This document shows positions 1-64,000 of a stretch of 64,000 nucleotides of DNA, one piece after another. Origin of the DNA: Brachymonas sp. (GTDB lineage: Bacteria > Pseudomonadota > Gammaproteobacteria > Burkholderiales > Burkholderiaceae_C); NCBI GenBank assembly GCA_035906235.1, contig JAMIFN010000132.1, positions 1,542 through 65,541 of the forward strand, read 5' to 3'. How positions within the stretch are numbered: the first letter of the stretch is position 1; each line of letters starts with the position of its first letter. A model generated the notes under the pieces. It saw only the letters and a program-made list of their open reading frames with translations, was not told the DNA's origin and did no database searches. Position numbers and translations under genes: made by a program.

Positions 1-6
1 TCGCAT

Positions 7-1764
7 TTAGAAGGTATATTTAACCCCAAGACCCACAAAGTCTCTATCCGTCAAAACCCTAGAGCCGAAGTCATCGGTGGATGGCTTGCCGAGCCAATTG
101 ACATAGCTCGCACTTAATTGTAAATTCCCACGCGTAAACTCCGTGGATACACCGAAAATCTTATCGCCCTTGCCTCCCAAATTGCTGAGCATATTTTGCC
201 CCAAAAGCTGTTGGCTATAGCTGATTGGTACGCTCAAATCCCACCCCTCGGCAATACCTGGGTAATCGAGCTGGAAGCGAGCCTGAACACCTAGGTTATT
301 TTTCGAATACAAACGCAGCTGATCCACAACAGGCCTAACCCCTGCGGTAAACGGCAATTCCGTTGCTTTCAGGCCACTAACATTAACCCATGCGGCCTCT
401 GCCAATAAAAGTGTTCTAGGCGCCAAGAAAGTGCGCCCAAAATTAGCAAAAGTATTGAGGTTGATTTGTGTCAGATTGGCGGTTGTTGGGCCATAAATCG
501 GCTTTGTAACCGTTCCGAATTTGGCAACTACATTATCATTACCGGCCAACACGGGCGCACCGCGTCGGTGAGCGATTTCACCGCCCACGACAAATTCGCC
601 TAAAGAGGTGGTAAAACTCGCACCCAATAAATGAACATTAGGCTGGTAAAAGCGCTGCCAATAATCTGGCGTCCCAGCCGCGCCAGCCACATTTTTATAC
701 ATAATGAGTGGCATAGGAACCCGCTCATGGTATCGAAGGTAATAGATACCCAACTCAGTTTCTTCAGAGACGCGTTGTCGCAAGCCTATTCCTGCAGATC
801 CATTTTTATCAGGAGTGATATCATCGCGAACATCACCACCGGCGGGATTTGCCGATGGCTTTCCTGCTGCGCTATTGAGTTCTGGCAAACGCCCATTAAA
901 TGGCAACACACGACACCCTTGCCCAGGAACCCACTCTGTTAAACAGCGCCCACCGGGGCCAATAATGTCGCTTCGAGCCAGATAGCTACCTGGCGCATCA
1001 ATGACGGTAGGATGCCAGCCAAATTGATAATGTGCCAACAGGGTAGTTTTTGGCCCTACCTGCCACGACATCGAAATTTGGTCTTCCGGCAACATGATTT
1101 CTTTAATTTCAGTGCCTGGCACATTGGCCTTACTACCATCTAAAGGCCCTTGCGCCATCGAAATATTAGGGAAGAACAAACTTTCACCCCAGCTCACGAC
1201 ATGGCGACCCAATTTGATATTAGCACGACGGCCAAAAATGTCCGTATTTGTATAAGCATAAGCATCCAAAAACCTAGAGTAGCCTCCGTGGAGTCGTTTT
1301 GCCTCAGCAGAGAATGCCCCTCTTGCCGCGTCGTTGCTGTTTCTGATATCGATATCTGTCCCAGTTGGGATTTTTCCATTATTAAGGAATGGTTTAAATT
1401 TATCCGGCCGGCTATCCGTGCCACGATGGTACACATCATCATAAAATGTAGAACCATTGAGAACAAACCCCGAATCACCTTTGCTTAATTTGGTTTGGAA
1501 AAGTGCGCTAGCACGGTTATTCACTAACGACCACTGATCAAAGTTGTTGTCGCCATCGTTATAGCGAACCGCCCACATATTTCGCTCGCCAGTCAATAAG
1601 GGATCTGGCTTAGCAACCCGCATAGCCACATTATAACTAGCCGTAATGCTCCAGTCCAAATTTACCCCGTTCTCAAACTCAATGGTTTCACCGGCTTGCG
1701 CTGCACCCATGACCATCACGCTGAGAGCCAAGGATAAAGTCGTTTTTTTGAAATTTGTTTTCAT
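7..1764 (-). CDS. DUF1302-family outer-membrane protein (predicted beta-barrel)
   Basis: 585-aa ORF with Sec signal MKTNFKKTTLSLALSVMVMGAAQA and an aromatic C-terminus (...GVKYTF). The segment RYNDGDNNFDQWSLVNNR resembles DUF1302. It sits next to a DUF1329 partner. Confidence 0.65.
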   Translation of the reverse strand: MKTNFKKTTLSLALSVMVMGAAQAGETIEFENGVNLDWSITASYNVAMRVAKPDPLLTGERNMWAVRYNDGDNNFDQWSLVNNRASALFQTKLSKGDSGFVLNGSTFYDDVYHRGTDSRPDKFKPFLNNGKIPTGTDIDIRNSNDAARGAFSAEAKRLHGGYSRFLDAYAYTNTDIFGRRANIKLGRHVVSWGESLFFPNISMAQGPLDGSKANVPGTEIKEIMLPEDQISMSWQVGPKTTLLAHYQFGWHPTVIDAPGSYLARSDIIGPGGRCLTEWVPGQGCRVLPFNGRLPELNSAAGKPSANPAGGDVRDDITPDKNGSAGIGLRQRVSEETELGIYYLRYHERVPMPLIMYKNVAGAAGTPDYWQRFYQPNVHLLGASFTTSLGEFVVGGEIAHRRGAPVLAGNDNVVAKFGTVTKPIYGPTTANLTQINLNTFANFGRTFLAPRTLLLAEAAWVNVSGLKATELPFTAGVRPVVDQLRLYSKNNLGVQARFQLDYPGIAEGWDLSVPISYSQQLLGQNMLSNLGGKGDKIFGVSTEFTRGNLQLSASYVNWLGKPSTDDFGSRVLTDRDFVGLGVKYTF

Positions 1765-1787
1765 GGTATCTCTGTTAAAGTTTTAGT

Positions 1788-3185
1788 TTAATTACCCATA
1801 GAACGCAGGGATTCTGGGCTGAATTGCGAGGCTTTCAGATCCCCCCTATTCAAAATCGGTGCTTTTGGCATTTCTTGAAATAAGTTGTAGGCAATATATG
1901 TTCCAGAGCTTAATTCATGATAAAAACTGGCGCCGATTTCCCAAGCTTTCATATCATAAGCATAGTAGTAATTAGCCATCGCATTACGCCACAATTTACC
2001 GCGACCATCATAGTAGTCAGCAATGAGTGTATGCCAAGTGTCTTCGTCCGCGTAATGCATTCTTTTTGAATAAAGATGACGATAGCCAGACTTTAAATCC
2101 GCCTCGATCACCCAAACGCGGCGCAACTCATACCGCATAAAATCAGGATTAGCATGCCCGGATTTTAATAAATCACTATATTTTAGTTTATTGTTAATCT
2201 TATAAGCATCCATGGGTACAAAAATTTCTTTTTTCCCAACAATTTTCCAGTTATAACGCTCGGGCGAGCCATTGAATAGCCGATCCGAATCGATGGTCAT
2301 CCGCCCGTTCACGCCAGCCATGGGCTGGTCAAAACCAAACTCGGGCAACTGGCGCACACGGCGCGTGCCCGCATCATAGATCCACGCCAAGCGCTTATCC
2401 TTGGCATAGGTATTGGGCTCCAGCGCCGTCAGCACAGTACCCTTTTCGCGTTCAGGCTTGAGAACTGCCAACAAGACATACGCAGCCACACCACTGGCCT
2501 CCATTGGATCACCCAAGGTTGCGGGATCATTCAAGGGCACCAGATTGGTATTGAGGGTACGCGACCATACGATTTTGCCATCTGCAGCAACCACGGCTGT
2601 GTCACGGTCCACGACCTCGGTCCAGGCGCGATGCGGCATGATTAAGTTCCACGCAGCCTCTTGGCCGGACTTGGGGATAGGGAAGGGAATCGTGCCTTTA
2701 AAACCCTTAAAGGCCAAGCCCCCATCCGTCAACTCGGCACCCAAGGCGTTTTTCTTGACGACAGCGCAGATTTCATCACTGTAGCGAAAGTCGCGGTGCG
2801 AGGGATAGATAGGCATTTTGAAGGTCGCGCCATATTTTTGAAACATGGCTTTTTGCCCATCGGTCAGCTTATCCTCGTACTGCGCCATATTGTCAGCCGT
2901 AATGACGAACAAAGGTTTCTCGTTGGCATAAGGATCGGGCGAAAACTGCCCCACATTGGGGCGATAAGGAATTCCAGGCGGGCTGCCTAGCCATTTACCA
3001 CTGAATGCGGGAATGCTCCCCTCTTTGTTTCCGGTTTTTTCTGCCCCGATGCAGGTGAGGTCTTTGCCAAGTCGCTCGGCCTCAACCGCGGTGATTTTTG
3101 CCTGGACCGATGTGGCGCACACGGCGGCGGCAGCCACCACGCCCAAGCGCAGCAGCCATGATTTGTTCAGCAATGGTGTTCGCAT
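1788..3185 (-). CDS. DUF1329-family (LolA-like) periplasmic/outer-membrane-associated protein
   Basis: The ORF is trimmed to the internal start MRTPLLNKSWLLRLGVVAAAAVCATSVQA (signal peptide). LGKDLTCIGAEKTGNKEGSIPAFSG matches the DUF1329 N-terminal signature. Pairing with DUF1302 is typical. Confidence 0.65.
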   Translation of the reverse strand: MRTPLLNKSWLLRLGVVAAAAVCATSVQAKITAVEAERLGKDLTCIGAEKTGNKEGSIPAFSGKWLGSPPGIPYRPNVGQFSPDPYANEKPLFVITADNMAQYEDKLTDGQKAMFQKYGATFKMPIYPSHRDFRYSDEICAVVKKNALGAELTDGGLAFKGFKGTIPFPIPKSGQEAAWNLIMPHRAWTEVVDRDTAVVAADGKIVWSRTLNTNLVPLNDPATLGDPMEASGVAAYVLLAVLKPEREKGTVLTALEPNTYAKDKRLAWIYDAGTRRVRQLPEFGFDQPMAGVNGRMTIDSDRLFNGSPERYNWKIVGKKEIFVPMDAYKINNKLKYSDLLKSGHANPDFMRYELRRVWVIEADLKSGYRHLYSKRMHYADEDTWHTLIADYYDGRGKLWRNAMANYYYAYDMKAWEIGASFYHELSSGTYIAYNLFQEMPKAPILNRGDLKASQFSPESLRSMGN

Positions 3186-3500
3186 CCAATGACTCCTTGC
3201 CCAAAATTCAGGGAAGGCAAAAGCCCGCAGCCTGAAACTACAGGTAACCATCATAAATGGCAGCCTGCATAAGGACCGTGAACTTCGGGCATTATCCGCC
3301 TAGGGGTTTCCACCAAAACGAAAAAAAACACCTGTTGATGAGATCCCCCACAGACATTCATCCTGCAAACTGCGCAGAGTCTTTGCACCGTACAATTGCA
3401 CAAAAACAACAAAACTCCCTTATTGAAGCCAGCCGCACTTCCCATCCCAACCGATCTCTCCATGCCTGACCTAGCCTTTGCAGAACATCCCGACATACAC

Positions 3501-3767
3501 ATGCTGTACGACTCCGATGCCTTTAGCCTCGTACGCCTACTTGCCCAATATGCACTAGGAACATCATCCGTCGCCGCCATCCCTCGTCATGGTTTTGAAA
3601 TCGTCGACAAACAGGCAGGCAAACAGGTGTATCTAGATGGCGCGTGGGCGGAGTTTTTCCAGCAAGAATGGCGTGCGTGGGAATACAAAAACAGTACGCA
3701 GGAAGACTTGGATACGCTGCTAGAGCAATACGCGCAACTGGCGCAAAACCCTGTGCGACTGCACTAA
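3501..3767 (+). CDS. DUF3567-family small protein
   Basis: [11 protein letters not shown]...[23 protein letters not shown]...NPVRLH resembles betaproteobacterial DUF3567 proteins. The start is chosen at the internal ATG; the ORF in the track opens at 3396. Confidence 0.5.
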
Positions 3768-3778
3768 TTAAGGTTTTT

Positions 3779-4402
3779 ATGGGTATTCAACTGATCGTCG
3801 GGTTGGGCAATCCTGGCGCGGAATATGCCAAAACTCGGCACAACGCCGGTTTTTGGCTGATCGACGCCGTGGCGCAGGACTTAGGTCTGCGTTTACAGCC
3901 AGAAAAAAACTACCGCGGCTTAGTAGGGCGCGGCACTTACCGAGGGCAAAATTTATGGCTCTTGCAACCGCAGACTTTTATGAATGCTTCAGGGCAATCC
4001 GTGGCAGCTTTGGCTCGTTTTTTCAAAATTCCGCCGCAAGACATTCTGGTGGCTCACGACGAATTGGATCTAGCACCTGGCGAAGCAAAACTCAAATTGG
4101 GTGGCAGCCATGCTGGGCATAATGGTTTGCGTGATATCCACACGCAACTCGGTAGCGACCAATATTGGCGCTTACGCTTAGGTGTGGGGCATCCTGGACA
4201 AAAATCCGAGGTCGTCGGCTGGGTTCTACAAAAACCTCCAGCCGATGAACACGATGCCATCCATGGCGCAATTACCCGCTGCTTGCAGGCTTTGCCTGAT
4301 GTGTTAGCTGGCAACATGGATAAAGCCACAGCCCACATCCACACCAGTCAAGCACCGCGCCCAAAAAAACCACGCGCATCGGCTAACCCGCCTACGCTTT
4401 AA
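3779..4402 (+). CDS. pth: peptidyl-tRNA hydrolase
   Basis: [26 protein letters not shown]... is the canonical Pth N-terminus. The start is trimmed from ORF 3644..4402. Confidence 0.9.
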
Positions 4403-4492
4403 ACCCACTCCCCACCCATCTACGCCAGAATGGGCACACAAACGCCCCCAACTCCGTACAATGTCTGTGCTGCGAACGCGGGAGGATGCATC

Positions 4493-4828
4493 ATGAATAC
4501 AGTAAGCCTTCGTCTCCTATCGGGATGTTTTACAGGACTCATACTGGCCGCTGCCAGCCCATTGGCTATGGCGCAAGCGCCGCGCCACCAGGATATTGAA
4601 AGTATCGCCACTATCGATGTGACGCTGTACATCTGCGCCAAGGCTCATCCCAGTGGCTTGACTGCGCTCAAAGCGAAACTCGAGAAAAATTTGCAAACAA
4701 TGAGTAGCCCTGCCCCCGTCTTGCGCGCGGCCAAGTCTTACTCCAACCTCTACAACTCCCAACTCAATGCCATGCTAGAGATCAGCAAACAAGAACGCAC
4801 ACAGTTCTGCAAAGAGGCCGCGCTGTAG
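4493..4828 (+). CDS. hypothetical small secreted protein
   Basis: ATG preceded by GGGAGGA. It has a signal peptide (MNTVSLRLLSGCFTGLILAAASPLAMA) and two Cys. I recognise no family. Confidence 0.45.
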   Translation: MNTVSLRLLSGCFTGLILAAASPLAMAQAPRHQDIESIATIDVTLYICAKAHPSGLTALKAKLEKNLQTMSSPAPVLRAAKSYSNLYNSQLNAMLEISKQERTQFCKEAAL

Positions 4829-4871
4829 CCCCACCATCCTTATCAATCACGCAGGACCCCATTTTGCGTAG

Positions 4872-6746
4872 ATGGCGTCAAAACTCCCGCACAATGCCAA
4901 CATGATGATGCCCCCCCCCCCTGCCCCAGAATCTGCTGCCCGCGCTAAAAAGCACGACTTCCTTGGTCTTGTCGATTGGCGGCGTTTGGTGGATTGGTTG
5001 CAAGAAGATGGGGTGGTCACAGCCCAAGAACATCAGCAAACGATAGCCCGATGCGCCCAGGCAGAAAGTGCGCAAGATGCCTTGGTGCGTTTGGCCGCAA
5101 TCGGCATCGAACGCGCGCGTGACGGTAAGTCGATGGACATCGAAGACTTAACGCAATACCTCGCCGACCGCGCGGGTTTGCCATATATGCGCATCGACCC
5201 CTTGCGCGTAGATGTGGGCAAAGTGGCCGAAGCCATGAGCGCCAACTACGCTGAGCGCCACCAAATCCTGCCCGTGCAAGTCACCCCCAGCGAAGTGGTA
5301 GTGGCCACCGCCCAGCCCTTTGCTGCCGATTGGATTGCCGAAGTCGAACGCCAAACGCGTAAAAGCGTGCGCATGGTGGTGAGCAATCCACAAGACATCA
5401 CGCGCTATATCACCGAATTTTTTACGCTCGCTCGCTCGGTGCGCGCCGCCATACGCACGGGCGCAGGCAGCCAAGGCACGGTCAATTTTGAACAACTGGT
5501 TGAGCTTGGCAAAGGCAATAAGAGTCTCGATGCCAACGACCAGGGTGTGGTGCAGCTGGTCGATTGGCTGTGGCAGTACGCCTTTGACCAACGCGCCAGC
5601 GATATCCACCTTGAACCCCGGCGCGATCAGGCCGTGGTGCGTTTCCGCATCGACGGCGTGTTGCACACGGTTTACCAGCTGCCCATGGGCGTGCTGGTGG
5701 CCATGACCGCACGCATCAAACTGTTGGCGCGCATGGATGTGGTCGAACGCCGCCGCCCGCAGGACGGGCGCATCAAAACCCGCAACAGCAAGGGTGAAGA
5801 GGTGGAAATGCGCCTCTCGTCCATGCCCACGGCTTTTGGCGAGAAAATGGTGATGCGGATTTTTGACCCCGAATCGGCCGTCAAAACCCTGACACAGCTG
5901 GGCTTTAGTCGCCACGACAGCGAACGCTGGGAAAAACTCACCGCCCGCCCCAATGGCATTATTTTGGTCACAGGCCCCACAGGATCGGGTAAAACCACCA
6001 CGCTCTACTCCACACTCAAGCGCTTGGCCACCGATGCCGTGAATGTGGCCACCATCGAAGACCCGATCGAGATGATCGAGCCGGCCTTTAACCAAACCCA
6101 AGCGCAGCCGCAGCTCGATTTTGGTTTTGCTGAAGGCGTGCGCACCCTGATGCGGCAAGACCCCGACATCATCATGATTGGTGAAATTCGCGACTTGGCC
6201 ACAGCAGAAATGGCGATTCAGGCCGCGCTCACGGGGCATTTGGTGTTTTCGACCTTGCACACCAACGACGCGCCTTCGGCGATTTCGCGCTTGGTGGATT
6301 TAGGTGTGCCGCCCTATTTACTCAACGCCACCATTTTGGGCGTGCTGGCCCAGCGCCTAGTACGCGCCCTGTGCAAAGAGTGCCGCCAAAAAGACACCAC
6401 GCACGAGCAGCAAAGCCTCTTGGCCGAAGCCGTCAAACCCTGGGACATCAAGGGTGAATATCGAGGCTACCGCGCGGTGGGCTGCATCGAGTGCCGCATG
6501 ACGGGCTACCGGGGGCGCGTGGGCATTTACGAGCTGCTGAGCATCAGCGAGCAATTCAAAGCCCAGGTTGGCGAAAGCCCCGATATGGACGCGCTCCGCG
6601 CCCAAGCCATCAAAGACGGCATGCGCCCCCTGCGCTTGGCTGGCAGTCTGCGCGTGGCCGATGGCAGCACCACGCTGGAAGAAGTCTTGGCCGCCACCCC
6701 GCCTGCACCCAAAATGAAAAAAGCGCAGCCTACGGCTACGCCTTGA
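4872..6746 (+). CDS. GspE/PilB-family type II/IV secretion ATPase (orphan)
   Basis: Walker A GPTGSGKTTT, Walker B/Asp box DPDIIMIGEIRD, His box LTGHLVFSTLHTND, and a tetracysteine CKEC...CIEC motif. The N-terminal region is T2SSE_N-like. No pil or gsp partner genes are nearby. Confidence 0.85.
   Translation: MASKLPHNANMMMPPPPAPESAARAKKHDFLGLVDWRRLVDWLQEDGVVTAQEHQQTIARCAQAESAQDALVRLAAIGIERARDGKSMDIEDLTQYLADRAGLPYMRIDPLRVDVGKVAEAMSANYAERHQILPVQVTPSEVVVATAQPFAADWIAEVERQTRKSVRMVVSNPQDITRYITEFFTLARSVRAAIRTGAGSQGTVNFEQLVELGKGNKSLDANDQGVVQLVDWLWQYAFDQRASDIHLEPRRDQAVVRFRIDGVLHTVYQLPMGVLVAMTARIKLLARMDVVERRRPQDGRIKTRNSKGEEVEMRLSSMPTAFGEKMVMRIFDPESAVKTLTQLGFSRHDSERWEKLTARPNGIILVTGPTGSGKTTTLYSTLKRLATDAVNVATIEDPIEMIEPAFNQTQAQPQLDFGFAEGVRTLMRQDPDIIMIGEIRDLATAEMAIQAALTGHLVFSTLHTNDAPSAISRLVDLGVPPYLLNATILGVLAQRLVRALCKECRQKDTTHEQQSLLAEAVKPWDIKGEYRGYRAVGCIECRMTGYRGRVGIYELLSISEQFKAQVGESPDMDALRAQAIKDGMRPLRLAGSLRVADGSTTLEEVLAATPPAPKMKKAQPTATP
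4911..4921 (+). repeat. homopolymeric C11 tract inside the 5' end of the ATPase ORF
   Basis: atgatgatg-ccccccccccc-tgcc encodes MMMPPPPA. Confidence 0.9.
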
Positions 6747-6799
6747 TTTTTCAGGCCATTTTTGGCAATTCAGGCCGTAAAACCTGCCTGAATAGCTCC
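6747..6799 (+). repeat. 55-bp dispersed repeat, copy 1
   Basis: Core aaacctgcctgaatagct has 2 mismatches to the consensus AAACCTGCCTGAGCAGCT. A T-tract-rich left arm precedes it. Confidence 0.8.
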
Positions 6800-6835
6800 T
6801 AAAAATGAAGCAGCCTCAACACTGGGTTCAAGCTT

Positions 6836-6888
6836 GTTTTCAGGGTATTTTCGATGTTATAGGCCGTAAAACCTGCCTGAGCAGCTCC
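6836..6888 (+). repeat. 55-bp dispersed repeat, copy 2
   Basis: Exact core with left arm gttttcagggtattttcgatgttataggccgtaa. It is in tandem with copy 1. Confidence 0.85.
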
Positions 6889-6916
6889 CAAATCAGGAGC
6901 AATCAAGCTCCACTCT

Positions 6917-7726
6917 TTACAGCACTTGGTATTTGCTGAACTCTGCCAGCCACTGCACCATTTGCCCGTAGATGCGTGGATTGGCAGCCAAGCATTCGCG
7001 TTGCTCAAGGAAGTCGCTTTCAAACTCGCCCGTGAAATTGCCGATCAGGCCGCCCGCCTCTTGCACCAGCAGCGCGCCTGCTGCCATATCCCAAGATGCC
7101 AGGCCTTTTTCAAAATAACCATCGCTCATGCCCATGGCGACAAAGGCCAAATCCAGCGCGGCAGAACCTGTGCGGCGCACGCCCGCACACTTTTGCATGG
7201 CCAGTTTGTACAGGCGCAAATGCTCATCAATATTGTCCCCAGGGCGCAGCGCCAAACCTGTGGTCAGCAGGCAATCGGACAGCTGGGTGCGTTTGCCCAC
7301 GCGCATACGCTTTTCGTTCAAAAATGCGCCACGGCCTTTGGTGGCGGTGTACAAATCGTTGCGCACGGGGTCGTAAATCACCGCCTGCTCCAGCTTGCCT
7401 GCTACTTGCAGGGCGATGCTGGTGCAATACATGGGAAAACCGTGCAAATAGTTGCTGGTGCCGTCCAGCGGATCGATGATCCAAACGAAATCGGAGCCCT
7501 GATTGCCGTGCTGCGCACCCGACTCTTCGGCCAGCACCGCGTGGCGCGGATAGGCTTCGAGCAGGGTTTCGATGATGATTTTTTCGGCCGCCTCGTCCAC
7601 CTCGCTGACCATGTCGTTGAGCTGCTTGCGCGCTACGCGCACGCTGTCGAGATCCATCGAGGCACGGTTGATGATGCCGCCAGCGGCACGCGCCGCTTTG
7701 ATGGCGATATTGAGCATAGGGTGCAA
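6917..7726 (-). CDS. suhB: inositol monophosphatase family protein SuhB
   Basis: (M)HPMLNIAIKAARAAGGIINRA..., LAEESG and WIIDPLDGTSNY motifs. A TTG start at 7726 reproduces the conserved MHPMLNIA N-terminus. The longer ORF runs to 7804. Confidence 0.85.
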   Translation of the reverse strand: MHPMLNIAIKAARAAGGIINRASMDLDSVRVARKQLNDMVSEVDEAAEKIIIETLLEAYPRHAVLAEESGAQHGNQGSDFVWIIDPLDGTSNYLHGFPMYCTSIALQVAGKLEQAVIYDPVRNDLYTATKGRGAFLNEKRMRVGKRTQLSDCLLTTGLALRPGDNIDEHLRLYKLAMQKCAGVRRTGSAALDLAFVAMGMSDGYFEKGLASWDMAAGALLVQEAGGLIGNFTGEFESDFLEQRECLAANPRIYGQMVQWLAEFSKYQVL

Positions 7727-7961
7727 GCTAGCGCCCGCGACAGCAGGTTTGGAATAGGTGGACATGGCAAATTGTTCAAAGAGCAAAGAAAAGCGCCTAG
7801 ACAAAACAAGGACTAGGCGATTGGAATGGCGCGTATTTTCCCACGAACTGCGCCTGCTTGCACGGCCGATGCGTGAAACAGGAGCGGACTAACTGCCAGC
7901 TCAGTCACTGGCGCTACACTCTGCGCCTGAAAAATACGGATTTGGCGAAAAGGTTTCACGC

Positions 7962-8855
7962 ATGGCAACGAAAAAAAACAAGGGTTTGGGTCTGGGTCTA
8001 GATGCTTTACTAGGCCCTAAAGTGACGGAAACCCCAGCGGGCGATGACAGCCCGCGCGAGCTGAAATTGACGCAAATGGTCGCAGGCCAATACCAGCCAC
8101 GCACGCGCATGGACGAAGGCGCGCTGTACGAGCTGGCCGAAAGCATCAAAAGCCAGGGCATCATGCAGCCGATTTTGGTGCGCAAGCTCCCCGCAGGCGC
8201 GCACGCGGGAAAATACGAAATCATTGCTGGCGAACGGCGTTTTCGCGCCGCCAAATTAGCCGGCTTGACGCAAGTGCCGGTGCTGGTGCGCGAAGTCAGC
8301 GACGAGAACACCGCCATCATGGCGCTGATCGAGAATATGCAGCGCGAAGACCTGAACGCGCTGGAAGAAGCCCAAGGTCTGCAGCGCCTGATCAGCGAAT
8401 TCAAATTGACGCACGAGCAAGCCGCGCAAGCCGTGGGCAAATCGCGTAGCGCCGCCAGCAATTTGATGCGCTTACTCAACCTCACGCCAGCCGTGCAAGA
8501 CATGCTGATGGCGGGCGATATCGATATGGGGCACGCCCGCGCTCTGCTGGCGGTCGATCATGCGCAGCAAATCACCCTGGCGCACGAAATTGCGGGCAAA
8601 AAACTCAGCGTGCGCCAAGCCGAAGCACTGGTCAAAAAAGCCCAACAGCAAGGCGACGGCAGCGCCAAGGTTGGCAAAACCGACAAATCTGGCGACATCA
8701 AACGCATCGAGGAAGAACTGTCGGATTTGCTAATGGCGCAAGTGGCCATCAGCGTGAAAAAAGGCCGTGGCAAAAACCTCAGCGGCAACCTCAGCATCAA
8801 TTTTGGCTCGCTCGATGCGCTCAATGGCCTGATTGAGCGCTTACGCGGCGCCTAA
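7962..8855 (+). CDS. parB: chromosome-partitioning protein ParB (Spo0J type)
   Basis: GLGLGLDALLG, the IIAGERRFRAAKLAG arginine patch, and an HTH (LTHEQAAQAVGKSRSAASNLMRLL). No parA is adjacent. Confidence 0.85.
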   Translation: MATKKNKGLGLGLDALLGPKVTETPAGDDSPRELKLTQMVAGQYQPRTRMDEGALYELAESIKSQGIMQPILVRKLPAGAHAGKYEIIAGERRFRAAKLAGLTQVPVLVREVSDENTAIMALIENMQREDLNALEEAQGLQRLISEFKLTHEQAAQAVGKSRSAASNLMRLLNLTPAVQDMLMAGDIDMGHARALLAVDHAQQITLAHEIAGKKLSVRQAEALVKKAQQQGDGSAKVGKTDKSGDIKRIEEELSDLLMAQVAISVKKGRGKNLSGNLSINFGSLDALNGLIERLRGA

Positions 8856-8911
8856 AGCCCGCTACACTGCGACCAACCCCAAGGGGGACTTCTTTTGCAG
8901 GAGGGCACATC

Positions 8912-9340
8912 ATGGACAGCATGAATTGGCAATATTGGTGGTGGACGGCAGCGATCGTGCTGGCGGTGGCAGAAATGGCCACGGGAACTTTTTATCTCTT
9001 GGTTATCGCTTGTGCGGCAGCGTTCTCGGGGCTGCTGGCTTGGCTGGGCTTGAGCGAACTGGTGCAATTGGCCGCAGCCAGCGTCAGCACCGTGCTGGGC
9101 ATCGTCTGCATTCAGCTGTATAAAAAACGCTGTGCGCGGCAAGCGCCCAAACTGGGCAATAACCTCGATATCGGCCAAACCGTCGAGGTGCTGGTCTGGG
9201 TCGGCAATGAAGGCCGCGCGCGGGTGGATTACCGTGGCACGCAGTGGGATGCCAGATTGGACGATTTAAGCCTAGAGCGGGGCGAGCGCATGCGCATCAT
9301 CGGCGCCGAGGGTTCGACTTTTATTTTGGGCGCGGTCTAA
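8912..9340 (+). CDS. NfeD-family membrane protein
   Basis: Three N-terminal TM helices plus a C-terminal OB-like soluble domain. It lies immediately upstream of an SPFH gene, the classic NfeD-stomatin pair. Confidence 0.7.
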   Translation: MDSMNWQYWWWTAAIVLAVAEMATGTFYLLVIACAAAFSGLLAWLGLSELVQLAAASVSTVLGIVCIQLYKKRCARQAPKLGNNLDIGQTVEVLVWVGNEGRARVDYRGTQWDARLDDLSLERGERMRIIGAEGSTFILGAV

Positions 9341-9380
9341 AACGATACGCGCTAATTTTTAACTTGATGGGAGTATTTTG

Positions 9381-10286
9381 ATGTCTAGTGTGTTGATATT
9401 TTTGCTGGTTGCCGCCATCGTGCTGGCCTCCAAATCGATTAAAACCGTGCCCCAGCAACGCGCTTGGATAGTTGAGCGCTTTGGCAAATTCGACCGCACC
9501 CTAGAGCCTGGCCTGCGCCTGATTTTGCCCTTCATCGACCGCATCGGTGCTAAACACGATTTGCGCGAAGTGCCGCTGGATGTGCCCAGCCAAGTCTGTA
9601 TCACGCGCGACAACACGCAATTGCAGGTAGATGGCATTTTGTATTTTCAGGTGACTGAGCCCAAGCTGGCCACCTATGGCTCGTCTAATTACCTCTTGGC
9701 CATCACGCAATTGGCGCAAACCACGCTGCGCAGCATCGTCGGCAAATTAGAGCTGGACAAAACCTTTGAAGAGCGCGACATGATCAACCACGCCGTCGTC
9801 AGCGCCTTAGACCAAGCTGCGCAAAATTGGGGCGTGAAAGTGCTGCGTTATGAAATCAAAGATTTGACGCCACCGAAAGAAATTTTGCACGCCATGCAAG
9901 CGCAAATCACCGCCGAGCGCGAAAAACGCGCCCTGATTGCCGCCTCTGAAGGCCGCAAACAAGAGCAAATCAACATCGCCGAAGGCCAGCGCGAAGCGGC
10001 GATCGCCAAATCTGAAGGCGACAAAATCAGCCAAATCAACCAAGCCCAAGGCGAAGCCTCGGCCATTTTGGCCAAGGCCGAAGCCAATGCCGCCGCCATT
10101 CGCCAAATCGCTGCGGCGATTGAAAGCCAGGGCGGTCTGCAGGCGGTGAATTTAAAAGTGGCCGAGCAGTATGTCGAAGCCCTGTCTGGCATCGCCAAAA
10201 CCAGCAACACCATCGTGGTGCCGCAAAACTTGGCCGATGTCAGCGGTTTGGTCGCTGCGGCCACCAGTGTGCTGAAAAAAGTCTAA
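9381..10286 (+). CDS. SPFH/band-7 (stomatin-like) protein
   Basis: N-terminal TM helix, then VPQQRAWIVERFGKF and an A/E/Q-rich coiled-coil C-terminus. GGGAG lies upstream of the ATG. Confidence 0.85.
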   Translation: MSSVLIFLLVAAIVLASKSIKTVPQQRAWIVERFGKFDRTLEPGLRLILPFIDRIGAKHDLREVPLDVPSQVCITRDNTQLQVDGILYFQVTEPKLATYGSSNYLLAITQLAQTTLRSIVGKLELDKTFEERDMINHAVVSALDQAAQNWGVKVLRYEIKDLTPPKEILHAMQAQITAEREKRALIAASEGRKQEQINIAEGQREAAIAKSEGDKISQINQAQGEASAILAKAEANAAAIRQIAAAIESQGGLQAVNLKVAEQYVEALSGIAKTSNTIVVPQNLADVSGLVAAATSVLKKV

Positions 10287-10303
10287 GCTCCAGCGCCCTC
10301 ACG

Positions 10304-10327
10304 ACGCACACTTCGGTGTGCGTTTTT
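10304..10327 (+). terminator. rho-independent terminator after the SPFH gene
   Basis: acgcacac-ttcg-gtgtgcgt followed by tttt. Confidence 0.7.
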
Positions 10328-10367
10328 CATGGTGCTGCATCATCGACCTTAAGCTTTGGAAGAACCT

Positions 10368-10715
10368 ATGCCCCTCCTGTTTTCTTACGGCACGCTGCAA
10401 TTGCCCAGCGTGCAATTGGCCAATTTTGAACGCCTGCTACAAGGCCAAGCCGACAGCCTGCAAGGCTGGCGCCAAGACATGGTGGAGATCACCGACCCCC
10501 AGGTTTTGGCTGAAAGCGGTGAACGCTTTCACCCCATTTTGCGCCGCACCAATGCCGCGCAGGATGCGGTTGCAGGCACGGTGTTTGACATCAGCGCGGC
10601 CGAGCTGCTGCGCGCAGACAGCTATGAGGTGGACGACTACCACCGCATCGAAGTGCAGCTCGCCTCAGGCAGCACGGCTTGGGTTTATGTGGCGCGCGAT
10701 CAGCAGGCGGCATAG
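10368..10715 (+). CDS. gamma-glutamylcyclotransferase (AIG2/GGACT-like) family protein
   Basis: MPLLFSYGTLQ... N-terminus (YGTL motif), about 115 aa. Confidence 0.55.
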   Translation: MPLLFSYGTLQLPSVQLANFERLLQGQADSLQGWRQDMVEITDPQVLAESGERFHPILRRTNAAQDAVAGTVFDISAAELLRADSYEVDDYHRIEVQLASGSTAWVYVARDQQAA

Positions 10716-10732
10716 CAACCTGATGTAAACGA

Positions 10733-10795
10733 TTTTTGGGTATTTTCAGCATGTTTTTGGCGTTTTAGGCCGCAAAACCTGCCTGAGTAGCTCAC
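10733..10795 (+). repeat. 55-bp dispersed repeat, copy 3
   Basis: tttttgggtattttcagcatgtttttggcgttttaggccgcaaaacctgcctgagtagctcac (1 core mismatch). Confidence 0.85.
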
Positions 10796-10820
10796 TTTTT
10801 TGACGCATAAAAGACCTGAA

Positions 10821-11104
10821 ATTGCGGGTCAAGCCCGCAATGACGCGAAGGCTCGTCATGCCAGCGTAGGCTGGCTTCTACCCCGCTGCGGCCTAGGCTT
10901 TGCAGGTTTACCTTGGGTTTGCGATGGATGGATTCCCGCCTTCGCGGGAATGACGAGGTAGTGGGGTGCAGCTTATTGGGTTTCGTCATTCCCGTGCAAA
11001 CGGGAATCCATGTATTTCGGGTTTCATTATTTCCCCGTAGGTCAAAATCTCGGTTTTTGTACTTCCCCATTGCTTCGCGAAAGATTGCGGCTCAAGCCCG
11101 CAAT
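10821..11104. repeat. cluster of five CGTCAT-flanked hairpin modules (NIME/dRS3-like)
   Basis: attgcgggtcaagcccgcaat-gacg; cgtcat-gccagcgtaggctggc; attcccgccttcgcgggaat-gacg; cgtcat-tcccgtgcaaacgggaat; attgcggctcaagcccgcaat. Confidence 0.8.
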
Positions 11105-11110
11105 CATGCT

Positions 11111-11167
11111 GTGTTTTTCATGCTCAAATATGGCTTTTAGGCCGAAAAACCTGCCTGAGTAGCTATC
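11111..11167 (+). repeat. 55-bp dispersed repeat, copy 4
   Basis: ...ggcttttaggccgaaaaacctgcctgagtagctatc (1 core mismatch). Confidence 0.85.
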
Positions 11168-11176
11168 GTTTTTTAT

Positions 11177-12604
11177 ATGCCATCTACGCCTACCACGCCC
11201 CATTTACGCCCCCTGTTGTGGCTGGTGGCTGCGGCGCTGTTTATCCAAACCCTGGATTCCACCATCGTCAATACCGCCTTGCCGGCTATGGCGGAATCTA
11301 TGGGCGAGAGCGCGCTGGCGGTGCACGGCATTGTGGTGTCTTACACCTTGACCATGGCGCTGCTCATCCCCGCTTCGGGTTGGCTGGCCGATCGCTGGGG
11401 CACCAAGCGCGTGTTCAGCGCCTCTTTGTTGCTGTTTGCTTTTGGCTCTTTGCTTTGCGCCCTGTCTAGCCAGTTAGAAAGCTTAATCGCCGCCCGTGTG
11501 GTGCAGGGCGTGGGCGCGTCGATGTTGATGCCTGTGGGCAGGCTGGCGGTGTTGCGCGCCGTGCCGCGTAGCCAGTTTTTAGCGGCCATCAGCTTTATTG
11601 CCGTGCCGGGTTTGCTGGGGCCTTTGGTGGGCCCCAGCTTGGGCGGCTGGTTGGTGGAGTATGCCAGCTGGCATTGGATTTTTCTCATCAACTTGCCGAT
11701 TTGCGCCATAGGCTTGTATTTGGCCAGGCGTTATTTGCCCGATTTTCGTGCTGAAAATCCCCCACCTTTTGATCGCAAAGGCTATGCGCTGCTGGCTGGG
11801 GCTTTGCTAGCGCTCTCGCTCAGCCTAGAGCTGCTGAGCGCGCGCAGCTTTGGCCTGCTGTGGCCGGCTGTGTGTTTTTTGCTCTGCCTGCTGTGCAGCG
11901 CCCTGTATTACGCCCACGCCCAGCGCCTGCGCCATCAGCACCCGCTGTTTGCGCTCTCGCTGTTTCGTGTCACCAGCTTGCGTATAGGGCTGCTGGGCAA
12001 TGTGGCCACGCGCCTTGGCTCGTCGGGCATGTCTTATGTGATTCCGCTGATGCTGCAACTGCCTCTGGGCAATAGCCCTGCCCGCGCGGGTTTGCTGATG
12101 GTGCCCATAGCCCTGGCCAGCATAGCCGCCAAGCGCTTGGCGACAGGGTTTATTGGGCGCTGGGGTTACCGCCGCGTGCTCATGGGCAATACCCAGTGCA
12201 TAGGCCTGTGCATCCTCAGTTTTGCGCTGTTTACGCCGCACACGCCCCTGCCCCTGCTGCTGCTGAGTTTGTCGGTTTTTGGCCTGTGCAACTCGCTGCA
12301 ATACACGGCGCTCAATACCGTGACGCTGAAAGATGTTAGCGAGGCGCAGGCCAGCAGCGCCAACACCCTGCTTTCAGTCGTGCAAATGGGGGCGATTAGC
12401 CTAGGCCTAGCCGCCGCTGCCGTGGTGTTGGGTTTGTATAGCCAAGCCATGCAGGTGCAGGCGGGCAGCCCCGATTTGATGCGCGCGTTCCGCGCCACTT
12501 TTTTGACATTGGGCAGCCTGACTTTGGCATCCAGCTATATGTTTAGCCGCCTGCCGCGCCACGAGAAAAACGCCACGCACGACCTCGGCATGAACGCAGA
12601 CTAA
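11177..12604 (+). CDS. MFS transporter (DHA2/EmrB-like, about 14 TM)
   Basis: 475 aa and highly hydrophobic. It has MFS motif A-like GWLADRWGTKRV and LDSTIVNTALPAM near the N-terminus. Confidence 0.8.
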   Translation: MPSTPTTPHLRPLLWLVAAALFIQTLDSTIVNTALPAMAESMGESALAVHGIVVSYTLTMALLIPASGWLADRWGTKRVFSASLLLFAFGSLLCALSSQLESLIAARVVQGVGASMLMPVGRLAVLRAVPRSQFLAAISFIAVPGLLGPLVGPSLGGWLVEYASWHWIFLINLPICAIGLYLARRYLPDFRAENPPPFDRKGYALLAGALLALSLSLELLSARSFGLLWPAVCFLLCLLCSALYYAHAQRLRHQHPLFALSLFRVTSLRIGLLGNVATRLGSSGMSYVIPLMLQLPLGNSPARAGLLMVPIALASIAAKRLATGFIGRWGYRRVLMGNTQCIGLCILSFALFTPHTPLPLLLLSLSVFGLCNSLQYTALNTVTLKDVSEAQASSANTLLSVVQMGAISLGLAAAAVVLGLYSQAMQVQAGSPDLMRAFRATFLTLGSLTLASSYMFSRLPRHEKNATHDLGMNAD

Positions 12605-12672
12605 GCCGCTCTTGTGCGCACCTGTAGTAGAGTTTCTCCTTCCCGTTTTTTGCAAGAAAGAGCCAGACTGCT

Positions 12673-13539
12673 ATGAGTGACCAAACTGCCGTTTACGGCG
12701 CGGGCAAAACCACCCCCGCCGCCCCGCGCAAGCCCATTAGCCTGCCGCGCTTGGCCGAGATGCGCGCACGGGGCGAAAAAATCACCATGCTCACCGCCTA
12801 TGACGCCACTTTTGCCGCCGTAGCCGATGCAGCGGGCATAGACACCATTTTGATTGGCGATTCGCTGGGCATGGTCTGCCAGGGTTTGAATAGCACCACG
12901 GGTGTGAGTTTGGACACCATGGCCTACCATGTGGAATCGGTCTCGCGCGGGCTGATACGCAGCCAAGGCACGGCTTTTTTGGTGGGTGATTTGCCCTATG
13001 GCAGCTACCACGAGAGTCGCGAGCAAGCCATGCGCTCGGCCGCACGGCTGATGCAGGCGGGCGCACACATGGTCAAGCTAGAAGGCGGCGGCTGGACGGC
13101 TGAAACCGTGCGCTTTTTGGTCGAACGCGGCATCCCCGTCTGCGCCCACTTGGGGCTAACGCCGCAAACCGTGCACGCCCTGGGCGGCTACCGCGTGCAG
13201 GGCAAAGACGATGCGGGCGCGGCCACCTTGCGCCAACACGCGCTGGAGCTGCAAGACGCAGGCGCGGCCATGCTGGTGCTAGAGATGGTGCCCGCTAAAT
13301 TGGCCACAGCCCTGACGCAAGAGCTCACGCGCTGCCACACCATAGGCATAGGCGCGGGCAAAGGCACAGCCGGCCAAGTGCTGGTGCTGCACGATATGCT
13401 GGGCATCAATCTGGGCAAAATGCCCAAATTCGTGCGCAACTTCATGGCGGATGCGGGCAGCGTCAAAGGCGCGTTTGAGGCCTATATCCGCGCCGTCAAA
13501 GACGGCAGCTTCCCCGATGACGCCCTACACGCGTGGTAA
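12673..13539 (+). CDS. panB: 3-methyl-2-oxobutanoate hydroxymethyltransferase
   Basis: [12 protein letters not shown]...[10 protein letters not shown]...VKLEGG motifs. Confidence 0.9.
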
Positions 13540-13563
13540 ATACGACGGATTGCAGCCCCTGCC

Positions 13564-14898
13564 ATGAACCGCCAAGAGCCTACCTGGAGCGTCAGCGCAC
13601 TGTGCGCGGCCATCGATAACGCGTTCACCCGCAGCTGGCCTGCGCTTTTGGTTGAAGGCGAAATCAGCAATTGGGTAGCCAGCGCCAGTGGTCACGCCTA
13701 TTTCAGCCTCAAGGACACCCAGGCGCAGCTGCGCTGTGTGGCGTTTCGCCGCGTCTTGTCGCAGCTCGATTTTCAGCCGGCCAGTGGCCAGCAGGTGCAA
13801 ATTCGTGCCCGGCTCTCGCTCTACCAGGCGCGTGGCGATATGCAATTGGTCGTGGACAGCATTACCCGCCCCAGCGCGGGCGCTCTGCACGAGGCATTTT
13901 TGCGCCTCAAAGCCAAATTGCAGACCGAGGGCTTATTTGACAGTGCGCGCAAACGCCCCCTGCCGCGTCTGCCCAGCCGTTTGGGGCTGGTCACCTCCGC
14001 CGCAGGCGCGGCACAGCACGACGTGCTGCAAACTTTGGCACGCCGCGCGCCCCATGTGCAAGTGCAATTTGCCCCGGCCAGCGTACAAGGCAGCGGCGCC
14101 CCGGCTGAGTTAATCGCAGCCCTACAGCGCCTCTACCACTTACCCCAAACCTGCAGACCAGAAACCATATTGCTGGTACGCGGCGGCGGCAGCGCCGAAG
14201 ATTTAGCGGCCTTCAATCACGAGGCGCTGGCGCGTTGCATCGCAGCCAGCCCCGTCCCCATCATCAGCGGCGTGGGGCATGAAAGCGATTTTTCTATCGC
14301 CGACATGGTGGCCGATGTGCGCGCCGCCACCCCAACTGCCGCAGCTGAACTGGCTTCCCCAGAGCGCGATCGCTTGCTGGCTGATTTACAAGCACTACAG
14401 GCTCGGCTGAGTCAAAAAATACAGCAAAGCATAGACCGCCATGCGCAATACTTGGATTACGCCCAACAACAACTGGCGCAGCAACGGCGCCACACGCTGC
14501 AAGCGCAAAACACCCAACTGCACCAACTGGCGCTGCAGTTGCGCAGCGGTGTGCACGGACAATTGCAGCAGGCATCCTTTGCCTTGCAGGGGCAGGCACA
14601 GCAATTAGGGGCCAACCGCGTCCGCAGCCTAGCCATGCTGGCGCACCAATTACAGCTACAGCAACTGCAGTGCCGCCATATCCTGCGCCAGCAGCTGCAC
14701 CAGCATAGCCAGTGGCTTAGCATGTGCGAACAACGACTGCTGAGCTACCAAAGCAGCCGCGCCGCGCAAACCGTGGTGTTGCAGCGGGCTGATGGGCAGA
14801 CCATCTGCAGCGTGGCCGATGTGCAGGCAGGCGACACCGTGCAGGCAGTGCTGGCCGATGGGCGCTTGCAACTGCAGGTGTTGGGCACAGCCGCCTGA
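13564..14898 (+). CDS. xseA: exodeoxyribonuclease VII large subunit
   Basis: VSALCAAIDNAF...EGEISNW...SGHAYFSLKD OB-fold N-terminus, then LVRGGGSAEDL and a long Q/L-rich coiled coil. Confidence 0.85.
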   Translation: MNRQEPTWSVSALCAAIDNAFTRSWPALLVEGEISNWVASASGHAYFSLKDTQAQLRCVAFRRVLSQLDFQPASGQQVQIRARLSLYQARGDMQLVVDSITRPSAGALHEAFLRLKAKLQTEGLFDSARKRPLPRLPSRLGLVTSAAGAAQHDVLQTLARRAPHVQVQFAPASVQGSGAPAELIAALQRLYHLPQTCRPETILLVRGGGSAEDLAAFNHEALARCIAASPVPIISGVGHESDFSIADMVADVRAATPTAAAELASPERDRLLADLQALQARLSQKIQQSIDRHAQYLDYAQQQLAQQRRHTLQAQNTQLHQLALQLRSGVHGQLQQASFALQGQAQQLGANRVRSLAMLAHQLQLQQLQCRHILRQQLHQHSQWLSMCEQRLLSYQSSRAAQTVVLQRADGQTICSVADVQAGDTVQAVLADGRLQLQVLGTAA

Positions 14899-14968
14899 TG
14901 CCGCCATCCCTATCGTCCTCATCCCATAATGGGCGGTCATTGATTTTTTCGGTGCCGCCCGCACCTGT

Positions 14969-15292
14969 ATGCGCATGACTACCAAACCCCCAGCGCCGTC
15001 CACGCCGCCCACCCACCCCACCACCACGGGGGAGCCTCCCCCTTTGATCGCGTTCCCCTGCGCCTTTCCCATCAAAGTCATGGGCCTGAACCAGCCTGAT
15101 TTTGTGGACATCATGGTTGCCGTGGTGCGCCTGCACGACCCCGAATTTGACCAAACCACCCTGGTCATGCGCGAAAGCTCGGGTGGCAAATACCAGGGGC
15201 TAACCATCACCGTGACCGCCACCAGCCAAAACCACTTGGACGACATTTACCGCGCCCTAACCGGCCATCCCCTGTCGAAATATGTGCTCTAA
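14969..15292 (+). CDS. YbeD/DUF493-family protein
   Basis: FPCAFPIKVMG...GKYQGLTITV pattern. It lies directly upstream of lipB, as in many proteobacteria. The N-terminal extension is P/T-rich. Confidence 0.7.
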   Translation: MRMTTKPPAPSTPPTHPTTTGEPPPLIAFPCAFPIKVMGLNQPDFVDIMVAVVRLHDPEFDQTTLVMRESSGGKYQGLTITVTATSQNHLDDIYRALTGHPLSKYVL

Positions 15293-15308
15293 ATCCAGTA
15301 TCAAAAAC

Positions 15309-15366
15309 AGAGCTGCTCAGGCAGGTTTGGCGGCCTAAAACCGCTAAAACACCCTTAAAAATGCCC
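15309..15366 (-). repeat. 55-bp dispersed repeat, copy 5 (between ybeD-like and lipB)
   Basis: agctgctcaggcaggttt is the exact reverse core. Confidence 0.85.
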
Positions 15367-15367
15367 T

Positions 15368-16039
15368 ATGAATGACTTTCTCTTGCGCGATCTAGGCTTG
15401 GTAGATTACGCCGCCAGCTACGCCGCTATGCAAAGCTTTACGGCGCAGCGCGAGGCCAGCACGCCAGACGAAGTTTGGTTCTGCCAGCACCCGCCCGTGT
15501 TTACCCAAGGTCTGGCAGGCAAGGCCGAGCACTTGCTGCTAGCGGGCGACATCCCCGTGGTGCAAAGCAATCGCGGCGGGCAAGTCACCTACCACGGCCC
15601 GGGGCAAATCGTGGCCTACCCGCTCATCAACCTGCAGCAGCGCGGCTATTTCGTCAAAGAATATGTCTATAAGTTGGAAGAAAGCCTGATCCGCACCCTG
15701 GCCGAATTTGGCATCACAGGGCACCGCGTGCGCGGCGCGCCTGGGGTCTATGTGCGCCGCTCTGCGCCTGGCAGCCATGCGCGTTTAAGCGAGCTGGAAA
15801 ATAGCATCGCCAACCCCGATTTGGGCAAAATCGCCGCCCTGGGCATCAAGGTCACGCGCCACTACAGCTACCACGGCCTGGCGCTGAATGTGGCCATGGA
15901 TTTGCAGCCCTTTCACCGCATCAACCCCTGCGGCTACGCCGGGCTGGAAACGGTGGACATGGCCAGCTGCGGCGTGCGCCCAGAACTGGCGCAGGTGCAA
16001 AGCGTGCTGGCCGCGCAGTTGCTGCGCTGGTTGGCTTGA
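15368..16039 (+). CDS. lipB: octanoyltransferase
   Basis: HPPVFTQG...[13 protein letters not shown]...KIAALGIK motifs. Confidence 0.9.
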
Positions 16040-16140
16040 TGCGTATTAGTTCAACAATGGGACAATAAGCCTTTTAATCGTAAAATATCGCTCAATGTCC
16101 CATTTTTGGAACAATGCAGCTATTTCAGCTGCATTCAAGC

Positions 16141-16197
16141 TATTTTTTCAATACGAAATAGGCGATTTAAGCCGAAAAACCTGCCTGAGAAGCTATT
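16141..16197 (+). repeat. 55-bp dispersed repeat, copy 6
   Basis: ...gatttaagccgaaaaacctgcctgagaagctattg (1 core mismatch). Confidence 0.8.
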
Positions 16198-16200
16198 GTT

Positions 16201-17568
16201 TTAGGAGTTCATCAAGGCTTCAATCTCGGCCACCGCCACAGGTAGGGCACGGGTCAGCAGCTCGCAGCCCTCTGCCGTGACTGCGGCATCGTCCTCAATG
16301 CGGATGCCGATGTGGTGGAACTGCTCTGGCACCTCGGCGCTGGGGCGCAGATACAGGCCGGGTTCGATAGTCAGCACCATGCCAGGCTGAAGGATGCGGC
16401 TGGCGCCATCGGCCTCGGTATAGCTGCCCGCATCGTGCACATCCAGCCCCAGCCAGTGGCTGGTGCGGTGCATGTAATAGGGCGTGTAGGCTTTGCTGGC
16501 GATGGCGTCTTGCACGCTGCCGTGCTTATCAGCCCGCAAAATGCGCAAATCAAACAAGCCCTGCACCAGCAGCGCCAGCGCGGCCTGGTGCACGCTATCA
16601 AAGCTCACGCCCGGGCGCGTGGCGGCAATCGCGGCCTCTTGCGCGGCCAGCACCACCTCGTACACCGCCCGCTGCGCTGCGCTAAACCGCCCGCCTGCGG
16701 GAAAGGTGCGGGTGATGTCGCTGGCGTAGTTTTGCCATTCGCAAGCCGCGTCTATCAGCACCAATTCATCGGCTTTAAGCGGCGCATTGCCGGCGCGGTA
16801 ATGCAGCACACAGGCATTGGCACCCGCAGCGACGATGCTGGTGTAGGCAGGGGCGGCGCTACCCGCTTGCCGAAAGGCGTGCAGCAGCTCGGCCTCTAAA
16901 TGGAATTCACGCGCATCCTGCCCTGCGCGCAACATACGGGCAGAAGTTTGCATGGCGCGGATATGCCCCTGGGCGCTGATGTCACCGGCGTGGCGCATCA
17001 AGGCGATTTCGCCCGCGTCTTTGTGCAGGCGCATTTCGTCCAGCAGGGTGCAAATATCGCGCAGCACCTGCGGCGCACGCACACCACTGCGGGCACGGTT
17101 GCGCAGTGCGCCCAGCCATTGCTGAATCTGCAGCGGCAGCCCAGCCTGCACCGCAAAAGGAAAATACAGCGTCTCTTGGCCTGCCAACAGTTCTGGCATT
17201 TGTGCATCTAACGCCGCGCTGCTCCACGCCACATCCACCCCCAAAGCGGCTGGTGCCGCGTCTGGTCCCAGGCGGTAGCCATCCCAAATCTCGCGTTCCA
17301 AATCTTTGGGCTGGCACAGCACCGTAGTGCGGCCACTACCACCCTCTAACACCAGCCAAGCCTGCGGCTCTTCAAAACCCGTGAGGTAATAAAAATAGCT
17401 ATCGGCACGATAAGGAAAATGCGCATCGCGGTTGCGCACCTGCTCGGGCGCGGTGGGGATGATGGCCACGCTGCCCGCCCCAAGAGCGCGCGCCAAAGCC
17501 TGGCGGCGCTGGGCGTACACGGCAGCGGCAATATGCGGGGTGGGGGTGTGGGGGTCGAGGAAAGCCAT
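16201..17568 (-). CDS. pepP: Xaa-Pro aminopeptidase (aminopeptidase P)
   Basis: 455 aa with a creatinase-like N-domain and M24 metal ligands (DAACEW..YASDITRT, HWLGLDVHD, TIEPG, IRIEDD). Confidence 0.85.
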   Translation of the reverse strand: MAFLDPHTPTPHIAAAVYAQRRQALARALGAGSVAIIPTAPEQVRNRDAHFPYRADSYFYYLTGFEEPQAWLVLEGGSGRTTVLCQPKDLEREIWDGYRLGPDAAPAALGVDVAWSSAALDAQMPELLAGQETLYFPFAVQAGLPLQIQQWLGALRNRARSGVRAPQVLRDICTLLDEMRLHKDAGEIALMRHAGDISAQGHIRAMQTSARMLRAGQDAREFHLEAELLHAFRQAGSAAPAYTSIVAAGANACVLHYRAGNAPLKADELVLIDAACEWQNYASDITRTFPAGGRFSAAQRAVYEVVLAAQEAAIAATRPGVSFDSVHQAALALLVQGLFDLRILRADKHGSVQDAIASKAYTPYYMHRTSHWLGLDVHDAGSYTEADGASRILQPGMVLTIEPGLYLRPSAEVPEQFHHIGIRIEDDAAVTAEGCELLTRALPVAVAEIEALMNS

Positions 17569-17631
17569 GCGCCATTATGCAAACACGCACAGGCAAATTT
17601 CGGCATAATGACCAGCACAAGGAGTGAAACC

Positions 17632-17916
17632 ATGAAAAACACCGCTACTGCCCGCCCCCTGCCATTTTGGGCACAGAAAAAATTCTGGCTCAGCGCCAGC
17701 CTTTTGGCTTTAGGCATGGCTTACGCCGCCAGCCAAGCCCATGCTGCCATTGAAGTCGCCCGCGTGGACGACGATGAACTCAGTTGCGAACAAATTGCTG
17801 CCGAAGTCAAAAAAATGGACGCTATTGCCGCCAGCGGAAGCGCCGACGCCAAAGCTGCTGCGCAGCGCAAAGCGCGCCTAGAGGCCCTGGCTAAGGCCAC
17901 AAAGTGCAAGCTGTAA
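17632..17916 (+). CDS. small secreted protein, paralog 1 (94 aa)
   Basis: AAGGAG lies upstream of the ATG and there is a signal peptide ...ASQAHA. It contains DDELSCEQIAAEVKKMD and a C-terminal KATKCKL, and has its own terminator. Confidence 0.6.
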   Translation: MKNTATARPLPFWAQKKFWLSASLLALGMAYAASQAHAAIEVARVDDDELSCEQIAAEVKKMDAIAASGSADAKAAAQRKARLEALAKATKCKL

Positions 17917-17960
17917 ATCGTCCCCCTTGTCAATCCCCTGAATAAGGGGCTAGGCAACAG

Positions 17961-17986
17961 ATGCTTGGCTTGCCAAGCATTTTTTT
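17961..17986 (+). terminator. rho-independent terminator
   Basis: atgcttggc-tt-gccaagcat followed by tttttt. Confidence 0.8.
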
Positions 17987-18057
17987 GCGACCGGGCTTTA
18001 CCTACAAATGCAAAAACTGCATCATCCTTGCGTATTGTTTTTTGCAAAGGAAGTTTT

Positions 18058-18567
18058 ATGCGTTTTTGGCCCCTTCTGGCAGCTAGTGCCGCCCTCGTTT
18101 TGGCTTGTCAAGCACAAGCCCAGCAAATCATCCAGGTAGAAAAATTGGGCGACGATGAGTTGACCTGTCAAGAGTTGTACAACGAAGTCAAAACCCTAGA
18201 CGGCATCATTGCCGGCACCCCTAGCCCAGCCACAGCAGCTGCCAATGCCCAAGCACAAGCCCAGGCACAAGCAGCCACAGCTGCCAATGCACAGCTGCAG
18301 GCGCAAAATGCCCAGATCGCCGCACATGCGGCACAACAGGCTGCCATACACGCTGGCTCATCCTCTGGTTTTGCCCTAGGTGGACTATTTGGCTCTATCG
18401 CCTCTGCAGTGGCCAGCAATCAAGCTGCCAAAGCCGCACAAGCACCCGCAACACCTGCGGCCATTGGCTTCAGCCCAGCCCAAATTGAAGCGTCTGGCAA
18501 ACGAAAAACGCATTTGACCGCCTTGTTTAAGCAGCAAAAATGCAAAGTCAAAAATTTGGTGCAATAA
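18058..18567 (+). CDS. small secreted protein, paralog 2 (169 aa, A/Q-rich insert)
   Basis: Signal peptide MRFWPLLAASAALVLACQAQA, then DDELTCQELYNEVKTLD and a C-terminal KQQKCKV. The central region is low complexity (AQAQAQAQAATAANAQLQAQNAQ). Confidence 0.6.
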   Translation: MRFWPLLAASAALVLACQAQAQQIIQVEKLGDDELTCQELYNEVKTLDGIIAGTPSPATAAANAQAQAQAQAATAANAQLQAQNAQIAAHAAQQAAIHAGSSSGFALGGLFGSIASAVASNQAAKAAQAPATPAAIGFSPAQIEASGKRKTHLTALFKQQKCKVKNLVQ

Positions 18568-18595
18568 GCGTTTTGCACCCCTGTTAACACTCGCA

Positions 18596-18618
18596 AAAGC
18601 AGCCTCGGCTGCTTTTTT
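18596..18618 (+). terminator. rho-independent terminator
   Basis: agcagc-ctcg-gctgct followed by ttttt. Confidence 0.7.
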
Positions 18619-18788
18619 GCTGGTGTGGCGGTATTTTGTCCTCAGCACCCAATCCACTTGCACAGCCACCCCAAGCACAGCAGCTTTACTTGCTGATTAC
18701 GCAAAATTATGCTGCCGACACGGGCATCGCACCTCTGGTGCGCACAATCAGCAGCACCAATGGAAGTGGACCATCAAAGGGGCATCAT

Positions 18789-19787
18789 ATGAAAAAATTC
18801 TGGCTCAACTGGGTGCGACATGGCATGCCACCAAGACTGCAATTCGGACTGCAATTCGGACTCGCTTTATCGGCTACTCTGGGGCTTACCCACTTGGCGC
18901 AAGCCCAAGACTTCAGCCGCGACAGGGGGCAAGGTGAGCCAAGCCGATTCGCCCACATGCGCCGCGCACCAGCGGTGCATACGAACACATGGCCTGCTGG
19001 CGTGCGAAAAATTGCCGATGTCGCCTATGGCGCAGGCCCCAGCGAACGCATGGATGTTTACCTGCCCACCCGTGCCAGCGCACAAGCTGCCCCTGTCATT
19101 TTTATGGTGCATGGCGGCGCATGGCGTTTTGGGGACAAGGCTGCAGACGGCGTAGTGCAAAACAAAGTGGCGCGGTGGGTGCCACAGGGCTTCGTGGTGA
19201 TTTCCGTCAATTACCCCATGCTGCCGCAGTCCTCGGTCATCCAGCAAGCGCAGGCCATCGCCTCTGCCTTGGCCAGCGCGCAAAGTCAGGCCGAAAAATG
19301 GGGGGCGTCCAAGGATCAATTTATTTTGATGGGTCATTCAGCTGGGGCACATTTAGTGGCATTGCTGAATGCACAGCCAGCATTGGCGCAGCGATTGGGT
19401 GCTCGCCCTTGGCTAGGTGCTGTGGCGCTAGACAGTGCCGTGCTAGATGCAACAAGCCTGATGCAGCAGCGCCATTTGCCTTTGTATGACGATGCTTTTG
19501 GCCAGGATCCTGCCTATTGGCAAACCATCTCTCCCTATCAGCAGGTGGTGCGTGAGGCGCCTCCCTTCCTGCTGGTCTGCTCATCATTGCGCCAAGACTC
19601 TTGCGCCCAAGCCCAAGCCATGGCCAGCCATGTGCATGCACTGGGAGGGCAAGCCCAGGTCTTGCCCCAGCCCCAGACACATAGCGCCATCAATATGCAA
19701 CTGGGCTTAGAGTCCGACTACACCCGCGCCGTAGAAAGCACCATGGCCAGCTGGAGCCCCGTTATCGCCAAAGCATTAGGCCATTGA
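18789..19787 (+). CDS. secreted alpha/beta-hydrolase (esterase/lipase-like)
   Basis: Signal peptide, an oxyanion HGGAW motif and a nucleophile elbow GHSAGAH. The start is trimmed from ORF 18636. Confidence 0.7.
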   Translation: MKKFWLNWVRHGMPPRLQFGLQFGLALSATLGLTHLAQAQDFSRDRGQGEPSRFAHMRRAPAVHTNTWPAGVRKIADVAYGAGPSERMDVYLPTRASAQAAPVIFMVHGGAWRFGDKAADGVVQNKVARWVPQGFVVISVNYPMLPQSSVIQQAQAIASALASAQSQAEKWGASKDQFILMGHSAGAHLVALLNAQPALAQRLGARPWLGAVALDSAVLDATSLMQQRHLPLYDDAFGQDPAYWQTISPYQQVVREAPPFLLVCSSLRQDSCAQAQAMASHVHALGGQAQVLPQPQTHSAINMQLGLESDYTRAVESTMASWSPVIAKALGH

Positions 19788-19862
19788 TGGGGGGCGGCAT
19801 CGTGCCGCTCGTCCGATGCATCCAAGGCCTTGCAGAGCAGGCTATTAGGCCCACGCTATCAC

Positions 19863-20270
19863 CTAAAAATCAGCCAAGAAACGATGGCGCCAGCGCAAGG
19901 CGGCATCTTTATCCACCCCGCAGCGCGTAGCAACTTGGCGCAAGCTCAGGCCATCGATCAGCGCTTGGCCATAACTTAGCCAGAGTTCCCGCTTGCGCAG
20001 ATGTGCCAAGGGCGTGGCGGTGAGTGCATTGAAAGTGCGGCGACATGCCCGGCAGCGCCAGCGAGCGAGGCCGTGGCTTTGCCCCCAAGGGCGGAGATGA
20101 TCTTGGTCAGCGCGGCAGTGGGGACACTCTTGCGGTGGCGGCAAAGCCGCCACTACAGCCTGCAAGGGACTTTGCGCTGCGGCATCTAAGGCTTGCCGTA
20201 GGCGCTTACGCTGAGGCTCGGTTAGTTGTACCAAACCAGCCAAAAGTTTGCCAAAGTTGCTGCGTTCCAT
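19863..20270 (-). pseudogene. truncated IS1595-family transposase (Zn-ribbon + HTH only, DDE domain missing)
   Basis: CPHC...WRCRACRRTFNALTATPLAHLRKRELWLSYGQALIDGLSLRQVATRCGVDKDAALRWRHRFL matches the N-terminal part of IS1595-type transposases. The ORF stops where the catalytic domain would begin. Confidence 0.5.
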
Positions 20271-20347
20271 GATGCACCTCCACCAGTTGGATGCTCTTGG
20301 AATCCACTATAGGTCTGATCAATTGCGTTTGCAAAAGCTAACGCGGA

Positions 20348-20399
20348 CATAGCCATGTTTTTGGCGTTTAACGCCGAAAAACCTGCCTGGGCAGCTCAT
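20348..20399 (+). repeat. 55-bp dispersed repeat, copy 7
   Basis: catgtttttggcgtttaacgccgaaaaacctgcctgggcagctcat (1 core mismatch). Confidence 0.8.
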
Positions 20400-20465
20400 A
20401 TTTTTGATGGTACCCCCCAAAAATATCTGCTCAAAGCTGGAATATCGAGGTAGGCGGCTGAAATC

Positions 20466-20523
20466 CCAGTTTTTAATGACCGAATCAGGCTTTTAGGCCA
20501 CAAAACCTGCCTGAGCAGCTCAC
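20466..20523 (+). repeat. 55-bp dispersed repeat, copy 8
   Basis: ...caggcttttaggccacaaaacctgcctgagcagctcac (exact core). Confidence 0.85.
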
Positions 20524-20635
20524 TTTTTTGCATGAGATAAGCACCACTCTTCACTGCTGGCGTATGATCCGACGCACATGTTGCTGGGGGAGCAGCCCCA
20601 CAGCGGGTGCATTTAGGTAAGAGGGATGGGTAGAT

Positions 20636-23191
20636 ATGGATATTCCAAAGAAAATTTGGCAGCGCGACGCAGTCTGGGCTCTTCTCATAGGCGTTGCCGT
20701 TTTGTTGGTGCATCAATTCAGCTCTATGACCGATGCGTTAGAGCGCCGTTTTTACGACACCAGCAGCACACAAATTGCGCGCCAACCAGCCCCAAATATC
20801 GCCATCATCGCCATTGACGAAACCAGCATCGCCAATATCGGACGCTGGCCCTGGTCGCGCGAGATCCATGCACAGCTGATTGACAAACTGGCGCAGGCCA
20901 AAGCCAAAGTCATTGGCTACACCGTATTTTTCTCAGAGCCCCAAATCGACCCGGGCTTAGACTATGTCCGAAAAATTCAAGCAGCGATTCCGCCAGAAGT
21001 GCAGGCGCTGGAGGCATTTCAGCCCGTCAATACCCTGATTACCGAAGCGCAAACCCGCCTAAATAGCGACCACCAGTTGGCCACCAGTATCGCCACGGCT
21101 GGCAATGTCATTCTGCCCTCAGCTTTTGATCTGCAAGAGCCTATCGGCAACCCAGAAAATCCCCTTCCTGATTTTGCCCTGCGCAGCAGCGTCCCCGATA
21201 AAGAAGATACCGCTTTGCCTGTGAGCAATGCTGTCGAGCCTTTGGATATATTTGGCCGCCACGCTGCGGCAGTGGCGCATTTGGTGCAATTGCAAGACCG
21301 CGATGGCGCCGTGCGCGAAGAGCCACTTTTTGTGAATTATTATGGCCGCGGCATTCCCTCCATGTCCCTGGCTTTGGCTGCGCAGTCCCTGAATATCCCC
21401 ATTGCTGACTTGAAGCTGCACCCAGAGCAGGTGCAACTAGGGCGTCTAAAAATGCCCATCGAGGACGGCGCCATCGTGCTGCCGCAGTTCTACCAAGCCA
21501 AAGACGGCAAATTCGCCTTTCCTGTGGATTCTTTCTACGATGTTCTCAACGGCAAAATCCCCGCTAGTAAATACGCGGGCAAAATCGTCATCGTTGGCGC
21601 CACGGCAAAAGGGGTGGGTACCTTGTTTAATACCCCGGCGGCCAATAATTTTGATCCCGCGCAACTAGCTGCCTATGTCACTTCCAGCATTTTGCAAGAG
21701 CAATACATTGCCCGTCCCGCTTGGGCAGCGCTGTGCACATTTGCGGCCTTCCTTTTGGTGTTGGCTTTCCTCATGTTTGCCCTACCTAGGTTAAAAGCTG
21801 GGTTGGCCGCCGCAGTTAGTGCAGCACTTCTCGTTTTGCTATTGGGGGCTGAATACGGCGCCATGCTCGGGGCGGCTAAGTGGGTGCCTTTGGTGTTGCC
21901 AGCCGTCTTGCTGGTCTTGGGCTATGTACTGTTGACCACCAAGCGTTTTTTGTTTACCGAGGCTGGCAAAGTGCAAGCCGATGCGGAAAGCGCGGAAACC
22001 AACCGTATGATGGGTTTGGCGCTGCAAGGACAAGGCCGCTTGGACGAGGCTCTGGATCGCTATTTGCGCGTCCCCTTAGATGGCGAGAAAGGCAAAGCCG
22101 TCTTGGACAATCTCTATAGCCTGGCCTTGGACTTTGAGCGCAAACGCCAATTCAATAAAGCCCAGTCTGTGTACGAGCACATTGCCAAAGCCGCGCCACA
22201 GTTCAAAGATGTGGCTACCAAGCTCAAACGCGCCAAAAACCTGTCCGAAACGGTCATGTTAGGTGGCGGCGGCGATCACGCCGGCGGCACCTTATTGCTG
22301 GACGGTGGTGATGTTGAAAAACCCTTCTTGGGGCGCTACCAGATCGAAAAAGAGCTGGGTAAAGGTGCCATGGGCGTAGTGTATTTGGGCAAAGACCCCA
22401 AAATCGGTCGTGTCGTCGCTATTAAAACCATGGCGCTGAAAAATGAGTTCGAAGGCGAGGAGTTGGACGATGCGCGCGCGCGCTTCTTCCGCGAGGCCGA
22501 AACCGCAGGGCGTTTGCAGCACCAAAACATCGTTACCATTTTTGATGCTGGTGAAGAGCACGATTTGGCGTTTATCGCGATGGAGTTCTTAAAAGGCAAG
22601 GATTTGGTGGATTACACCAAACCCGAACGCTTGTTGCCCGTGGCACAAGTCCTGTCTATTGTTGAACGCGTGGCTTTGGCGCTGGATTACGCGCACCAGC
22701 AAGGGGTCGTTCACCGCGACATCAAGCCCGCCAACATCATGTATGAGGCCAGTAGTGACAGTGTCAAAGTCACCGATTTCGGTATTGCGCGGGTGACCGA
22801 CTCCAGCAAAACGAAAACGGGGCTGGTGCTAGGAACCCCTAGCTTCATGTCGCCAGAACAAATCGCGGGCAAACCCGTGGATGGCCGCTCCGATCTGTAC
22901 TCGCTGGGTGTGATGCTCTACCAGATGCTCACGGGACGCTTGCCTTTTGAGGCCACTAGCCTGACCGAGCTCATGTACAAAATTACCAACGCTGAGCCTG
23001 CCGATTTGCAGCAATACCGCAAAGATTTGCCGCCTGCTTATGCGCATGTCATACTGACAAGCCTTGCGAAGAAACCGGCTCAACGCTACCAAACGGGGAC
23101 CGATCTGGCCGTAGCCTTAGCCCAGCTCAGGCAGCCCATGTCGACCAGCCCCGCGGCATCTGCGCCGCCACCAGATATTTCTTTTGATTAA
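20636..23191 (+). CDS. CHASE2-sensor / TPR / Ser-Thr protein kinase (membrane receptor kinase)
   Basis: CHASE2 signature IAIDETSIANIGRWPWSREIH, then three or four TM helices around residues 365-440 and a TPR-like segment. Hanks kinase motifs are present: GKGAMGVVY, VAIK, HRDIKPANIM, DFG, SPE. Confidence 0.85.
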   Translation: MDIPKKIWQRDAVWALLIGVAVLLVHQFSSMTDALERRFYDTSSTQIARQPAPNIAIIAIDETSIANIGRWPWSREIHAQLIDKLAQAKAKVIGYTVFFSEPQIDPGLDYVRKIQAAIPPEVQALEAFQPVNTLITEAQTRLNSDHQLATSIATAGNVILPSAFDLQEPIGNPENPLPDFALRSSVPDKEDTALPVSNAVEPLDIFGRHAAAVAHLVQLQDRDGAVREEPLFVNYYGRGIPSMSLALAAQSLNIPIADLKLHPEQVQLGRLKMPIEDGAIVLPQFYQAKDGKFAFPVDSFYDVLNGKIPASKYAGKIVIVGATAKGVGTLFNTPAANNFDPAQLAAYVTSSILQEQYIARPAWAALCTFAAFLLVLAFLMFALPRLKAGLAAAVSAALLVLLLGAEYGAMLGAAKWVPLVLPAVLLVLGYVLLTTKRFLFTEAGKVQADAESAETNRMMGLALQGQGRLDEALDRYLRVPLDGEKGKAVLDNLYSLALDFERKRQFNKAQSVYEHIAKAAPQFKDVATKLKRAKNLSETVMLGGGGDHAGGTLLLDGGDVEKPFLGRYQIEKELGKGAMGVVYLGKDPKIGRVVAIKTMALKNEFEGEELDDARARFFREAETAGRLQHQNIVTIFDAGEEHDLAFIAMEFLKGKDLVDYTKPERLLPVAQVLSIVERVALALDYAHQQGVVHRDIKPANIMYEASSDSVKVTDFGIARVTDSSKTKTGLVLGTPSFMSPEQIAGKPVDGRSDLYSLGVMLYQMLTGRLPFEATSLTELMYKITNAEPADLQQYRKDLPPAYAHVILTSLAKKPAQRYQTGTDLAVALAQLRQPMSTSPAASAPPPDISFD

Positions 23192-23224
23192 CTTCCACTC
23201 ACCCTCCGCTCTGACCATTTTGCT

Positions 23225-24025
23225 ATGAAGTATGAATTTGTGGCCCTGACGGATGTTGGGCGCATGCGCCAAAACAACGAAGATTCGGTCGCCTACACGG
23301 TAGAGACGGGCGTGGCAGTTTTGGCCGATGGAATGGGCGGCTATAACGCTGGTGAAGTCGCCAGCGGTATGAGTACGGCTTTTTTGAATTCGGAACTCAG
23401 TCGGTGGGTGCAGCAGGCAGGCAAAAAAACCCATCTGAGCGACATCAAACGCGCCATCTCCATTTGTGTTGGCAATGCCAATTTATCGGTGTTCAACGCC
23501 GCCAGCAATAATGCGAGTTATCAGGGCATGGGTACCACCTTGGTGGTGGGGATGCTGCAGCAAAACCATTTCATCATTGGACATATCGGCGATTCGCGAG
23601 CCTATTTGCTGCGTGCCGAAGTGCTGCAACAGATCACCAAAGACCACTCCATGCTGCAAGAGCAAATTGATGCGGGTTTGATTACGCCAGAGCAGGCACC
23701 CTTTGCAGCCAACAAAAATCTCGTGACCCGCGCCGTTGGGGTTGGCCCATTTGTTGATGTGGAAATACACGAGCACCCCATTGAAGTCGGGGATGTCTTC
23801 ATGTTTTGTTCAGATGGCTTATCCGACATGGTTAGCCAAGACAGCATGCAGGAGGTGTTGAGAAATCACAACATTTCCTTGCAATCGCGTGCTCAAAACT
23901 TGATCGACGCCGCAAACGCAGCAGGGGGCAGGGATAATATCTCAGTCCTTATGGTCCAAGCCTTACCCGGCACAGAAAAGTCAGGGTTTGCACAGCAGCT
24001 TGGCAAACTCTTTTCTAAAAAATAA
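23225..24025 (+). CDS. PP2C-family Ser/Thr phosphatase
   Basis: TDVGRMRQNNEDS, LADGMGGYNAGEVAS and GGRDNISV motifs. Confidence 0.85.
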   Translation: MKYEFVALTDVGRMRQNNEDSVAYTVETGVAVLADGMGGYNAGEVASGMSTAFLNSELSRWVQQAGKKTHLSDIKRAISICVGNANLSVFNAASNNASYQGMGTTLVVGMLQQNHFIIGHIGDSRAYLLRAEVLQQITKDHSMLQEQIDAGLITPEQAPFAANKNLVTRAVGVGPFVDVEIHEHPIEVGDVFMFCSDGLSDMVSQDSMQEVLRNHNISLQSRAQNLIDAANAAGGRDNISVLMVQALPGTEKSGFAQQLGKLFSKK

Positions 24026-24083
24026 TCACTGCACGCCTATTCGGATTCAACATGAAAAAATGTGCAGTTCAACGAGGCTTATC

Positions 24084-24716
24084 ATGGCAAAACTGATCGT
24101 ATCTATTGACGGTGTCGTTATCCGAGAAGTTGAACTCAACAAAGAACGCACCAGTGTAGGGCGTCGCCCCTATAACGATGTGGTCATTGACAATTTGGCG
24201 GTGAGCGGCGAGCATGCCGCGCTCATTCGCGGCACTGGTGAGTTTTTTGCCGAAGACCTCAACAGCACTAACGGCTCTTACCTCAACGGCAAATCGCTCA
24301 AGCGCGAGCGTTTGCAAAACGGGGACATCCTTGAAATCGGTAAATACAAAATCAAATTTATTGGGGACGAGCCAGTCGCCAATTACGATGCCACCATGGT
24401 GATGCGCCCAGGCGCGGCGGTCGCTCCTGTGGCCGCCTCAGCGCCAGCACCAGTTGGCAATGCACTGATTCGCGTGATCTCTGGCAGCGCCGCAGGGCGT
24501 GATGTGGCATTGACAAAAGTCGTTACCACTATAGGGAAACCTGGAATTGCAGTTGCTGCTATTACCAAGCGTATTACGGGTTATGTGGTCGCACATGTGG
24601 ATGGCGATGGGGAAACCCTGCTCAATGGTAAACCCATCGGCAATGAACCTGTGGCATTGCAGTCTGGCGATACGCTGGAGCTGGCTGGTACCAAGATGCA
24701 GTTTCGCATTGAGTAA
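24084..24716 (+). CDS. FHA-domain protein (canonical N-terminal FHA + degenerate C-terminal FHA-like domain)
   Basis: The N-domain has SVGRR...VSGEHAAL...STNGSYLNG. The C-domain has TIGK...LLNGKPI...GDTLELAG but lacks the Arg/Ser/His triad. GAGG lies upstream of the ATG. Confidence 0.8.
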   Translation: MAKLIVSIDGVVIREVELNKERTSVGRRPYNDVVIDNLAVSGEHAALIRGTGEFFAEDLNSTNGSYLNGKSLKRERLQNGDILEIGKYKIKFIGDEPVANYDATMVMRPGAAVAPVAASAPAPVGNALIRVISGSAAGRDVALTKVVTTIGKPGIAVAAITKRITGYVVAHVDGDGETLLNGKPIGNEPVALQSGDTLELAGTKMQFRIE

Positions 24717-24785
24717 TGCTTAGGACAAGCATCCGCACAGCTTAAGACCTCCCTAAAACTTGGCTCTGCTTGACGACTGCGTGCG

Positions 24786-27089
24786 ATGCTTCCTACCAGC
24801 TCTACGCTAGCCCAAATGCGCCGCCACTGGCTGCGCATTGTTCTTTTGTTGCTCCCTATTGTGCTCTTGCTGTTGCAAGCGGTGCATGTTCTACCCTATG
24901 GGGCGCTCAGACACCTGGATAATTTATACAGTGACAGTCGCTTGCGACTGACGATGCCTAAGACGCGCGCTCAGGATGTCGTCATCATTGATATTGATGA
25001 GAAAAGCCTGGCTGAATTGGGTCGCTGGCCTTGGTCGCGCCAAACCATGTTGCAGTTGGTTCAGGCTGTATTTGAACAACAGCAAGCTGCGATTTTGGGT
25101 ATTGATATGGTGTTGGCCGAGCCAGACACCAGCTCGGGCCTGAGCATTTTGGAGGATCTGGCCAAAGGGGAATTTGCCCATCAGCCCGAGTTCGTGGCAC
25201 GCGTTCAAGCGTTGCAGCACAGCCTGAATTACGACGCCCAATTTGCCCAAGTCATGCAGCGTTATCCTATCGTGCTGGGCTATTACTTCAGCAGCGACCG
25301 CAATGGCGAGAAAAACGGTCAGCTGCCAGCCCCCATCTTAAGTAGCAGCGATCTGCATGGGCGCAAAATCCAGGTCAGTGCTTGGAATGGCTATGGTGCC
25401 AACTTACCGATCTTTGCCCAATCGGCACCCAGCGCAGGTTTTTTTAATGCCATCAGTGCTGGCGATGGAGTCGTCAGATCGATGCCGCTGCTGGCGCAGT
25501 ACGATGGTCAGTATTACCAATCCTTACCCTTGGCCATGCTGCGCCTCGCTACCGGGCAACCCAAGGTGCAAGCCGTTTTTCCTCCCGAGCGATTTCTGGG
25601 CAGGGGTTATCAACACCTAGCGCAACTCGATCTGAGCTACGCCAATGGTCGGACGGCAACGATTCCTGTGGATGAGCAAGTGGCCACACAGATTCCCTTT
25701 CGCGGGCCTGGCGGTGCGCAAGGAGGCTCGTTTACTTACTATTCGGCCAGCGATATTTTGAAAAATCGCACGCCTGCAGCTGCCCTCAAGGGCAAATTGG
25801 TGCTGCTGGGCACCACGGCACCAGGTTTGCTGGATTTGCGTACAACGCCCGTAGGTGATGCCTATCCTGGGGTTGAGGTCCATGCCAATGTTTTAGCAGG
25901 ATTTCTAGAAGGTAACACCCCCATACGCCCCGACTATGCTACCGGGTATGAGTTTGCCTGTCTGGTGTTGTTGGGTTTGGTCTTGTTATGGTTTCTACCG
26001 CGCCTGTCGGCCTTGCGCAGCATGGCATTGAGTGTGGGCTTGCTACTGCTCTGCGTTGGCATCAACACATGGCTCTATCTTGGCGCGCATCTTATTTTGC
26101 CACTCGCATCCTCAGCCGTCATCATCATGGTGATGCTGGTTTTGCACCTAGCCTATGGCTATTTGGTTGCCAACCGATCCAAGCGTGATTTGGCCAAACT
26201 TTTTGGCAGCTATGTGCCATCGGAGCTGGTAGATGAGATGCTCAAGGATCCTAAGCATTATTCGATGCTAGCTCGCAATCAAGAGCTGACCGTTATGTTT
26301 TGCGATATCCGTGGCTTTACCAAATTGGCGGAAGGGGCAGACCCCCTGCAAATACAGTCCCTGCTCAACCGCCTCTTTGGTCATCTGACGGAAATTATCC
26401 GTAAGCACGGCGGGACGATAGACAAATACATGGGCGACTGTGTCATGGCTTTTTGGGGCGCGCCGATGAGCCAGCCTGAGCATGCCCAAATTGCCCTCCA
26501 TTGCGCCCACGAAATCATCACCAGCCTGCCGCGTATCAATAGCGATTTAAAGGCATCTGGCCTGATGCCATCCCAGTATCACGATTTAGGGGTGAGTATT
26601 GCGTTAAATACTGGCGTGATGTGCGTCGGCAATATGGGCACTGAGCTGCGCCAAGCCTACACCGTTATCGGCGACGAGGTCAATTTAGCAGCCCGCATCG
26701 AGCCACTGAGCCGACTGTACGCTGTCGATATTGTTGCCACCAATGTGGTGCGCAAACACAACCCAGATTGGGTATGGCAAGAGCTGGACCTCGTGCAAGT
26801 CAAAGGTCGCCAAGCGCCAGAGCGGATTTTTACCCCGATCGCCTTGCGTTCGGCATTGGGCGATGCGCAACGCAATGAACTCAAAGTGTGGTCGCAATTT
26901 GTCCAAGCCTACCGTCAGGGGCAGGTGGACAGTTGCGAGATGCTGCTGTTTAATTTGCAACGCCTGCATCCAGCCTCTGCGTTGTACACCCTGTATGCAG
27001 AACGCTTAGCGCTACTGCGTAAAGACCCCCCAGAAAATTGGCAGGGTGTTGCCATCATGGGGCCGAGCAAATATTCCCCTTTGGTTTAA
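24786..27089 (+). CDS. CHASE2-sensor class III adenylate/guanylate cyclase
   Basis: CHASE2 signature IDIDEKSLAELGRWPWSRQTM, then TM helices around residues 385-465. The cyclase core has TVMFCDIRGFT, IDKYMGDCVMAFWG and TVIGDEVNLAARIE. Confidence 0.85.
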   Translation: MLPTSSTLAQMRRHWLRIVLLLLPIVLLLLQAVHVLPYGALRHLDNLYSDSRLRLTMPKTRAQDVVIIDIDEKSLAELGRWPWSRQTMLQLVQAVFEQQQAAILGIDMVLAEPDTSSGLSILEDLAKGEFAHQPEFVARVQALQHSLNYDAQFAQVMQRYPIVLGYYFSSDRNGEKNGQLPAPILSSSDLHGRKIQVSAWNGYGANLPIFAQSAPSAGFFNAISAGDGVVRSMPLLAQYDGQYYQSLPLAMLRLATGQPKVQAVFPPERFLGRGYQHLAQLDLSYANGRTATIPVDEQVATQIPFRGPGGAQGGSFTYYSASDILKNRTPAAALKGKLVLLGTTAPGLLDLRTTPVGDAYPGVEVHANVLAGFLEGNTPIRPDYATGYEFACLVLLGLVLLWFLPRLSALRSMALSVGLLLLCVGINTWLYLGAHLILPLASSAVIIMVMLVLHLAYGYLVANRSKRDLAKLFGSYVPSELVDEMLKDPKHYSMLARNQELTVMFCDIRGFTKLAEGADPLQIQSLLNRLFGHLTEIIRKHGGTIDKYMGDCVMAFWGAPMSQPEHAQIALHCAHEIITSLPRINSDLKASGLMPSQYHDLGVSIALNTGVMCVGNMGTELRQAYTVIGDEVNLAARIEPLSRLYAVDIVATNVVRKHNPDWVWQELDLVQVKGRQAPERIFTPIALRSALGDAQRNELKVWSQFVQAYRQGQVDSCEMLLFNLQRLHPASALYTLYAERLALLRKDPPENWQGVAIMGPSKYSPLV

Positions 27090-27108
27090 AGCGCGCCTAG
27101 GTTGACTT

Positions 27109-27930
27109 ATGCAGCTACAAGTTCTTGGATGCTCCGGCGCCATTGCTCAAGGGGTGTATACCAGTTCTTTTTTGATCGATGCTGCCATCGCTTTGGATTC
27201 GGGTACGGGGCTGGGGCAATTAACGCTGGCGCAAATGCTGCAGCTCGATCACATCTTCATCACCCATACCCATCTTGATCACATCGCCGCGCTGCCGCTT
27301 CTATTAGACAGCGTGATGAGCATCCGTACCCAAACAGCGCGCCCGCCTGTGCAGGTGTATGCCCTGCCTGAAACCCTGTATGCATTGCGCAAACATATTT
27401 TCAACCGCATTATTTGGCCTGATTTCACGGCTTTGCCTTCGCGCGATAAACCTGTGCTGAACTTCGTGCCCGTCAGACTGGGGCAAGTCGTCACCTTCGA
27501 CGGCTTGCCGCACCAGGTGCAAGTCTTGCCAGCGCAGCACACCGTGGCCGCCGCCGCCTATGCCGTACGCCCAGCAGCCCATGCGCCTGCCTTGGTCTAT
27601 ACCGGTGATACCGGCCCCAACCCCCTGCTTTGGCAAAATTTAGCACAGCTGGATGTGGCAGGTTTAATCATTGAAGCTGCATTCAGCAACCAAGAATCTG
27701 GCTTGGCACGAGCCGCCCTGCATCTGTGCCCTAATAGTTTGCTTGGCGAACTGCGCAATATCCCTGCCAACAGCCATTACCCCATCTATATCACCCACAC
27801 CAAGCCTGCACAGGCACAGCAAATCCAAGCAGAGGTGAAGGCGCTGCTGCAGCAAGACGCGCAGCTGACCAATCTGTTGAGCCAACACCCCTTGCATTGG
27901 TTGCAATGTGGGCAAACAATCCGTATTTAG
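27109..27930 (+). CDS. class II (MBL-fold) 3',5'-cyclic-nucleotide phosphodiesterase
   Basis: VLGCSG...LDSGTG...ITHTHLDHIAALPLLLDS resembles the HxHLDH signature of CpdP/PDE1-type enzymes. It starts 19 bp downstream of the cyclase. Confidence 0.65.
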   Translation: MQLQVLGCSGAIAQGVYTSSFLIDAAIALDSGTGLGQLTLAQMLQLDHIFITHTHLDHIAALPLLLDSVMSIRTQTARPPVQVYALPETLYALRKHIFNRIIWPDFTALPSRDKPVLNFVPVRLGQVVTFDGLPHQVQVLPAQHTVAAAAYAVRPAAHAPALVYTGDTGPNPLLWQNLAQLDVAGLIIEAAFSNQESGLARAALHLCPNSLLGELRNIPANSHYPIYITHTKPAQAQQIQAEVKALLQQDAQLTNLLSQHPLHWLQCGQTIRI

Positions 27931-27934
27931 TCAC

Positions 27935-28325
27935 CCCCTGATTTATTCATAAGCTATTGATTTTATTAGGTATTTTGGATTTTCCTGGTAAAATAACTCC
28001 CAGTTTTACTCTCTGCATTTGCGAGTTTTTGGGAATTTTTCATGTTTGCTTGCCCTGCCACCGAAGACTTCTTTCGCCTGCGCATTGATCAAATGATTGA
28101 CCTGCACCATTCCCTGGCTGCTGCGCCAAATCGCCAAGAAAGGCTTGGCCTTTCTTGAACAGGTTTTTTTACGCCTGCAGCAAATGGGGCTACAGGCAGG
28201 CTCAGCATACAAGCGACGATTGCAGTCGTTCAAATCATGGCTAAGGCTTACCTGTGCACCTGCCATGGCGGGCAGGTAAACCCCATCAGGCACTAGGTCA
28301 TGACCGGGAAATGAATAAATCAGGG
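27935..28325. mobile_element. 391-bp element bounded by inverted repeats (internally deleted IS, MITE-like)
   Basis: Perfect 16-bp inverted repeats: cccctgatttattcat (27935-27950) and atgaataaatcagggg (28310-28325). A transposase N-terminal remnant begins about 105 bp inside the left end. Confidence 0.65.
28042..28158 (+). pseudogene. IS5-family transposase N-terminal remnant
   Basis: MFACPATEDFFRLRIDQMIDLHHSLAAAP... resembles the conserved ..DDFFRxRxDQMIDLRHPLAVL.. start of IS5-group transposases. It stops after 38 codons. Confidence 0.45.
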
Positions 28326-28350
28326 GCGACGACATAGCCCGATTTCATGC

Positions 28351-28887
28351 CTAAAAACTCGATCCTGGCTGGCTGAGGAATTGCAACTCCTCAGCCGAGG
28401 ACACCCGCCCCAGTATTGCGTTGCGGTGCGGATAACGACCAAAGCGCTCGATGATGAGCTGGTGCTGTAACTCAAAATCGTAGCTATTGGCGCTGGCGTG
28501 TTGGGCAAACAGCGGCAGCGCTTGTGCATGAATGCTGCGCGATTCGCTGTGCATAAGGGGAAGCAGCAAAAAGCTGCGCTGGGTTTCATCCAAAGCCGAC
28601 AAAGCGCCACTGCGCACCGCCTCTTGCGCCAAAGCCAAAGCCTGCGCGTCTTGAGCAAAAGCCTGCGCACTGCCGCGATGGATATTGCGCGAGAACTGGT
28701 CCAGCACCATGATTTCCGCCAAGCGCCCCTGCGCTGTACTGCGCCAAGCGGCTAGTTCGCCCGCGCTGGCCTGCAGCAATAGGGGCGCAAAACGCTGGCG
28801 TATGCGCGCATCTACAGCCGCATCAGGTGTCCACCACTGAGATGGCTGCAACTCTTCAAACCAAAATTTCAGCACCGCGTTTGGCAT
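28351..28887 (-). CDS. DUF924-family protein
   Basis: VLKFWFEE...WW...LDQFSRNIHRGSAQAF...RFGRYPHRNAILGR pattern. Confidence 0.75.
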   Translation of the reverse strand: MPNAVLKFWFEELQPSQWWTPDAAVDARIRQRFAPLLLQASAGELAAWRSTAQGRLAEIMVLDQFSRNIHRGSAQAFAQDAQALALAQEAVRSGALSALDETQRSFLLLPLMHSESRSIHAQALPLFAQHASANSYDFELQHQLIIERFGRYPHRNAILGRVSSAEELQFLSQPGSSF

Positions 28888-28929
28888 AGCACCCTTTCGT
28901 TTGAGTTAAGCAGCCGCATGCAGCGCGGC

Positions 28930-30018
28930 TTAAGGCACCCAGTTAAAGAACAAGAAGGCGGCAAACACCACCAAATGCACGATGCCTTGCATGATGTTGC
29001 TGCGGCCATAAGTGACGGTGTGCAGGCTGATCCCAAAAGTCAGCAGCAGCAAGACCACGGCCTTGGGCGCCAGCCCCAGGGTCAGGGGCAAATCCAACAT
29101 CAGGGCTATGCCTATCACCACCGGGATGGTCAAGCCGATAGAAGCCAGCGCCGAGCCTATGGCCAGATTCATGCTGGTTTGCAGGCGGTTCATGCGGGCG
29201 GCGCGAATGGCGGCTATGGCCTCGGGCAGCAGCACCAAGATGGCAATCACAATACCCAAAACGGCGGGCGGCGCTTGCATCACGGTTAAGGCTTGTTCGA
29301 TACTGGGCGAGAGCAGCTTGGCCAGACCGATGACCACAACCAAGGACAGCATCATCAGCGCAAAAGCAAACCAGGCTTGGGTGCGGCTGGGCGGCTCGGG
29401 GTGGCGGCCATCGGCGCTGACTTCTGCGGTGTGCAGAAAATAGTCTTTATGCCGCATGGTTTGAATAAACACAAAAGCCAACCAAATCACCAACGAAGCC
29501 ACGGCCACAAAAAGCAGCTGCGAATGCGCGTAAGTGCCGGGCCCCGTGGTGGTGGTCAGGCTGGGCAGCACCAGCACCAAGGTGGCCAAAACCATCAGCG
29601 CCGTCAGCCCCGTGCCCACGCCTTCGACGCGAAAATCCTGTTCGTGGTGGCAATACGCCCCCACCCATAGCGCAGCGCCCATCACCCCAGTACAAATCAC
29701 CATGACGGCGGCGTAAATCGAGTCGCGCGCCAGTGTGGCGGCGCTGGCGCCACCGCCCAGCATCATGCTGACGATCAGCGCGGCTTCAATCACCGTAACC
29801 GCCAAAGCCAGCACGATCGTGCCGTAAGGCTCGCCCAAACGGTGCGCCACGGTTTCGGCATGATCGACAGCTGCCAAAACCGATGCCCCTAAAGCCAGCG
29901 CGCACAAAATCAGCAGCCATAAAGGTGTGCCCAGCACCGCCGCCAAGCCCCATAAAAAAATGGCCAGAAGGGGGGCAACAAGGGGCCAATTGGGGCGGAG
30001 GCTGGGGTAGTGGCTCAT
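28930..30018 (-). CDS. chaA: Ca2+/H+ antiporter (ChaA/CaCA family)
   Basis: About 11 TM helices, with LPEAIAAIRAARMNRLQTSMNLAIGSALASIGLTIPVV typical of ChaA. The start is trimmed to MSHYPSL. No clear RBS, so the start is uncertain. Confidence 0.65.
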   Translation of the reverse strand: MSHYPSLRPNWPLVAPLLAIFLWGLAAVLGTPLWLLILCALALGASVLAAVDHAETVAHRLGEPYGTIVLALAVTVIEAALIVSMMLGGGASAATLARDSIYAAVMVICTGVMGAALWVGAYCHHEQDFRVEGVGTGLTALMVLATLVLVLPSLTTTTGPGTYAHSQLLFVAVASLVIWLAFVFIQTMRHKDYFLHTAEVSADGRHPEPPSRTQAWFAFALMMLSLVVVIGLAKLLSPSIEQALTVMQAPPAVLGIVIAILVLLPEAIAAIRAARMNRLQTSMNLAIGSALASIGLTIPVVIGIALMLDLPLTLGLAPKAVVLLLLTFGISLHTVTYGRSNIMQGIVHLVVFAAFLFFNWVP

Positions 30019-30109
30019 GCTGCAGGGGGGGCAGAAAAGTATGCTGAAGGAGGGGCGGAAGGGGCATTGTAGAGAAGCCCAGCGCAAGGCTCAGAAAAAC
30101 TACAAAAAA

Positions 30110-30165
30110 GATAGCTACCCAGGCAGGTTTTACAGACTACAAGCCCAAAAACACCCTGAAAATTA
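30110..30165 (-). repeat. 55-bp dispersed repeat, copy 9
   Basis: gatagctacccaggcaggttttacagac...aaaaacaccctgaaaatta (2 core mismatches). It abuts the priA stop codon. Confidence 0.75.
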
Positions 30166-32328
30166 CACCGCCGCGGGATCCACATCCAGCGCCCAGCGCA
30201 GCAAGCCCGGACTGCGTATGCTGACAAATTGGCTGCGCCAGCGCGTGAGGAATTTTTGCAGGGCGGCGCGGTTCTCCGCCTCGACCAAAAGCTGGGCGCG
30301 TTCGGTATTGGCGACGCGCTGCATGGCCATGGGCACGGGGGCGTAGAGCATGACGCCGCCCTCGGCCACCAGCGCCTGCCCCAGATCGCAAGCGGCTTGC
30401 AAAAAGGCTTGCGCCGCCTCTTGCGTGCGTGCCTCAGCCCGCAGCAGGGCCTGAAAGCTAAAGGGCGGCATGGCCGCCATGTGCCGCTCTTGCAATTGGC
30501 TGCTGGCAAAGCCCGCCCAATCGTGGCGCATCAGCCAGGTGAACAGCGGGTGCTCGGGGTTAAAGGTTTGCACCAGCATTTGCGCCTTGCCGCTTAAATC
30601 GGCATCGCGCCCAGCACGGCCAGCCGCTTGCATCAGCAGGGCAGCACTGCGTTCAGGGGCGCGAAAGTCGGCGGCAAACAGGCCGCCATCGGGGTTGATG
30701 GCCGCCACCAGGGTGATGCGGCGAAAGTCGTGCCCCTTGGCCACCATTTGCGTGCCCACCAACACATCCACCGCGCCGCTGTGCAGCTGCTCTAGGTGCT
30801 GGCTCAGGCCGTCTTTGCCTTTAACGCTGTCGGCGTCCATGCGCAGCACACGGGCGGGCTGCCCATCGGGGCGCTGCACGCCAGCTAGCAGGGCGCTGAT
30901 TTCTTCTTCCAATTTTTCGGTGCCACGGCCTAGGGGGGCAATGTCTAAATTGCCGCATTCGGGGCAGGCGCGGGGCGTGGCTTGGGCATCGCCGCAGTGG
31001 TGGCAGCGCAGGCTGCGGTCGATTTTGTGAAAAACCTGAAAAGCGCTGCAATGGTTGCAGGCGCTTTTCCAGCCGCATTCGCCGCAGCTGAGCACGGGCG
31101 CATAGCCACGGCGGTTGAGCAACAACAGGGCTTGCTCGCCGCGCGCAATGCGCTCTTGCAAAGCAGCCAGCAAATAGCTGGAGATAACTGTGCCCTTGGG
31201 CTGCAAACGCATATCGACCAAGCGCACGGGGGTGAGTTGGCCCGCGCCTATGCGCTCGGGCAATTCTTGCAACTGATAGCGCCCGCTTTGCGCGGCCTGC
31301 CAGCTTTCTAAGCTGGGCGTGGCCGAGCCTAAAACCACGGTGCAGCTGCCTGCCGCCACGCTGTGCAGGCGCGCACTTTCTAGTTTTGCGCGGTACACCG
31401 CCAAATCGCGGGCTGAATGGCGTGCGCCGTCTTGCGCTTTGTAGCTGGCGTCGTGTTCTTCATCAACCACAATCAAACGCAAATCCACCAGGCTGGCAAA
31501 CACCGCCAAGCGCGTGCCCAGCACAATGCGTGCGCCCCCGCTGTGCGCCGCCAGCCAGGCGCTTGATCGCTCAGCCGCGGTCATGCCGCTGTGCATGCTG
31601 ACGACCGCCGCCGCGCCCAAATGGGCAAAGCGGGCGCGAAACTGCCCTAAGAGTTGGGGCGTGAGGTTGATCTCGGGCACCAGCACCAGCACCTGCGCCG
31701 TCGCTGCCGCCGCCAGCGTGGCCGCAGCGGCCTGCATATACACCTCGGTCTTGCCGCTGCCTGTGCGCCCAAACAGCAGCAGGGGTTTGCTGTCGGTTTG
31801 GCTTTGTGCGGCAGTGATGGCTTGCAGGGCAGCTGTTTGCGCGGGGTTTAAGGTTTTTTCAGGCTGTTTTTGCGTGTTTAAGGCGGAAACGCTGCCTGAG
31901 CAGCTCTCATTTTTGATGCTGTTTTCTGGATTTTCGAGCTTGGCGAGCTTTTTGAGCTTGCGTGCCAATTGCTCGGCACTCCAGTCTTTCAGCTGGGGCG
32001 GCAAGGCGGCCAGCGCCACTTCGCCCAAGCTGCGCTGGTAGTAACGGGCGGCAAAGGCGACCAGCTCCCGCCAGCTGGCAGGCAGGGGGGCAATGCCATC
32101 CAAAACCGTGCTGATGGCTTTGAGTTTGCCCACATCCAGCCCATCGGCCGTGGTGTGCGCGGTATCGGCAGCCTTGGCCTGCCCCCAGACCAGGCCCAGC
32201 ACCTCGCGCCGCCCCAAAGGCACCCGCACCAAGCTGCCCAACGCTAAGGGCGCAGGGTGGGTATAACTGAGCAGGGCGGGCAGGCGGCTATGCGCTGGCA
32301 GCGCCACCAAAACGCTGAAAACAGGCAC
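30163..32328 (-). CDS. priA: primosomal replication-restart helicase PriA
   Basis: Walker A GRTGSGKTEVY, DEEHD box, Cys-rich Zn region (CGECGW..CNHCS...CHHCG...CPECG) and a winged-helix N-terminus. Confidence 0.9.
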   Translation of the reverse strand: MPVFSVLVALPAHSRLPALLSYTHPAPLALGSLVRVPLGRREVLGLVWGQAKAADTAHTTADGLDVGKLKAISTVLDGIAPLPASWRELVAFAARYYQRSLGEVALAALPPQLKDWSAEQLARKLKKLAKLENPENSIKNESCSGSVSALNTQKQPEKTLNPAQTAALQAITAAQSQTDSKPLLLFGRTGSGKTEVYMQAAAATLAAAATAQVLVLVPEINLTPQLLGQFRARFAHLGAAAVVSMHSGMTAAERSSAWLAAHSGGARIVLGTRLAVFASLVDLRLIVVDEEHDASYKAQDGARHSARDLAVYRAKLESARLHSVAAGSCTVVLGSATPSLESWQAAQSGRYQLQELPERIGAGQLTPVRLVDMRLQPKGTVISSYLLAALQERIARGEQALLLLNRRGYAPVLSCGECGWKSACNHCSAFQVFHKIDRSLRCHHCGDAQATPRACPECGNLDIAPLGRGTEKLEEEISALLAGVQRPDGQPARVLRMDADSVKGKDGLSQHLEQLHSGAVDVLVGTQMVAKGHDFRRITLVAAINPDGGLFAADFRAPERSAALLMQAAGRAGRDADLSGKAQMLVQTFNPEHPLFTWLMRHDWAGFASSQLQERHMAAMPPFSFQALLRAEARTQEAAQAFLQAACDLGQALVAEGGVMLYAPVPMAMQRVANTERAQLLVEAENRAALQKFLTRWRSQFVSIRSPGLLRWALDVDPAAV
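31856..31915 (+). repeat. 55-bp dispersed repeat, copy 10 (inside the priA CDS)
   Basis: ttttcaggctgtttttgcgtgtttaaggcggaaacgctgcctgagcagctctc. On the priA sense strand it is translated as ..ESCSGSVSALNTQKQPEK.. Confidence 0.7.
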
Positions 32329-32364
32329 GGCAGCTGGGGCTAGGGAAGCAAAGGCTAGAGGCGA

Positions 32365-33117
32365 TTAGCGCGGGCAGTATTGGGTAAACACTTGCTGCAT
32401 GCGGCTGTCGCCCTTGGCCAGATCAATGGCCACTGCGCCATCGGTGCCATCGGTGCCATCACTGCCCTCAGCAGCCAACTGCGCTGGCAATTTCAGCTCT
32501 TGCCCTTGGCCGTTAAGGGCGCTGTAGTAGTGCAGGCGGCTCATGGCATAGGTTTTAGCCGCGCAGTGAAGTTGGTAGTGCGCCGCCAGCGAGCGTTGGC
32601 CTGCGCGCTTGGGCTCGGCCAAATTCTCGCGCCCATCAAACTGCACGCTGCCCGTTTTGCGGTCTTGTTGTACCGTGGCCGTCAGCACCAAAATCTGCCC
32701 TGCGGCATCGCTAAAGCGCCGGGCTTTTTGCAGGCGGTAGAGCGGCGCCAGCTCGCCCGTGACGCGGCTGCCGTTTTGCGCCAATTGTTCTAGGGCGTTT
32801 TCGTGTACCAAATACTGGCGCTGCTCGCTGCCCTGCCCCATGCGGATGCTGTTGCCGCTGGCATTCCAAGCAAAGCGGCCACGGCGCACCCAGGTGGAAA
32901 ATTCGCCTTTGTCTTCAGCCGTTTCGCTGATGCGGTAGCTGCGCTTGCCCAGCAATTGCAGCTCGGTATAAAAGCCTGGGCAAGAGGCGCAAGGCAAGGT
33001 GCCCACATACAAACCTTGCCAATCGAGGCTATTTTTGGCCCTGTCGGGCGCGGCACCAGCCGCACTAGCCGCAGCAGCGGTCAATAGCAAGGGCAGAAAA
33101 ACCGAAGAAACGCGCAT
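32365..33117 (-). CDS. NlpE-N-domain-containing periplasmic protein
   Basis: Signal peptide, then YVGTLPCASCPGFYTELQL (the CxxC motif of the NlpE/CutF N-domain). The C-terminal domain is unassigned. Confidence 0.55.
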   Translation of the reverse strand: MRVSSVFLPLLLTAAAASAAGAAPDRAKNSLDWQGLYVGTLPCASCPGFYTELQLLGKRSYRISETAEDKGEFSTWVRRGRFAWNASGNSIRMGQGSEQRQYLVHENALEQLAQNGSRVTGELAPLYRLQKARRFSDAAGQILVLTATVQQDRKTGSVQFDGRENLAEPKRAGQRSLAAHYQLHCAAKTYAMSRLHYYSALNGQGQELKLPAQLAAEGSDGTDGTDGAVAIDLAKGDSRMQQVFTQYCPR

Positions 33118-33159
33118 GAAAAGCTCCTTCAAATAGCAAAGTGACAGCGAGAAAACCGA

Positions 33160-34212
33160 TTATTCGTAGCCGTAGGCGCGCAGTTTGGCGGCGTTATCGG
33201 CCCAGCCCGATTGCACTTTCACCCACAGCTGCAGATGCACTTTAGCCCCCAGAAGACGCTCTAAATCTTGCCTGGCCTCTGAGCCTATGCGTTTGAGCTT
33301 TTCGCCGCCTTCGCCAATGATCATAGCCTTGTGGCTGTCGCGCTCGACAATGATGGCAGCGGAGATTTTGCAAAACCTGTCCATGCCCGGTTGCGGGGTT
33401 TTAAGCGGCTCTTCTTCAAATTGTTCGACGATGACGGTGGAGGTGTAGGGCAGCTCGTCGCCGCTTAAGCGGAATAATTTTTCGCGCACCATTTCGGCTA
33501 CCAAAAAGCGCTCGCTCTTGTCGCTGACCTGGCCGTCTTGGTAGTGCCAGTCTTGCTCGGGTAAATACTGCGCCAAAATCCCCAAAAGACGCTGCATATC
33601 GGCCGGCTTTTTGGCCGATAGCGGCACGATTTCAGCAAAGGGAAAGCGCGCTTGCATATCTTTCAGCCAACGCATCAAATCGGCGCGGTGTTTGATTTGG
33701 TCCAACTTATTGGCCAACAACAGCACAGGCGTGTGTTGCGGCAGCAGCGCTAGCACCTTGGCATCGCCCAGGGTGAAGTTGCCGGCTTCGACCACCAGCA
33801 CCACCACATCCACATCGCTGAGCGCGCTGGTCACGGCTTTGTTCAGGTTTTTATTCAGGGCATTGCTGTGGCGGGTTTGAAAACCTGGGGTATCAACAAA
33901 CACATATTGATTGCTACCCGCCGTGCGCACACCCGTGATGCGGTGGCGCGTGGTTTGCGCCTTGCGGCTGGTGATGCTGACTTTTTGCCCCACTAAGGCA
34001 TTGAGCAAAGTAGATTTACCGACATTGGGGCGGCCGACGATGGCGATACTGCCGCAGCGCGGCGGGCCGCTGGGCAGATCGGCTTCGGCGCTGGCCTCAG
34101 CGGCCTGGGCATCAGGCGCAGTGTTTGCAGCCTGCGCGGCTTCGCTGCCAGCTTTGGCAAAAAAGGCATCAATGACGCTGGGGTCGGGGGTTTTGTCGTT
34201 CGCTTGCGTCAT
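33160..34212 (-). CDS. era: GTPase Era
   Basis: G1 [10 protein letters not shown]3 DTPG, G4 NKLD and a KH domain C-terminus. The N-terminal extension is about 55 aa and A/E-rich. Its ATG overlaps the rnc stop (ATGA). Confidence 0.9.
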
Positions 34213-34856
34213 TGCAGGGCTTTCCATAAAAGTTCGGCGGCTTCTTGTTCGGCGGCGCGTTTTGAGCCACCTTGGCCGCGTGTGGCCAGTTGTTTGGCTG
34301 GCAGGGCGCATTCCACTTCAAATTGCAGATGGTGCGCCGCGCCTTGCGTCGCCACTAGCGTGTATTGCGGCAAGCCCCATTTTTTGCTTTGGGTGAATTC
34401 TTGCAAACGGGTTTTGGCGTCTTGTGCCTGCGCGGGGCTGAGGCTGGCTAGATCGAGGGTGTTGTAGAGGGTAAAAACCCAGTTACGGGCGGCAGCAAAG
34501 CCTTCATCCAAATAAATGGCCCCCAACAACGCCTCCAAGGCGTCAGCCAAGATGGAGGCACGCGCCGCACCGCCACTGCGTTTTTCACCTGCCCCCAAGC
34601 GCAAATGCGCACCTAAATCTAAGCGCAATGCCAATTTGTGTAGGGTTTCTTCGCGCACCAAGAGGGCCCGCATGCGCGAGAGTTCGCCCTCGCTTAAATC
34701 TGGGTATTTGGCATAAAGCCAATCGCTGATGCACAGGCTGAGCACGGCATCGCCCAAAAACTCCAGGCGTTCGCCGTTGTGCGCGCCAAAGCTGCGGTGC
34801 GTTAAGGCTTGCTGCTGATGGGGGGTGCTAGGCTGGCTAAACAGCGACTGGGCCAT
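34209..34856 (-). CDS. rnc: ribonuclease III
   Basis: The signature [11 protein letters not shown] plus a C-terminal dsRBD. Confidence 0.9.
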
Positions 34857-34862
34857 GCGTAC

Positions 34863-35243
34863 TTAAATCGCTTTGGGCACTGCTTGCGCGCTATTGCGCT
34901 TGCTCGTGCCATCGTATTTGAGCAAGAGATAGGCATTGGCGAACAGCGCGATTTCTTTGTTATAGGCAAAGCTGACATCAAAACGGCCAGTGCCATCGGG
35001 CTCGATGATCAAGTCATCAGGCTTGACCGAACTGATGACTTGGTCGATTTCCATGGCTTTGCCGTAGATGGTTTTGATTTCGACCGGGTTACTGCCTTCA
35101 GTCCCCGCTTTTTTCACGGCTTTCAAAATGCTTTGGTATTCGAGCACGGTGGGCACGACTTTGATCGTGACCAGGCCCAAAAAGGCCACCACAATGGCCA
35201 CCAAAACCAGACCGATCATGGTCATACCGCGTTGCTGATTCAT
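34863..35243 (-). CDS. DUF4845-family membrane-anchored protein
   Basis: N-terminal TM helix (GMTMIGLVLVAIVVAFLGLV). Its position between lepB and rnc is typical of betaproteobacteria. Confidence 0.65.
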   Translation of the reverse strand: MNQQRGMTMIGLVLVAIVVAFLGLVTIKVVPTVLEYQSILKAVKKAGTEGSNPVEIKTIYGKAMEIDQVISSVKPDDLIIEPDGTGRFDVSFAYNKEIALFANAYLLLKYDGTSKRNSAQAVPKAI

Positions 35244-35261
35244 ACACTATCCCCTAGAGGT

Positions 35262-36224
35262 TTATTGAAAACGACCGATGCGCTGGAAATTACCCAAATT
35301 CATCCACACCAGCACGGCTTTGCCGACAATGTTTTTGTCGGGCACAAAGCCCCAATAGCGCGAATCTTGTGAGTTGTCGCGATTATCCCCCATCATGAAA
35401 TAGTGTCCAGCCGGGACGATGCAGCGCACGCCTTCGGCGCTGTAGTCGCAGTTATCGCGGAATTCGGTAAATTCAGCAAAGGGATTGACGAAGGGCGGGC
35501 GCATGTCGTCATTCAAAATATTGTGCGCCACGCTGCCTTGCCCTGCAGGAATGGTTTCGCGGAATTGCCGGCTATAGGCTGCGCCGACCTCGCCACCAAA
35601 CAAAATCGCCTGCGTTTGCAGGTAATCGGGCTGGGGCGCTACCGGCAGCTCTTTGCCGTTGATCGTGAGGCGTTTATTGATGTATTCGATATGGTCGCCG
35701 GGCAGGCCAATCACGCGCTTGATGTAGTCTTGGTTGGTGTTGAGCGGGTAGCGGAACACCATGACATCGCCGCGCTGGGGCTGGCCGATTTCGACCACTT
35801 TTTCATTCAGCACGGGCAGGCGAATGCCATAGGTGAATTTATTCACCAAAATAAAGTCGCCAATCTCTAGCGTGGGCAGCATCGAGCCAGACGGAATTTT
35901 GAAAGGCTCGTACAAGAACGAACGCAGAAAAAACACGGCGATGATGACGGGGAAAAGCCCAGCCGTCCAATCCAACCACCAGGGCTGGCGCAGTTTGGCG
36001 GCGCGGTCTGCGCCTTCGGCAGCGGCTGCAGCCAATTGGCGGCGGCGTGGCAAAAAATACCGTTTTTCAAATAGCCAATACACCCCGGTGACGCTGGAGG
36101 CGACGAACAATATCAGGGCGAAATTGCTTTCGATTTTGCCAAAATACCAAGCCGCGCAATAGGCGACGAAAGCAGCCAAAACCAGCGCCGTGAGGGCGGG
36201 CAGAATTTTTTCCAAAAACTTCAT
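35262..36224 (-). CDS. lepB: signal peptidase I
   Basis: IPSGSMLPTL (catalytic Ser box), GDHIEY.., and GDNRDNSQDSRYWGFV box E. Confidence 0.9.
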   Translation of the reverse strand: MKFLEKILPALTALVLAAFVAYCAAWYFGKIESNFALILFVASSVTGVYWLFEKRYFLPRRRQLAAAAAEGADRAAKLRQPWWLDWTAGLFPVIIAVFFLRSFLYEPFKIPSGSMLPTLEIGDFILVNKFTYGIRLPVLNEKVVEIGQPQRGDVMVFRYPLNTNQDYIKRVIGLPGDHIEYINKRLTINGKELPVAPQPDYLQTQAILFGGEVGAAYSRQFRETIPAGQGSVAHNILNDDMRPPFVNPFAEFTEFRDNCDYSAEGVRCIVPAGHYFMMGDNRDNSQDSRYWGFVPDKNIVGKAVLVWMNLGNFQRIGRFQ

Positions 36225-36242
36225 AGCATCACTTTAAAAACT

Positions 36243-36292
36243 ATAGCTGCTCAGGCAGGTTTTTCGGCCTAAAACACCAAAAACATACTGAA
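36243..36292 (-). repeat. 55-bp dispersed repeat, copy 11 (between lepA and lepB)
   Basis: atagctgctcaggcaggtttttcggcctaaaacaccaaaaacatactgaa (exact core). Confidence 0.85.
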
Positions 36293-38107
36293 TTAATCAT
36301 CCACTTGCAAGATGGCCAGGAAGGCCTCTTGCGGCACTTCCACACTGCCGATTTGCTTCATGCGTTTTTTACCGGCTTTTTGTTTTTCTAACAGTTTGCG
36401 TTTGCGCGTGATGTCGCCGCCATAGCATTTGGCCAAGACATTTTTGCGCATGGCTTTGACGGTTTCGCGCGCGATGATGTTGCCGCCAATGGCTGCTTGA
36501 ATCGCCACATCGAACATTTGGCGGTCGATGATTTCGCGCATTTTGGCGACCACGGCGCGGCCACGGTATTGCGACTGGCTGCGGTGCACGATGATGGACA
36601 GGGCATCGACGCGCTCGCCATTGAGCATGATGTCCACCTTGACCACATCCGAGGCGCGGTATTCTTTGAACTCGTAATCCATGCTGGCGTAACCACGGCT
36701 GACGGATTTGAGTTTGTCGAAAAAGTCCAGCACGATTTCGCCCAGGGGCATGTCATAAGTCAGCACCACCTGGCGGCCTTTGTAGGCCATATTCAGCTGC
36801 ATGCCGCGCTTTTGGTTGCACAGGGTCATGACGGGGCCGACATATTCTTGCGGCATAAAGATATGCACTTCCACAATCGGCTCGCGAATCTCTTCGATTT
36901 TGCCGACTTCAGGCATTTTGCTGGGGTTTTCCACCATCAGCGTTTCGGGCTCTTTGCCGCCCGTGACCACCTCGTACACCACGCTGGGCGCGGTGGTGAT
37001 CAGGTCTTGGTCAAACTCGCGCTCCAGGCGCTCTTGCACAATTTCCATGTGCAAAAGACCCAGGAAACCGCAGCGGAAACCAAAGCCCAGCGCCTGCGAC
37101 ACCTCAGGCTCGTATTGCAGCGCAGCGTCATTTAACTTCAGCTTTTCCAGCGCGTCGCGCAGCTGATCGTATTCGCTGGCTTCTACGGGGTAAAGCCCCG
37201 CAAAAACTTGGGGCTGCACTTGCTTGAAACCTGGCAAGGCCACTTCGGCAGGACCCAGGTTGTTCGGCATTTTTTTCTCTAGCGTGACGGTGTCGCCCAC
37301 CTTGGCCGCTTGCAGCTCTTTGATGCCGCAAATGATGTAGCCCACTTCGCCCGCGTGCAGGGCGTTGCGCGGCTGGTCGGCGGGGGTAAAAACACCAATG
37401 CTATTGGCCTCATACGCCGCACCGGTGGCCATCAGTTTGATGCGTTCGTTTTTCTTCAAACTGCCATCGACCACACGCACCAGCATGACGACGCCGACAT
37501 AGGTATCAAACCAGCTGTCGATAATCATGGCGCGCAGCGGCGCATCAGGATTGCCCCGGGGCGGCGGCACCTTGGCCACCACCATTTCCAAAATTTCGTC
37601 TATGCCCATGCCGGTTTTGGCTGAGCAGGGGATGGCCTCGCTGGCGTCAATGCCGATGACATCTTCGACCTCTTTGCGCGCGCCCTCAGGGTCGGCCTGG
37701 GGCAAATCCATTTTGTTGAGCACGGTAAAAACCTCGACGCCCAAATCAATGGCGGTGTAGCAATTGGCCACGGTTTGCGCCTCAACGCCTTGGCTGGCAT
37801 CGACCACCAGCAATGCGCCCTCGCAGGCCGAGAGGCTGCGCGAGACTTCGTAGCTAAAGTCCACATGCCCAGGGGTGTCGATCAGATTGAGGTTGTAGAT
37901 TTGTCCGTCTTTGGCCTTGTACTGCAGCGCGGCGGTTTGTGCCTTGATGGTGATGCCGCGCTCTTTTTCAATGTCCATGGAGTCGAGCACCTGCGCACTC
38001 ATTTCCCGATCAGACAGGCCGCCGCAGCGCGAAATCAGGCGATCGGCCAAGGTGGATTTGCCGTGGTCGATGTGCGCGATGATGGAAAAGTTGCGAATGT
38101 GCTGCAT
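36293..38107 (-). CDS. lepA: translation elongation factor 4 (LepA)
   Basis: [24 protein letters not shown]..., DTPGHVDF and NKMD. The track ORF runs on to 38872, but that extension is a non-coding read-through. Confidence 0.9.
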
Positions 38108-38216
38108 GGGCCAAAAAAGAGAAAAGGAAAAAAGCAGGCGCAGACCCGCGCCATGAGCGCTGGCAGGCCAAGGGGCGAATTTTAAGCCAGTAGCCGGCAG
38201 CTCATCGCCCTGCATA

Positions 38217-39353
38217 ATGCAGGCCATGTCCGCCCCAGCCTCTATCGACAGCTCGACCACCAGTCCCACCGCTAACCCTGTCAGCAACCTGACGAGCCAC
38301 CATGCCTTGCCGCCGGCTTTTGCACGCGGCTTGGGCTTGGGCAAAAACCTGTTTGTCATCGTTAGCGACGAAGCCCTGCTGGCGCAAGAGGCTGCTGATG
38401 CCCTACGCCAAGAGGCTAGAGCACGCGGCTTTAGCGAGCGCCTGTGGTTTACCGTCAGCGGTGCGCACTTTAAATGGGGCGAAGTGCTGGCCAGCACCCA
38501 AGCGCAAAGCCTGTTTGCCGATAAGCAGATTTTGGAACTGCGCATCCCCAGCGGCAAACCCGGCAAAGACGGTGGCGAAGCCCTGCAAGCCTTGGCCGCC
38601 AGCTGTGCGAACGCACCCGATGTGCTGCTGCTGATCACCCTGCCTAAGCTTGACCAGCAGGGCAAAAAAAGCGCCTGGTTTTTGGCGCTGCAAGGCGCTG
38701 GTGTGGTGCTGGATATTCCTGTTGTGGAACGCCGCCAACTGCCGGCGTGGATAGCCCAACGCCTAGCAGCGCAAGGGCAAAGCCCTATGCCGGGGCAGGA
38801 AGGCGAGCGCAGTCTGCAATGGCTGGCTGATCGTTTAGAGGGCAATTTGCTGGCTGCGCACCAAGAAATCATGAAACTCGCCCTGCTCTACCCGCAAGAG
38901 GCTTTGGGTTTTGAGCAAATCAGTGCCAGCGTCGCCAGCGTGGCGCGTTACGATGTTTTTAAACTCTCTGAGGCTGTGCTGGCTGGCCAGCTGCTGCGTA
39001 CCCAGCGCATGTTGGCGGGGCTGCAGGCCGAAGGCGAGGCCGAGGTGCTGGTGCACTGGGCGCTGGCTGAAGATATTCGCGCCCTGCATCGGGTACGCCA
39101 GGCTTTGGATGCGGGGCAACCCTTGCCTGCGGCGATGCAGGCGGCGCGGGTTTGGGGCGCTAAACAAAAGTTGATTGAGCGCTTGGCGCCCCGCCTGAGC
39201 CTGGCACAAAGCACGGCGCTGTTACACGCGGCGCAGCAGGTGGACGGCATCGTCAAAGGGCTGCCGCAAAAAGATTGGCCCAGCCAGGGCTGGGCCGCGT
39301 TAGAGCGCTTGGCCATGCAACTGTGCACCGCTGCTGCGCCCAAGAGCGCTTGA
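38217..39353 (+). CDS. holA: DNA polymerase III delta subunit
   Basis: Length and pattern fit HolA (..[21 protein letters not shown]..., [24 protein letters not shown]). The start is uncertain and there may be an N-terminal extension. Confidence 0.7.
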
Positions 39354-39959
39354 TTACATCAGGCCTTCGGCCTTGAGCGTAGCCTGCACCGCAGGGCGGG
39401 CGGCAATGCGAGCGCGCCAGGCATTGAGGTTTTTCAAGGCTGCGGTGTCCATGCTCATCATGCCCGCCCAACCCGTGATGACGAAGGCGTAAATATCATC
39501 CACGCCGTAGTTATTACCCGTGAGGTATTCGTGCTTGGCCAAAATCGTGTCGAGGTATTGCATCCGCCCCAGCACGCGTTGTTTAAAACCTTCTTTCACC
39601 TCAGCTGGCAGCGCTGGGTTCCACAATGGCGAAAAGCCTTTGTGCAGCTCGGTGGCGATGATGTTGAGCATTTCTTGCTGCTGGTAACGCGCCATGCTGC
39701 CTGCCATGCTGATGAGGTTTTTGCCTGGCGCTTGGTCGGCAATGTATTGCACCAAAACGGCGCATTCGCTCAAAGTATGGCCATCGTCCAGCACCATAAA
39801 AGGCACATAGCCTAGGGGGTTGATTTGGCGGTAATCGCTGCCATCAGCCAGGGTGTGGGTTTTCAAATTAACGGCGATGGCTTCGTAGGGCAAACCCGTC
39901 TCGGCCAGGGCAATGTGCGGGGCTAGAGAACAAGCGCCGGGTGAGTAATACAGTTTCAT
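39354..39959 (-). CDS. glutathione S-transferase (beta/GstA-like)
   Basis: MKLYYSPGACSLAPHIAL...INPLGYVP...ESAVLV-like motifs. Confidence 0.8.
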   Translation of the reverse strand: MKLYYSPGACSLAPHIALAETGLPYEAIAVNLKTHTLADGSDYRQINPLGYVPFMVLDDGHTLSECAVLVQYIADQAPGKNLISMAGSMARYQQQEMLNIIATELHKGFSPLWNPALPAEVKEGFKQRVLGRMQYLDTILAKHEYLTGNNYGVDDIYAFVITGWAGMMSMDTAALKNLNAWRARIAARPAVQATLKAEGLM

Positions 39960-39976
39960 ACACTTCCTTTACGCAG

Positions 39977-40000
39977 AAAAAAAAGGCCGCAAACGCGGCC
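39977..40000 (-). terminator. rho-independent terminator downstream of ssb
   Basis: On the minus strand, ggccgc-gttt-gcggcc followed by T8. Confidence 0.8.
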
Positions 40001-40006
40001 TAGGGT

Positions 40007-40531
40007 TTAAAACGGGATGTCGTCGTCCATATCGTCAAATCCGCCCGCAGCGGGCGCTGCGCCTTGCCCGCCGTAGTTGTTGCCAGCGGGTGCCGCTGGT
40101 GGCGTGGGCGCTGTTGCAGGGCGGGGCGCTGCTGGGCGTTGTTGATAAGCACCACCGCCGCCACCGCCTTGATAGCCGCCGCCTTCGCCGCCTTCGCGGT
40201 TGCCGCCTAGCAGGGTTAAATCGGTGGCAATGATGTCCACGGTATTGCGTTCTACGCCTTGGTTATCGGTGTATTTGCCGTATTTCAAACGGCCCTCCAC
40301 ATAAATGGCGCGGCCTTTTTTCACATAGTCGCGCGCCACTTCGGCCAGGCGTTCGTAAAAGGTGATGCGGTGCCATTGCGTGTCTTCCACCATTTCGCCG
40401 GTGTTGCGGTCTTTGCGGCGGGTGGTGGTGGCCAGTGACACATTGGCTACGGGCTGGCCCGATGGCAGGTGGCGTACTTCGGCATCGCGCCCGCAGTTGC
40501 CGATGAGGATGACTTTATTGACTGAGGCCAT
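40007..40531 (-). CDS. ssb: single-stranded DNA-binding protein
   Basis: MASVNKVILIGNCGRD OB-fold, a Gly-rich linker and an acidic tail DDDIPF. Confidence 0.95.
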   Translation of the reverse strand: MASVNKVILIGNCGRDAEVRHLPSGQPVANVSLATTTRRKDRNTGEMVEDTQWHRITFYERLAEVARDYVKKGRAIYVEGRLKYGKYTDNQGVERNTVDIIATDLTLLGGNREGGEGGGYQGGGGGGAYQQRPAAPRPATAPTPPAAPAGNNYGGQGAAPAAGGFDDMDDDIPF

Positions 40532-40675
40532 GGATGCGTATCCTAGTAGGGGTCGTGGTGTAGAAAAATCAGTGAAAGGCAGGACACAGTATGCGGCAGC
40601 TCAAAATACGCACGCAGCATGGCTGTGGCTCGCCATCATAGCGCAGGCCAGAGGCTTTCCGTTCGCTATGTATTT

Positions 40676-40732
40676 AATAGCTGCTCAGGCAGGTTTTACG
40701 GCCTTAAATGCCAAAAACATCCTGAAAATATA
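40676..40732 (-). repeat. 55-bp dispersed repeat, copy 12
   Basis: aatagctgctcaggcaggttttacggccttaaatgccaaaaacatcctgaaaata (exact core, near-consensus full length). Confidence 0.9.
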
Positions 40733-40790
40733 AGCACAACTTGGCCTACAATGCCCAGACATCTATAGACCAATACGGGAGACAAATGCT

Positions 40791-41360
40791 ATGGGAAATC
40801 GATTGAGCGCCATTGCCACGCGCACCGGCGATGCTGGCAGCACGGGGTTGGGCAATAACACGCGCGTTGCCAAAAGCCATGTGCGCATTCACAGCTTGGG
40901 CGAGGTCGATGAGCTCAACTCCCACATCGGCCTGCTACTGTGCGAAGCGCTGCCCGCCGATGTGCGCACCCTATTGGTGCAAATTCAGCACGATTTATTC
41001 GATTTGGGCGGCGAGCTGTGTATGCCCGGCTACAGCTTGCTCAAAGAGGCCGCTTTGCTCGAACTCGATGCTGCGCTGGAAACCTATAACGCGCAGCTGC
41101 CGCCCTTGAAAGAGTTCATTTTGCCCGCAGGCCAGCGCGCCGCTGCCCAAGCCCATGTCTGCCGCACCGTGGCGCGCCGTGCCGAGCGCCAAGTGGTGGC
41201 CTTGGGCGAGACTGAAGGCGAGGCCGTGAATGCCGCGCCGCGCCAATACCTCAACCGCCTGTCTGACTTGCTGTTTGTGCTGGCGCGCGTGCTCAACCGC
41301 CAAAACGGCGGCGACGATGTGTACTGGCGCAGCCAGCGCCTGGCGCAACAAGAAGAGTGA
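40791..41360 (+). CDS. PduO-type ATP:cob(I)alamin adenosyltransferase
   Basis: TRTGDAGSTGLGNNTRVAKSH..., GEVDELNSHIG and FILPAG motifs. Confidence 0.8.
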   Translation: MGNRLSAIATRTGDAGSTGLGNNTRVAKSHVRIHSLGEVDELNSHIGLLLCEALPADVRTLLVQIQHDLFDLGGELCMPGYSLLKEAALLELDAALETYNAQLPPLKEFILPAGQRAAAQAHVCRTVARRAERQVVALGETEGEAVNAAPRQYLNRLSDLLFVLARVLNRQNGGDDVYWRSQRLAQQEE

Positions 41361-41368
41361 GCGCTGCC

Positions 41369-41638
41369 ATGCTAAAAACCACCATCACCATCCAAAACAA
41401 ATTGGGTCTGCACGCCCGCGCTTCGGCCAAGCTGTGCAAGCTGGCAGCCACCTTTCCTTGCGAAGTGTTTATGAGCTATAAAGACCGCCGCGTCAACGCT
41501 AAATCCATCATGGGCGTGATGCTGCTGGCCGCAGGTATAGGTAAAGAGGTGGAGCTGGAAACCGATGGCGCGCAAGAGGCTGAGGCCATGGCCGCCATCC
41601 GCGCCCTGATTGACGACAAATTTGGCGAGGGCGAATAA
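41369..41638 (+). CDS. ptsH: HPr-family phosphocarrier protein
   Basis: ITIQNKLGLHARASAKL (active-site His context) and NAKSIMGVMLLAAG (Ser46-like region). 89 aa. Confidence 0.85.
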   Translation: MLKTTITIQNKLGLHARASAKLCKLAATFPCEVFMSYKDRRVNAKSIMGVMLLAAGIGKEVELETDGAQEAEAMAAIRALIDDKFGEGE

Positions 41639-41724
41639 GCACATCCCTGCGCGATCTTGCCGCGATTGCATTTTTTCGCTCTGCCGTTTTTCCGCCGCTG
41701 ACCTCCTATTCGTCCACCTTCCGC

Positions 41725-42702
41725 GTGAAACACTCTGACCACAGTCGCGATTTATTCGACACCCCAGAACTGGGCAGCCAGGCTCTGCGTGCCCGCGCCG
41801 CCGCGCGCAGCACCTGGGTCAGTGTGGTGGTCAATATCGGTTTGGCTTCTGCTCAGGTGTTGGTTGGCGTATCCGCCCGTTCTCACGCATTGGTCGCAGA
41901 CGGCCTGCATTCGCTCTCGGATTTGCTATCAGACTTTGTGGTATTGATCGCCAATCGCTTCAGCGCCGAAAACTCCGACAGCAACCACCACTACGGTCAC
42001 TATCGCTATGAAAATGCCGCTTCCCTCATCATCGGCCTCATTTTATTAGCCATAGCTGTCGGGATGCTGTACCAGGGAGTTTTGGTCGTCCTACACCCAG
42101 AAAACATTGCCGCGCCACAACGCATCAGCTTGTGGATAGCTGGGCTGGCACTCATCACAAAAGAGCTGCTGTTTCGTTACATGCTGGCGGTGGCACATCG
42201 GGTGCGCTCGTCCATGCTGATGGCCAATGCCTGGCATGCGCGTTCGGACGCGGCTTCATCTTTAGTGGCGCTGGCTGGCATCAGTGGCAGCCTATTGGGC
42301 TGGCACATTTTGGATCCCATTGCCGCCATCGTTGTGGGGCTTTTTGTGCTGCGCATGGGTTTCAAGTTCACCTGGGAGGCGCTAGACGATTTGATGGACC
42401 GCGCGGCCACCGAAGAAGAAAACGCCCAAATCGCGCAATTGATTCGCGGCACGCCACAGGTTCAGGGGCTGCACGATATGCGCACACGGCGCGTGGGCGA
42501 TTTGATTTTGGTCGATGCCCATATCGAAGTGGATGGCGATTTACGGGTACAAGAAGGGCACGACATTGCCTTGGCCGCACGCGAGCGCGTATTGCAGGCC
42601 ATGCCCCAGGTGCTCAATGTCATGACCCACATCGACGCGGTACAAGCCTTTGCCAATAGCGACAGCCCCAGCCGCATCCCGCCCCTAAACCCAAAACCCT
42701 AG
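41725..42702 (+). CDS. cation diffusion facilitator (CDF) transporter
   Basis: Six TM helices, HSLSDLLSD in TM2, HARSDAASS in TM5 and a C-terminal cytoplasmic domain. GTG start. Confidence 0.8.
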   Translation: MKHSDHSRDLFDTPELGSQALRARAAARSTWVSVVVNIGLASAQVLVGVSARSHALVADGLHSLSDLLSDFVVLIANRFSAENSDSNHHYGHYRYENAASLIIGLILLAIAVGMLYQGVLVVLHPENIAAPQRISLWIAGLALITKELLFRYMLAVAHRVRSSMLMANAWHARSDAASSLVALAGISGSLLGWHILDPIAAIVVGLFVLRMGFKFTWEALDDLMDRAATEEENAQIAQLIRGTPQVQGLHDMRTRRVGDLILVDAHIEVDGDLRVQEGHDIALAARERVLQAMPQVLNVMTHIDAVQAFANSDSPSRIPPLNPKP

Positions 42703-42720
42703 GCGACCCTTTTCAGGTAT

Positions 42721-42744
42721 AAAAAAACCGCCGGACGCGGCGGT
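42721..42744 (-). terminator. rho-independent terminator (minus strand; may also serve the plus-strand CDF gene)
   Basis: A7 then accgccg-gacg-cggcggt. On the minus strand the stem is followed by T7. Confidence 0.7.
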
Positions 42745-42775
42745 TTCCTGCTGGGGCATGCAAGCATCCCCACCC

Positions 42776-43735
42776 TTAAGGCGCACCCCAACGGTTCTTG
42801 ATTTCGGAGACAGAACCTGTGGCCAGCAAGCTCAACACTCCAGGAACTGGATGGCGGTTGTCGGCAAACAGGTATTTGCTCACCTGATCAGGGTCGCTCG
42901 TAACCAAGGTGGCATCGGTACAGACACTGGCATTCGTACTGCCAGCACCAGCGCAGATAGCCGCATTGCTGATGCTGGTGCCCGCACTGTTTTCCGAATT
43001 ACTGGGATCGGTGTAATAACCCATGCGTGTGCGGAAACCCGGAGACAACAGCAAACTCTGCGTTCGTCCATTGACGCTTTCAGCCTCGGCAGCCAAGGTG
43101 CTGACAAAAGTCCGGTATAAATCCAAATACACCTCTGGCGCATTGCTGTAGGTCACGGTCAGCGTTGCCATCCACGGCGTTTGGCTCAAGTCATAGGGCG
43201 GCAGGATATAGATATAACGCGCGCCCTTAGCATGCAATTGCAACATGGCCTGGCCGTAGTTGTGAATCTGGGTTTGGATGTTCGCGCGTGCTGTGCCCGC
43301 ATCGATGGTGCCAGCCAACACATTTTGCGTTTGCAACATCAAATCTTCCATACCCGCAGACAGCATCACCAAGTCTTGCCCGCCATAGCCAGCAAAACCC
43401 GGCGCCGTGGCTTGGGCTTGAACCTGGGTTTGCAAATCGGCAATGCTGCTACCGCCTTGCCCCCAAGCTGTGCCGCCAGCAGCCTGCGCCTTGAGCGTGA
43501 GGCCATAACTGCTGGCCACCCAGTAGGGCAAGGAGTACACGGGCTTGGTCACTGGGTCGGTGGTGTTGACGGTATAGAGCTTGCCCCCCGTCTGCCCATC
43601 ATCCACGATGCCGTCACCAAAGGTATAAAGCGCCGTTGGACGCAATGGTTGGTATACCTTACCACTGCCACCGCAGCCCCATAGCAAGGTCGCACTGGCG
43701 AGGCCGATAAGGGCAAAACGAAGGATGCGTTGCAT
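42776..43735 (-). CDS. SGNH/GDSL-hydrolase-like lipoprotein lacking the nucleophile Ser
   Basis: Lipobox LLWGC. Block I reads FGDGIVDDG instead of GDS(L), block III reads AGMED instead of GxND, and block V FADNRHP is retained. Confidence 0.55.
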   Translation of the reverse strand: MQRILRFALIGLASATLLWGCGGSGKVYQPLRPTALYTFGDGIVDDGQTGGKLYTVNTTDPVTKPVYSLPYWVASSYGLTLKAQAAGGTAWGQGGSSIADLQTQVQAQATAPGFAGYGGQDLVMLSAGMEDLMLQTQNVLAGTIDAGTARANIQTQIHNYGQAMLQLHAKGARYIYILPPYDLSQTPWMATLTVTYSNAPEVYLDLYRTFVSTLAAEAESVNGRTQSLLLSPGFRTRMGYYTDPSNSENSAGTSISNAAICAGAGSTNASVCTDATLVTSDPDQVSKYLFADNRHPVPGVLSLLATGSVSEIKNRWGAP

Positions 43736-43934
43736 AAAAAACTTTAGAGGACATGAGCCTAAAACGAAGCGCTGCAGTATAGCAAAGCCGTTCCTGGCCG
43801 GCCGGAAGGGGATTTGTGGAACACATGCGGACGCAAAAACTCACCCATGCTTTTCCTCGCCTGCCCGTCTCGACGCTTAACCGGGGATCTGGCGCACATC
43901 AGCAGCACCACAGCGGGGGTAGCAAACACGCCAT

Positions 43935-44456
43935 TTAGTCGTCAAACGCGTCTGCGGCGTCTGGGTTGTCCGCCAAATACTGCGCCGCCAAATGGCTATT
44001 GACGACATTGGCCATCTCGACCGCGACGCGCGCGGCATCCACCCCTTTTTCGACCTGGCGCGCCTGCGCTTGCGCGTCGTTTTCCACCGTCAAAATGGCA
44101 TTCGCGATGGGGATGTTGAAATCCAAGCCCACCCGCGTAATGGCCGCGCCCGATTCGTTGGCAACCAACTCAAAATGGTAGGTCTCGCCACGGATGATGC
44201 AGCCCAAGGCAATCAGCGCATCAAACTCTTCGCTTTGCGCCAAGGTTTGCAGCAGCAGGGGCGCTTCTAGGGCTCCGGGCACGGTGCTGTGAAAAATGTC
44301 CTCGGCCGATACGCCCAAGCGCAGCAATTCCGCCTGGCAGCTGTGCCACAGGGTGTTGGTGACATCGGCATTAAAACGCGCTTGCACCACGCCGATGCGC
44401 AGGCCCTCGCCGATAAGTACTTCTTCGTTGGCTGCGCCTTGATTCGCGTTTTGCAT
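43935..44456 (-). CDS. ribH: 6,7-dimethyl-8-ribityllumazine synthase
   Basis: [10 protein letters not shown]...VPGALE...[12 protein letters not shown] motifs. Confidence 0.9.
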
Positions 44457-44488
44457 AGCTTTTTCCTCTATTTGATTAATATGATTTT

Positions 44489-44547
44489 GATAGCTGCTCA
44501 GGCAGGTTTTACGGCCTAAAAACCCAAAACCATGCCAAGAAACATAC
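44489..44547 (-). repeat. 55-bp dispersed repeat, copy 13 (between ribBA and ribH)
   Basis: gatagctgctcaggcaggttttacggcctaaaaacccaaaaccatgcc (exact core). Confidence 0.85.
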
Positions 44548-44561
44548 CTAAAAACAGGACT

Positions 44562-45680
44562 TTAAGCGGCACTGTCTAAATAGCCCACCACTTCAAGGCC
44601 GTAGCCCGTCATGCTGGGCAGGCGCAAGGCTTTGCTGAGCAACTGCATATGCGTCACGCCCAAATCACGCAGGATTTGCGCGCCTATGCCGTAGGTGCGG
44701 ATATCGGGTTTGCTGCGCGCTGTGGGTTTGATCGGCGCGTTAGCTGGGGCGAAGCTGGCCTCTAAAGCCGCCAAGCCTGCTTCGCTATTGAGCAAAATGG
44801 CCACGCCTTTGCCCTGAGCCTGCAAATGGCGCAAGGCTGCGTCTAGCGACCAGGAATGCCCAGCCGCCCCCACTTCCAGCGCGCTTTGCAGGGTGAAGGG
44901 CCCATGTACGCGCACAGGCACGGTTTCGCCCGCTTGCCAAGAGCCTAGGCTCAGGGCGATATGCACTTGGCCGCTGGGCTTGTCGCGGTAGAGCGTGGCG
45001 GTGAATTCGCCCTGGGCTGTGCGCATGGGGCGACAGCCGATTTTTTCGATGAGCTTTTCGGTGCGGCTGCGGTGCTCGATCAAATCGGCAATGGTGCCGA
45101 TTTTTAGGCCGTGTTTTTCCGCAAAAATCTGCAGATCAGGCAGGCGCGCCATGCTGCCGTCTTCTTTTAGCACCTCGCAAATCACGGCAGCCGGGCTGCA
45201 ACCCGCCATGGCAGCCAAATCGCAACCAGCCTCGGTATGGCCAGCGCGCATCAACACGCCGCCTTCTTTGGCTTGCAGGGGGAAGATATGGCCGGGCTGC
45301 ACCAAATCGCTGGCCTGGCTGTTTTTGCCTACGGCCACGGCTACGGTATGGGCGCGGTCAGCCGCAGAAATGCCCGTGGTGACACCTTCAGCCGCTTCCA
45401 CCGAAACCGTAAAGGCGGTGCTATAAACCGCGCCATTATTGGCCGTCATGGGGGGCAAATTCAGGTGCTCGCAACGCTCTTTGGTCAAGGTTAAACAGAC
45501 CAGACCACGCGCATGGGTGACCATGAAGTTCATGGCCTCAGTCGTGATGTGATCGGCGGCGATGATCAAATCGCCTTCGTTTTCGCGATCTTCTTCATCA
45601 ACCAAAATCACCATACGGCCAGCGGCAAGCTCGGCAACGATGTCTTCAACAGGGGAAATAGGGCTAGGCATGGCAAACAA
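44562..45680 (-). CDS. ribBA: 3,4-dihydroxy-2-butanone-4-phosphate synthase fused to a Cys-less GTP-cyclohydrolase-II-like domain (RibBX type)
   Basis: The N-domain has [11 protein letters not shown] and GHTEA. The C-domain aligns to RibA, but the Zn-Cys segment reads [22 protein letters not shown]. Confidence 0.8.
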
Positions 45681-45851
45681 CTCCTCTTCAAACTATGCAG
45701 CGATTTTACTGGCCGGCGCAAAGCGGCTGCGGCCAGATGGCAAACGCAACTGGGGATTTAACTGCAGGCGTCATAGCAGGCGCCTTGCCGAGTTTTTCTC
45801 AACAAAGTAGGCCGGCGCTGCTGCTGGCGCGATGCCAGCGCCGAAAGACGC

Positions 45852-48800
45852 TTATGCAGAGCTTCCTTCATGCTGCCCCGTTGTGACAGCAGTAATACCA
45901 GCTTCCTTCGCGTGCTCTAGGGCGCGCTCTTGCTCGACCCCACTGATGGGGAAGAATTTGCGCACCAGCACATAGAAGGTGGGCACAAAAAAGACCGCCA
46001 AGATCGTTCCCACCAACATGCCCCAGAACACCCCCGTGCCAATGGCGCGCTGCGCCGCTGAGCTGGCACCCGAAGCGAAGTACAGGGGCACTACGCCTAA
46101 CATAAAGGCGAAGCTGGTCATCAAAATGGGCCTGAAGCGCATATGCGCAGCATGCGCCGCCGCTTGCAGCGCCGTCATGCCCGTGGCGTGCAGGTCTTTG
46201 GCGAACTCCACAATCAAAATCGCATTTTTCGCCGACAAGCCAATGATCGTCACCAAGCCAATTTGGAAGTAGACATCGCTTTCCATGCCGCGCATCCACA
46301 CCCCTGAGGCCACACCCAGCAGGCCTAGGGGTACGCTCAGCAATACAGCCAAGGGGATGGTCCAGCTTTCATACAAAGCCGCCAGCAACAAAAACACCGC
46401 CAGCACGGCAAACAAATACACATAGATGGCGCTATTGCCCGCGAGTTTTTCCTCGCGCGATTGCCCCGACCACTCATAACCAAAACCTGGGGGCAATTGC
46501 GTCACCAAACGCTCCATTTCAGCCATGGCATCGCCTGAGCTGTGGCCAGGCGCAGCCGAGCCGGTAATGCGCATGGTGGGGTAGCCGTTGTAGCGCACCG
46601 TCATCATGGGGCCGCTGATCCAGTGCGCTGTCACCACGGTGCCCAGCAGCACGGTTTGCCCTTTTTTATTGAGCACGGGCAATTTCATAATGTCATCGAC
46701 TTCCATACGCGCATGGTCAGCCGCTTGCACAATCACGCGTTGCAGACGACCCGCGTTCGGGAAATCGTTCACATAGGTAGAGCCTAAAGAGGTCGATAGC
46801 ACGGTATTGATGGCGGCCATGCTGACGCCTTGCGCAGCGGCCACATCGCGGTTGATGTCGAGCTGCAATTGCGGCGCGTCTTCAATGCCCTCAGCGCGCA
46901 CACCCGCGAGCATGGGGCTTTTTTGCGCCAACGCCACCAATTGGTTACGCGCCGCTAGCAGCGCCTCTTGCCCTTGCGAGTTGCGGTCTTGCAAACGCAG
47001 GGCAAAGCCCGAAATACGCCCCAGGGCCGGAATGGCAGGGGGATTCATGGCCAAGAGGAAACCATCGGACAAGCTCATCAACTTGCCCGTGACACGCCCC
47101 GCCACGCTGCTGGCATCTTGCCCTGGGCCTTGGCGCTCGCTCCAGTCTTTCAGCGCAATAAAGCCGAAAGCGGTGTTTTGCCCTTGCCCCGAGAAGCTAA
47201 AGCCTTTGACCGTCACCACGCTCTCCACTTCGGGCTGCTCCATCAACACTTTCTCAGCCTGGGCCAAAGCATGTGCCGTGCGCTCCAGCGTAGCGCCGGG
47301 CGGCAGCTGCAAATTGATAAACATGGAGCCCTGGTCTTCAGACGGGATAAAGCCCGATGGCAAACGCATCATGACAAACACGCCCACAGCCAATAGCGCG
47401 GCGTACACCACGGCCATGCGCATAGACGCGCCTAAGAAACGGCCTATGGCTCCGGTGTAGCGGTCGCGATTGCGATCAAAAATGCGGTTGAATGCACCGA
47501 AGAAACCCGTTTTTTTCTCATGTTCACCTTGCGGCACGGGCTTGAGCAAAGTCGCGCACAAGGCGGGGGTCAAAATCAAAGCCATCAGGCCGGAGAAGGC
47601 AATCGACGAGGCCATCACCACCGCGAACTGGCGGTAAATATTGCCCACCGCCCCCGAGAAGAAGGTGAGCGGCACGAACACCGAAATCAGCACCAAGGTC
47701 ATCCCAATCACCGCGCCGCTGATTTGGTCCATGGCTTTGCGCGTGGCTGGCACGGGCCCCAAGCCCTCTTCGCGCATGACGCGCTCCACATTCTCGACCA
47801 CCACAATGGCATCATCGACCACGATACCAATCACCAGCACCATGCCAAACATGGTCAGCACATTGACCGAATAGCCCAGGGCCTGCAAGACCGAGAAAGT
47901 CCCCAGCAAGGCGATAGGCACCACGATGGTAGGGATGATGGTGTAACGCCAGTTTTGCAAAAACAAGAACATCACCAAGAACACCAGCGCCATGGCTTCG
48001 AGCAAAGTCATGGCCACTTTTTTGATCGAGATGCTGACGAATTTATCGGTGGTGTAAGGCGCCTTCCAGCTCATGCCCTTGGGGAAGTATTTGGACATAT
48101 CAGCCATGCGTGTGCGCACTTCATTGGCCACCGAAAGCGCATTGCCGTCGTTAGACAGCATCAGCCCCACCATGACGGCGGGCTTGCCATTCAAGCTCGC
48201 ACCGTTGGCATAGCTTTGCGCGCCCAACTCGACCCGTGCCACATCGGCCAGGCGCACGGTGGCACCCTGGCCATCATCACGCAAGATGATGTGCTGGAAC
48301 TCTTCCACCGTTTTAAGCTGCCCCGGGGCCACCACCGTGGCGCTGGTGGTTTGACCGCTAACAAAAGGCGTGTCGCCCAAGATGCCGGCTGAGATTTGCG
48401 CATTTTGTTCGCGTATGGCGGCATTCACTTCAGCCACTGAAAGGCCATAGGCCTGCAGTTTGGCTGGATCTATCCAGATGCGCATGGCGCGCTCGGCCGC
48501 ATACATGGTGACTTGCCCCATGCCCTTGATGCGCTGCAATTCCGGGATGACGGTGCGCGAGGCGTAATCCGCCACAGCCTCAAGGTCTTCTTCTTTTTCG
48601 CCGAGCATGGCCACAACCATGAGCAAATTGGTACGCGCCTGATCAACCCGCACGCCGTTTTGCGACACGATGGCTGGTAGGCGCGGCTGCACCCGCGCAA
48701 TGCGGTTTTGCACTTCGATTTGCGCTGCATCGGCATCGGTGCCAGGCTCAAAACTCAGGGCGATGCTGCCAGTGCCGTTAGACAGCGAAGAGGACTCCAT

Positions 48801-49034
48801 ATAAATCAGATTGGGCGTACCGTTGATCTCGCGCTCGAGCATCTCAATCACGGTTTCCTCAATCATCTTGGCGGAGGCGCCTGGGTAGGCCACATTCACC
48901 GTCACGGTCGGTGGCGCCACAGTGGGGTATTGCTCAACCGGCAGGCGGCTCAAACCCAAGGCGCCCACGATCATGACGATGAGCGCAATCACCCAAGCAA
49001 AAACAGGGCGGTCAATAAAGAAACGGGGTAGCAT
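45852..49034 (-). CDS. RND multidrug efflux permease (AcrB/MexB family)
   Basis: 1060 aa, MLPRFFIDRPVFAWVIALIVM N-terminus, 12-TM architecture with two large periplasmic loops. Confidence 0.9.
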   Translation of the reverse strand: MLPRFFIDRPVFAWVIALIVMIVGALGLSRLPVEQYPTVAPPTVTVNVAYPGASAKMIEETVIEMLEREINGTPNLIYMESSSLSNGTGSIALSFEPGTDADAAQIEVQNRIARVQPRLPAIVSQNGVRVDQARTNLLMVVAMLGEKEEDLEAVADYASRTVIPELQRIKGMGQVTMYAAERAMRIWIDPAKLQAYGLSVAEVNAAIREQNAQISAGILGDTPFVSGQTTSATVVAPGQLKTVEEFQHIILRDDGQGATVRLADVARVELGAQSYANGASLNGKPAVMVGLMLSNDGNALSVANEVRTRMADMSKYFPKGMSWKAPYTTDKFVSISIKKVAMTLLEAMALVFLVMFLFLQNWRYTIIPTIVVPIALLGTFSVLQALGYSVNVLTMFGMVLVIGIVVDDAIVVVENVERVMREEGLGPVPATRKAMDQISGAVIGMTLVLISVFVPLTFFSGAVGNIYRQFAVVMASSIAFSGLMALILTPALCATLLKPVPQGEHEKKTGFFGAFNRIFDRNRDRYTGAIGRFLGASMRMAVVYAALLAVGVFVMMRLPSGFIPSEDQGSMFINLQLPPGATLERTAHALAQAEKVLMEQPEVESVVTVKGFSFSGQGQNTAFGFIALKDWSERQGPGQDASSVAGRVTGKLMSLSDGFLLAMNPPAIPALGRISGFALRLQDRNSQGQEALLAARNQLVALAQKSPMLAGVRAEGIEDAPQLQLDINRDVAAAQGVSMAAINTVLSTSLGSTYVNDFPNAGRLQRVIVQAADHARMEVDDIMKLPVLNKKGQTVLLGTVVTAHWISGPMMTVRYNGYPTMRITGSAAPGHSSGDAMAEMERLVTQLPPGFGYEWSGQSREEKLAGNSAIYVYLFAVLAVFLLLAALYESWTIPLAVLLSVPLGLLGVASGVWMRGMESDVYFQIGLVTIIGLSAKNAILIVEFAKDLHATGMTALQAAAHAAHMRFRPILMTSFAFMLGVVPLYFASGASSAAQRAIGTGVFWGMLVGTILAVFFVPTFYVLVRKFFPISGVEQERALEHAKEAGITAVTTGQHEGSSA

Positions 49035-49087
49035 TTTTATAGCCTTTTTCGCGTTTTATGGCGTAATAACTGCCTGAGCAGCTATCA
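49035..49087 (+). repeat. 55-bp dispersed repeat, copy 14 (between the RND adaptor and pump genes)
   Basis: tttttatagcctttttcgcgttttatggcgtaataactgcctgagcagctatc (2 core mismatches). Confidence 0.75.
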
Positions 49088-49113
49088 ATATAGTAGTTAT
49101 CAACACCCGTCTA

Positions 49114-50367
49114 TTAAGACTTCGGAGCGCTGGCTGGCTGCGCGCTACTTGCGCTCGCCGCAGCCGGTGCAGCCAAAGCCGCCCGCTCGTGTTTCAGCAA
49201 GTCTGCGTAGGGTACGGTTTGCACTTTTTCGACGCCAGGCATGAGCTTCATCTGCCCACTCACCAGCACCTGTTCGCCATTGGCCAAGCCGCCGGTCACG
49301 ACCCAGTCTGTCCCCATGCCTTTGGCAATTTGCACGGTGCGCGGCGCAAAGCTGCCGTCTTTGTTGACCACCAGCACCGCATCAGACTGCGCACCACGGG
49401 TTATCGCCTGCTGCGGCACCAAAACGGCGTTGGGCACACTGGCTTGCTCAATCCGCACCTTCACAAATAAGCCGGGCAGCAGCAGGTTTTGCGGGTTAGG
49501 TACTTCGGCACGGAGCTTGACTTGGCCTGTCGCCTCATCCACCGCCATATCGGTAAAGAGCAAACGCCCCGCATTGGGGTAGATGCTGCCATCGTCCAGC
49601 ACCACCTTCACCGCTGCCGCTTCAGCGCCATTGGCACGCTGCAGCGCGCCGGCAGCCAAATCACGGCGCATTTGCAGCACCTGCGCGGCACTTTGCGTGA
49701 AGTTGATGTAGAGGGTTTCGGTTTGTTGCACGCGCGCGACCACCGTGGCATCGTTGGCGCTGAGTAAATCCCCCTCGCTCACCAAAGCGCGGCCGATATG
49801 TCCGCTGATGGGCGCGCTGATGGTGGTGCGATTCAGATTGGTTTGGGCATTGGCCAACTGCGCCTTGGCAGCTTGCAAATCAGCGGCGGCAGCGCGTTCA
49901 GTGGCCAGCACCAAATCAAAATCTTGCTTGCTAACGATGTTTTTCTCTGCCATAGGCTGGTAGCGCTTGAGTTTGGCATCGGCCACGGCCCAATTGGCTT
50001 GGGCTTTGGCCAATTGCGCCTGTGCGGTGGCGGCGCTGTCGGCATAGGTCGAATCATCCATGCGGAAGAGCGCTTGGCCGGCCTTCACCGAGCTGCCCTC
50101 CTCAAACAAGCGTTTGAGCACAACACCGCCAGCGCGTGCGCGCACATCGGCGCTGCGCGAGGCTTCCAGGCGCCCAGGTAACTCAGTGGCTACACCGACA
50201 TCGCCAAGTTGGACCGTCAGCACCCCGACTGTAGGCAAATGCGCCTGCGCCGCCGCAGCGGCAGGTTTACCTGCATCACCTTTAGAGCATGCAGCCAAAA
50301 CAGCCATGGCCAAAGCGGCAAAAACGGACAACGCCGGGCGGAGGGCAGAAGACAAAGCAATAGACAT
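49114..50367 (-). CDS. RND periplasmic adaptor lipoprotein (AcrA/MexA family)
   Basis: Lipobox VLAACS, coiled-coil hairpin region and beta-barrel domain. It lies upstream of the pump gene. Confidence 0.85.
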   Translation of the reverse strand: MSIALSSALRPALSVFAALAMAVLAACSKGDAGKPAAAAAQAHLPTVGVLTVQLGDVGVATELPGRLEASRSADVRARAGGVVLKRLFEEGSSVKAGQALFRMDDSTYADSAATAQAQLAKAQANWAVADAKLKRYQPMAEKNIVSKQDFDLVLATERAAAADLQAAKAQLANAQTNLNRTTISAPISGHIGRALVSEGDLLSANDATVVARVQQTETLYINFTQSAAQVLQMRRDLAAGALQRANGAEAAAVKVVLDDGSIYPNAGRLLFTDMAVDEATGQVKLRAEVPNPQNLLLPGLFVKVRIEQASVPNAVLVPQQAITRGAQSDAVLVVNKDGSFAPRTVQIAKGMGTDWVVTGGLANGEQVLVSGQMKLMPGVEKVQTVPYADLLKHERAALAAPAAASASSAQPASAPKS

Positions 50368-50402
50368 AGATCAATCTTTCAGCATAACTATATGGCGCAT
50401 TT

Positions 50403-50430
50403 TACATACAATCATGTATGTATGTATGTT
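50403..50430. promoter_or_regulatory. candidate TetR operator palindrome overlapping an (ATGT)4 microsatellite
   Basis: tacataca-atca-tgtatgta (8-bp arms), continuing as atgtatgtatgtatgt. It lies in the divergent tetR/adaptor intergenic region. Confidence 0.4.
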
Positions 50431-50472
50431 AAGATTTGAAAAACCTTTCCTTTTTTCATACTTTGAGATTTC

Positions 50473-51111
50473 ATGGTTCGCCGTACCAAAGCCGAAGCCG
50501 AACAGACCCGCCATGCGGTACTGGATGCGGCTGAGCGCCTATTCCATAGCAAAGGGGTGTCGGCTACCAGTTTGGGCGATATTGCGGCGGCGGCTGGGGT
50601 GACGCGTGGCGCGATTTACTGGCACTTTAAAGACAAGGTCGATGTCTTTAACGCCATGATGGAGCGCGTGACCTTGCCCCTAGAGGATTTGGTCGGGACT
50701 GCGGTCAACCAAAGCCAAGGGCATGCGCTGGCCAGCTTGCGCCGCGTGGTGGGCAGCACTATGGCGCGCATGCAAGAGGATGCCCAAATCCGGCAGGTGT
50801 TTGACATTACTCGTAACCGCGCGGCTTATGTGGCCGACATGCAGCCTGTGCACGAACGCTTGATGCGCACCCGCGATGCCTTTATTGCCCATACCCAAAA
50901 GGCCTTGGCTTTAGAGGTTGCGGCACAGCAGCGCCCTTTGTGCCTACCCTTAGAGCAGGCTGCCTTGGTTTTGCATACCCAAATCGACGGCATGATCCAT
51001 TTATGGTTAATGGAGCCTGCAGCCTTTGATCTGCCCAGTATTGGCTTGGCCGCTTTTGATGTAGCGGTGCGTGGTTTGGGTTTGGATCTCATCCACGGCG
51101 ACAGCATTTAA
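50473..51111 (+). CDS. TetR/AcrR-family transcriptional regulator
   Basis: N-terminal HTH (AERLFHSKGVSATSLGDIAAAAGVTRGAIYWHFKDK). It is divergent from the RND operon. Confidence 0.85.
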   Translation: MVRRTKAEAEQTRHAVLDAAERLFHSKGVSATSLGDIAAAAGVTRGAIYWHFKDKVDVFNAMMERVTLPLEDLVGTAVNQSQGHALASLRRVVGSTMARMQEDAQIRQVFDITRNRAAYVADMQPVHERLMRTRDAFIAHTQKALALEVAAQQRPLCLPLEQAALVLHTQIDGMIHLWLMEPAAFDLPSIGLAAFDVAVRGLGLDLIHGDSI

Positions 51112-51136
51112 AGCCAAGCCTCTTGTATTTCTGCCA

Positions 51137-51166
51137 GCCTAACAACGATCGGTATCGGTGTTAGGC
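51137..51166 (+). terminator. extended hairpin downstream of tetR (no T-run)
   Basis: gcctaaca-a-cgat-cggt-atcg-g-tgttaggc. Confidence 0.35.
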
Positions 51167-51264
51167 ACATGCTCAGATGCCCAGCAAACGGGCGCGCCCT
51201 TCCCTAGAAAATACAATAGAAACCTGTGCAAAACCTTTTCCCACCTGCCTTGCCCTATTCCGCC

Positions 51265-53312
<2,048 letters not shown>

Positions 53313-53356
53313 GCTGTCCCCACCCCACCGCCCTGCCCGAGCTGGGCGAAACGGCC

Positions 53357-54100
53357 ATGCTGCGCTACAGCCGCCATTTGCTTTTAGACGCTTGGGGTTT
53401 TGAAGCGCAGCAAGCCATAGCCGGCAAAACTGCCCTGATTCTGGGCTTGGGCGGCTTGGGCTGCGCGGCGGCGCAGGCGCTGGCCAGCGCGGGTGTGGGG
53501 CATCTCGTGTTGGTTGATGGCGATGCGGTCGAGCTGTCGAATCTGCAACGCCAAATCTTGCACGATATGGATAGCCTAGGGCAGGCCAAGGTGGATTCGG
53601 CGCAGCGGCGTTTGGCGGCGATCAACCCCGATATTGCCTACACCACGGTGGCGCAGCGCCTAGACGCGGCAGGCCTGCAAGCGGCCGTGGCGCAGGCCGA
53701 TGTGGTGCTCGATTGTTCCGACAATTTGCCTACGCGCTTGGCGCTGGGCGCCGCTTGCGTGGCTGCAGGCAAGCCCTTGGTTAGTGGCTCGGCGATTCGC
53801 TGGCAGGGTCAGGTTTTTGTCTATCAACCTGGTCAGGCTGCGCCCTGCTACCAGTGCCTATACCCGCAAAGCGGTGCAGACGCGGTGGACATTGCCGATG
53901 AGCCCTGCGCCACCATGGGCGTGTTTGCGCCCTTGGTGCTGCAGGTGGGCAGTTGGCAGGCGGCAGAGGCGCTGAAAATTCTGGCTGGCCTGCCCGTACA
54001 GAGCGGCCGTTTGCATTTATTTGATCTGCTGCACGGGCGCAATCAGCAGATACAAGTGGGCAAGCAAGACGCTTGCCCCGTGTGCGCCTTAAAACCCTAG
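53357..54100 (+). CDS. MoeB/ThiF-family adenylyltransferase
   Basis: RYSRHLLL, GLGGLGCAAAQALASAGVG (Rossmann fold), LSNLQRQ and two CxxC pairs (CYQC, CPVC). An alternative TTG start lies at 53309. Confidence 0.75.
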   Translation: MLRYSRHLLLDAWGFEAQQAIAGKTALILGLGGLGCAAAQALASAGVGHLVLVDGDAVELSNLQRQILHDMDSLGQAKVDSAQRRLAAINPDIAYTTVAQRLDAAGLQAAVAQADVVLDCSDNLPTRLALGAACVAAGKPLVSGSAIRWQGQVFVYQPGQAAPCYQCLYPQSGADAVDIADEPCATMGVFAPLVLQVGSWQAAEALKILAGLPVQSGRLHLFDLLHGRNQQIQVGKQDACPVCALKP

Positions 54101-54858
54101 TCTTGGGCTAGCGCTTCTTGGCGTTTTTTGCGCGCGCGGATGTTCAGCATTTCCACCCCCATCGAGAAAGCCATGGCGGTATAGACATAGGCTTTGGGCA
54201 CATGCACATCAAAGGCTTCAGCCGTGAGCAGCATACCCACCATGACCAAAAAGGCCAGCGCCAATACTTTGACCGAAGGGTGGCTATCGACAAAATCGCC
54301 TATGGGTTTGGCGGCAAACATCATGACGATGACGGCGGCGATGATGGCTGCCGCCATGACGCCTATGTGATCAATCATGCCGACGGCGGTGATGATGGAG
54401 TCGAGCGAAAACACGATGTCGATGACGGCAATCTGCGCAATCACGCTCCAAAACAGTTTTTTGCCTGCGGTTTTGATAGGGGCGTTTTTGGCTTCTTCGG
54501 CTTGATGGTCAGTGCTCAGCTCTCGGGCTTCAACCTCCACAAAAATCTCGTGCGAGGCTTTCCACAACAAAAACAAGCCCCCCGCCAGCAGCACCAAATC
54601 GCGCCCGCTGATGCCTTGGCCGAACAGGTGAAAGAGGTCAGTTTTCAGCGTCATCAGCCAGCCGAGCGAGAACAATAAGCCCAAACGCGTGACCATGGCA
54701 AAAGCCAGGCCGATGCGGCGTCCCAAATCGCGCTGTTCGGCAGGTAGGCGGCTGACCAAAATCGAGATAAAGATGATGTTGTCCACGCCCAAGACAATTT
54801 CCAGCATGGCCAGCATGCCAAAGGCGATCCACATTTGCGGGTCGAGTAAAAATTCCAT
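54097..54858 (-). CDS. TerC-family integral membrane protein
   Basis: LEIVLGVDNIIFISIL and the second repeat DIVFSLDSIITAVGM are typical of TerC/YoaE-type proteins. Confidence 0.8.
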   Translation of the reverse strand: MEFLLDPQMWIAFGMLAMLEIVLGVDNIIFISILVSRLPAEQRDLGRRIGLAFAMVTRLGLLFSLGWLMTLKTDLFHLFGQGISGRDLVLLAGGLFLLWKASHEIFVEVEARELSTDHQAEEAKNAPIKTAGKKLFWSVIAQIAVIDIVFSLDSIITAVGMIDHIGVMAAAIIAAVIVMMFAAKPIGDFVDSHPSVKVLALAFLVMVGMLLTAEAFDVHVPKAYVYTAMAFSMGVEMLNIRARKKRQEALAQD

Positions 54859-54914
54859 AACAAGCTCAAAAAAAGGCTAAGAGGGCGCAATTATGCCAAG
54901 GCAAAATACCCTTA

Positions 54915-54977
54915 AAAAAGCCATTCTTAAAGCCTTGTAGGGCTGTAGGCGGCTAAAAACCTGCCTGAGCAGCTATT
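54915..54977 (+). repeat. 55-bp dispersed repeat, copy 16
   Basis: ...gtaggcggctaaaaacctgcctgagcagctatt (exact core). Confidence 0.8.
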
Positions 54978-55007
54978 AAAATAATAGTGAAAATATTTTC
55001 AGTGCGC

Positions 55008-55028
55008 AAAAAAGGCGCCGTAGCGCCT
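55008..55028 (-). terminator. rho-independent terminator after the reductase gene
   Basis: On the minus strand, aggcgc-tacg-gcgcct followed by T6. Confidence 0.75.
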
Positions 55029-55057
55029 GGTGGGTGAGCGCAGTAGCCAGTTGCCGC

Positions 55058-56104
55058 TTAATCAGGGAATTTGACCGTGACTTGCGCCGAAGTGGGCACG
55101 GATTGGCAAGACAAAATCATGCCGCGCGCCAAATCGCGCTCGCTCAGGGCTTCGTTGTGGCGCATCTGCGCGCTGCCCGATTCGAGCTTGCACATACAGG
55201 TCGAGCACATACCCGCCTGGCAAGAATAGGGCGCTTGGATTTTGTTGCGCAGCGCCGCTTCCAAAATGGTTTCGTTTTCGTTCACATCAACGGTGTAGGT
55301 CTCGCCCCAGAGCTTGATGGTCACTTGCGCACCATCGACCGCGCCCGCTACGGCGCTATGGTCTTGTTCTGCGCCTTCTTCGGGCAGCGAGGCAAAGCGC
55401 TCCACATGCACCGCGTCTGCGGGCAGGCCCGCATCCAGCGCCGCACCTTCGGCTGCGTCCATAAAGGCGCCAGGGCCGCAGATAAACACCTCAGGCTTGT
55501 TCAATTGGGGCAATTGCTCTTGTATCCATTTGGTCAAACCTGAGCGATTGGCAAAACCTTTATCTTGATCCAGCCAATGGATGACTTGCAGGCGCTCCAT
55601 ATGCTCCATAGACAGCTGCTGCAGCTTTTCTAAAAAGATGACGCTGGCCCAATCGCGGTTGGCGTAAAACAAGGTGACTTTGCCCCTGCCGTTTTGTAAG
55701 GCACTGCGCGCGATGGAATACACAGGCGTGATGCCGCTGCCACCAGCAAACAGCAGTTTGTCGCGGTTGGCATCTTTGCTGACAAACAGGCCGCTGGGGG
55801 GCAGCAATTCAATGCTGTCGCCTTTTTTCAAGTTGTCGCAAAGCCAGTTAGAGCCACGGCCATCGGCAATGCGTTTGACCGTCACCCGTGGGCGCAGGTC
55901 TAGGCCGGGCGCAGACGACATGGAATAGCAACGCGGCAGAAATTTGCCCTGGTAAGGCACGCGCAGGGTTAAAAACTGCCCCGATTGGTAGGCAAACTGC
56001 TCGGCCAACTCGGGCGGCACTTCAAAGCTGAAAGATTTGGCCTCGTCAGTCTCGCTGATGACGGAGGCGACTTGGAGGCTGAGGTATTGGGGGGCGGTGC
56101 TCAC
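55058..56104 (-). CDS. FNR-type flavin reductase with C-terminal plant-type 2Fe-2S domain (PaaE/KshB-like)
   Basis: RCYSMSS (FAD RxYS), GGSGITP (NAD) and C-terminal CQAGMCSTC...C. Confidence 0.8.
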   Translation of the reverse strand: MSTAPQYLSLQVASVISETDEAKSFSFEVPPELAEQFAYQSGQFLTLRVPYQGKFLPRCYSMSSAPGLDLRPRVTVKRIADGRGSNWLCDNLKKGDSIELLPPSGLFVSKDANRDKLLFAGGSGITPVYSIARSALQNGRGKVTLFYANRDWASVIFLEKLQQLSMEHMERLQVIHWLDQDKGFANRSGLTKWIQEQLPQLNKPEVFICGPGAFMDAAEGAALDAGLPADAVHVERFASLPEEGAEQDHSAVAGAVDGAQVTIKLWGETYTVDVNENETILEAALRNKIQAPYSCQAGMCSTCMCKLESGSAQMRHNEALSERDLARGMILSCQSVPTSAQVTVKFPD

Positions 56105-56238
56105 GGCGGCTTTACTCTCTGCGAAAACGGCAAAGCGGCGATTTTAGCCAGATGCTGCCCATGCATAATGCGCAGCAGCAAAACACCAAGGCCAGCCCTT
56201 CTAGGCGGCCAGCTCAGAGACCGCAAGAGAGAAGGCCC

Positions 56239-57936
56239 ATGGCAGCAGCGCAAAACACCCAAACCCACCAATCAGCCAGCCCCGTGTACGAGGCGCGGCG
56301 TATTACCAGCGCCGATCAAGAACTGTGGAACGCCAGCGCCGATGTGATTGTGGTGGGCTGGGGCTGCGCCGGCGCCAGCGCCGCTTTAGAAGCAAGGGAG
56401 CAGGGTTTAGAAGTCACGGTGCTTGAACGCTTTGAGGGCGGTGGCGCTAGTCGGCTCTCAGGCGGCATTGTGTATGCGGGCGGTGGCACGCCTTATCAAA
56501 AAGCCGCAGGCTACGAAGACAGTGTGGACAATATGTTCGCCTACCTGAAAAAAGAAAACCAAGGCGTGGTCAGCGACGCCACCCTGCGTCAATTCTGCGA
56601 GCAAAGCGCGGGCAATTTGGCTTGGCTAGAGCAAAACGGCGCGCGTTATGAGGCCAGCTACCTCAAGGTCAAAACCTCTTACCCGCCCAAAGACAAATTC
56701 TTTTACTACTCGGGCAACGAAGCCGTGCCCGCCTACCGCACGGCGGGTTTTGCGCCCGTACCGCGCGGGCATCGCACCTATGGCGCCAATATGTCGGGCG
56801 AGGCGCTGATGGACGCGCTGCAAGCGGCCACGCGCAGCAGCGGCACGAAAGTGATGACGCAAACCGTGGTGCGGCGTTTGGTGGTCGATGCCGCGGGCGC
56901 GGTGGTGGGGGTGGAGTGCTATCAGTTGCCAGCTGGCCACCCGCAAACCCTGCGCCACCAAAAGCTCTCGGCCTCTATCCCCAATTGGCGCAATATCGCC
57001 CCGCCCTTGGCGCAGAAAAAACGCAATGAGCAAGCACAGATTGAAGAAGCGCTGATCGCCAGCGGTGCCGCCAAACCGCAGCTGATTCGCGCGCGCAAAG
57101 GCGTGGTGCTGGCCACGGGTGGCTTTATCTTCAATTTAGACATGGTGGCGCAGCACGCGCCGCATTTTTCCCAGGCTTTTTTGCTGGGCACGGCTGGGTG
57201 CGACGGCAGCGGCATTCGTCTGGGGCAAAGCATCCAAGGCACAACAGGGCAGATGCACAATTTCTCGGGCTGGCGTTTTATTACCCCGCCCGTGGTTTGG
57301 CCGCGTGGCATCGTGGTCAATACCCAAGGCGCGCGCTTTTGCAATGAACAGGTTTATGGCGAGCGCCTGGGCCACGAAATGATGGAACACCAAGGCGGCA
57401 AAGCCTGGCTGATTTTGGACAAACGCTTGCTGCGTTCGGCCTGGCGCGAATGCGTGACGGGCGGCTGGTGGTATTTTCAGTGGCTGCCCGCCATGCTGAG
57501 CATGTTGCTGGCCAAAAAAGCCGCCACGCCCGAGGCCTTGGCTGCCAAAATTGGCGCTGACCCAGGGACTTTGCGCCGCGAAATCGATGCCTACAACGCT
57601 GCAGCGGCAGCGCCCAGTGGCGACGAGCTGCAGCCCAGCGACCCACAGGGCAAAGCGCCCGATATGTGCCAAGCGCTGGATGCCGCGCCGTATTACGCTG
57701 TTGATATTTCTGTCACATCGCCTACTTTGCCCATGGCCGCCATCACCTTGGGTGGCCTTAAGGTGAGTGAAGAAAGTGGGCGCGTGCTCACAGCCAATGG
57801 CGCGGAAATACAGGGCTTGTATGCCGTCGGGCGTGCGGCTGTGGGCATTCCCTCGGCGCGTTATATCAGCGGCTTGTCGCTGGCCGATTGTGTGTTTTCG
57901 GGGCGCCGCGCGGCACGGCATGCCGCCGGACACTAA
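56239..57936 (+). CDS. FAD-dependent oxidoreductase (KstD / fumarate-reductase flavoprotein-like)
   Basis: DVIVVGWGCAGASAALEAREQG dinucleotide fold and the C-terminal GLYAVGRAA motif. The start is trimmed to the ATG at 56239. Confidence 0.7.
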   Translation: MAAAQNTQTHQSASPVYEARRITSADQELWNASADVIVVGWGCAGASAALEAREQGLEVTVLERFEGGGASRLSGGIVYAGGGTPYQKAAGYEDSVDNMFAYLKKENQGVVSDATLRQFCEQSAGNLAWLEQNGARYEASYLKVKTSYPPKDKFFYYSGNEAVPAYRTAGFAPVPRGHRTYGANMSGEALMDALQAATRSSGTKVMTQTVVRRLVVDAAGAVVGVECYQLPAGHPQTLRHQKLSASIPNWRNIAPPLAQKKRNEQAQIEEALIASGAAKPQLIRARKGVVLATGGFIFNLDMVAQHAPHFSQAFLLGTAGCDGSGIRLGQSIQGTTGQMHNFSGWRFITPPVVWPRGIVVNTQGARFCNEQVYGERLGHEMMEHQGGKAWLILDKRLLRSAWRECVTGGWWYFQWLPAMLSMLLAKKAATPEALAAKIGADPGTLRREIDAYNAAAAAPSGDELQPSDPQGKAPDMCQALDAAPYYAVDISVTSPTLPMAAITLGGLKVSEESGRVLTANGAEIQGLYAVGRAAVGIPSARYISGLSLADCVFSGRRAARHAAGH

Positions 57937-57953
57937 AGCCCAAGGGGGTAGCC

Positions 57954-59663
57954 ATGAATTGCGAGCGCATCCAAGGTTTAGCCGTCTCCCGTGGCATTGC
58001 CATAGGCCGCGCTGTGCTGCTGGCACACAGCCGCAGCAGTGTGCGCCACTACTACATCAGCGCCGAGCAGGTGGAGGCCGAAATTGCCCGCCTAGCGCAG
58101 GCGCGGCGTGTGGTGGTGGCCGAGTTAGAGGCGCTGCAAGCGGCCTTGCCAGACGACGCGCCGCCTGAGCTGGCGGGGATTTTGGAAGTGCATATGCTGC
58201 TCTTGCAAGACCCCGATCTGATCGCCAGCATCAAGCAATGGGTGAGTGAGCGCCACTACAACGCCGAATGGGCGTTGACGCGCCAGCTGGAAATTTTGGT
58301 GCGCCAGTTTGAGGACATGGATGATGACTATCTGCGTGAACGCAAGGCCGATTTAGAGCAGGTGGTCGAGCGCGTGTTGCAGGCCATGCAAGCGGCGCAA
58401 GGCGGCATCAGCGCCATGCGCCAGGCCGAGGCCTCGGCGCAGGCCCTGCTGGGCGGTGGGCTGGGCGAGCACGAAGCGGTGATTTTGGTGGCGCACGATT
58501 TGATGCCCGCCGATATGCTGCAGTTCAAATCCTCGGTGTTTTCGGGCTTTATCACCGATGTGGGCGGCCCCACGGCGCACACCGCCATCGTGGCGCGCAG
58601 CATGGACATCCCCGCTGTGGTGGGCACACGCGTGGCCAGCCAACAGCTGCGCCAAGACGATTTGCTGATTTTGGATGGCGATGCGGGCCTAGTATTGGTC
58701 AACCCCAGCCCTGCAACCCTAGAGGAATACCGCCGCCGCCAAGCGCAAGAGTTGCACAACCGCGCCCGTCTAGAGCAAATCAAACACACGCCTTGCCGCA
58801 GTGCCGATGGCCATGCTGTCGAGCTTTTGGCTAATATCGAGCAACCACAAGACGCCGCCTTGGCCCTGGCTGCGGGCGCGGTCGGTGTGGGGCTGTTTCG
58901 TAGCGAGTTTTTATTTATGGGGCGTGGCGGCGAGCTGCCTGACGAAGAAGAGCAATACCTGGCCTACAAACAGGCTGTGGAAGGGATGCAAGGCCTGCCC
59001 GTCACCATCCGCACGCTCGATATCGGTGCGGATAAGCCCTTGGATGGCAACCACGCCGCCCACCCCGAATGCGACCCCGAGGACAACCCCGCCCTGGGCT
59101 TGCGAGCCATTCGTTGGAGCCTAGCCGAGCCCATCATGTTTCGCACGCAGCTGCGGGCGCTCTTGCGGGCGGCGCAGCACGGCACGGTAAAAATCCTCAT
59201 CCCCATGCTGTGCTGCGAAGCGGAGATTCTGCAGGTCTTCGAGCAATTGGCGCAAAGCCGCGCCGAGCTGGATGCGCGGGGGCAGGCTTACGGTGCGGTA
59301 CAAATGGGCGCCATGATTGAGATCCCCGCCGCTGCGCTGCAGGCAGATCGCTTCTTGGACTTCTTCGATTTTCTATCGATAGGCACCAACGACCTGATTC
59401 AGTACACCCTGGCCATCGATCGCACCGATGAACGCCTGATGCACCTGTACAACCCGCGCCACCCAGCGGTGCTGCAGCTCATTGCGCACACCATCGCGGC
59501 GGCTAATCGGCGCGCTAAGGCGGTGAGTGTCTGCGGCGAAATGGCGGGCGATACCGCCTACACCCAGCTCTTGCTGGGCTTGGGGCTGCGCAGTTTTTCT
59601 ATGCACCCGGTGCAATTGCTGCCGGTGAAGGCGGTGGTGCTGGGTAGCCGTGTGCAAGCCTAG
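57954..59663 (+). CDS. ptsI: phosphoenolpyruvate-protein phosphotransferase (PTS enzyme I)
   Basis: GGPTAHTAIVARSMDIPAVVG (active-site His), IGTNDLIQYTLA and CGEMAGD. No N-terminal GAF domain. AAGGGGG lies upstream of the ATG. Confidence 0.9.
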   Translation: MNCERIQGLAVSRGIAIGRAVLLAHSRSSVRHYYISAEQVEAEIARLAQARRVVVAELEALQAALPDDAPPELAGILEVHMLLLQDPDLIASIKQWVSERHYNAEWALTRQLEILVRQFEDMDDDYLRERKADLEQVVERVLQAMQAAQGGISAMRQAEASAQALLGGGLGEHEAVILVAHDLMPADMLQFKSSVFSGFITDVGGPTAHTAIVARSMDIPAVVGTRVASQQLRQDDLLILDGDAGLVLVNPSPATLEEYRRRQAQELHNRARLEQIKHTPCRSADGHAVELLANIEQPQDAALALAAGAVGVGLFRSEFLFMGRGGELPDEEEQYLAYKQAVEGMQGLPVTIRTLDIGADKPLDGNHAAHPECDPEDNPALGLRAIRWSLAEPIMFRTQLRALLRAAQHGTVKILIPMLCCEAEILQVFEQLAQSRAELDARGQAYGAVQMGAMIEIPAAALQADRFLDFFDFLSIGTNDLIQYTLAIDRTDERLMHLYNPRHPAVLQLIAHTIAAANRRAKAVSVCGEMAGDTAYTQLLLGLGLRSFSMHPVQLLPVKAVVLGSRVQA

Positions 59664-59669
59664 TTTGAC

Positions 59670-59726
59670 GGTATTTTAGGCATGTTTTAGGGGTTTTAGG
59701 CCGTAAAACCTGCCTGAGTAGCTATC
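59670..59726 (+). repeat. 55-bp dispersed repeat, copy 17
   Basis: ggtattttaggcatgttttaggggttttaggccgtaaaacctgcctgagtagctatc (three phased TTTTAGG units, 1 core mismatch). Confidence 0.9.
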
Positions 59727-59739
59727 TTTTTATGCTTTA

Positions 59740-59823
59740 GTCATGCTGCGCGTAGTCGCAGCATCCAAGTGAGGTTTTGTAGAAGCTCCCTGACTGGATT
59801 CCGCGACTGACGCGCGGAATGAC
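59740..59823. repeat. two GTCAT-flanked hairpin modules
   Basis: gtcat-gctgcg-cgtagt-cgcagc-at and attccgcg-actgacg-cgcggaat-gac. Confidence 0.7.
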
Positions 59824-59869
59824 AGTCCCGGTCAATAAATAAATGCTTGGCTGTTATTGGTGGGGGGAT

Positions 59870-61330
59870 TTAAACCATCTGCCCCATGGCGATGGTTTTT
59901 TCTTCTTGGTATTCGTGCAGCCCTTGGCGCCCGCCTTCGCGCCCCAGGCCCGATTGTTTGATGCCGCCAAAAGGCGATTGATCGGCCGATAGCTGACCCG
60001 CATTCACGCTGACCATGCCCGCCTCTAGCGCCTCGGCCACACGCCAAATACGGGCGATGTCGCGGCTGTAGAGGTAGGCGGCTAGGCCGTATTCGGTGTC
60101 ATTGGCGCGGGCAATAGCCTCGGCCTCGGTTTCAAATTTGAAAACCGAGAGGATGGGGCCAAAGGTTTCCTCGCAGGCCACACGCATACTGTGCTGGCAA
60201 TCGGCCAAAACCGTGGGGGCGTAAAACTGCGCGCCGATGTCGCTGCAGACTTGCCCGCCCGTGAGCACGCGTGCGCCCATGGCCACCGCATTGCGCACAT
60301 GGGCATCGACTTTTTCTACCGCTTTGGCGTTGATCAAAGGGCCAATTTGCGCACCTTCGGCAAAGCCGTCAGCGGTTTTGAGCGCCGCCACTGCCGCTGT
60401 CATGCGCTGCAAAAACGCGTCGTACACGCCCGCCTGCACCAGCACGCGGTTGGGCGAGACGCAAGCCTGCCCCGTGTTGCGGAATTTTTGCGCCATCAGG
60501 CCTGCGACCACCGCATCTAAATCGGCATCATCAAACACCAGCACGGGGGCGTTGCCGCCCAGCTCTAGCGCCAGTTTTTTCATGGTTGGCGCACATTGCT
60601 GCATCAGCAATTTGCCCACGGCGGTGGAGCCTGTGAAAGACAGATGGCGCACCGTGTCGCTGGCGCACAGCGCATCGCCTATGGTTTTGGCATTGCTGCC
60701 GGTGACGATGTGCAGGGCATCCCGTGGCACGCCCGCTTGGTAGGCCAGCTCGGCTGCGGCCAAGGCCGACAGCGGCGTTAAATCGGCGGGTTTCAGCACC
60801 ACGGTGCAGCCAGCAGCCAGCGCGGGCGCGACTTTGCGCGTGATCATGGCCAGGGGAAAGTTCCACGGCGTAATGGCCGCGCACACGCCTATGGCTTGCT
60901 TGATGACGATGCTGCGCTGCCCTGCCACATTGGGGGTCAGCACCTCGCCGTAGGCGCGTTTGGCTTCTTCGCCATACCACTCCACAAAGCTGGCGGCGTA
61001 CTGCACTTCGCCATAGGCTTCGGCCAGGGGTTTGCCGTTTTCCGCCGTCATGATGCGGGCTAAATCGTCTTTATGCGCCTGCAGCAAATCCAACCATTTG
61101 CGCAGAATGCGGCTGCGTTCATAGGCCGTGCGCCCGCGCCAACCGGGCAAGGCGGCGTTGGCCGCGGCAATGGCGGCATCCGTTTGCGCTGCGCCCATTT
61201 CAGCCACCCAAGCGATGGGCTGCTGCGTGGCGGGGTTGTGTACCGCAAAGTGGCTCGCGCCTGCCATGGGGCTGAGGCTGGCGGCCTGCAACAAACTGGG
61301 GGTTTTGAGGGGGCTAAGGGGATGATGCAT
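59870..61330 (-). CDS. gabD: NAD(P)-dependent succinate-semialdehyde dehydrogenase
   Basis: ALDH superfamily: LELGGNAP, catalytic FRNTGQACVSPNR and EETFGP. Confidence 0.7.
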   Translation of the reverse strand: MHHPLSPLKTPSLLQAASLSPMAGASHFAVHNPATQQPIAWVAEMGAAQTDAAIAAANAALPGWRGRTAYERSRILRKWLDLLQAHKDDLARIMTAENGKPLAEAYGEVQYAASFVEWYGEEAKRAYGEVLTPNVAGQRSIVIKQAIGVCAAITPWNFPLAMITRKVAPALAAGCTVVLKPADLTPLSALAAAELAYQAGVPRDALHIVTGSNAKTIGDALCASDTVRHLSFTGSTAVGKLLMQQCAPTMKKLALELGGNAPVLVFDDADLDAVVAGLMAQKFRNTGQACVSPNRVLVQAGVYDAFLQRMTAAVAALKTADGFAEGAQIGPLINAKAVEKVDAHVRNAVAMGARVLTGGQVCSDIGAQFYAPTVLADCQHSMRVACEETFGPILSVFKFETEAEAIARANDTEYGLAAYLYSRDIARIWRVAEALEAGMVSVNAGQLSADQSPFGGIKQSGLGREGGRQGLHEYQEEKTIAMGQMV

Positions 61331-61401
61331 AAACGCCTACCAACAGAAAAACAGCTTGCACTGTAGCGCCCCAGCAGGGCTTTGTCAGGCCATGCCCATG
61401 C

Positions 61402-62433
61402 TCAGTGTGTTTTTAACCAGCTGCCGACCACGGCGGGCAATACATCGCAGCTGCAAGGCCAGCGTCCGCTGCCCGGAAAACCCACATGCCCGCCCGTGCG
61501 CGGCTGCCACAGCGTGGTGCTGCTGCTGACCTCAGCCACCGTGGGCATGGTGTAGGCGGGCACGATGGGGTCGTTATGCGTTTGCACCAGCAGGGTGGGC
61601 AGGCGCAGCGCCTGCAAATGCGGTTTGGCCGAGCATTGCGCCCAGTAATCGGCAGCGCCCTTAAAGCCATGCAGGGGGGCGGTGAACAGGTCGTCAAAGG
61701 CAAAAAAAGTGCGCACGCGGCGCATGGCCTCGCCGTCAAACAAACCTGGGTGCAAGGCCAAGCGTTCAAGCGCGCGCGGAATCATGGTTTGCAAAAAATT
61801 GCGGGTGTAGATATTGCGCTGCCACCAGCTGGCATCCATCAGCTGCGCACCGGCGGCCAGATCAATCGGGCTGCAAATAGCGGCGATGGCGCGCAGGCGG
61901 CGGCAGGCGGCCTCGCCCGATTCCTCGGCCCAGCGCAGCAGGGCATTGCCGCCCAGCGATACGCCCACGGCGTACAGCGGCACGGCCTGCCCGTGTTCGC
62001 CACCATGTTCGGCCTGCAACTGGGTGTGCAGGCGCTGCACGATCCAGTCGATTTCTTCCCAATCGCCCGAGTGGTAGGCGCGCGGCGCGTGGTTGACCTC
62101 GCCGCTGCAGCCCCTGGCGTGCGCCACGGCAAAGCCCATGCCTTGCAGCTCGCACCAGCGCAGCAGGGCGCGGGCGTATTGGCTTTGCGACGAGCCTTCT
62201 AAGCCATGAAACAGCAGCAGCAAACCACGCTCGGGCTGCCAAGCATGGGCGCCAAAATCCACATCCACAAAATCGCCATCGGGCGCTGCCCAGCGCTGGC
62301 GTTGGTAGTGCTGCGCCACGGTTTTTTCGGCGTAGAAAGTGCGCCCCCACAAAGCGGGTGCAATGGTCTGGCTATGGCCATCAGGCAGCCACCACGGTGC
62401 GCTATAGTCGCTCGTCAGAATCTGGCCAGCCAT
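61402..62433 (-). CDS. alpha/beta-hydrolase (YheT-like)
   Basis: LLFHGLEGS..., the nucleophile elbow GVSLGGN and a C-terminal GGHVGF. Confidence 0.65.
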   Translation of the reverse strand: MAGQILTSDYSAPWWLPDGHSQTIAPALWGRTFYAEKTVAQHYQRQRWAAPDGDFVDVDFGAHAWQPERGLLLLFHGLEGSSQSQYARALLRWCELQGMGFAVAHARGCSGEVNHAPRAYHSGDWEEIDWIVQRLHTQLQAEHGGEHGQAVPLYAVGVSLGGNALLRWAEESGEAACRRLRAIAAICSPIDLAAGAQLMDASWWQRNIYTRNFLQTMIPRALERLALHPGLFDGEAMRRVRTFFAFDDLFTAPLHGFKGAADYWAQCSAKPHLQALRLPTLLVQTHNDPIVPAYTMPTVAEVSSSTTLWQPRTGGHVGFPGSGRWPCSCDVLPAVVGSWLKTH

Positions 62434-62465
62434 GCAGTACTCACTATTTACTTCACTATTTATTT

Positions 62466-62520
62466 AATAGCTGCTCAGGCAGGTTTTGCGGCCTGAAAGC
62501 CTTAAAAGGCATTGAAAACG
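62466..62520 (-). repeat. 55-bp dispersed repeat, copy 18
   Basis: aatagctgctcaggcaggttttgcggcctgaaagccttaaaaggcattgaaaacg (exact core). Confidence 0.85.
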
Positions 62521-62537
62521 CTATTGTAAAACGCCCT

Positions 62538-63026
62538 ATGACTGCAGCACGCTTTAAACCTGGTGTCACCGTTGGCGCCATCATCGAAAAAGACGGCAAA
62601 TTTTTGCTGGTAGAAGAGCGCACCAGCCAAGGTTTGCGCCTGAACAACCCCGCAGGCCATATCGAACCCGCCGAAGACCTGCTGCAAGGCTGCACGCGCG
62701 AAGTGCTGGAAGAAACCGCCTTTGACTTTGTGCCCACTGCCCTGCTGGGTGTTTACCTTAGCAGCTATCCGCAGCACGACGCTGCCCTGCATGGCGATTT
62801 GCGCAGCCGCCCGCACTATCTGCGCTTGGCCTTTGTGGGCGAACTGGGGGCTTTTCACCCCGAGCGCCAGCTAGACGCGGGCATTGTGCGCACCGTGTGG
62901 CTGACTGCCGATGAGATTCGGCAAGCGCCCAATCTGCGCAGCCCCACTGTGCTGCAGTGCTTAGAAGACTATTTAAGCGGGCAACGCCACCCGCTTGCGC
63001 TGTTGCGGCAGGTGGCCTGTGATTAA
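62538..63026 (+). CDS. NUDIX hydrolase
   Basis: The Nudix box is approximately GHIEPAEDLLQGCTREVLEETAF (GX5EX7REVXEEXG-like). Confidence 0.8.
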   Translation: MTAARFKPGVTVGAIIEKDGKFLLVEERTSQGLRLNNPAGHIEPAEDLLQGCTREVLEETAFDFVPTALLGVYLSSYPQHDAALHGDLRSRPHYLRLAFVGELGAFHPERQLDAGIVRTVWLTADEIRQAPNLRSPTVLQCLEDYLSGQRHPLALLRQVACD

Positions 63027-63028
63027 GG

Positions 63029-63859
63029 CTAAGGTGACGGTGACGCGAGAGCTGGCTCCAATACCTGCGCCAGCGCGATGTACTCAGCTACAGGCACCTC
63101 TTCGGCGCGGCGCTGCACATCAAAATCGCCGCTAAAGCCCTGCTCATCCAACCAGCGCCCCAGGGTGTTGCGCAGAATTTTGCGGCGCTGGCTAAAGGCT
63201 ACGCGCACCAAGTCCTCCAGCAATTGAGGCGATAAAGCGGCAGGCTGGGCATAGGGCAGCATCCTGACGACGGCACTATCGACGCGGGGTGGTGGATCAA
63301 AAGCCTCAGGCGGCACCAAGAGGAAATTGTCCATCGCATAGCGCCACTGCAGCATGACGGACAAACGCCCATAGGCGGCAGTGGCAGGCTGCGCCACCAT
63401 ACGCTCGATCACCTCTTTTTGCAGCATAAAGTGCTGGTCTTGCACCAAATGCGCATAGGGCAGCAAGTGAAACAAAATGGGTGAGGAGATGTTGTAGGGC
63501 AAATTACCCACAACGCGCAACTTGAGCGCTTCACTTTCAATAGCTATCTGGGCAGGTTTTTCGGAGGCTTCTGGCAAATTCCCTGCAAAGACCGCCGCGA
63601 AATCCACTTTTAGCACATCGCTGGCAATCACGGCTACGCCTTGGCGCTGCTGCCAATGGGCAATCAGGTCGCGATCTAGCTCGACTACTGTGATGTGCCC
63701 GCTGTGCTCGAGCAAGGGCTGAGTCAGCGCCCCCAGGCCGGGGCCAATTTCTACCAGCCGCTGACCGGGCTGGGGCGCAATGGTACACACGATGCTGTCG
63801 ATGACGCTCTGATCGACCAAAAAATGCTGGCCAAAGCGTTTGCGGGGAATATGTTTCAT
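63029..63859 (-). CDS. rsmA: 16S rRNA (adenine1518/1519-N6)-dimethyltransferase
   Basis: [21 protein letters not shown] and [14 protein letters not shown] motifs. Confidence 0.9.
63541..63585 (-). repeat. degenerate 55-bp dispersed repeat, copy 19 (inside the rsmA CDS)
   Basis: The sense strand reads ccgaaaaacctgcccagatagctattg (5 core mismatches, flanks conserved). It is translated as ..[10 protein letters not shown].. Confidence 0.45.
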
Positions 63860-63884
63860 AAATATTAAATGTGGCCTTCAACAC

Positions 63885-63931
63885 CAACTGCCAACTGTCA
63901 ACTGCCATTGCCATTGCCATTGCCATTGCCA
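63885..63931. repeat. tandem simple-sequence repeats: (CAACTGY)3 then (TGCCAT)~4.8
   Basis: caactgc caactgt caactgc, then tgccat x4 plus a partial unit. They lie upstream of rsmA. Confidence 0.9.
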
Positions 63932-64000
63932 CATTGTGGCATGATGCCAGTACGCTACAAAGCGCGCGGCAACTGTAAAACTCCCCAACGCTGCGGTCCA

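Follow-up and report, generated by a model that had tools for sequence, protein, structure and literature searches.

A 64-kb stretch of a Comamonadaceae genome, referred to here as the window, carries a family of short, dispersed elements that recur about every 3-4 kb and combine a nearly constant core with A/T tracts held in phase with the DNA helix. Our leading explanation, put forward tentatively, is that a formerly mobile element may now be maintained as a protein-anchored node of bent DNA.

Anatomy and distribution of the element

Allowing up to three mismatches, the core AAACCTGCCTGAGCAGCT has 18 matches in the window where 0.13 would be expected by chance, a count reached in none of 100 shuffles of the window. 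An nhmmer profile search recovered the same 18 copies, with E-values from 1e-20 to 1e-12, and added a weak nineteenth copy at 63525-63564 (E = 2e-4). By core matching and profile search, then, the original prediction of a dispersed family with 19 copies in 64 kb is real, as are its claim that both orientations are present (12 plus, 7 minus), its direct pairs (6742/6826 and 20349/20463), and its pair around another repeat (10738/11101). Two figures are revised. Eight copies, not nine, have the exact 18-mer, and the unit, described as 55 bp, has a conserved part of about 67 bp (positions -35 to +32 relative to the core), beyond which A/T phasing extends the span to about 110 bp. The copies are listed below with nhmmer E-values; related genomes are given by handles such as L047.

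Copy 1, 6742..6813, plus: core 6780-6797, 2 mismatches, E = 1.6e-17; leads a direct pair and starts where the type IV pilus ATPase gene (4872-6746) ends, at its stop codon; missing from the orthologous place in L047
Copy 2, 6826..6904, plus: exact core 6869-6886, E = 7.3e-19; second of the direct pair, with convergent genes on either side; orthologous copy in L047
Copy 3, 10738..10808, plus: core 10775-10792, 1 mismatch, E = 1e-20; 9 bp past gene 10318-10728, left of a 290-bp hairpin-rich insert
Copy 4, 11101..11174, plus: core 11147-11164, 1 mismatch, E = 3e-17; ends 2 bp ahead of the start of an MFS transporter gene (11177)
Copy 5, 15295..15373, minus: exact core 15311-15328, E = 3.8e-18; occupies the entire 75-bp spacer between a DUF493 gene and lipB, antisense to both
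Copy 6, 16132..16211, plus: core 16177-16194, 1 mismatch, E = 2.1e-17; separates the convergent lipB and aminopeptidase P genes
Copy 7, 20349..20412, plus: core 20379-20396, 1 mismatch, E = 1.1e-16; first of a direct pair, adjoining an IS1-like transposase fragment
Copy 8, 20463..20534, plus: exact core 20503-20520, E = 2.4e-16; second of the direct pair, bordering a lower-GC island
Copy 9, 30098..30175, minus: core 30113-30130, 2 mismatches, E = 3.2e-16; directly 3' of the priA stop codon, same direction as the genes; site occupied in L163, spacer of just 33 bp in L162
Copy 10, 31849..31920, plus: inside priA (30163-32328, minus strand), E = 7.6e-16
Copy 11, 36228..36306, minus: exact core 36245-36262, E = 2.6e-19; occupies the 68-bp lepA-lepB spacer, sense; filled in L163, 35-bp spacer in L162
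Copy 12, 40662..40742, minus: exact core 40679-40696, E = 1.1e-20; in the divergent spacer separating 40007-40531 (minus) from 40791-41360 (plus), genes syntenic with ssb and the cob(I)alamin adenosyltransferase gene in L162 and L163; ortholog in L163, absent in L162
Copy 13, 44475..44551, minus: exact core 44492-44509, E = 5.7e-18; in the ribBA-ribH spacer, sense; same place in L071 and L073
Copy 14, 49023..49101, plus: core 49066-49083, 2 mismatches, E = 5.7e-16; runs antisense to the operon in the acrA-acrB spacer, taking up all 79 bp; also at this place in L071 and L073
Copy 15, 52028..52102, plus: inside nadE (51226-52977), sense, E = 1.7e-14
Copy 16, 54916..54990, plus: exact core 54957-54974, E = 1.3e-12; flanked by two minus-strand genes (TerC family, ferredoxin reductase) and antisense to each
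Copy 17, 59660..59732, plus: core 59706-59723, 1 mismatch, E = 4.6e-19; at the stop codon of gene 57888-59663, between convergent genes; orthologs in L159 and L161
Copy 18, 62452..62532, minus: exact core 62469-62486, E = 6.6e-19; 18 bp upstream of a hydrolase gene (61402-62433, minus strand); orthologs in L159, L161 and L047
Copy 19, 63525..63564, minus: degenerate, inside ksgA/rsmA (63029-63859, minus strand), E = 2e-4

The core carries about 2 bits per position, a profile partly inflated by ascertainment because the copies were gathered through their core. Around it lie tracts that are at least 95% A/T at -33..-29, -21..-18, -12..-8, 0..2, and +22..+25, with weaker A/T peaks at about -51, -41, +34, +46, and +56. 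A and T are interchangeable inside the tracts (at +22/+23, T 0.51 and A 0.48-0.49), which points to indirect readout of DNA shape rather than readout of bases. T-tracts at helical spacing had been noticed before; they prove to belong to a more extended pattern with a period of 10.85 bp (bootstrap 95% range 10.75-10.90) and an amplitude of 0.086, against no more than 0.013 in shuffles. The left and right arms are in phase to within 44 degrees (-44 degrees). This right-hand phasing had been overlooked, as had the copies inside genes, the deep conservation of position, and a dyad inside the core.

The description of the unit as not a palindrome holds for the whole, although three short local dyads occur inside it: TTTTAGGCCGTAAAA, CTGC-N4-GCAG, and, in about 40% of copies, CTAT-N7-ATAG. 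Consensus folding of 18 and of 97 copies produced only a 4-bp CTGC/GCAG pair set and no conserved hairpin. Conservation covers the half-sites CTGC and GCAGCT but not the CTGA at the center, which can vary and is CCAA, CTGG, CAGA, CCAG, or TCAG in coding copies and GCAA in the version from Variovorax sp. PCZ-1. In the window, the core never appears without its arms (outside the 19 copies there are no 12-bp sub-cores and one stray 10-mer), and the profile search found no arm-only or decayed-core copies.

Density is one copy per 3.4 kb in the window, or one cluster per roughly 4 kb, and about every third intergenic spacer is occupied; the lower-GC island (20.6-28 kb) and the first 6.7 kb have none. 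Clusters are spaced more evenly than random choice of spacers would give (CV 0.48 versus 0.79, P=0.015), a result of modest significance from one window. Orientation relative to genes is random: contexts among 106 copies are co-directional sense (21), co-directional antisense (17), convergent (15), and divergent (14), and the bias relative to genes for which a check had been suggested is not seen in them. Neither promoter nor terminator signals were found at the copies, and no inverted pairs acting as terminators were seen. Related versions of the element occur in Variovorax, Rhodoferax, and Brachymonas genomes. The family had not been recognized when first noticed, which fits our finding no match in Rfam (a suggested check, here run at E up to 1) or in the plasmid and phage sequences searched, and no paper describing it in the literature searched.

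Copies within genes and conservation of sites

Three of the 19 copies lie within coding sequence, in priA, nadE, and ksgA, in each case in frame, in a linker or loop, and with the TGA codon of the core replaced. Copy 10 is antisense to priA, in the linker joining the 3'-DNA-binding and helicase domains. The reverse complement of its core translates as SCSGSV, of which SCSG is retained by 10 relatives within an otherwise variable linker; the segment is missing from sister lineages and outgroups. Copy 15 falls in the linker joining the CN-hydrolase and NAD-synthase domains of NadE, where its core translates as KPAQVA, TGA having become CAA. The same place in L071, L073, and L075 has CAA, TGG, and AGA, and all four species agree at every third position of the core codons, compared with 36% identity gene-wide. 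Copy 19, in the sense direction, encodes KPAQIA in a surface loop of KsgA, with five mismatches and TGA replaced by CAG. Fuller copies occupy its site in L008, L159, and L160, and the loop is 11-15 residues longer than in Burkholderia and E. coli structures. Intergenic spacers are 68-84 bp if filled, versus 33-35 bp in L162. The absence of the PriA segment from sisters and outgroups, the longer KsgA loop, and the short L162 spacers indicate that the unit entered as an insertion; on these sequence comparisons, its entry into PriA and KsgA is best described as that of a block, not as point mutation in place.

Copies are found at the same sites in relatives of just 64-87% identity. Over 20 orthologous comparisons at 11 sites, identity is 88% in the core and tract positions remain A/T in 85%, while other element positions show 58% identity, close to that of nadE third codon positions (53-68%) and thus approximately the synonymous rate. 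Retention of sites across genera, even in frame in housekeeping genes, looks like the mark of a selected DNA-level signal. In L162 (CAZJBX), however, there are no copies over 22 syntenic kb, against 19 in the 64-kb window, and any nodes that the element forms therefore cannot be essential.

A candidate bent-DNA node and its rivals

Selection, we propose, would keep an old, once-mobile unit as a site acting at the level of DNA: a docking point, set in pre-bent DNA, for a putative protein that recognizes a specific sequence and is probably dimeric. The protein would read the core half-sites (A/C)CTGC and GCAGCT, 4 bp apart. With A/T tracts on both sides at a 10.85-bp period and the same helical phase, about five turns to the left and three to four to the right, some 110 bp would be curved or anisotropically flexible in one direction and could wrap or close over the bound protein. 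The outcome would be fixed, bent nucleoprotein nodes that could organize supercoiled loops or local nucleoid structure. Such nodes would work in either orientation and would not stop transcription, and the element could for that reason be tolerated inside operons and even genes. Observed directly in the sequences are the anatomy, the phasing, the A/T interchangeability, the unequal conservation at orthologous sites, the arrival by insertion, and the indifference to orientation; the binding, the bending or wrapping (bending from sequence), and the chromosome-organizing role are what we infer from them.

The original prediction had read the element as a non-palindromic family whose phased tracts would favor intrinsic bending or binding of a nucleoid protein. 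That reading is the best supported, though only in part: the interchangeable, phased tracts and the conservation of tracts together with core agree with it, while the candidates IHF and Fis are not supported. Neither protein's E. coli consensus, as we know it, occurs in the copies. A near-invariant core of 14-18 bp exceeds the specificity most architectural proteins need, an observation that weighs against a node. So do the genic copies, which an architectural site does not need, although they would fit a need for regular spacing.

The element might instead be a DNA-uptake signal, which we think unlikely. Some part of the type IV pilus or competence apparatus would favor core-bearing DNA, phased A/T tracts would aid kinking, and preferential uptake of conspecific DNA, with recombination, would maintain roughly a thousand intact copies through molecular drive, without any need for a function at each site. 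The window includes a type IV pilus ATPase gene, and much of the distribution agrees with uptake: very high density on both strands, fairly even spacing, and no copies in the lower-GC island at 20.6-28 kb or the first 6.7 kb. The genic copies sit in poorly constrained linkers and loops, avoid the stop codon, and are more conserved as DNA than as protein; orthologous sites are conserved, and related lineages have their own versions. In the Haemophilus USS, too, the core lies next to helically phased A/T tracts. The element also has CTGCCTGA in common with what we take to be the Simonsiella DUS dialect. An A/T transversion at position +3 separates that dialect from Kingella's, and overlapping dyad pairs suggest that a dimer does the recognizing (PMC3630211). 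Several features argue against uptake. At 67-110 bp the unit far exceeds known signals, which measure 10-32 bp; coding sequence holds only 3 of the 19 copies; PriA and KsgA were entered by block insertion; and no inverted pairs form terminators. Known uptake sequences abound as bare cores within genes, whereas here the core is never alone. In the literature searched we found no report of uptake specificity outside Neisseriaceae and Pasteurellaceae.

It is similarly doubtful that the family is a selfish, non-autonomous mobile element, MITE-like or REPIN-like and without host function, whose core was the sequence recognized by a trans-acting transposase and whose copies are left over from past bursts. 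The whole-unit insertions in the PriA linker and KsgA loop, the filled and short empty spacers, copy 1 being present in the window and missing from L047, and the difference in abundance between the window and L162 all suit such an origin. So do the tandem and inverted pairs that occur and the copies associated with an IS fragment or with another repeat. Genes entered in frame bring to mind the Rickettsia palindromic elements, which lie in surface loops and linkers of housekeeping proteins and are retained at orthologous positions. Yet there are no terminal inverted repeats, no hairpin, no definable target duplication, and no linked transposase, and the plasmid and phage searches gave no match. 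Neutral relics, moreover, should decay uniformly, yet copies have stayed in place through genus-level divergence, the core at 88% and neighboring element positions at 58%. The lack of arm-only or decayed-core copies in the window also counts against selfish relics.

That the element is a strong DNA gyrase site, a counterpart of the E. coli BIME-2 where the enzyme would wrap some 130 bp and relieve positive supercoiling between transcription units, seems quite improbable. BIME-2 repeats are strong gyrase sites that do not depend on transcription, and the E. coli gyrase motif spans 130 bp with flanks of 10.75-bp periodicity, interpreted as AT turned toward the protein (PMC6379681). The element's 10.85-bp period over about 110 bp resembles that motif, and its intergenic location and orientation independence fit. 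Its arms, however, are in phase (-44 degrees), while those of the published consensus are 242 degrees apart and those of the Mu strong gyrase site 197; the classical cleavage consensus, as we know it, is absent from the copies; and gyrase's degenerate reading of DNA leaves an invariant, asymmetric 18-bp core unexplained. Least probable is an RNA element (processing sites, AU-rich translation enhancers for cistrons lacking a Shine-Dalgarno, or small RNAs), for although many copies are intra-operonic and must be transcribed (acrA-acrB, ribBA-ribH, lepA-lepB, DUF493-lipB), several downstream start codons have no obvious Shine-Dalgarno as read from the sequence, and the right-hand dyad has G-T pairs that would become G-U on the forward strand only, orientation relative to transcription is random, neither strand has conserved or covarying structure, Rfam gave no match, copies lie between convergent genes and in coding sequence, and A/T interchangeability in the tracts is a property of duplex DNA, not of RNA.

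Comparison with known repeats and signals

Like the REP and BIME sequences of Enterobacteria and Pseudomonas, the element is short, abundant, chromosomal, intergenic, sometimes clustered, and present inside operons in both orientations. Host proteins (gyrase, IHF) are believed to bind those repeats, which would contribute to genome organization (PMC6379681). REPs are GC-rich imperfect palindromes of 20-40 bp with a GTAG or CGTC tag and a link to RAYT transposases, whereas in the element phased A/T tracts dominate and a conserved hairpin is lacking; it also occurs within genes, in frame, and its positions persist from genus to genus. The MITEs Correia (of Neisseria), ERIC, and RUP are likewise small, non-coding, multi-copy residents of intergenic spacers that may be co-transcribed with neighboring genes, but they have terminal inverted repeats and target-site duplications, neither of which is seen in the element. 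Rickettsia palindromic elements share dispersed in-frame insertion into housekeeping proteins at orthologous positions; they are palindromes of 100-150 bp that show neither A/T phasing nor an invariant core, and they are seen as selfish DNA in decay.

Strong gyrase sites (Mu SGS, pSC101) and the 130-bp motif resemble the element in a footprint of 110-130 bp whose non-periodic center is flanked by sequence with an A/T-G/C period of about 10.8 bp. The phase relation of the arms differs, and the center is invariant and asymmetric in the element, degenerate and symmetric in gyrase sites. With USS and DUS the element shares a strongly conserved core on both strands, kilobase-scale density, lineage-specific versions, avoidance of the stop codon, and tolerance in weakly constrained parts of proteins, and with USS also the helix-phased A/T tracts beside the core. 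It differs from both in a unit three to ten times longer, a mostly intergenic location, a core that never stands alone, a lack of terminator-forming inverted pairs, and entry into genes by block insertion.

Abundance and anatomy of the repeat

A search for the 18-mer AAACCTGCCTGAGCAGCT, the near-invariant core of the dispersed element, found 18 matches in the window at up to three mismatches, where 0.13 are expected and none of 100 shuffles came near that number, so the abundance first described in the window is confirmed; exact cores number eight rather than the nine first counted. A profile built from the core copies recovered all 18, with E-values between 1e-20 and 1e-12, and added a degenerate nineteenth at 63525-63564. 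The copies divide between the plus (12) and minus (7) strands, and the core is over-represented on both, as in USS/DUS uptake sequences. Two direct pairs (6742/6826 and 20349/20463) and a pair flanking another repeat (10738..10808 and 11101..11174) occur as first described. At 19 copies per 64 kb, 16 of which lie between genes, the element is abundant, extragenic, and chromosomal in the manner of REP/BIME repeats. Plasmid and phage collections contain no similar sequence, and an origin from either source is rejected on that ground. None of the Rfam 15 covariance models matched at its gathering score, and E-values up to 1 gave only two matches, both away from the copies, in keeping with a family that was not recognized on first inspection. 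The literature searched has the core string in no paper, and describes neither such a repeat nor uptake sequences in Burkholderiales.

The anatomy of the element was read from 94-114 copies, found in the window and on related contigs and anchored on the core. The conserved stretch runs from about -35 to +32, counted from the first core base, and its clearest feature is a set of A/T tracts, not base identity. Positions -33..-29, -21..-18, -12..-8, 0..2, and +22..+25 are at least 95% A/T, with weaker peaks near -51, -41, +34, +46, and +56. A and T swap freely within the tracts (T 0.51 and A 0.48-0.49 at +22/+23, for instance). Averaged over the copies, the A/T profile repeats every 10.85 bp (bootstrap 95% range 10.75-10.90), with an amplitude of 0.086 compared with at most 0.013 after shuffling. 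The left and right arms lie in the same phase around the core, within 44 degrees; helically spaced T-tracts, originally attributed to the left arm alone, are therefore found on both sides of the core.

The core includes the dyad CTGC-N4-GCAG, which becomes a perfect AGCTGC-N4-GCAGCT where position 3 is G. Its half-sites are kept, and the central CTGA is altered wherever needed, as seen in the coding copies and the Variovorax version described below. Single-strand consensus folds, computed for each strand from sets of 18 and 97 copies, showed no conserved structure beyond a 4-bp CTGC/GCAG stem, so the unit as a whole is rightly called non-palindromic. A right-hand dyad, CTAT-N7-ATAG, is present in about 40% of copies, reaches at least 5 bp in only 26%, and has no covariation across copies. 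No complementary ends, and hence no terminal inverted repeats, were found within the unit, whose two ends carry different conserved sequences.

Placement of copies and other features of the window

Intergenic copies often occupy the entire spacer, as between a DUF493 gene and lipB (75 bp), between lepA and lepB (68 bp), and between acrA and acrB (79 bp). Orientation with respect to neighboring genes is random over 106 copies from the window and related contigs, with counts of 21 for co-directional sense, 17 for co-directional antisense, 15 for convergent, and 14 for divergent. A consensus scan of six copies scored one as terminator-like and none as promoter-like; ordinary intrinsic terminators occur elsewhere in the window. 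Random orientation, together with the terminator and promoter scan, excludes a role as promoter, terminator, or oriented RNA element. A structured RNA is likewise rejected, since the copies have neither a conserved fold nor an Rfam match. The copies form 15 clusters, spaced more evenly than random picks from the 48 spacers of the window (CV 0.48 versus 0.79, P=0.015). The first 6.7 kb of the window and a lower-GC signaling island at 20.6-28 kb are free of copies.

Several other features of the window were noted. Positions 1-3580, repeat-free, have its lowest GC (49%) and encode a DUF1302/DUF1329 outer-membrane pair and a small unknown ORF. The lower-GC block at 20636-28005 (about 53%) is the copy-free island mentioned above. 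Its products are a CHASE2 Ser/Thr kinase, a PP2C phosphatase, an FHA protein, a CHASE2 adenylate/guanylate cyclase, and a class-II phosphodiesterase-like protein, and it was probably gained by horizontal transfer; an ORF at 19863-20270 (minus strand), with the N-terminus of an IS1/IS1595-type zinc-ribbon transposase, adjoins it. Antisense within ribBA, at 45465-45568 (plus strand), is a sub-threshold Rfam match to the Vibrio antisense RNA AS9 (43.9 bits, gathering score 50, E=2e-4), and the 171-bp spacer preceding ribBA gave no FMN riboswitch.

Between copies 3 and 4, at 10809-11100, lies an insert of about 290 bp that is rich in hairpins. Near-identical 21-bp palindromes, ATTGCGGGTCAAGCCCGCAAT (10821-10841) and ATTGCGGCTCAAGCCCGCAAT (11086-11106), bound it, further stem-loops of the GGGAAT/ATTCCC type lie inside, and the whole resembles a second repeat family of REP or MITE type. 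In one relative, P0275, the PriA linker has an extra 45-residue insert (…FVIASEAKQS…RRCAPRNDE…) that, judged by eye, resembles a hairpin repeat in translation and may belong to the same type.

Copies inside genes and conservation among relatives

Three copies of the element lie within the reading frames of housekeeping genes.

Copies of the element inside genes of the window
priA: antisense, in frame, in the linker joining the 3'-binding and helicase domains; the core, in reverse complement, encodes SCSGSV
nadE: sense, in frame, in the interdomain linker; the core encodes KPAQVA, with TGA changed to CAA
ksgA: sense, in frame, in a surface loop; the core encodes KPAQIA

In the otherwise variable PriA linker, ten relatives (76-84% identity) retain (E)SCSG(S/R)(F/I/V). 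The segment of about 15-20 residues is absent from the PriA homologs P0282, of a sister lineage, and P0283, and from those of Hydrogenophaga, Ramlibacter, Rhodoferax, and Caenimonas. In KsgA, the loop exceeds that of the Burkholderia and E. coli structures by 11-15 residues, and one close relative has lost the segment again. Because the PriA segment is missing from the sister lineage and outgroups, and the KsgA loop is longer, the unit is shown to have entered both proteins as a block insertion. NadE is less clear, and is set aside as a clean insertion case, because its linker exceeds those of outgroups by only about 2 residues. After insertion, the DNA is held under stronger constraint than the protein: third positions of the nadE core codons are identical in four species, compared with 36% of comparable columns gene-wide, and the nadE T-tract is retained though the encoded amino acids differ.

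Window-encoded proteins match, with full identity, proteins listed by NCBI under a 'Brachymonas sp.' MAG. The closest named relatives of the NadE, KsgA, and PriA proteins of the window belong to Comamonadaceae (56-75% identity). A scan of one genome per species found the exact 18-mer in dozens of contigs from a few uncultured Burkholderiaceae/Burkholderiales MAGs, its other matches being single bare 18-mer sites at chance level. A search of metagenome contigs with XseA returned homologs only 37-51% identical. In 20.8 kb of Variovorax sp. PCZ-1 there are five copies of a version that reads gccggcata-GAATCTGCGCAA-nnn-GCTAT-N7-ATAGC and also occurs in another Brachymonas MAG, and the version in a Rhodoferax genome has the left gcctctagccc and right GCTAT-N7-RTAGC in common; all three genomes carry the ksgA-loop copy. 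Because related versions occur in Variovorax, Brachymonas, and Rhodoferax genomes, the family is widespread in Comamonadaceae, with lineage-specific cores. Downstream of ksgA in the PCZ-1 contig is a comM-type Mg-chelatase gene, a typical attachment region of the Tn7 family, and a Tn7-like module (TnsA-like protein, Mu-type transposase, and TniB; 12293-15832) adjoins it.

Relatives ranging from 87% DNA identity to 64% NadE identity have orthologous copies at ribBA-ribH, acrA-acrB, lepA-lepB, and cob-ssb, within nadE, ksgA, and priA, after priA, upstream of a hydrolase gene, and downstream of an aldehyde dehydrogenase gene. Pairwise comparison at 11 sites (20 comparisons) gave 88% identity in the core and showed tract positions still A/T in 85% of cases, against 58% identity, the level of synonymous sites, for the remaining positions of the element. 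Such a contrast would not be expected of a neutral relic. A 22-kb contig syntenic with 28-41 kb of the window (CAZJBX010000020.1; PriA 73% identical) has no copies and spacers of 5-35 bp, and the same genome does carry the family on another contig. The cob-ssb spacer of the copy-free contig aligns to element flanks as though a 15-bp core had been excised, and its lepA-lepB spacer holds CCTGCCTTGCCTGAAC; these resemblances may be eroded remnants or chance. In comparisons of filled with empty spacers (lepA-lepB, cob-ssb, and downstream of priA and of pilB), the flanks are too diverged to define target-duplication junctions.

Candidate functions and comparison with known systems

The data call for a duplex-DNA signal that acts in either orientation, tolerates transcription and translation, and is constrained at each site. 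Tentatively, we propose that the element acts as a bent-DNA node anchored by a protein. The half-sites of the core would be recognized by a dimer, around which the phased A/T tracts would bend about 110 bp in a single direction; fixed nodes roughly every 4 kb would result, serving chromosome organization. Anatomy, phasing, constraint, insertion origin, and indifference to orientation are shown, and protein binding, bending, and a part in chromosome organization are inferred. IHF and Fis, originally put forward as candidate binding proteins, find no sites: the IHF consensus of E. coli, WATCAANNNNTTR, matches none of 94 copies, and the E. coli Fis consensus and the classical gyrase cleavage consensus are also absent from the copies. 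The sequence TTTAGGCCGTAAA imperfectly resembles a KorB-type operator. An orphan ParB as binding partner is only a thought.

The window encodes a full-length ParB (7962-8855; N-terminal, HTH, and dimerization domains) with no parA directly upstream, assigned by NCBIfam only as generic ParB. The 157-bp spacer upstream of it (7805-7961) contains a 10-bp inverted repeat, TGCGTGAAAC … GTTTCACGCA, with arms about 85 bp apart that each resemble a parS half-site, the second abutting the start codon.

An unlikely alternative to the bent-DNA node is a DNA-uptake signal, which would account for maintenance without per-site function, for the coding copies, and for the lineage-specific versions. USS/DUS cores stand bare throughout coding and non-coding DNA, whereas only three of the 19 copies here lie in genes and the core is never alone: outside the full copies the window has no 12-mer of it and a single 10-mer. 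The length of the unit and the block insertions also fit poorly. Were uptake nonetheless the function, Comamonadaceae would be candidates, at low probability, for a third, independent DNA-uptake specificity system, with a long composite signal of 18-bp core and helically phased A/T tracts, about a thousand sites per genome kept by transformation-driven molecular drive, and versions comparable to the DUS dialects of Neisseriaceae. Also doubtful is a purely selfish relic of a mobile element, which explains the insertions but leaves the differential conservation unexplained. A strong gyrase site, of the BIME-2 kind, is improbable. The published gyrase motif spans 130 bp with a flank period of about 10.75 bp (PMC6379681), close to the period and footprint found here, but the arm-to-arm phase, -44 degrees here, is 197-242 degrees for the Mu site and the published 133-bp consensus. 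An RNA role is most improbable, as it conflicts with both the random orientation and the free exchange of A and T within the tracts.

If the bent-DNA node reading holds, many freshwater and wastewater Betaproteobacteria place a conserved DNA-shape signal in about one third of their intergenic spacers, and run it even through the reading frames of priA, nadE, and ksgA. Selection would then act on DNA geometry and a short anchor sequence, not on RNA or protein, and the element would offer a handle on chromosome organization or self-DNA recognition over distances of a few kilobases. Related versions are carried by cultured organisms (Variovorax sp. PCZ-1, GCA_018413605.1, and Rhodoferax sp., CP059068.1), and a copy-poor sister lineage provides a comparison for a partner-protein search. 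The 18-mer can be used as a lineage marker in metagenome binning, and the element accounts for odd low-complexity inserts in otherwise conserved proteins.

Among known systems, REP/BIME repeats and uptake signals are closest in working, but the element lacks defining properties of each: the stable stem-loop palindrome (20-40 bp) of the former and the bare cores of the latter. REP repeats are also linked to a RAYT (TnpA-REP) gene; among those window genes that were annotated, no Y1 transposase was seen, the carrier genomes being represented by contig fragments. Unlike MITEs, it has no terminal inverted repeats; unlike IHF-binding repeats of the RIP/BIME-1 type, it has no IHF consensus; and its arm phase differs from that of the gyrase motif. 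In-frame insertion into protein loops is shared with the Rickettsia RPE, but the palindromic unit of the latter is missing. What distinguishes the element is helical A/T phasing around an asymmetric, invariant core, conserved across genera, with in-frame copies under constraint at the level of DNA.

Follow-up and report, generated by a model that had tools for sequence, protein, structure and literature searches.

A conserved and so far uncharacterised five-gene CHASE2 signalling module in Brachymonas sp. with putative FHA-mediated coupling of phosphothreonine to cAMP

The window analysed here, a 64,000-nucleotide stretch of Brachymonas sp. contig JAMIFN010000132.1, carries five plus-strand ORFs at 20636-27930, and the intergenic gaps of 33, 58, 69 and 19 bp claimed in the first-pass annotation are borne out by the ORF coordinates. 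As read from the sequence, they make up a single operon-like signalling module, at which no promoter or terminator was found above chance level. The features are as follows (aa, residues of the encoded protein).

19863..20270, minus strand: IS1/IS1595-type zinc-ribbon/HTH fragment, 134 aa, directly upstream of the leader and outside the system
20271..20635, plus strand: leader of the kinase gene, 365 bp, with a REP-like repeat, found genome-wide, at 20378-20398 and again at 20502-20522
20636-23191, plus strand: CHASE2 receptor Ser/Thr kinase, 851 aa (TM1, aa 7-25; three TM helices, aa 365-435)
20693-21769, plus strand: extracytoplasmic CHASE2 domain of the kinase, aa 20-378
21953-22336, plus strand: highly conserved helical/TPR-like segment and linker of the kinase, aa 440-567
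22337-23089, plus strand: Hanks kinase domain, aa 568-818
23225-24025, plus strand: PP2C/PPM Ser/Thr phosphatase, 266 aa
24084-24716, plus strand: tandem-FHA adaptor, 210 aa, with a canonical N-terminal FHA domain (aa 1-95; G26, R27, S41, H44, N63), a disordered linker (aa 96-124; motif Y/F-D/E-x-T104-M-V-x-R/K-P-G) and a degenerate C-terminal FHA fold (aa 125-210; GK in place of GR, SxxH loop deleted)
24786-27089, plus strand: CHASE2 receptor class IIIb adenylate cyclase, 767 aa (TM1, aa 18-36; TM helices, aa 392-453; conserved C-terminal helical extension, aa 679-767)
24882-25982, plus strand: CHASE2 domain of the cyclase, aa 33-399
26274-26819, plus strand: catalytic domain of the cyclase, aa 497-678
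27109-27930, plus strand: MBL-fold class II-like cyclic-nucleotide phosphodiesterase, 273 aa

The FHA gene is given in its public-database form, which starts at the ATG at 24084 and encodes 210 aa; the mechanical ORF list starts it at a TTG at 23988. Pfam matches upheld all five domain identities proposed earlier, and sequence motifs show that the catalytic or binding residues are kept in the kinase, the PP2C, the N-terminal FHA domain, the cyclase and the phosphodiesterase. The kinase matches CHASE2 (E 2.4e-51) and Pkinase (E 1.2e-54) and bears the Hanks motifs GxGxxG, VAIK, HRDxKxxN, DFG and SPE. Its description as a CHASE2-TM-TPR Ser/Thr kinase thus stands for the CHASE2, TM and kinase parts, and the TPR part is weak (Pfam TPR_2, E 0.0036, below cutoff). 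The pre-kinase linker holds two invariant segments, SE-T539-VML and GG-T552-LLLD, and bears an invariant motif resembling that of the adaptor linker. Both receptors, the kinase and the cyclase, are built of an N-terminal TM helix, a CHASE2 domain of ~330 extracytoplasmic residues, three TM helices and a cytoplasmic output domain. Their CHASE2 regions align over 422 aa with 28% identity (E 7e-28) and have in common the motif ...D(E)xS(I/L)Ax(I/L)GRWPWSR, in agreement with the earlier view of two paralogous sensors sharing a GRWPWSR signature. The accompanying statement that CHASE2 has no established ligand needs correcting, as an upstream input has been described for the CHASE2 cyclases of S. 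meliloti, which sense uL2 via NsrA (PMC13001267).

The phosphatase matches Pfam PP2C_2 (E 5e-14) and NCBIfam Stp1/IreP PP2C (240 bits vs cutoff 230), and its metal-binding motifs NED, DGMGG, GDS, SDG and DN are conserved. The adaptor (Pfam FHA, E 7.5e-23) had been called a two-domain FHA protein, and its second domain proved to be a real but degenerate FHA fold devoid of the residues for pThr binding. All 120 Rhodocyclales-type homologues carry the linker motif between the two domains, and in Comamonadaceae it hardly varies. The cyclase matches CHASE2 (E 1.8e-53) and Guanylate_cyc (E 1.7e-21), and the nearest solved cyclases are Cya2, P. aeruginosa CyaB and Spirulina CyaC. D507, K547, D551, T626, N633 and R637 are invariant, that is, the Lys547/Thr626 pair together with the metal and transition-state residues is kept across 82 cyclase orthologues; because of this Lys/Thr pair, the enzyme is predicted to convert ATP to cAMP. 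The phosphodiesterase (Pfam Lactamase_B_2, E 1.3e-12; PDEase_II, E 2.1e-11, 44 bits vs cutoff 23.7) carries the motifs H53-T-H-L-D-H58 and FNxIWPD, and its best solved relative is the yeast class II PDE1.

We found the five genes in the same order in the genomes of ~80 Comamonadaceae species and the orthologous set in Rhodocyclales too, so that their co-occurrence is not confined to this genome. Order and strand (STK-PP2C-FHA-AC-PDE) are identical in 66 of 83 loci, the remainder being interrupted by contig ends except for losses of the kinase and for one locus without the phosphodiesterase (L020). Median gaps across the related loci are 11, 43, 56 and 14 bp, and the gene order is fixed across two orders of Betaproteobacteria. 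The least fixed member is the kinase, which is absent from several lineages in which PP2C, FHA, cyclase and phosphodiesterase are still together. It is missing in L052, L084 and L085, the latter two of which keep the other four genes without PilB as well, and this dispensability weakens the idea of a strict kinase-to-cyclase chain.

Of the 65 related loci whose flanks are long enough, 60 have, after the phosphodiesterase gene, a gene for a GAF-MshEN-T2SSE PilB-like ATPase and then a pilin gene; the median gap between phosphodiesterase and ATPase is -4 bp, a stop-start overlap. Among solved structures, the GAF profile of this ATPase best matches the cAMP-binding GAFs of Anabaena CyaB2 (E 3.7e-30), followed by those of GAF-HD-GYP proteins and PDE10A/2A/5/6; its ligand-contact residues were assigned provisionally by analogy with PDE2A. 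The N-terminus of the ATPase carries a conserved RG-x-[TS]-FE segment. Rhodocyclales loci hold two extra genes, one for a cNMP_binding-rhodanese (CAP-rhodanese) protein and one for a GAF-HD-GYP protein in which HHExxDGxGYP is present. The system is better understood as a module linked to type IV pili than as an orphan. Since the phosphodiesterase gene of the relatives overlaps that of the pilus ATPase, with the pilin next, the module in the window is the input (sensor) half of a larger type IV pilus-linked locus, separated from its output genes.

The absence of T6SS genes and of a cNMP-binding effector from the window, as claimed earlier, was upheld: the scan covered every ORF of at least 150 aa free of overlap with a larger family-matched ORF, together with a small number of shorter ORFs, and detected neither T6SS genes nor any cNMP-binding, CRP or GAF protein. 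No candidate reader lies within 10 kb of the module in the window and its nearest relatives, nor in the ~20-36 kb of flank that the window itself provides. The missing cyclic-nucleotide effector is a derived trait of the window's clade only. The module here is a part, since relocated, of a chromosomal locus whose ancestral place is after sucCD-terC, and the IS1/IS1595-type fragment upstream is consistent with relocation in this lineage. No sigma-70 consensus was found on the plus strand of the 365-bp leader.

Full-text literature searches returned no publication on the locus and no characterised pathway that matches it, as the first reading had supposed; the locus is real, conserved and so far uncharacterised, and is assembled from known signalling parts. 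S. meliloti CyaD1/CyaD2/CyaK are likewise class III receptor cyclases with a periplasmic CHASE2 domain and make cAMP on an envelope-side cue, although that system lacks kinase, PP2C and FHA partners; its input passes through the outer-membrane NsrA and its output through the CRP-type regulator Clr (PMC13001267), and neither NsrA-like nor Clr-like genes were found among the window ORFs scanned. A CHASE2 adenylate cyclase gene also adjoins a cAMP phosphodiesterase gene in the conserved CHASE2-cyclase/phosphodiesterase/FecR/TPR cluster of Campylobacterota (PMC9239204), which has no pilus ATPase. In the Brachymonas module this pair is accompanied by a Hanks kinase, a PP2C phosphatase and the tandem-FHA adaptor. 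The T6SS regulators PpkA-PppA-Fha1 resemble the module in that a membrane Hanks kinase, a PP2C and an FHA protein, which there switch a machine on and off, are encoded together; the sensor of the present kinase is, however, CHASE2, and the adaptor is a short tandem-FHA protein, not TagH/Fha1 (TIGR03354, 46 bits vs cutoff 120).

The adaptor's N-terminal FHA domain comes nearest, in both sequence and fold, to the solved GarA/OdhI, a small FHA-only regulator of TCA-cycle enzymes in Actinobacteria that is toggled by Hanks kinases via intramolecular pThr binding. The phospho-acceptor (ETTS) of GarA/OdhI is N-terminal to a single FHA domain, whereas the candidate threonine of the adaptor is C-terminal to the FHA domain, in the linker to the degenerate second one, and the adaptor scores 60 bits against NCBIfam OdhI (cutoff 200). 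Bdellovibrio DgcB, which is among the structural matches for both FHA domains, also combines FHA with a second-messenger cyclase under control of the phosphopeptide-binding FHA, but fused to a diguanylate cyclase (PMC6733907) and not as a separate adaptor beside a class III adenylate cyclase. Sulfolobus ArnA, among the PDB matches for the adaptor, belongs to the archaellum network (ArnA FHA, ArnC/D kinases, PP2A), in which Hanks kinases, a phosphatase and FHA control a type IV filament machine; that network is archaeal, acts on transcription and protein complexes, and has no cyclic nucleotide limb. The outputs of the ancestral locus, namely a CyaB2-like GAF on an MshEN-T2SSE ATPase and an HD-GYP enzyme, both missing from the window itself, compare with Anabaena CyaB2 and with Thermosynechococcus Tlr0485, a published precedent for a cAMP-activated GAF-HD-GYP (cited in 10.1101/2021.11.05.467447). 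MshEN pilus ATPases bind c-di-GMP (PMC5013675), and our literature searches turned up no description of cAMP reception by a GAF domain carried on a PilB-type ATPase.

The explanation we favour, with a probability slightly above even, is a kinase-FHA-cyclase/phosphodiesterase module whose cAMP was ancestrally read by pilus-linked partners; a cAMP decision fed by the two paralogous envelope sensors belongs to this joint reading and shares its standing. Once activated, the CHASE2 kinase would autophosphorylate its invariant linker at T539 and/or T552, where the N-terminal FHA domain of the adaptor would dock. The kinase would then phosphorylate T104 of the adaptor linker (x-T-M-V-x-R/K-P-G) in a GarA/OdhI-like switch, and this may, through the degenerate second FHA domain, modulate either the neighbouring CHASE2 cyclase or the phosphodiesterase. 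PP2C would reset the phospho-switch and the phosphodiesterase the cAMP. FHA-mediated coupling of pThr to cAMP is a putative, plausible step. The cytoplasmic portions of the cyclase outside its catalytic domain yielded no invariant threonine; phosphorylation of the enzyme itself is therefore unsupported, and the target of the adaptor is a guess.

Alternatively, two independent modules may share one locus with no FHA-to-cyclase coupling, which we consider rather unlikely. The kinase, PP2C and FHA protein would act directly on the pilus machinery or envelope, with phospho-targets such as the PilB-like ATPase or pilus platform proteins, and the cyclase and phosphodiesterase would feed cAMP independently into the same target. 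This would accommodate the loss of the kinase while the other genes stay and the lack of a conserved phospho-acceptor in the cyclase outside its catalytic core; the RG-x-[TS]-FE segment of GAF-PilB could be a phospho-site, and kinase/phosphatase/FHA sets have precedents on type IV filament machines (Sulfolobus ArnA) and T6SS (PpkA/PppA/Fha1). Nevertheless, FHA and cyclase genes adjoin in every locus examined, including L084 and L085, where cyclase and phosphodiesterase are the only local partners of FHA and PP2C, and throughout two bacterial orders the full set is very closely spaced, with its gene order unchanged.

That the module is instead a functionless remnant, decaying in this organism after loss of the pilus output genes, seems improbable. 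Output genes are indeed absent within ±10 kb in the window's clade, none was found across the full 64 kb of the window, the kinase is gone from sister lineages, and the module has moved beside an IS fragment; however, the five ORFs are intact with every catalytic motif kept, identical proteins occur on many metagenome contigs, and within the PilB-less clade comparison with the nearest full relative, L086, gives all five genes a dN/dS of 0.07-0.12, values to be read qualitatively because dS is saturated. The module in the window is under purifying selection. Hardly credible is an IS-borne anti-phage or otherwise mobile defence island, in which a Pycsar-like cyclase would be joined by a defence kinase and by an Apyc1-like phosphodiesterase for self-protection, even though the GC content of the module (0.53-0.54) is below that of its flanks (0.56-0.62), the IS fragment lies directly upstream, the orthologous phosphodiesterases also match Pfam Anti-Pycsar_Apyc1, and PADLOC gives a match to PD-T4-6/mad6 for the kinase domain and one to PycC for the cyclase domain. 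These PADLOC matches are confined to generic catalytic domains, with none for FHA and phosphodiesterase; both enzymes bear a CHASE2 envelope-sensor domain, the Lys/Thr pair specifies adenine and is not a pyrimidine-cyclase signature, and a toxic effector gene is absent. We rejected a mobile island because the locus holds the same post-sucCD-terC position in dozens of genera of the two orders, which is core-genome behaviour.

Under the favoured kinase-FHA-cyclase/phosphodiesterase reading, cAMP would ancestrally be read by the cAMP-type GAF fused to the PilB-like type IV pilus assembly ATPase, encoded beside the major pilin gene, and in Rhodocyclales the GAF-HD-GYP c-di-GMP hydrolase could feed the MshEN domain of this ATPase. 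In the Brachymonas clade the module, split from these readers, would act on effectors encoded elsewhere, and the pilus link may fail in this organism, as no candidate reader is near the module there. Since cAMP readers are encoded in cis in the ancestral locus, the system's most likely role is to gate pilus assembly and surface behaviour.

We read the five-gene island at 20636-27930 as the conserved sensing and second-messenger part of a larger, uncharacterised type IV pilus-linked locus, detached in this genome from its outputs. The ORF list of the window places its genes as follows.

20636-23191, + strand, CHASE2 kinase gene
23225-24025, + strand, PP2C phosphatase gene
23988-24716 (or 24084-24716 from the later start), + strand, FHA adaptor gene
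24786-27089, + strand, CHASE2 cyclase gene
27109-27930, + strand, phosphodiesterase (PDE) gene

The deposited FHA gene product is 210 aa long and starts at ATG 24084; with this start the intergenic gaps are 33, 58, 69 and 19 bp, exactly those of the first-pass annotation, and all five domain calls made there were recovered by Pfam and NCBIfam HMM searches. A Brachymonas sp. MAG (Comamonadaceae) encodes the identical five proteins (MFI0545310-14), on a contig of up to 121.6 kb. The GC content of the module (0.53-0.54) is below that of its flanks, and a promoter and terminator scan gave counts no higher than in shuffled sequence.

The first protein carries a Pkinase domain (Pfam, E 1.2e-54) and a CHASE2 domain (PF05226, E 2.4e-51), and its fold and five motifs (Gly-loop, VAIK, HRDxKxxN, DFG and SPE at aa 575, 594, 693, 714 and 739) identify a Hanks-type Ser/Thr kinase, the catalytic motifs being conserved in 71 orthologues. 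The fourth protein likewise combines CHASE2 (E 1.8e-53) with a class III cyclase domain (E 1.7e-21). Both receptors appeared alike in a hydropathy scan, with one N-terminal transmembrane helix, ~330 extracytoplasmic residues and three C-terminal transmembrane helices. Their CHASE2 regions share 28% identity over 422 aa (E 7e-28) and both contain the GRWPWSR motif, so that the earlier view of two paralogous sensors holds. The TPR label given to the kinase fared less well: the match is sub-threshold (E 0.0036), and what remains of it is a very strongly conserved stretch of helical segment and linker at residues 440-567. Within the pre-kinase linker, the stretch S-E-T539-V-M-L-G-G is invariant in the window and Azospira and resembles a motif in the linker of the adaptor (see below).

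Under the rules for class III enzymes, a Lys/Thr pair denotes a class IIIb adenylate cyclase. In the cyclase of the window, six residues are invariant among 82 orthologues: the metal-binding D507 and D551, Lys547/Thr626 for the substrate and Asn633/Arg637 for the transition state. When the protein is aligned to Cya2 (2W01), a guanylate cyclase of Synechocystis, its Lys takes the place of a Glu; other close relatives include P. aeruginosa CyaB and Spirulina CyaC. Judged by these residues, the enzyme is a predicted class IIIb adenylate cyclase, and a guanylate or pyrimidine cyclase was rejected on the Lys/Thr specificity pair. A search for a conserved Thr in the cyclase outside the catalytic core found none. 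The PDE shows the MBL fold, the signature H-T-H-L-D-H and a PDEase_II match (PF02112, 44 bits against a cutoff of 23.7) in which only 66 of 340 profile positions are aligned. Its best PDB match is yeast class II PDE1 (E 6.5e-11), and its orthologues also match Pfam Anti-Pycsar_Apyc1. Because of the partial class II alignment and the Apyc1 matches, we name it an MBL-fold, class II-like cNMP phosphodiesterase.

The phosphatase belongs to the Stp1/IreP type of the PP2C/PPM family (NCBIfam NF033484, 240 bits against a cutoff of 230), and its metal-binding motifs NED, DGMGG, GDS, SDG and DN are present and conserved. The N-terminal FHA domain of the adaptor (PF00498, E 7.5e-23) is a pThr reader by its residues, G26, R27, S41, H44 and N63 being invariant. 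Matches to FHA models are confined to the N-terminal 95 residues of the adaptor, with GarA and OdhI as closest relatives. A profile-profile comparison aligned the N- and C-terminal halves of the protein (87% probability, E 3.8e-6), with GK instead of GR and the Ser-x-x-His loop deleted in the C-terminal half. Modelled separately with AlphaFold, the C-terminal 89 residues (pLDDT 88) superimpose on the FHA domains of OdhI and GarA with TM scores of 0.80-0.84 (0.84 to OdhI). The "two-domain FHA protein" of the first-pass annotation thus stands as regards the fold; the second domain is degenerate and should be incapable of canonical pThr binding. We rejected orthology to GarA/OdhI, as NF041660 gave 60 bits against a cutoff of 200, and the adaptor has neither the N-terminal ETTS nor the single FHA domain of those proteins: its FHA domain occupies the very N-terminus, from residue 1, and precedes another FHA-like domain.

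Residues 97-123, which link the two domains, are disordered in the full-length structure model. Most of this linker varies, but a single stretch of it, Y/F-D/E-x-T104-M-V-x-R/K-P-G, is conserved: almost without exception among Comamonadaceae, and in 120/120 Rhodocyclales-type homologues, the two sets for which motif counts are reliable. An over-strict regular expression run on 150 family representatives returned 10/85, which is misleading as a motif count; of the representatives viewed by eye, many have F/Y-E-K-T-M-like motifs, and some lack them. The tandem-FHA family comprises 1006 clusters (50% identity) at E ≤ 1e-30. Among its distant members, with P0314 and P0316 as representatives, some end in a hydrophobic tail that is probably transmembrane, suggesting that the adaptor occurs in both membrane-anchored and soluble forms, and others have linkers of >150 residues.

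Homologues of the cyclase number in the thousands, and a scan at one genome per species yielded at least 579 loci with a cyclase relative, the best 80 of which are all of Comamonadaceae type (Polaromonas, Ramlibacter, Variovorax, Rhodoferax, Hydrogenophaga, Caenimonas and others). In the related loci, which were examined by tblastn and ORF calling, kinase, PP2C, FHA, cyclase and PDE genes follow in the same order and on the same strand wherever the contig extends, with median gaps of 11, 43, 56 and 14 bp; the set is complete in 66/83 loci. The five genes therefore co-occur far outside this genome, against the possibility, raised in the first-pass annotation, that they might not, and the module is real, beyond chance. 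With the order unchanged, the core of the window is 47-62% identical to that of Variovorax terrae and 43-56% identical to that of Azospira; a 40%-identical branch of the tandem-FHA family leads to Rhodocyclales.

Most of these loci continue into pilus genes. A ~800-aa GAF-MshEN-T2SSE ATPase of the PilB/GspE superfamily (hereafter GAF-PilB) is encoded 3' of the PDE in 60 of the 65 loci with enough downstream sequence, at a median gap of -4 bp, i.e., a stop-start overlap. A pilin gene lies ~180 bp beyond, often with PglL/Wzy_C pilin-glycosylation genes nearby. For the GAF profile of GAF-PilB, the best solved relative by far is the cAMP-binding tandem GAFs of Anabaena CyaB2 (E 3.7e-30), followed by a GAF-HD-GYP protein and then by the cNMP-binding GAFs of PDE10A, PDE2A, PDE5 and PDE6. 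The segments IAG, DxY and D-x-x-S-G-Y-R-T are invariant in this GAF; we take them, as a lead, to be those lining the nucleotide pocket in PDE2A GAF-B. Three Rhodocyclales genomes (Azospira sp. I13, an Accumulibacter and a third) have the order sucCD-terC-kinase-PP2C-FHA-CHASE2 cyclase-PDE-[cNMP_binding+rhodanese]-[GAF-MshEN-T2SSE]-[GAF-HD-GYP]-pilin, which encodes an HD-GYP motif (HHExxDGxGYP) as well as a cassette of CAP type (FGE...RRNAS). The genes that stand between the PDE and the pilus ATPase, or in place of the ATPase, in individual loci are listed here.

L088 (Rhodocyclales), 13798-14886, cNMP-binding and rhodanese protein with FGE...RRNAS, between PDE and pilus ATPase
L089 (Rhodocyclales), 13851-14912, the same
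L090 (Rhodocyclales), 13752-14831, the same
L079 (Comamonadaceae), 13453-14691, toxin-type gene (HipA) at the GAF-PilB position, downstream pilin gene kept
L049 (Comamonadaceae), 13433-13912, toxin-type gene (Fic/DOC) at the GAF-PilB position, downstream pilin gene kept

We know of no characterised function for the pairing of cNMP-binding and rhodanese domains. For the GAF-HD-GYP protein, there is a published precedent in Tlr0485, a cAMP-activated protein of this type (cited in 10.1101/2021.11.05.467447). Taken together, the Comamonadaceae and Rhodocyclales neighbourhoods suggest an ancestral betaproteobacterial locus in which the core was coupled to up to three candidate cAMP readers and a pilin. 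The five-gene signalling unit of the first-pass annotation is upheld; it is best taken as pilus-linked and not as an orphan, since the ancestral locus extends into pilus genes.

The lineage of the window has been trimmed. Its nearest relatives (L002, L004, L086 and L087, 71-88% identity) still show sucCD/argC-like synteny on the upstream side and have rpmH-rnpA-yidC instead of pilus genes downstream; neither the window nor these relatives contain the GAF-PilB and pilin output genes. The kinase, too, is gone from L085 and L084 (FHA identity 80% and 70%), in which PP2C-FHA-cyclase-PDE is left, and in the Polaromonas locus L052 the kinase is deleted and the pilus genes are kept. The kinase-less variants, in all of which the PP2C, FHA, cyclase and PDE genes are intact, are as follows.

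L052, 7154-9228, kinase remnant of ~100 aa
L084, 9146-13764, no kinase remnant
L085, 7984-12593, no kinase remnant

From these separate losses of the kinase and of the pilus genes, PP2C-FHA-cyclase-PDE emerges as the invariant unit, the kinase and the readers being more labile. All five genes of the window appear to be under purifying selection, with dN/dS of 0.07-0.12 against L086 (dS saturated).

The module of the window has undergone a further move and now lies beside an IS fragment, and a TerC gene is 27 kb away on the opposite strand. Otherwise the window consists of housekeeping genes (pth, parB, xseA, pepP, priA, era, rnc, lepB, lepA, ssb, ribBA, acrAB and others). The Pfam scans took in every window ORF of 150 aa or more that is not overlapped with a larger, family-matching ORF, together with a few shorter ones; in these ORFs we found no T6SS, CRP, cNMP-binding or GAF protein, in line with the earlier remark that T6SS genes and a cNMP-binding effector are missing. 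The features that bear on the surroundings are given below.

4872-6746, + strand, orphan type IV pilus assembly ATPase (MshEN and T2SSE), between pth and an inositol monophosphatase gene
19863-20270, - strand, IS1/IS1595-type N-terminal zinc ribbon and HTH, 134 aa, no transposase catalytic domain, directly upstream of the module
36293-38872, - strand, LepA ORF, 859 aa, GTPase domain only from residue 257
38217-39353, + strand, ORF with DNA polymerase III delta (holA) domains, overlapped by the LepA N-terminal extension
6779, 6868, 10774, 11146, 15309, 16176, 20378, 20502, 30111, 31887, 36243, 40677, 44490, 54956, 59705 and 62467, both strands, copies of the 21-nt repeat AAAACCTGCCTGAGCAGCT(AT/CA)

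The zinc-ribbon/HTH protein is probably an IS remnant marking a rearrangement. The orphan ATPase scores as a TfpB equivalog (NCBIfam, 873 bits against a cutoff of 850); it has no GAF domain, shares 33% identity with the GAF-PilB of related loci, and its first ~100 residues match no family. The dispersed repeat occurs in 16 copies, against 0 expected by chance, and looks like a REP-type element; nearly all copies are intergenic (31887 is a 3-mismatch match inside the priA ORF), and two lie in the leader of the kinase gene. The true start of lepA is probably internal to the 859-aa ORF.

At the level of sequence, the locus consists of paralogous envelope sensors, intact enzymes, an adenine-type cyclase, one canonical and one degenerate FHA domain, and an operon-like order conserved in two bacterial orders; in most relatives the pilus ATPase downstream bears cAMP-type GAFs. 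In the mechanism that we propose, the kinase would autophosphorylate its own linker at T539 and/or T552, on which the N-terminal FHA domain of the adaptor would dock, and would phosphorylate T104 of the adaptor in a GarA-like switch. The second domain of the adaptor would then modulate the adjacent cyclase or PDE, with PP2C resetting the pThr signal and the PDE resetting cAMP. The cAMP would control pilus assembly via GAF-PilB and, in Rhodocyclales, might act additionally via c-di-GMP hydrolysis and the CAP-rhodanese protein. Our best argument for a partner of the adaptor within the cAMP pair is that the adjacency of the FHA and cyclase genes persists in loci that have neither the kinase nor GAF-PilB. 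Three points count against the chain from kinase through adaptor to cAMP: no phospho-acceptor is conserved in the cyclase beyond the catalytic core, some lineages do without the kinase, and no reader is known for the organism of the window. The full ancestral locus may tentatively be read, at somewhat less than an even chance, as an undescribed pathway that joins pThr, cAMP and c-di-GMP in the post-translational control of pili from one operon. In it, an envelope-sensing kinase/PP2C pair may gate the CHASE2 cyclase via the tandem-FHA adaptor, cAMP may be read directly by the GAF on the type IV pilus extension ATPase, and in Rhodocyclales the GAF-HD-GYP protein may also read cAMP, lowering c-di-GMP at the MshEN of the ATPase. 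The genes of the window may be the sensor core of this pathway, rewired to another output.

The kinase and the cyclase could instead be two independent inputs that converge on the pilus machine, which we regard as unlikely. That the module is a decaying remnant is quite improbable in view of its intact motifs and the purifying selection. Least credible is a defence island: PADLOC matched only generic catalytic domains, and the module sits in core-genome synteny fixed across two orders. A Pycsar or kinase-based anti-phage system was rejected likewise, there being no effector gene and the chromosomal context being fixed. A T6SS regulator was also discarded, as no T6SS gene occurs in the window ORFs scanned or in 90 related loci. 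The T6SS threonine phosphorylation pathway (PpkA/PppA/Fha) has a similar logic, but the FHA protein here is not of the TagH type (TIGR03354, 46 bits against a cutoff of 120).

As a composite, the module resembles several known systems. Partial likenesses exist to the S. meliloti CHASE2 cyclases (PMC13001267), the CHASE2-cyclase/PDE cluster of Campylobacterota (PMC9239204), the FHA-controlled Bdellovibrio DgcB (PMC6733907) and the GarA/OdhI switch, to which the adaptor itself does not conform; the ancestral locus partly recalls cAMP-GAF receptors and c-di-GMP-MshEN receptors (PMC5013675). A full-text literature search found no description of the gene cluster, which agrees with the initial view that the locus is not a characterised system, and no published account of a GAF on a PilB-type ATPase as a cAMP receptor; the Ramlibacter genome paper notes only three PilB paralogues. 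Each part comes from a well-known signalling family, and what appears to be new is their fixed coupling, in which the writer, eraser and reader of pThr are wired to the writer and eraser of cAMP, with cAMP-type GAFs on a pilus motor. Hundreds of Comamonadaceae and Rhodocyclales species carry the locus, among them members of abundant wastewater and freshwater genera such as Accumulibacter, Polaromonas, Ramlibacter and Variovorax, for which attachment to surfaces and the formation of flocs are important. If the proposed mechanism is true, the assembly ATPase itself, and not a CRP/Vfr transcription factor, would be the direct target of cAMP, and the locus would be a natural case of cross-talk among pThr, cAMP and c-di-GMP. 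Two paralogous receptors in one compact operon may also offer a route to what CHASE2 domains sense.
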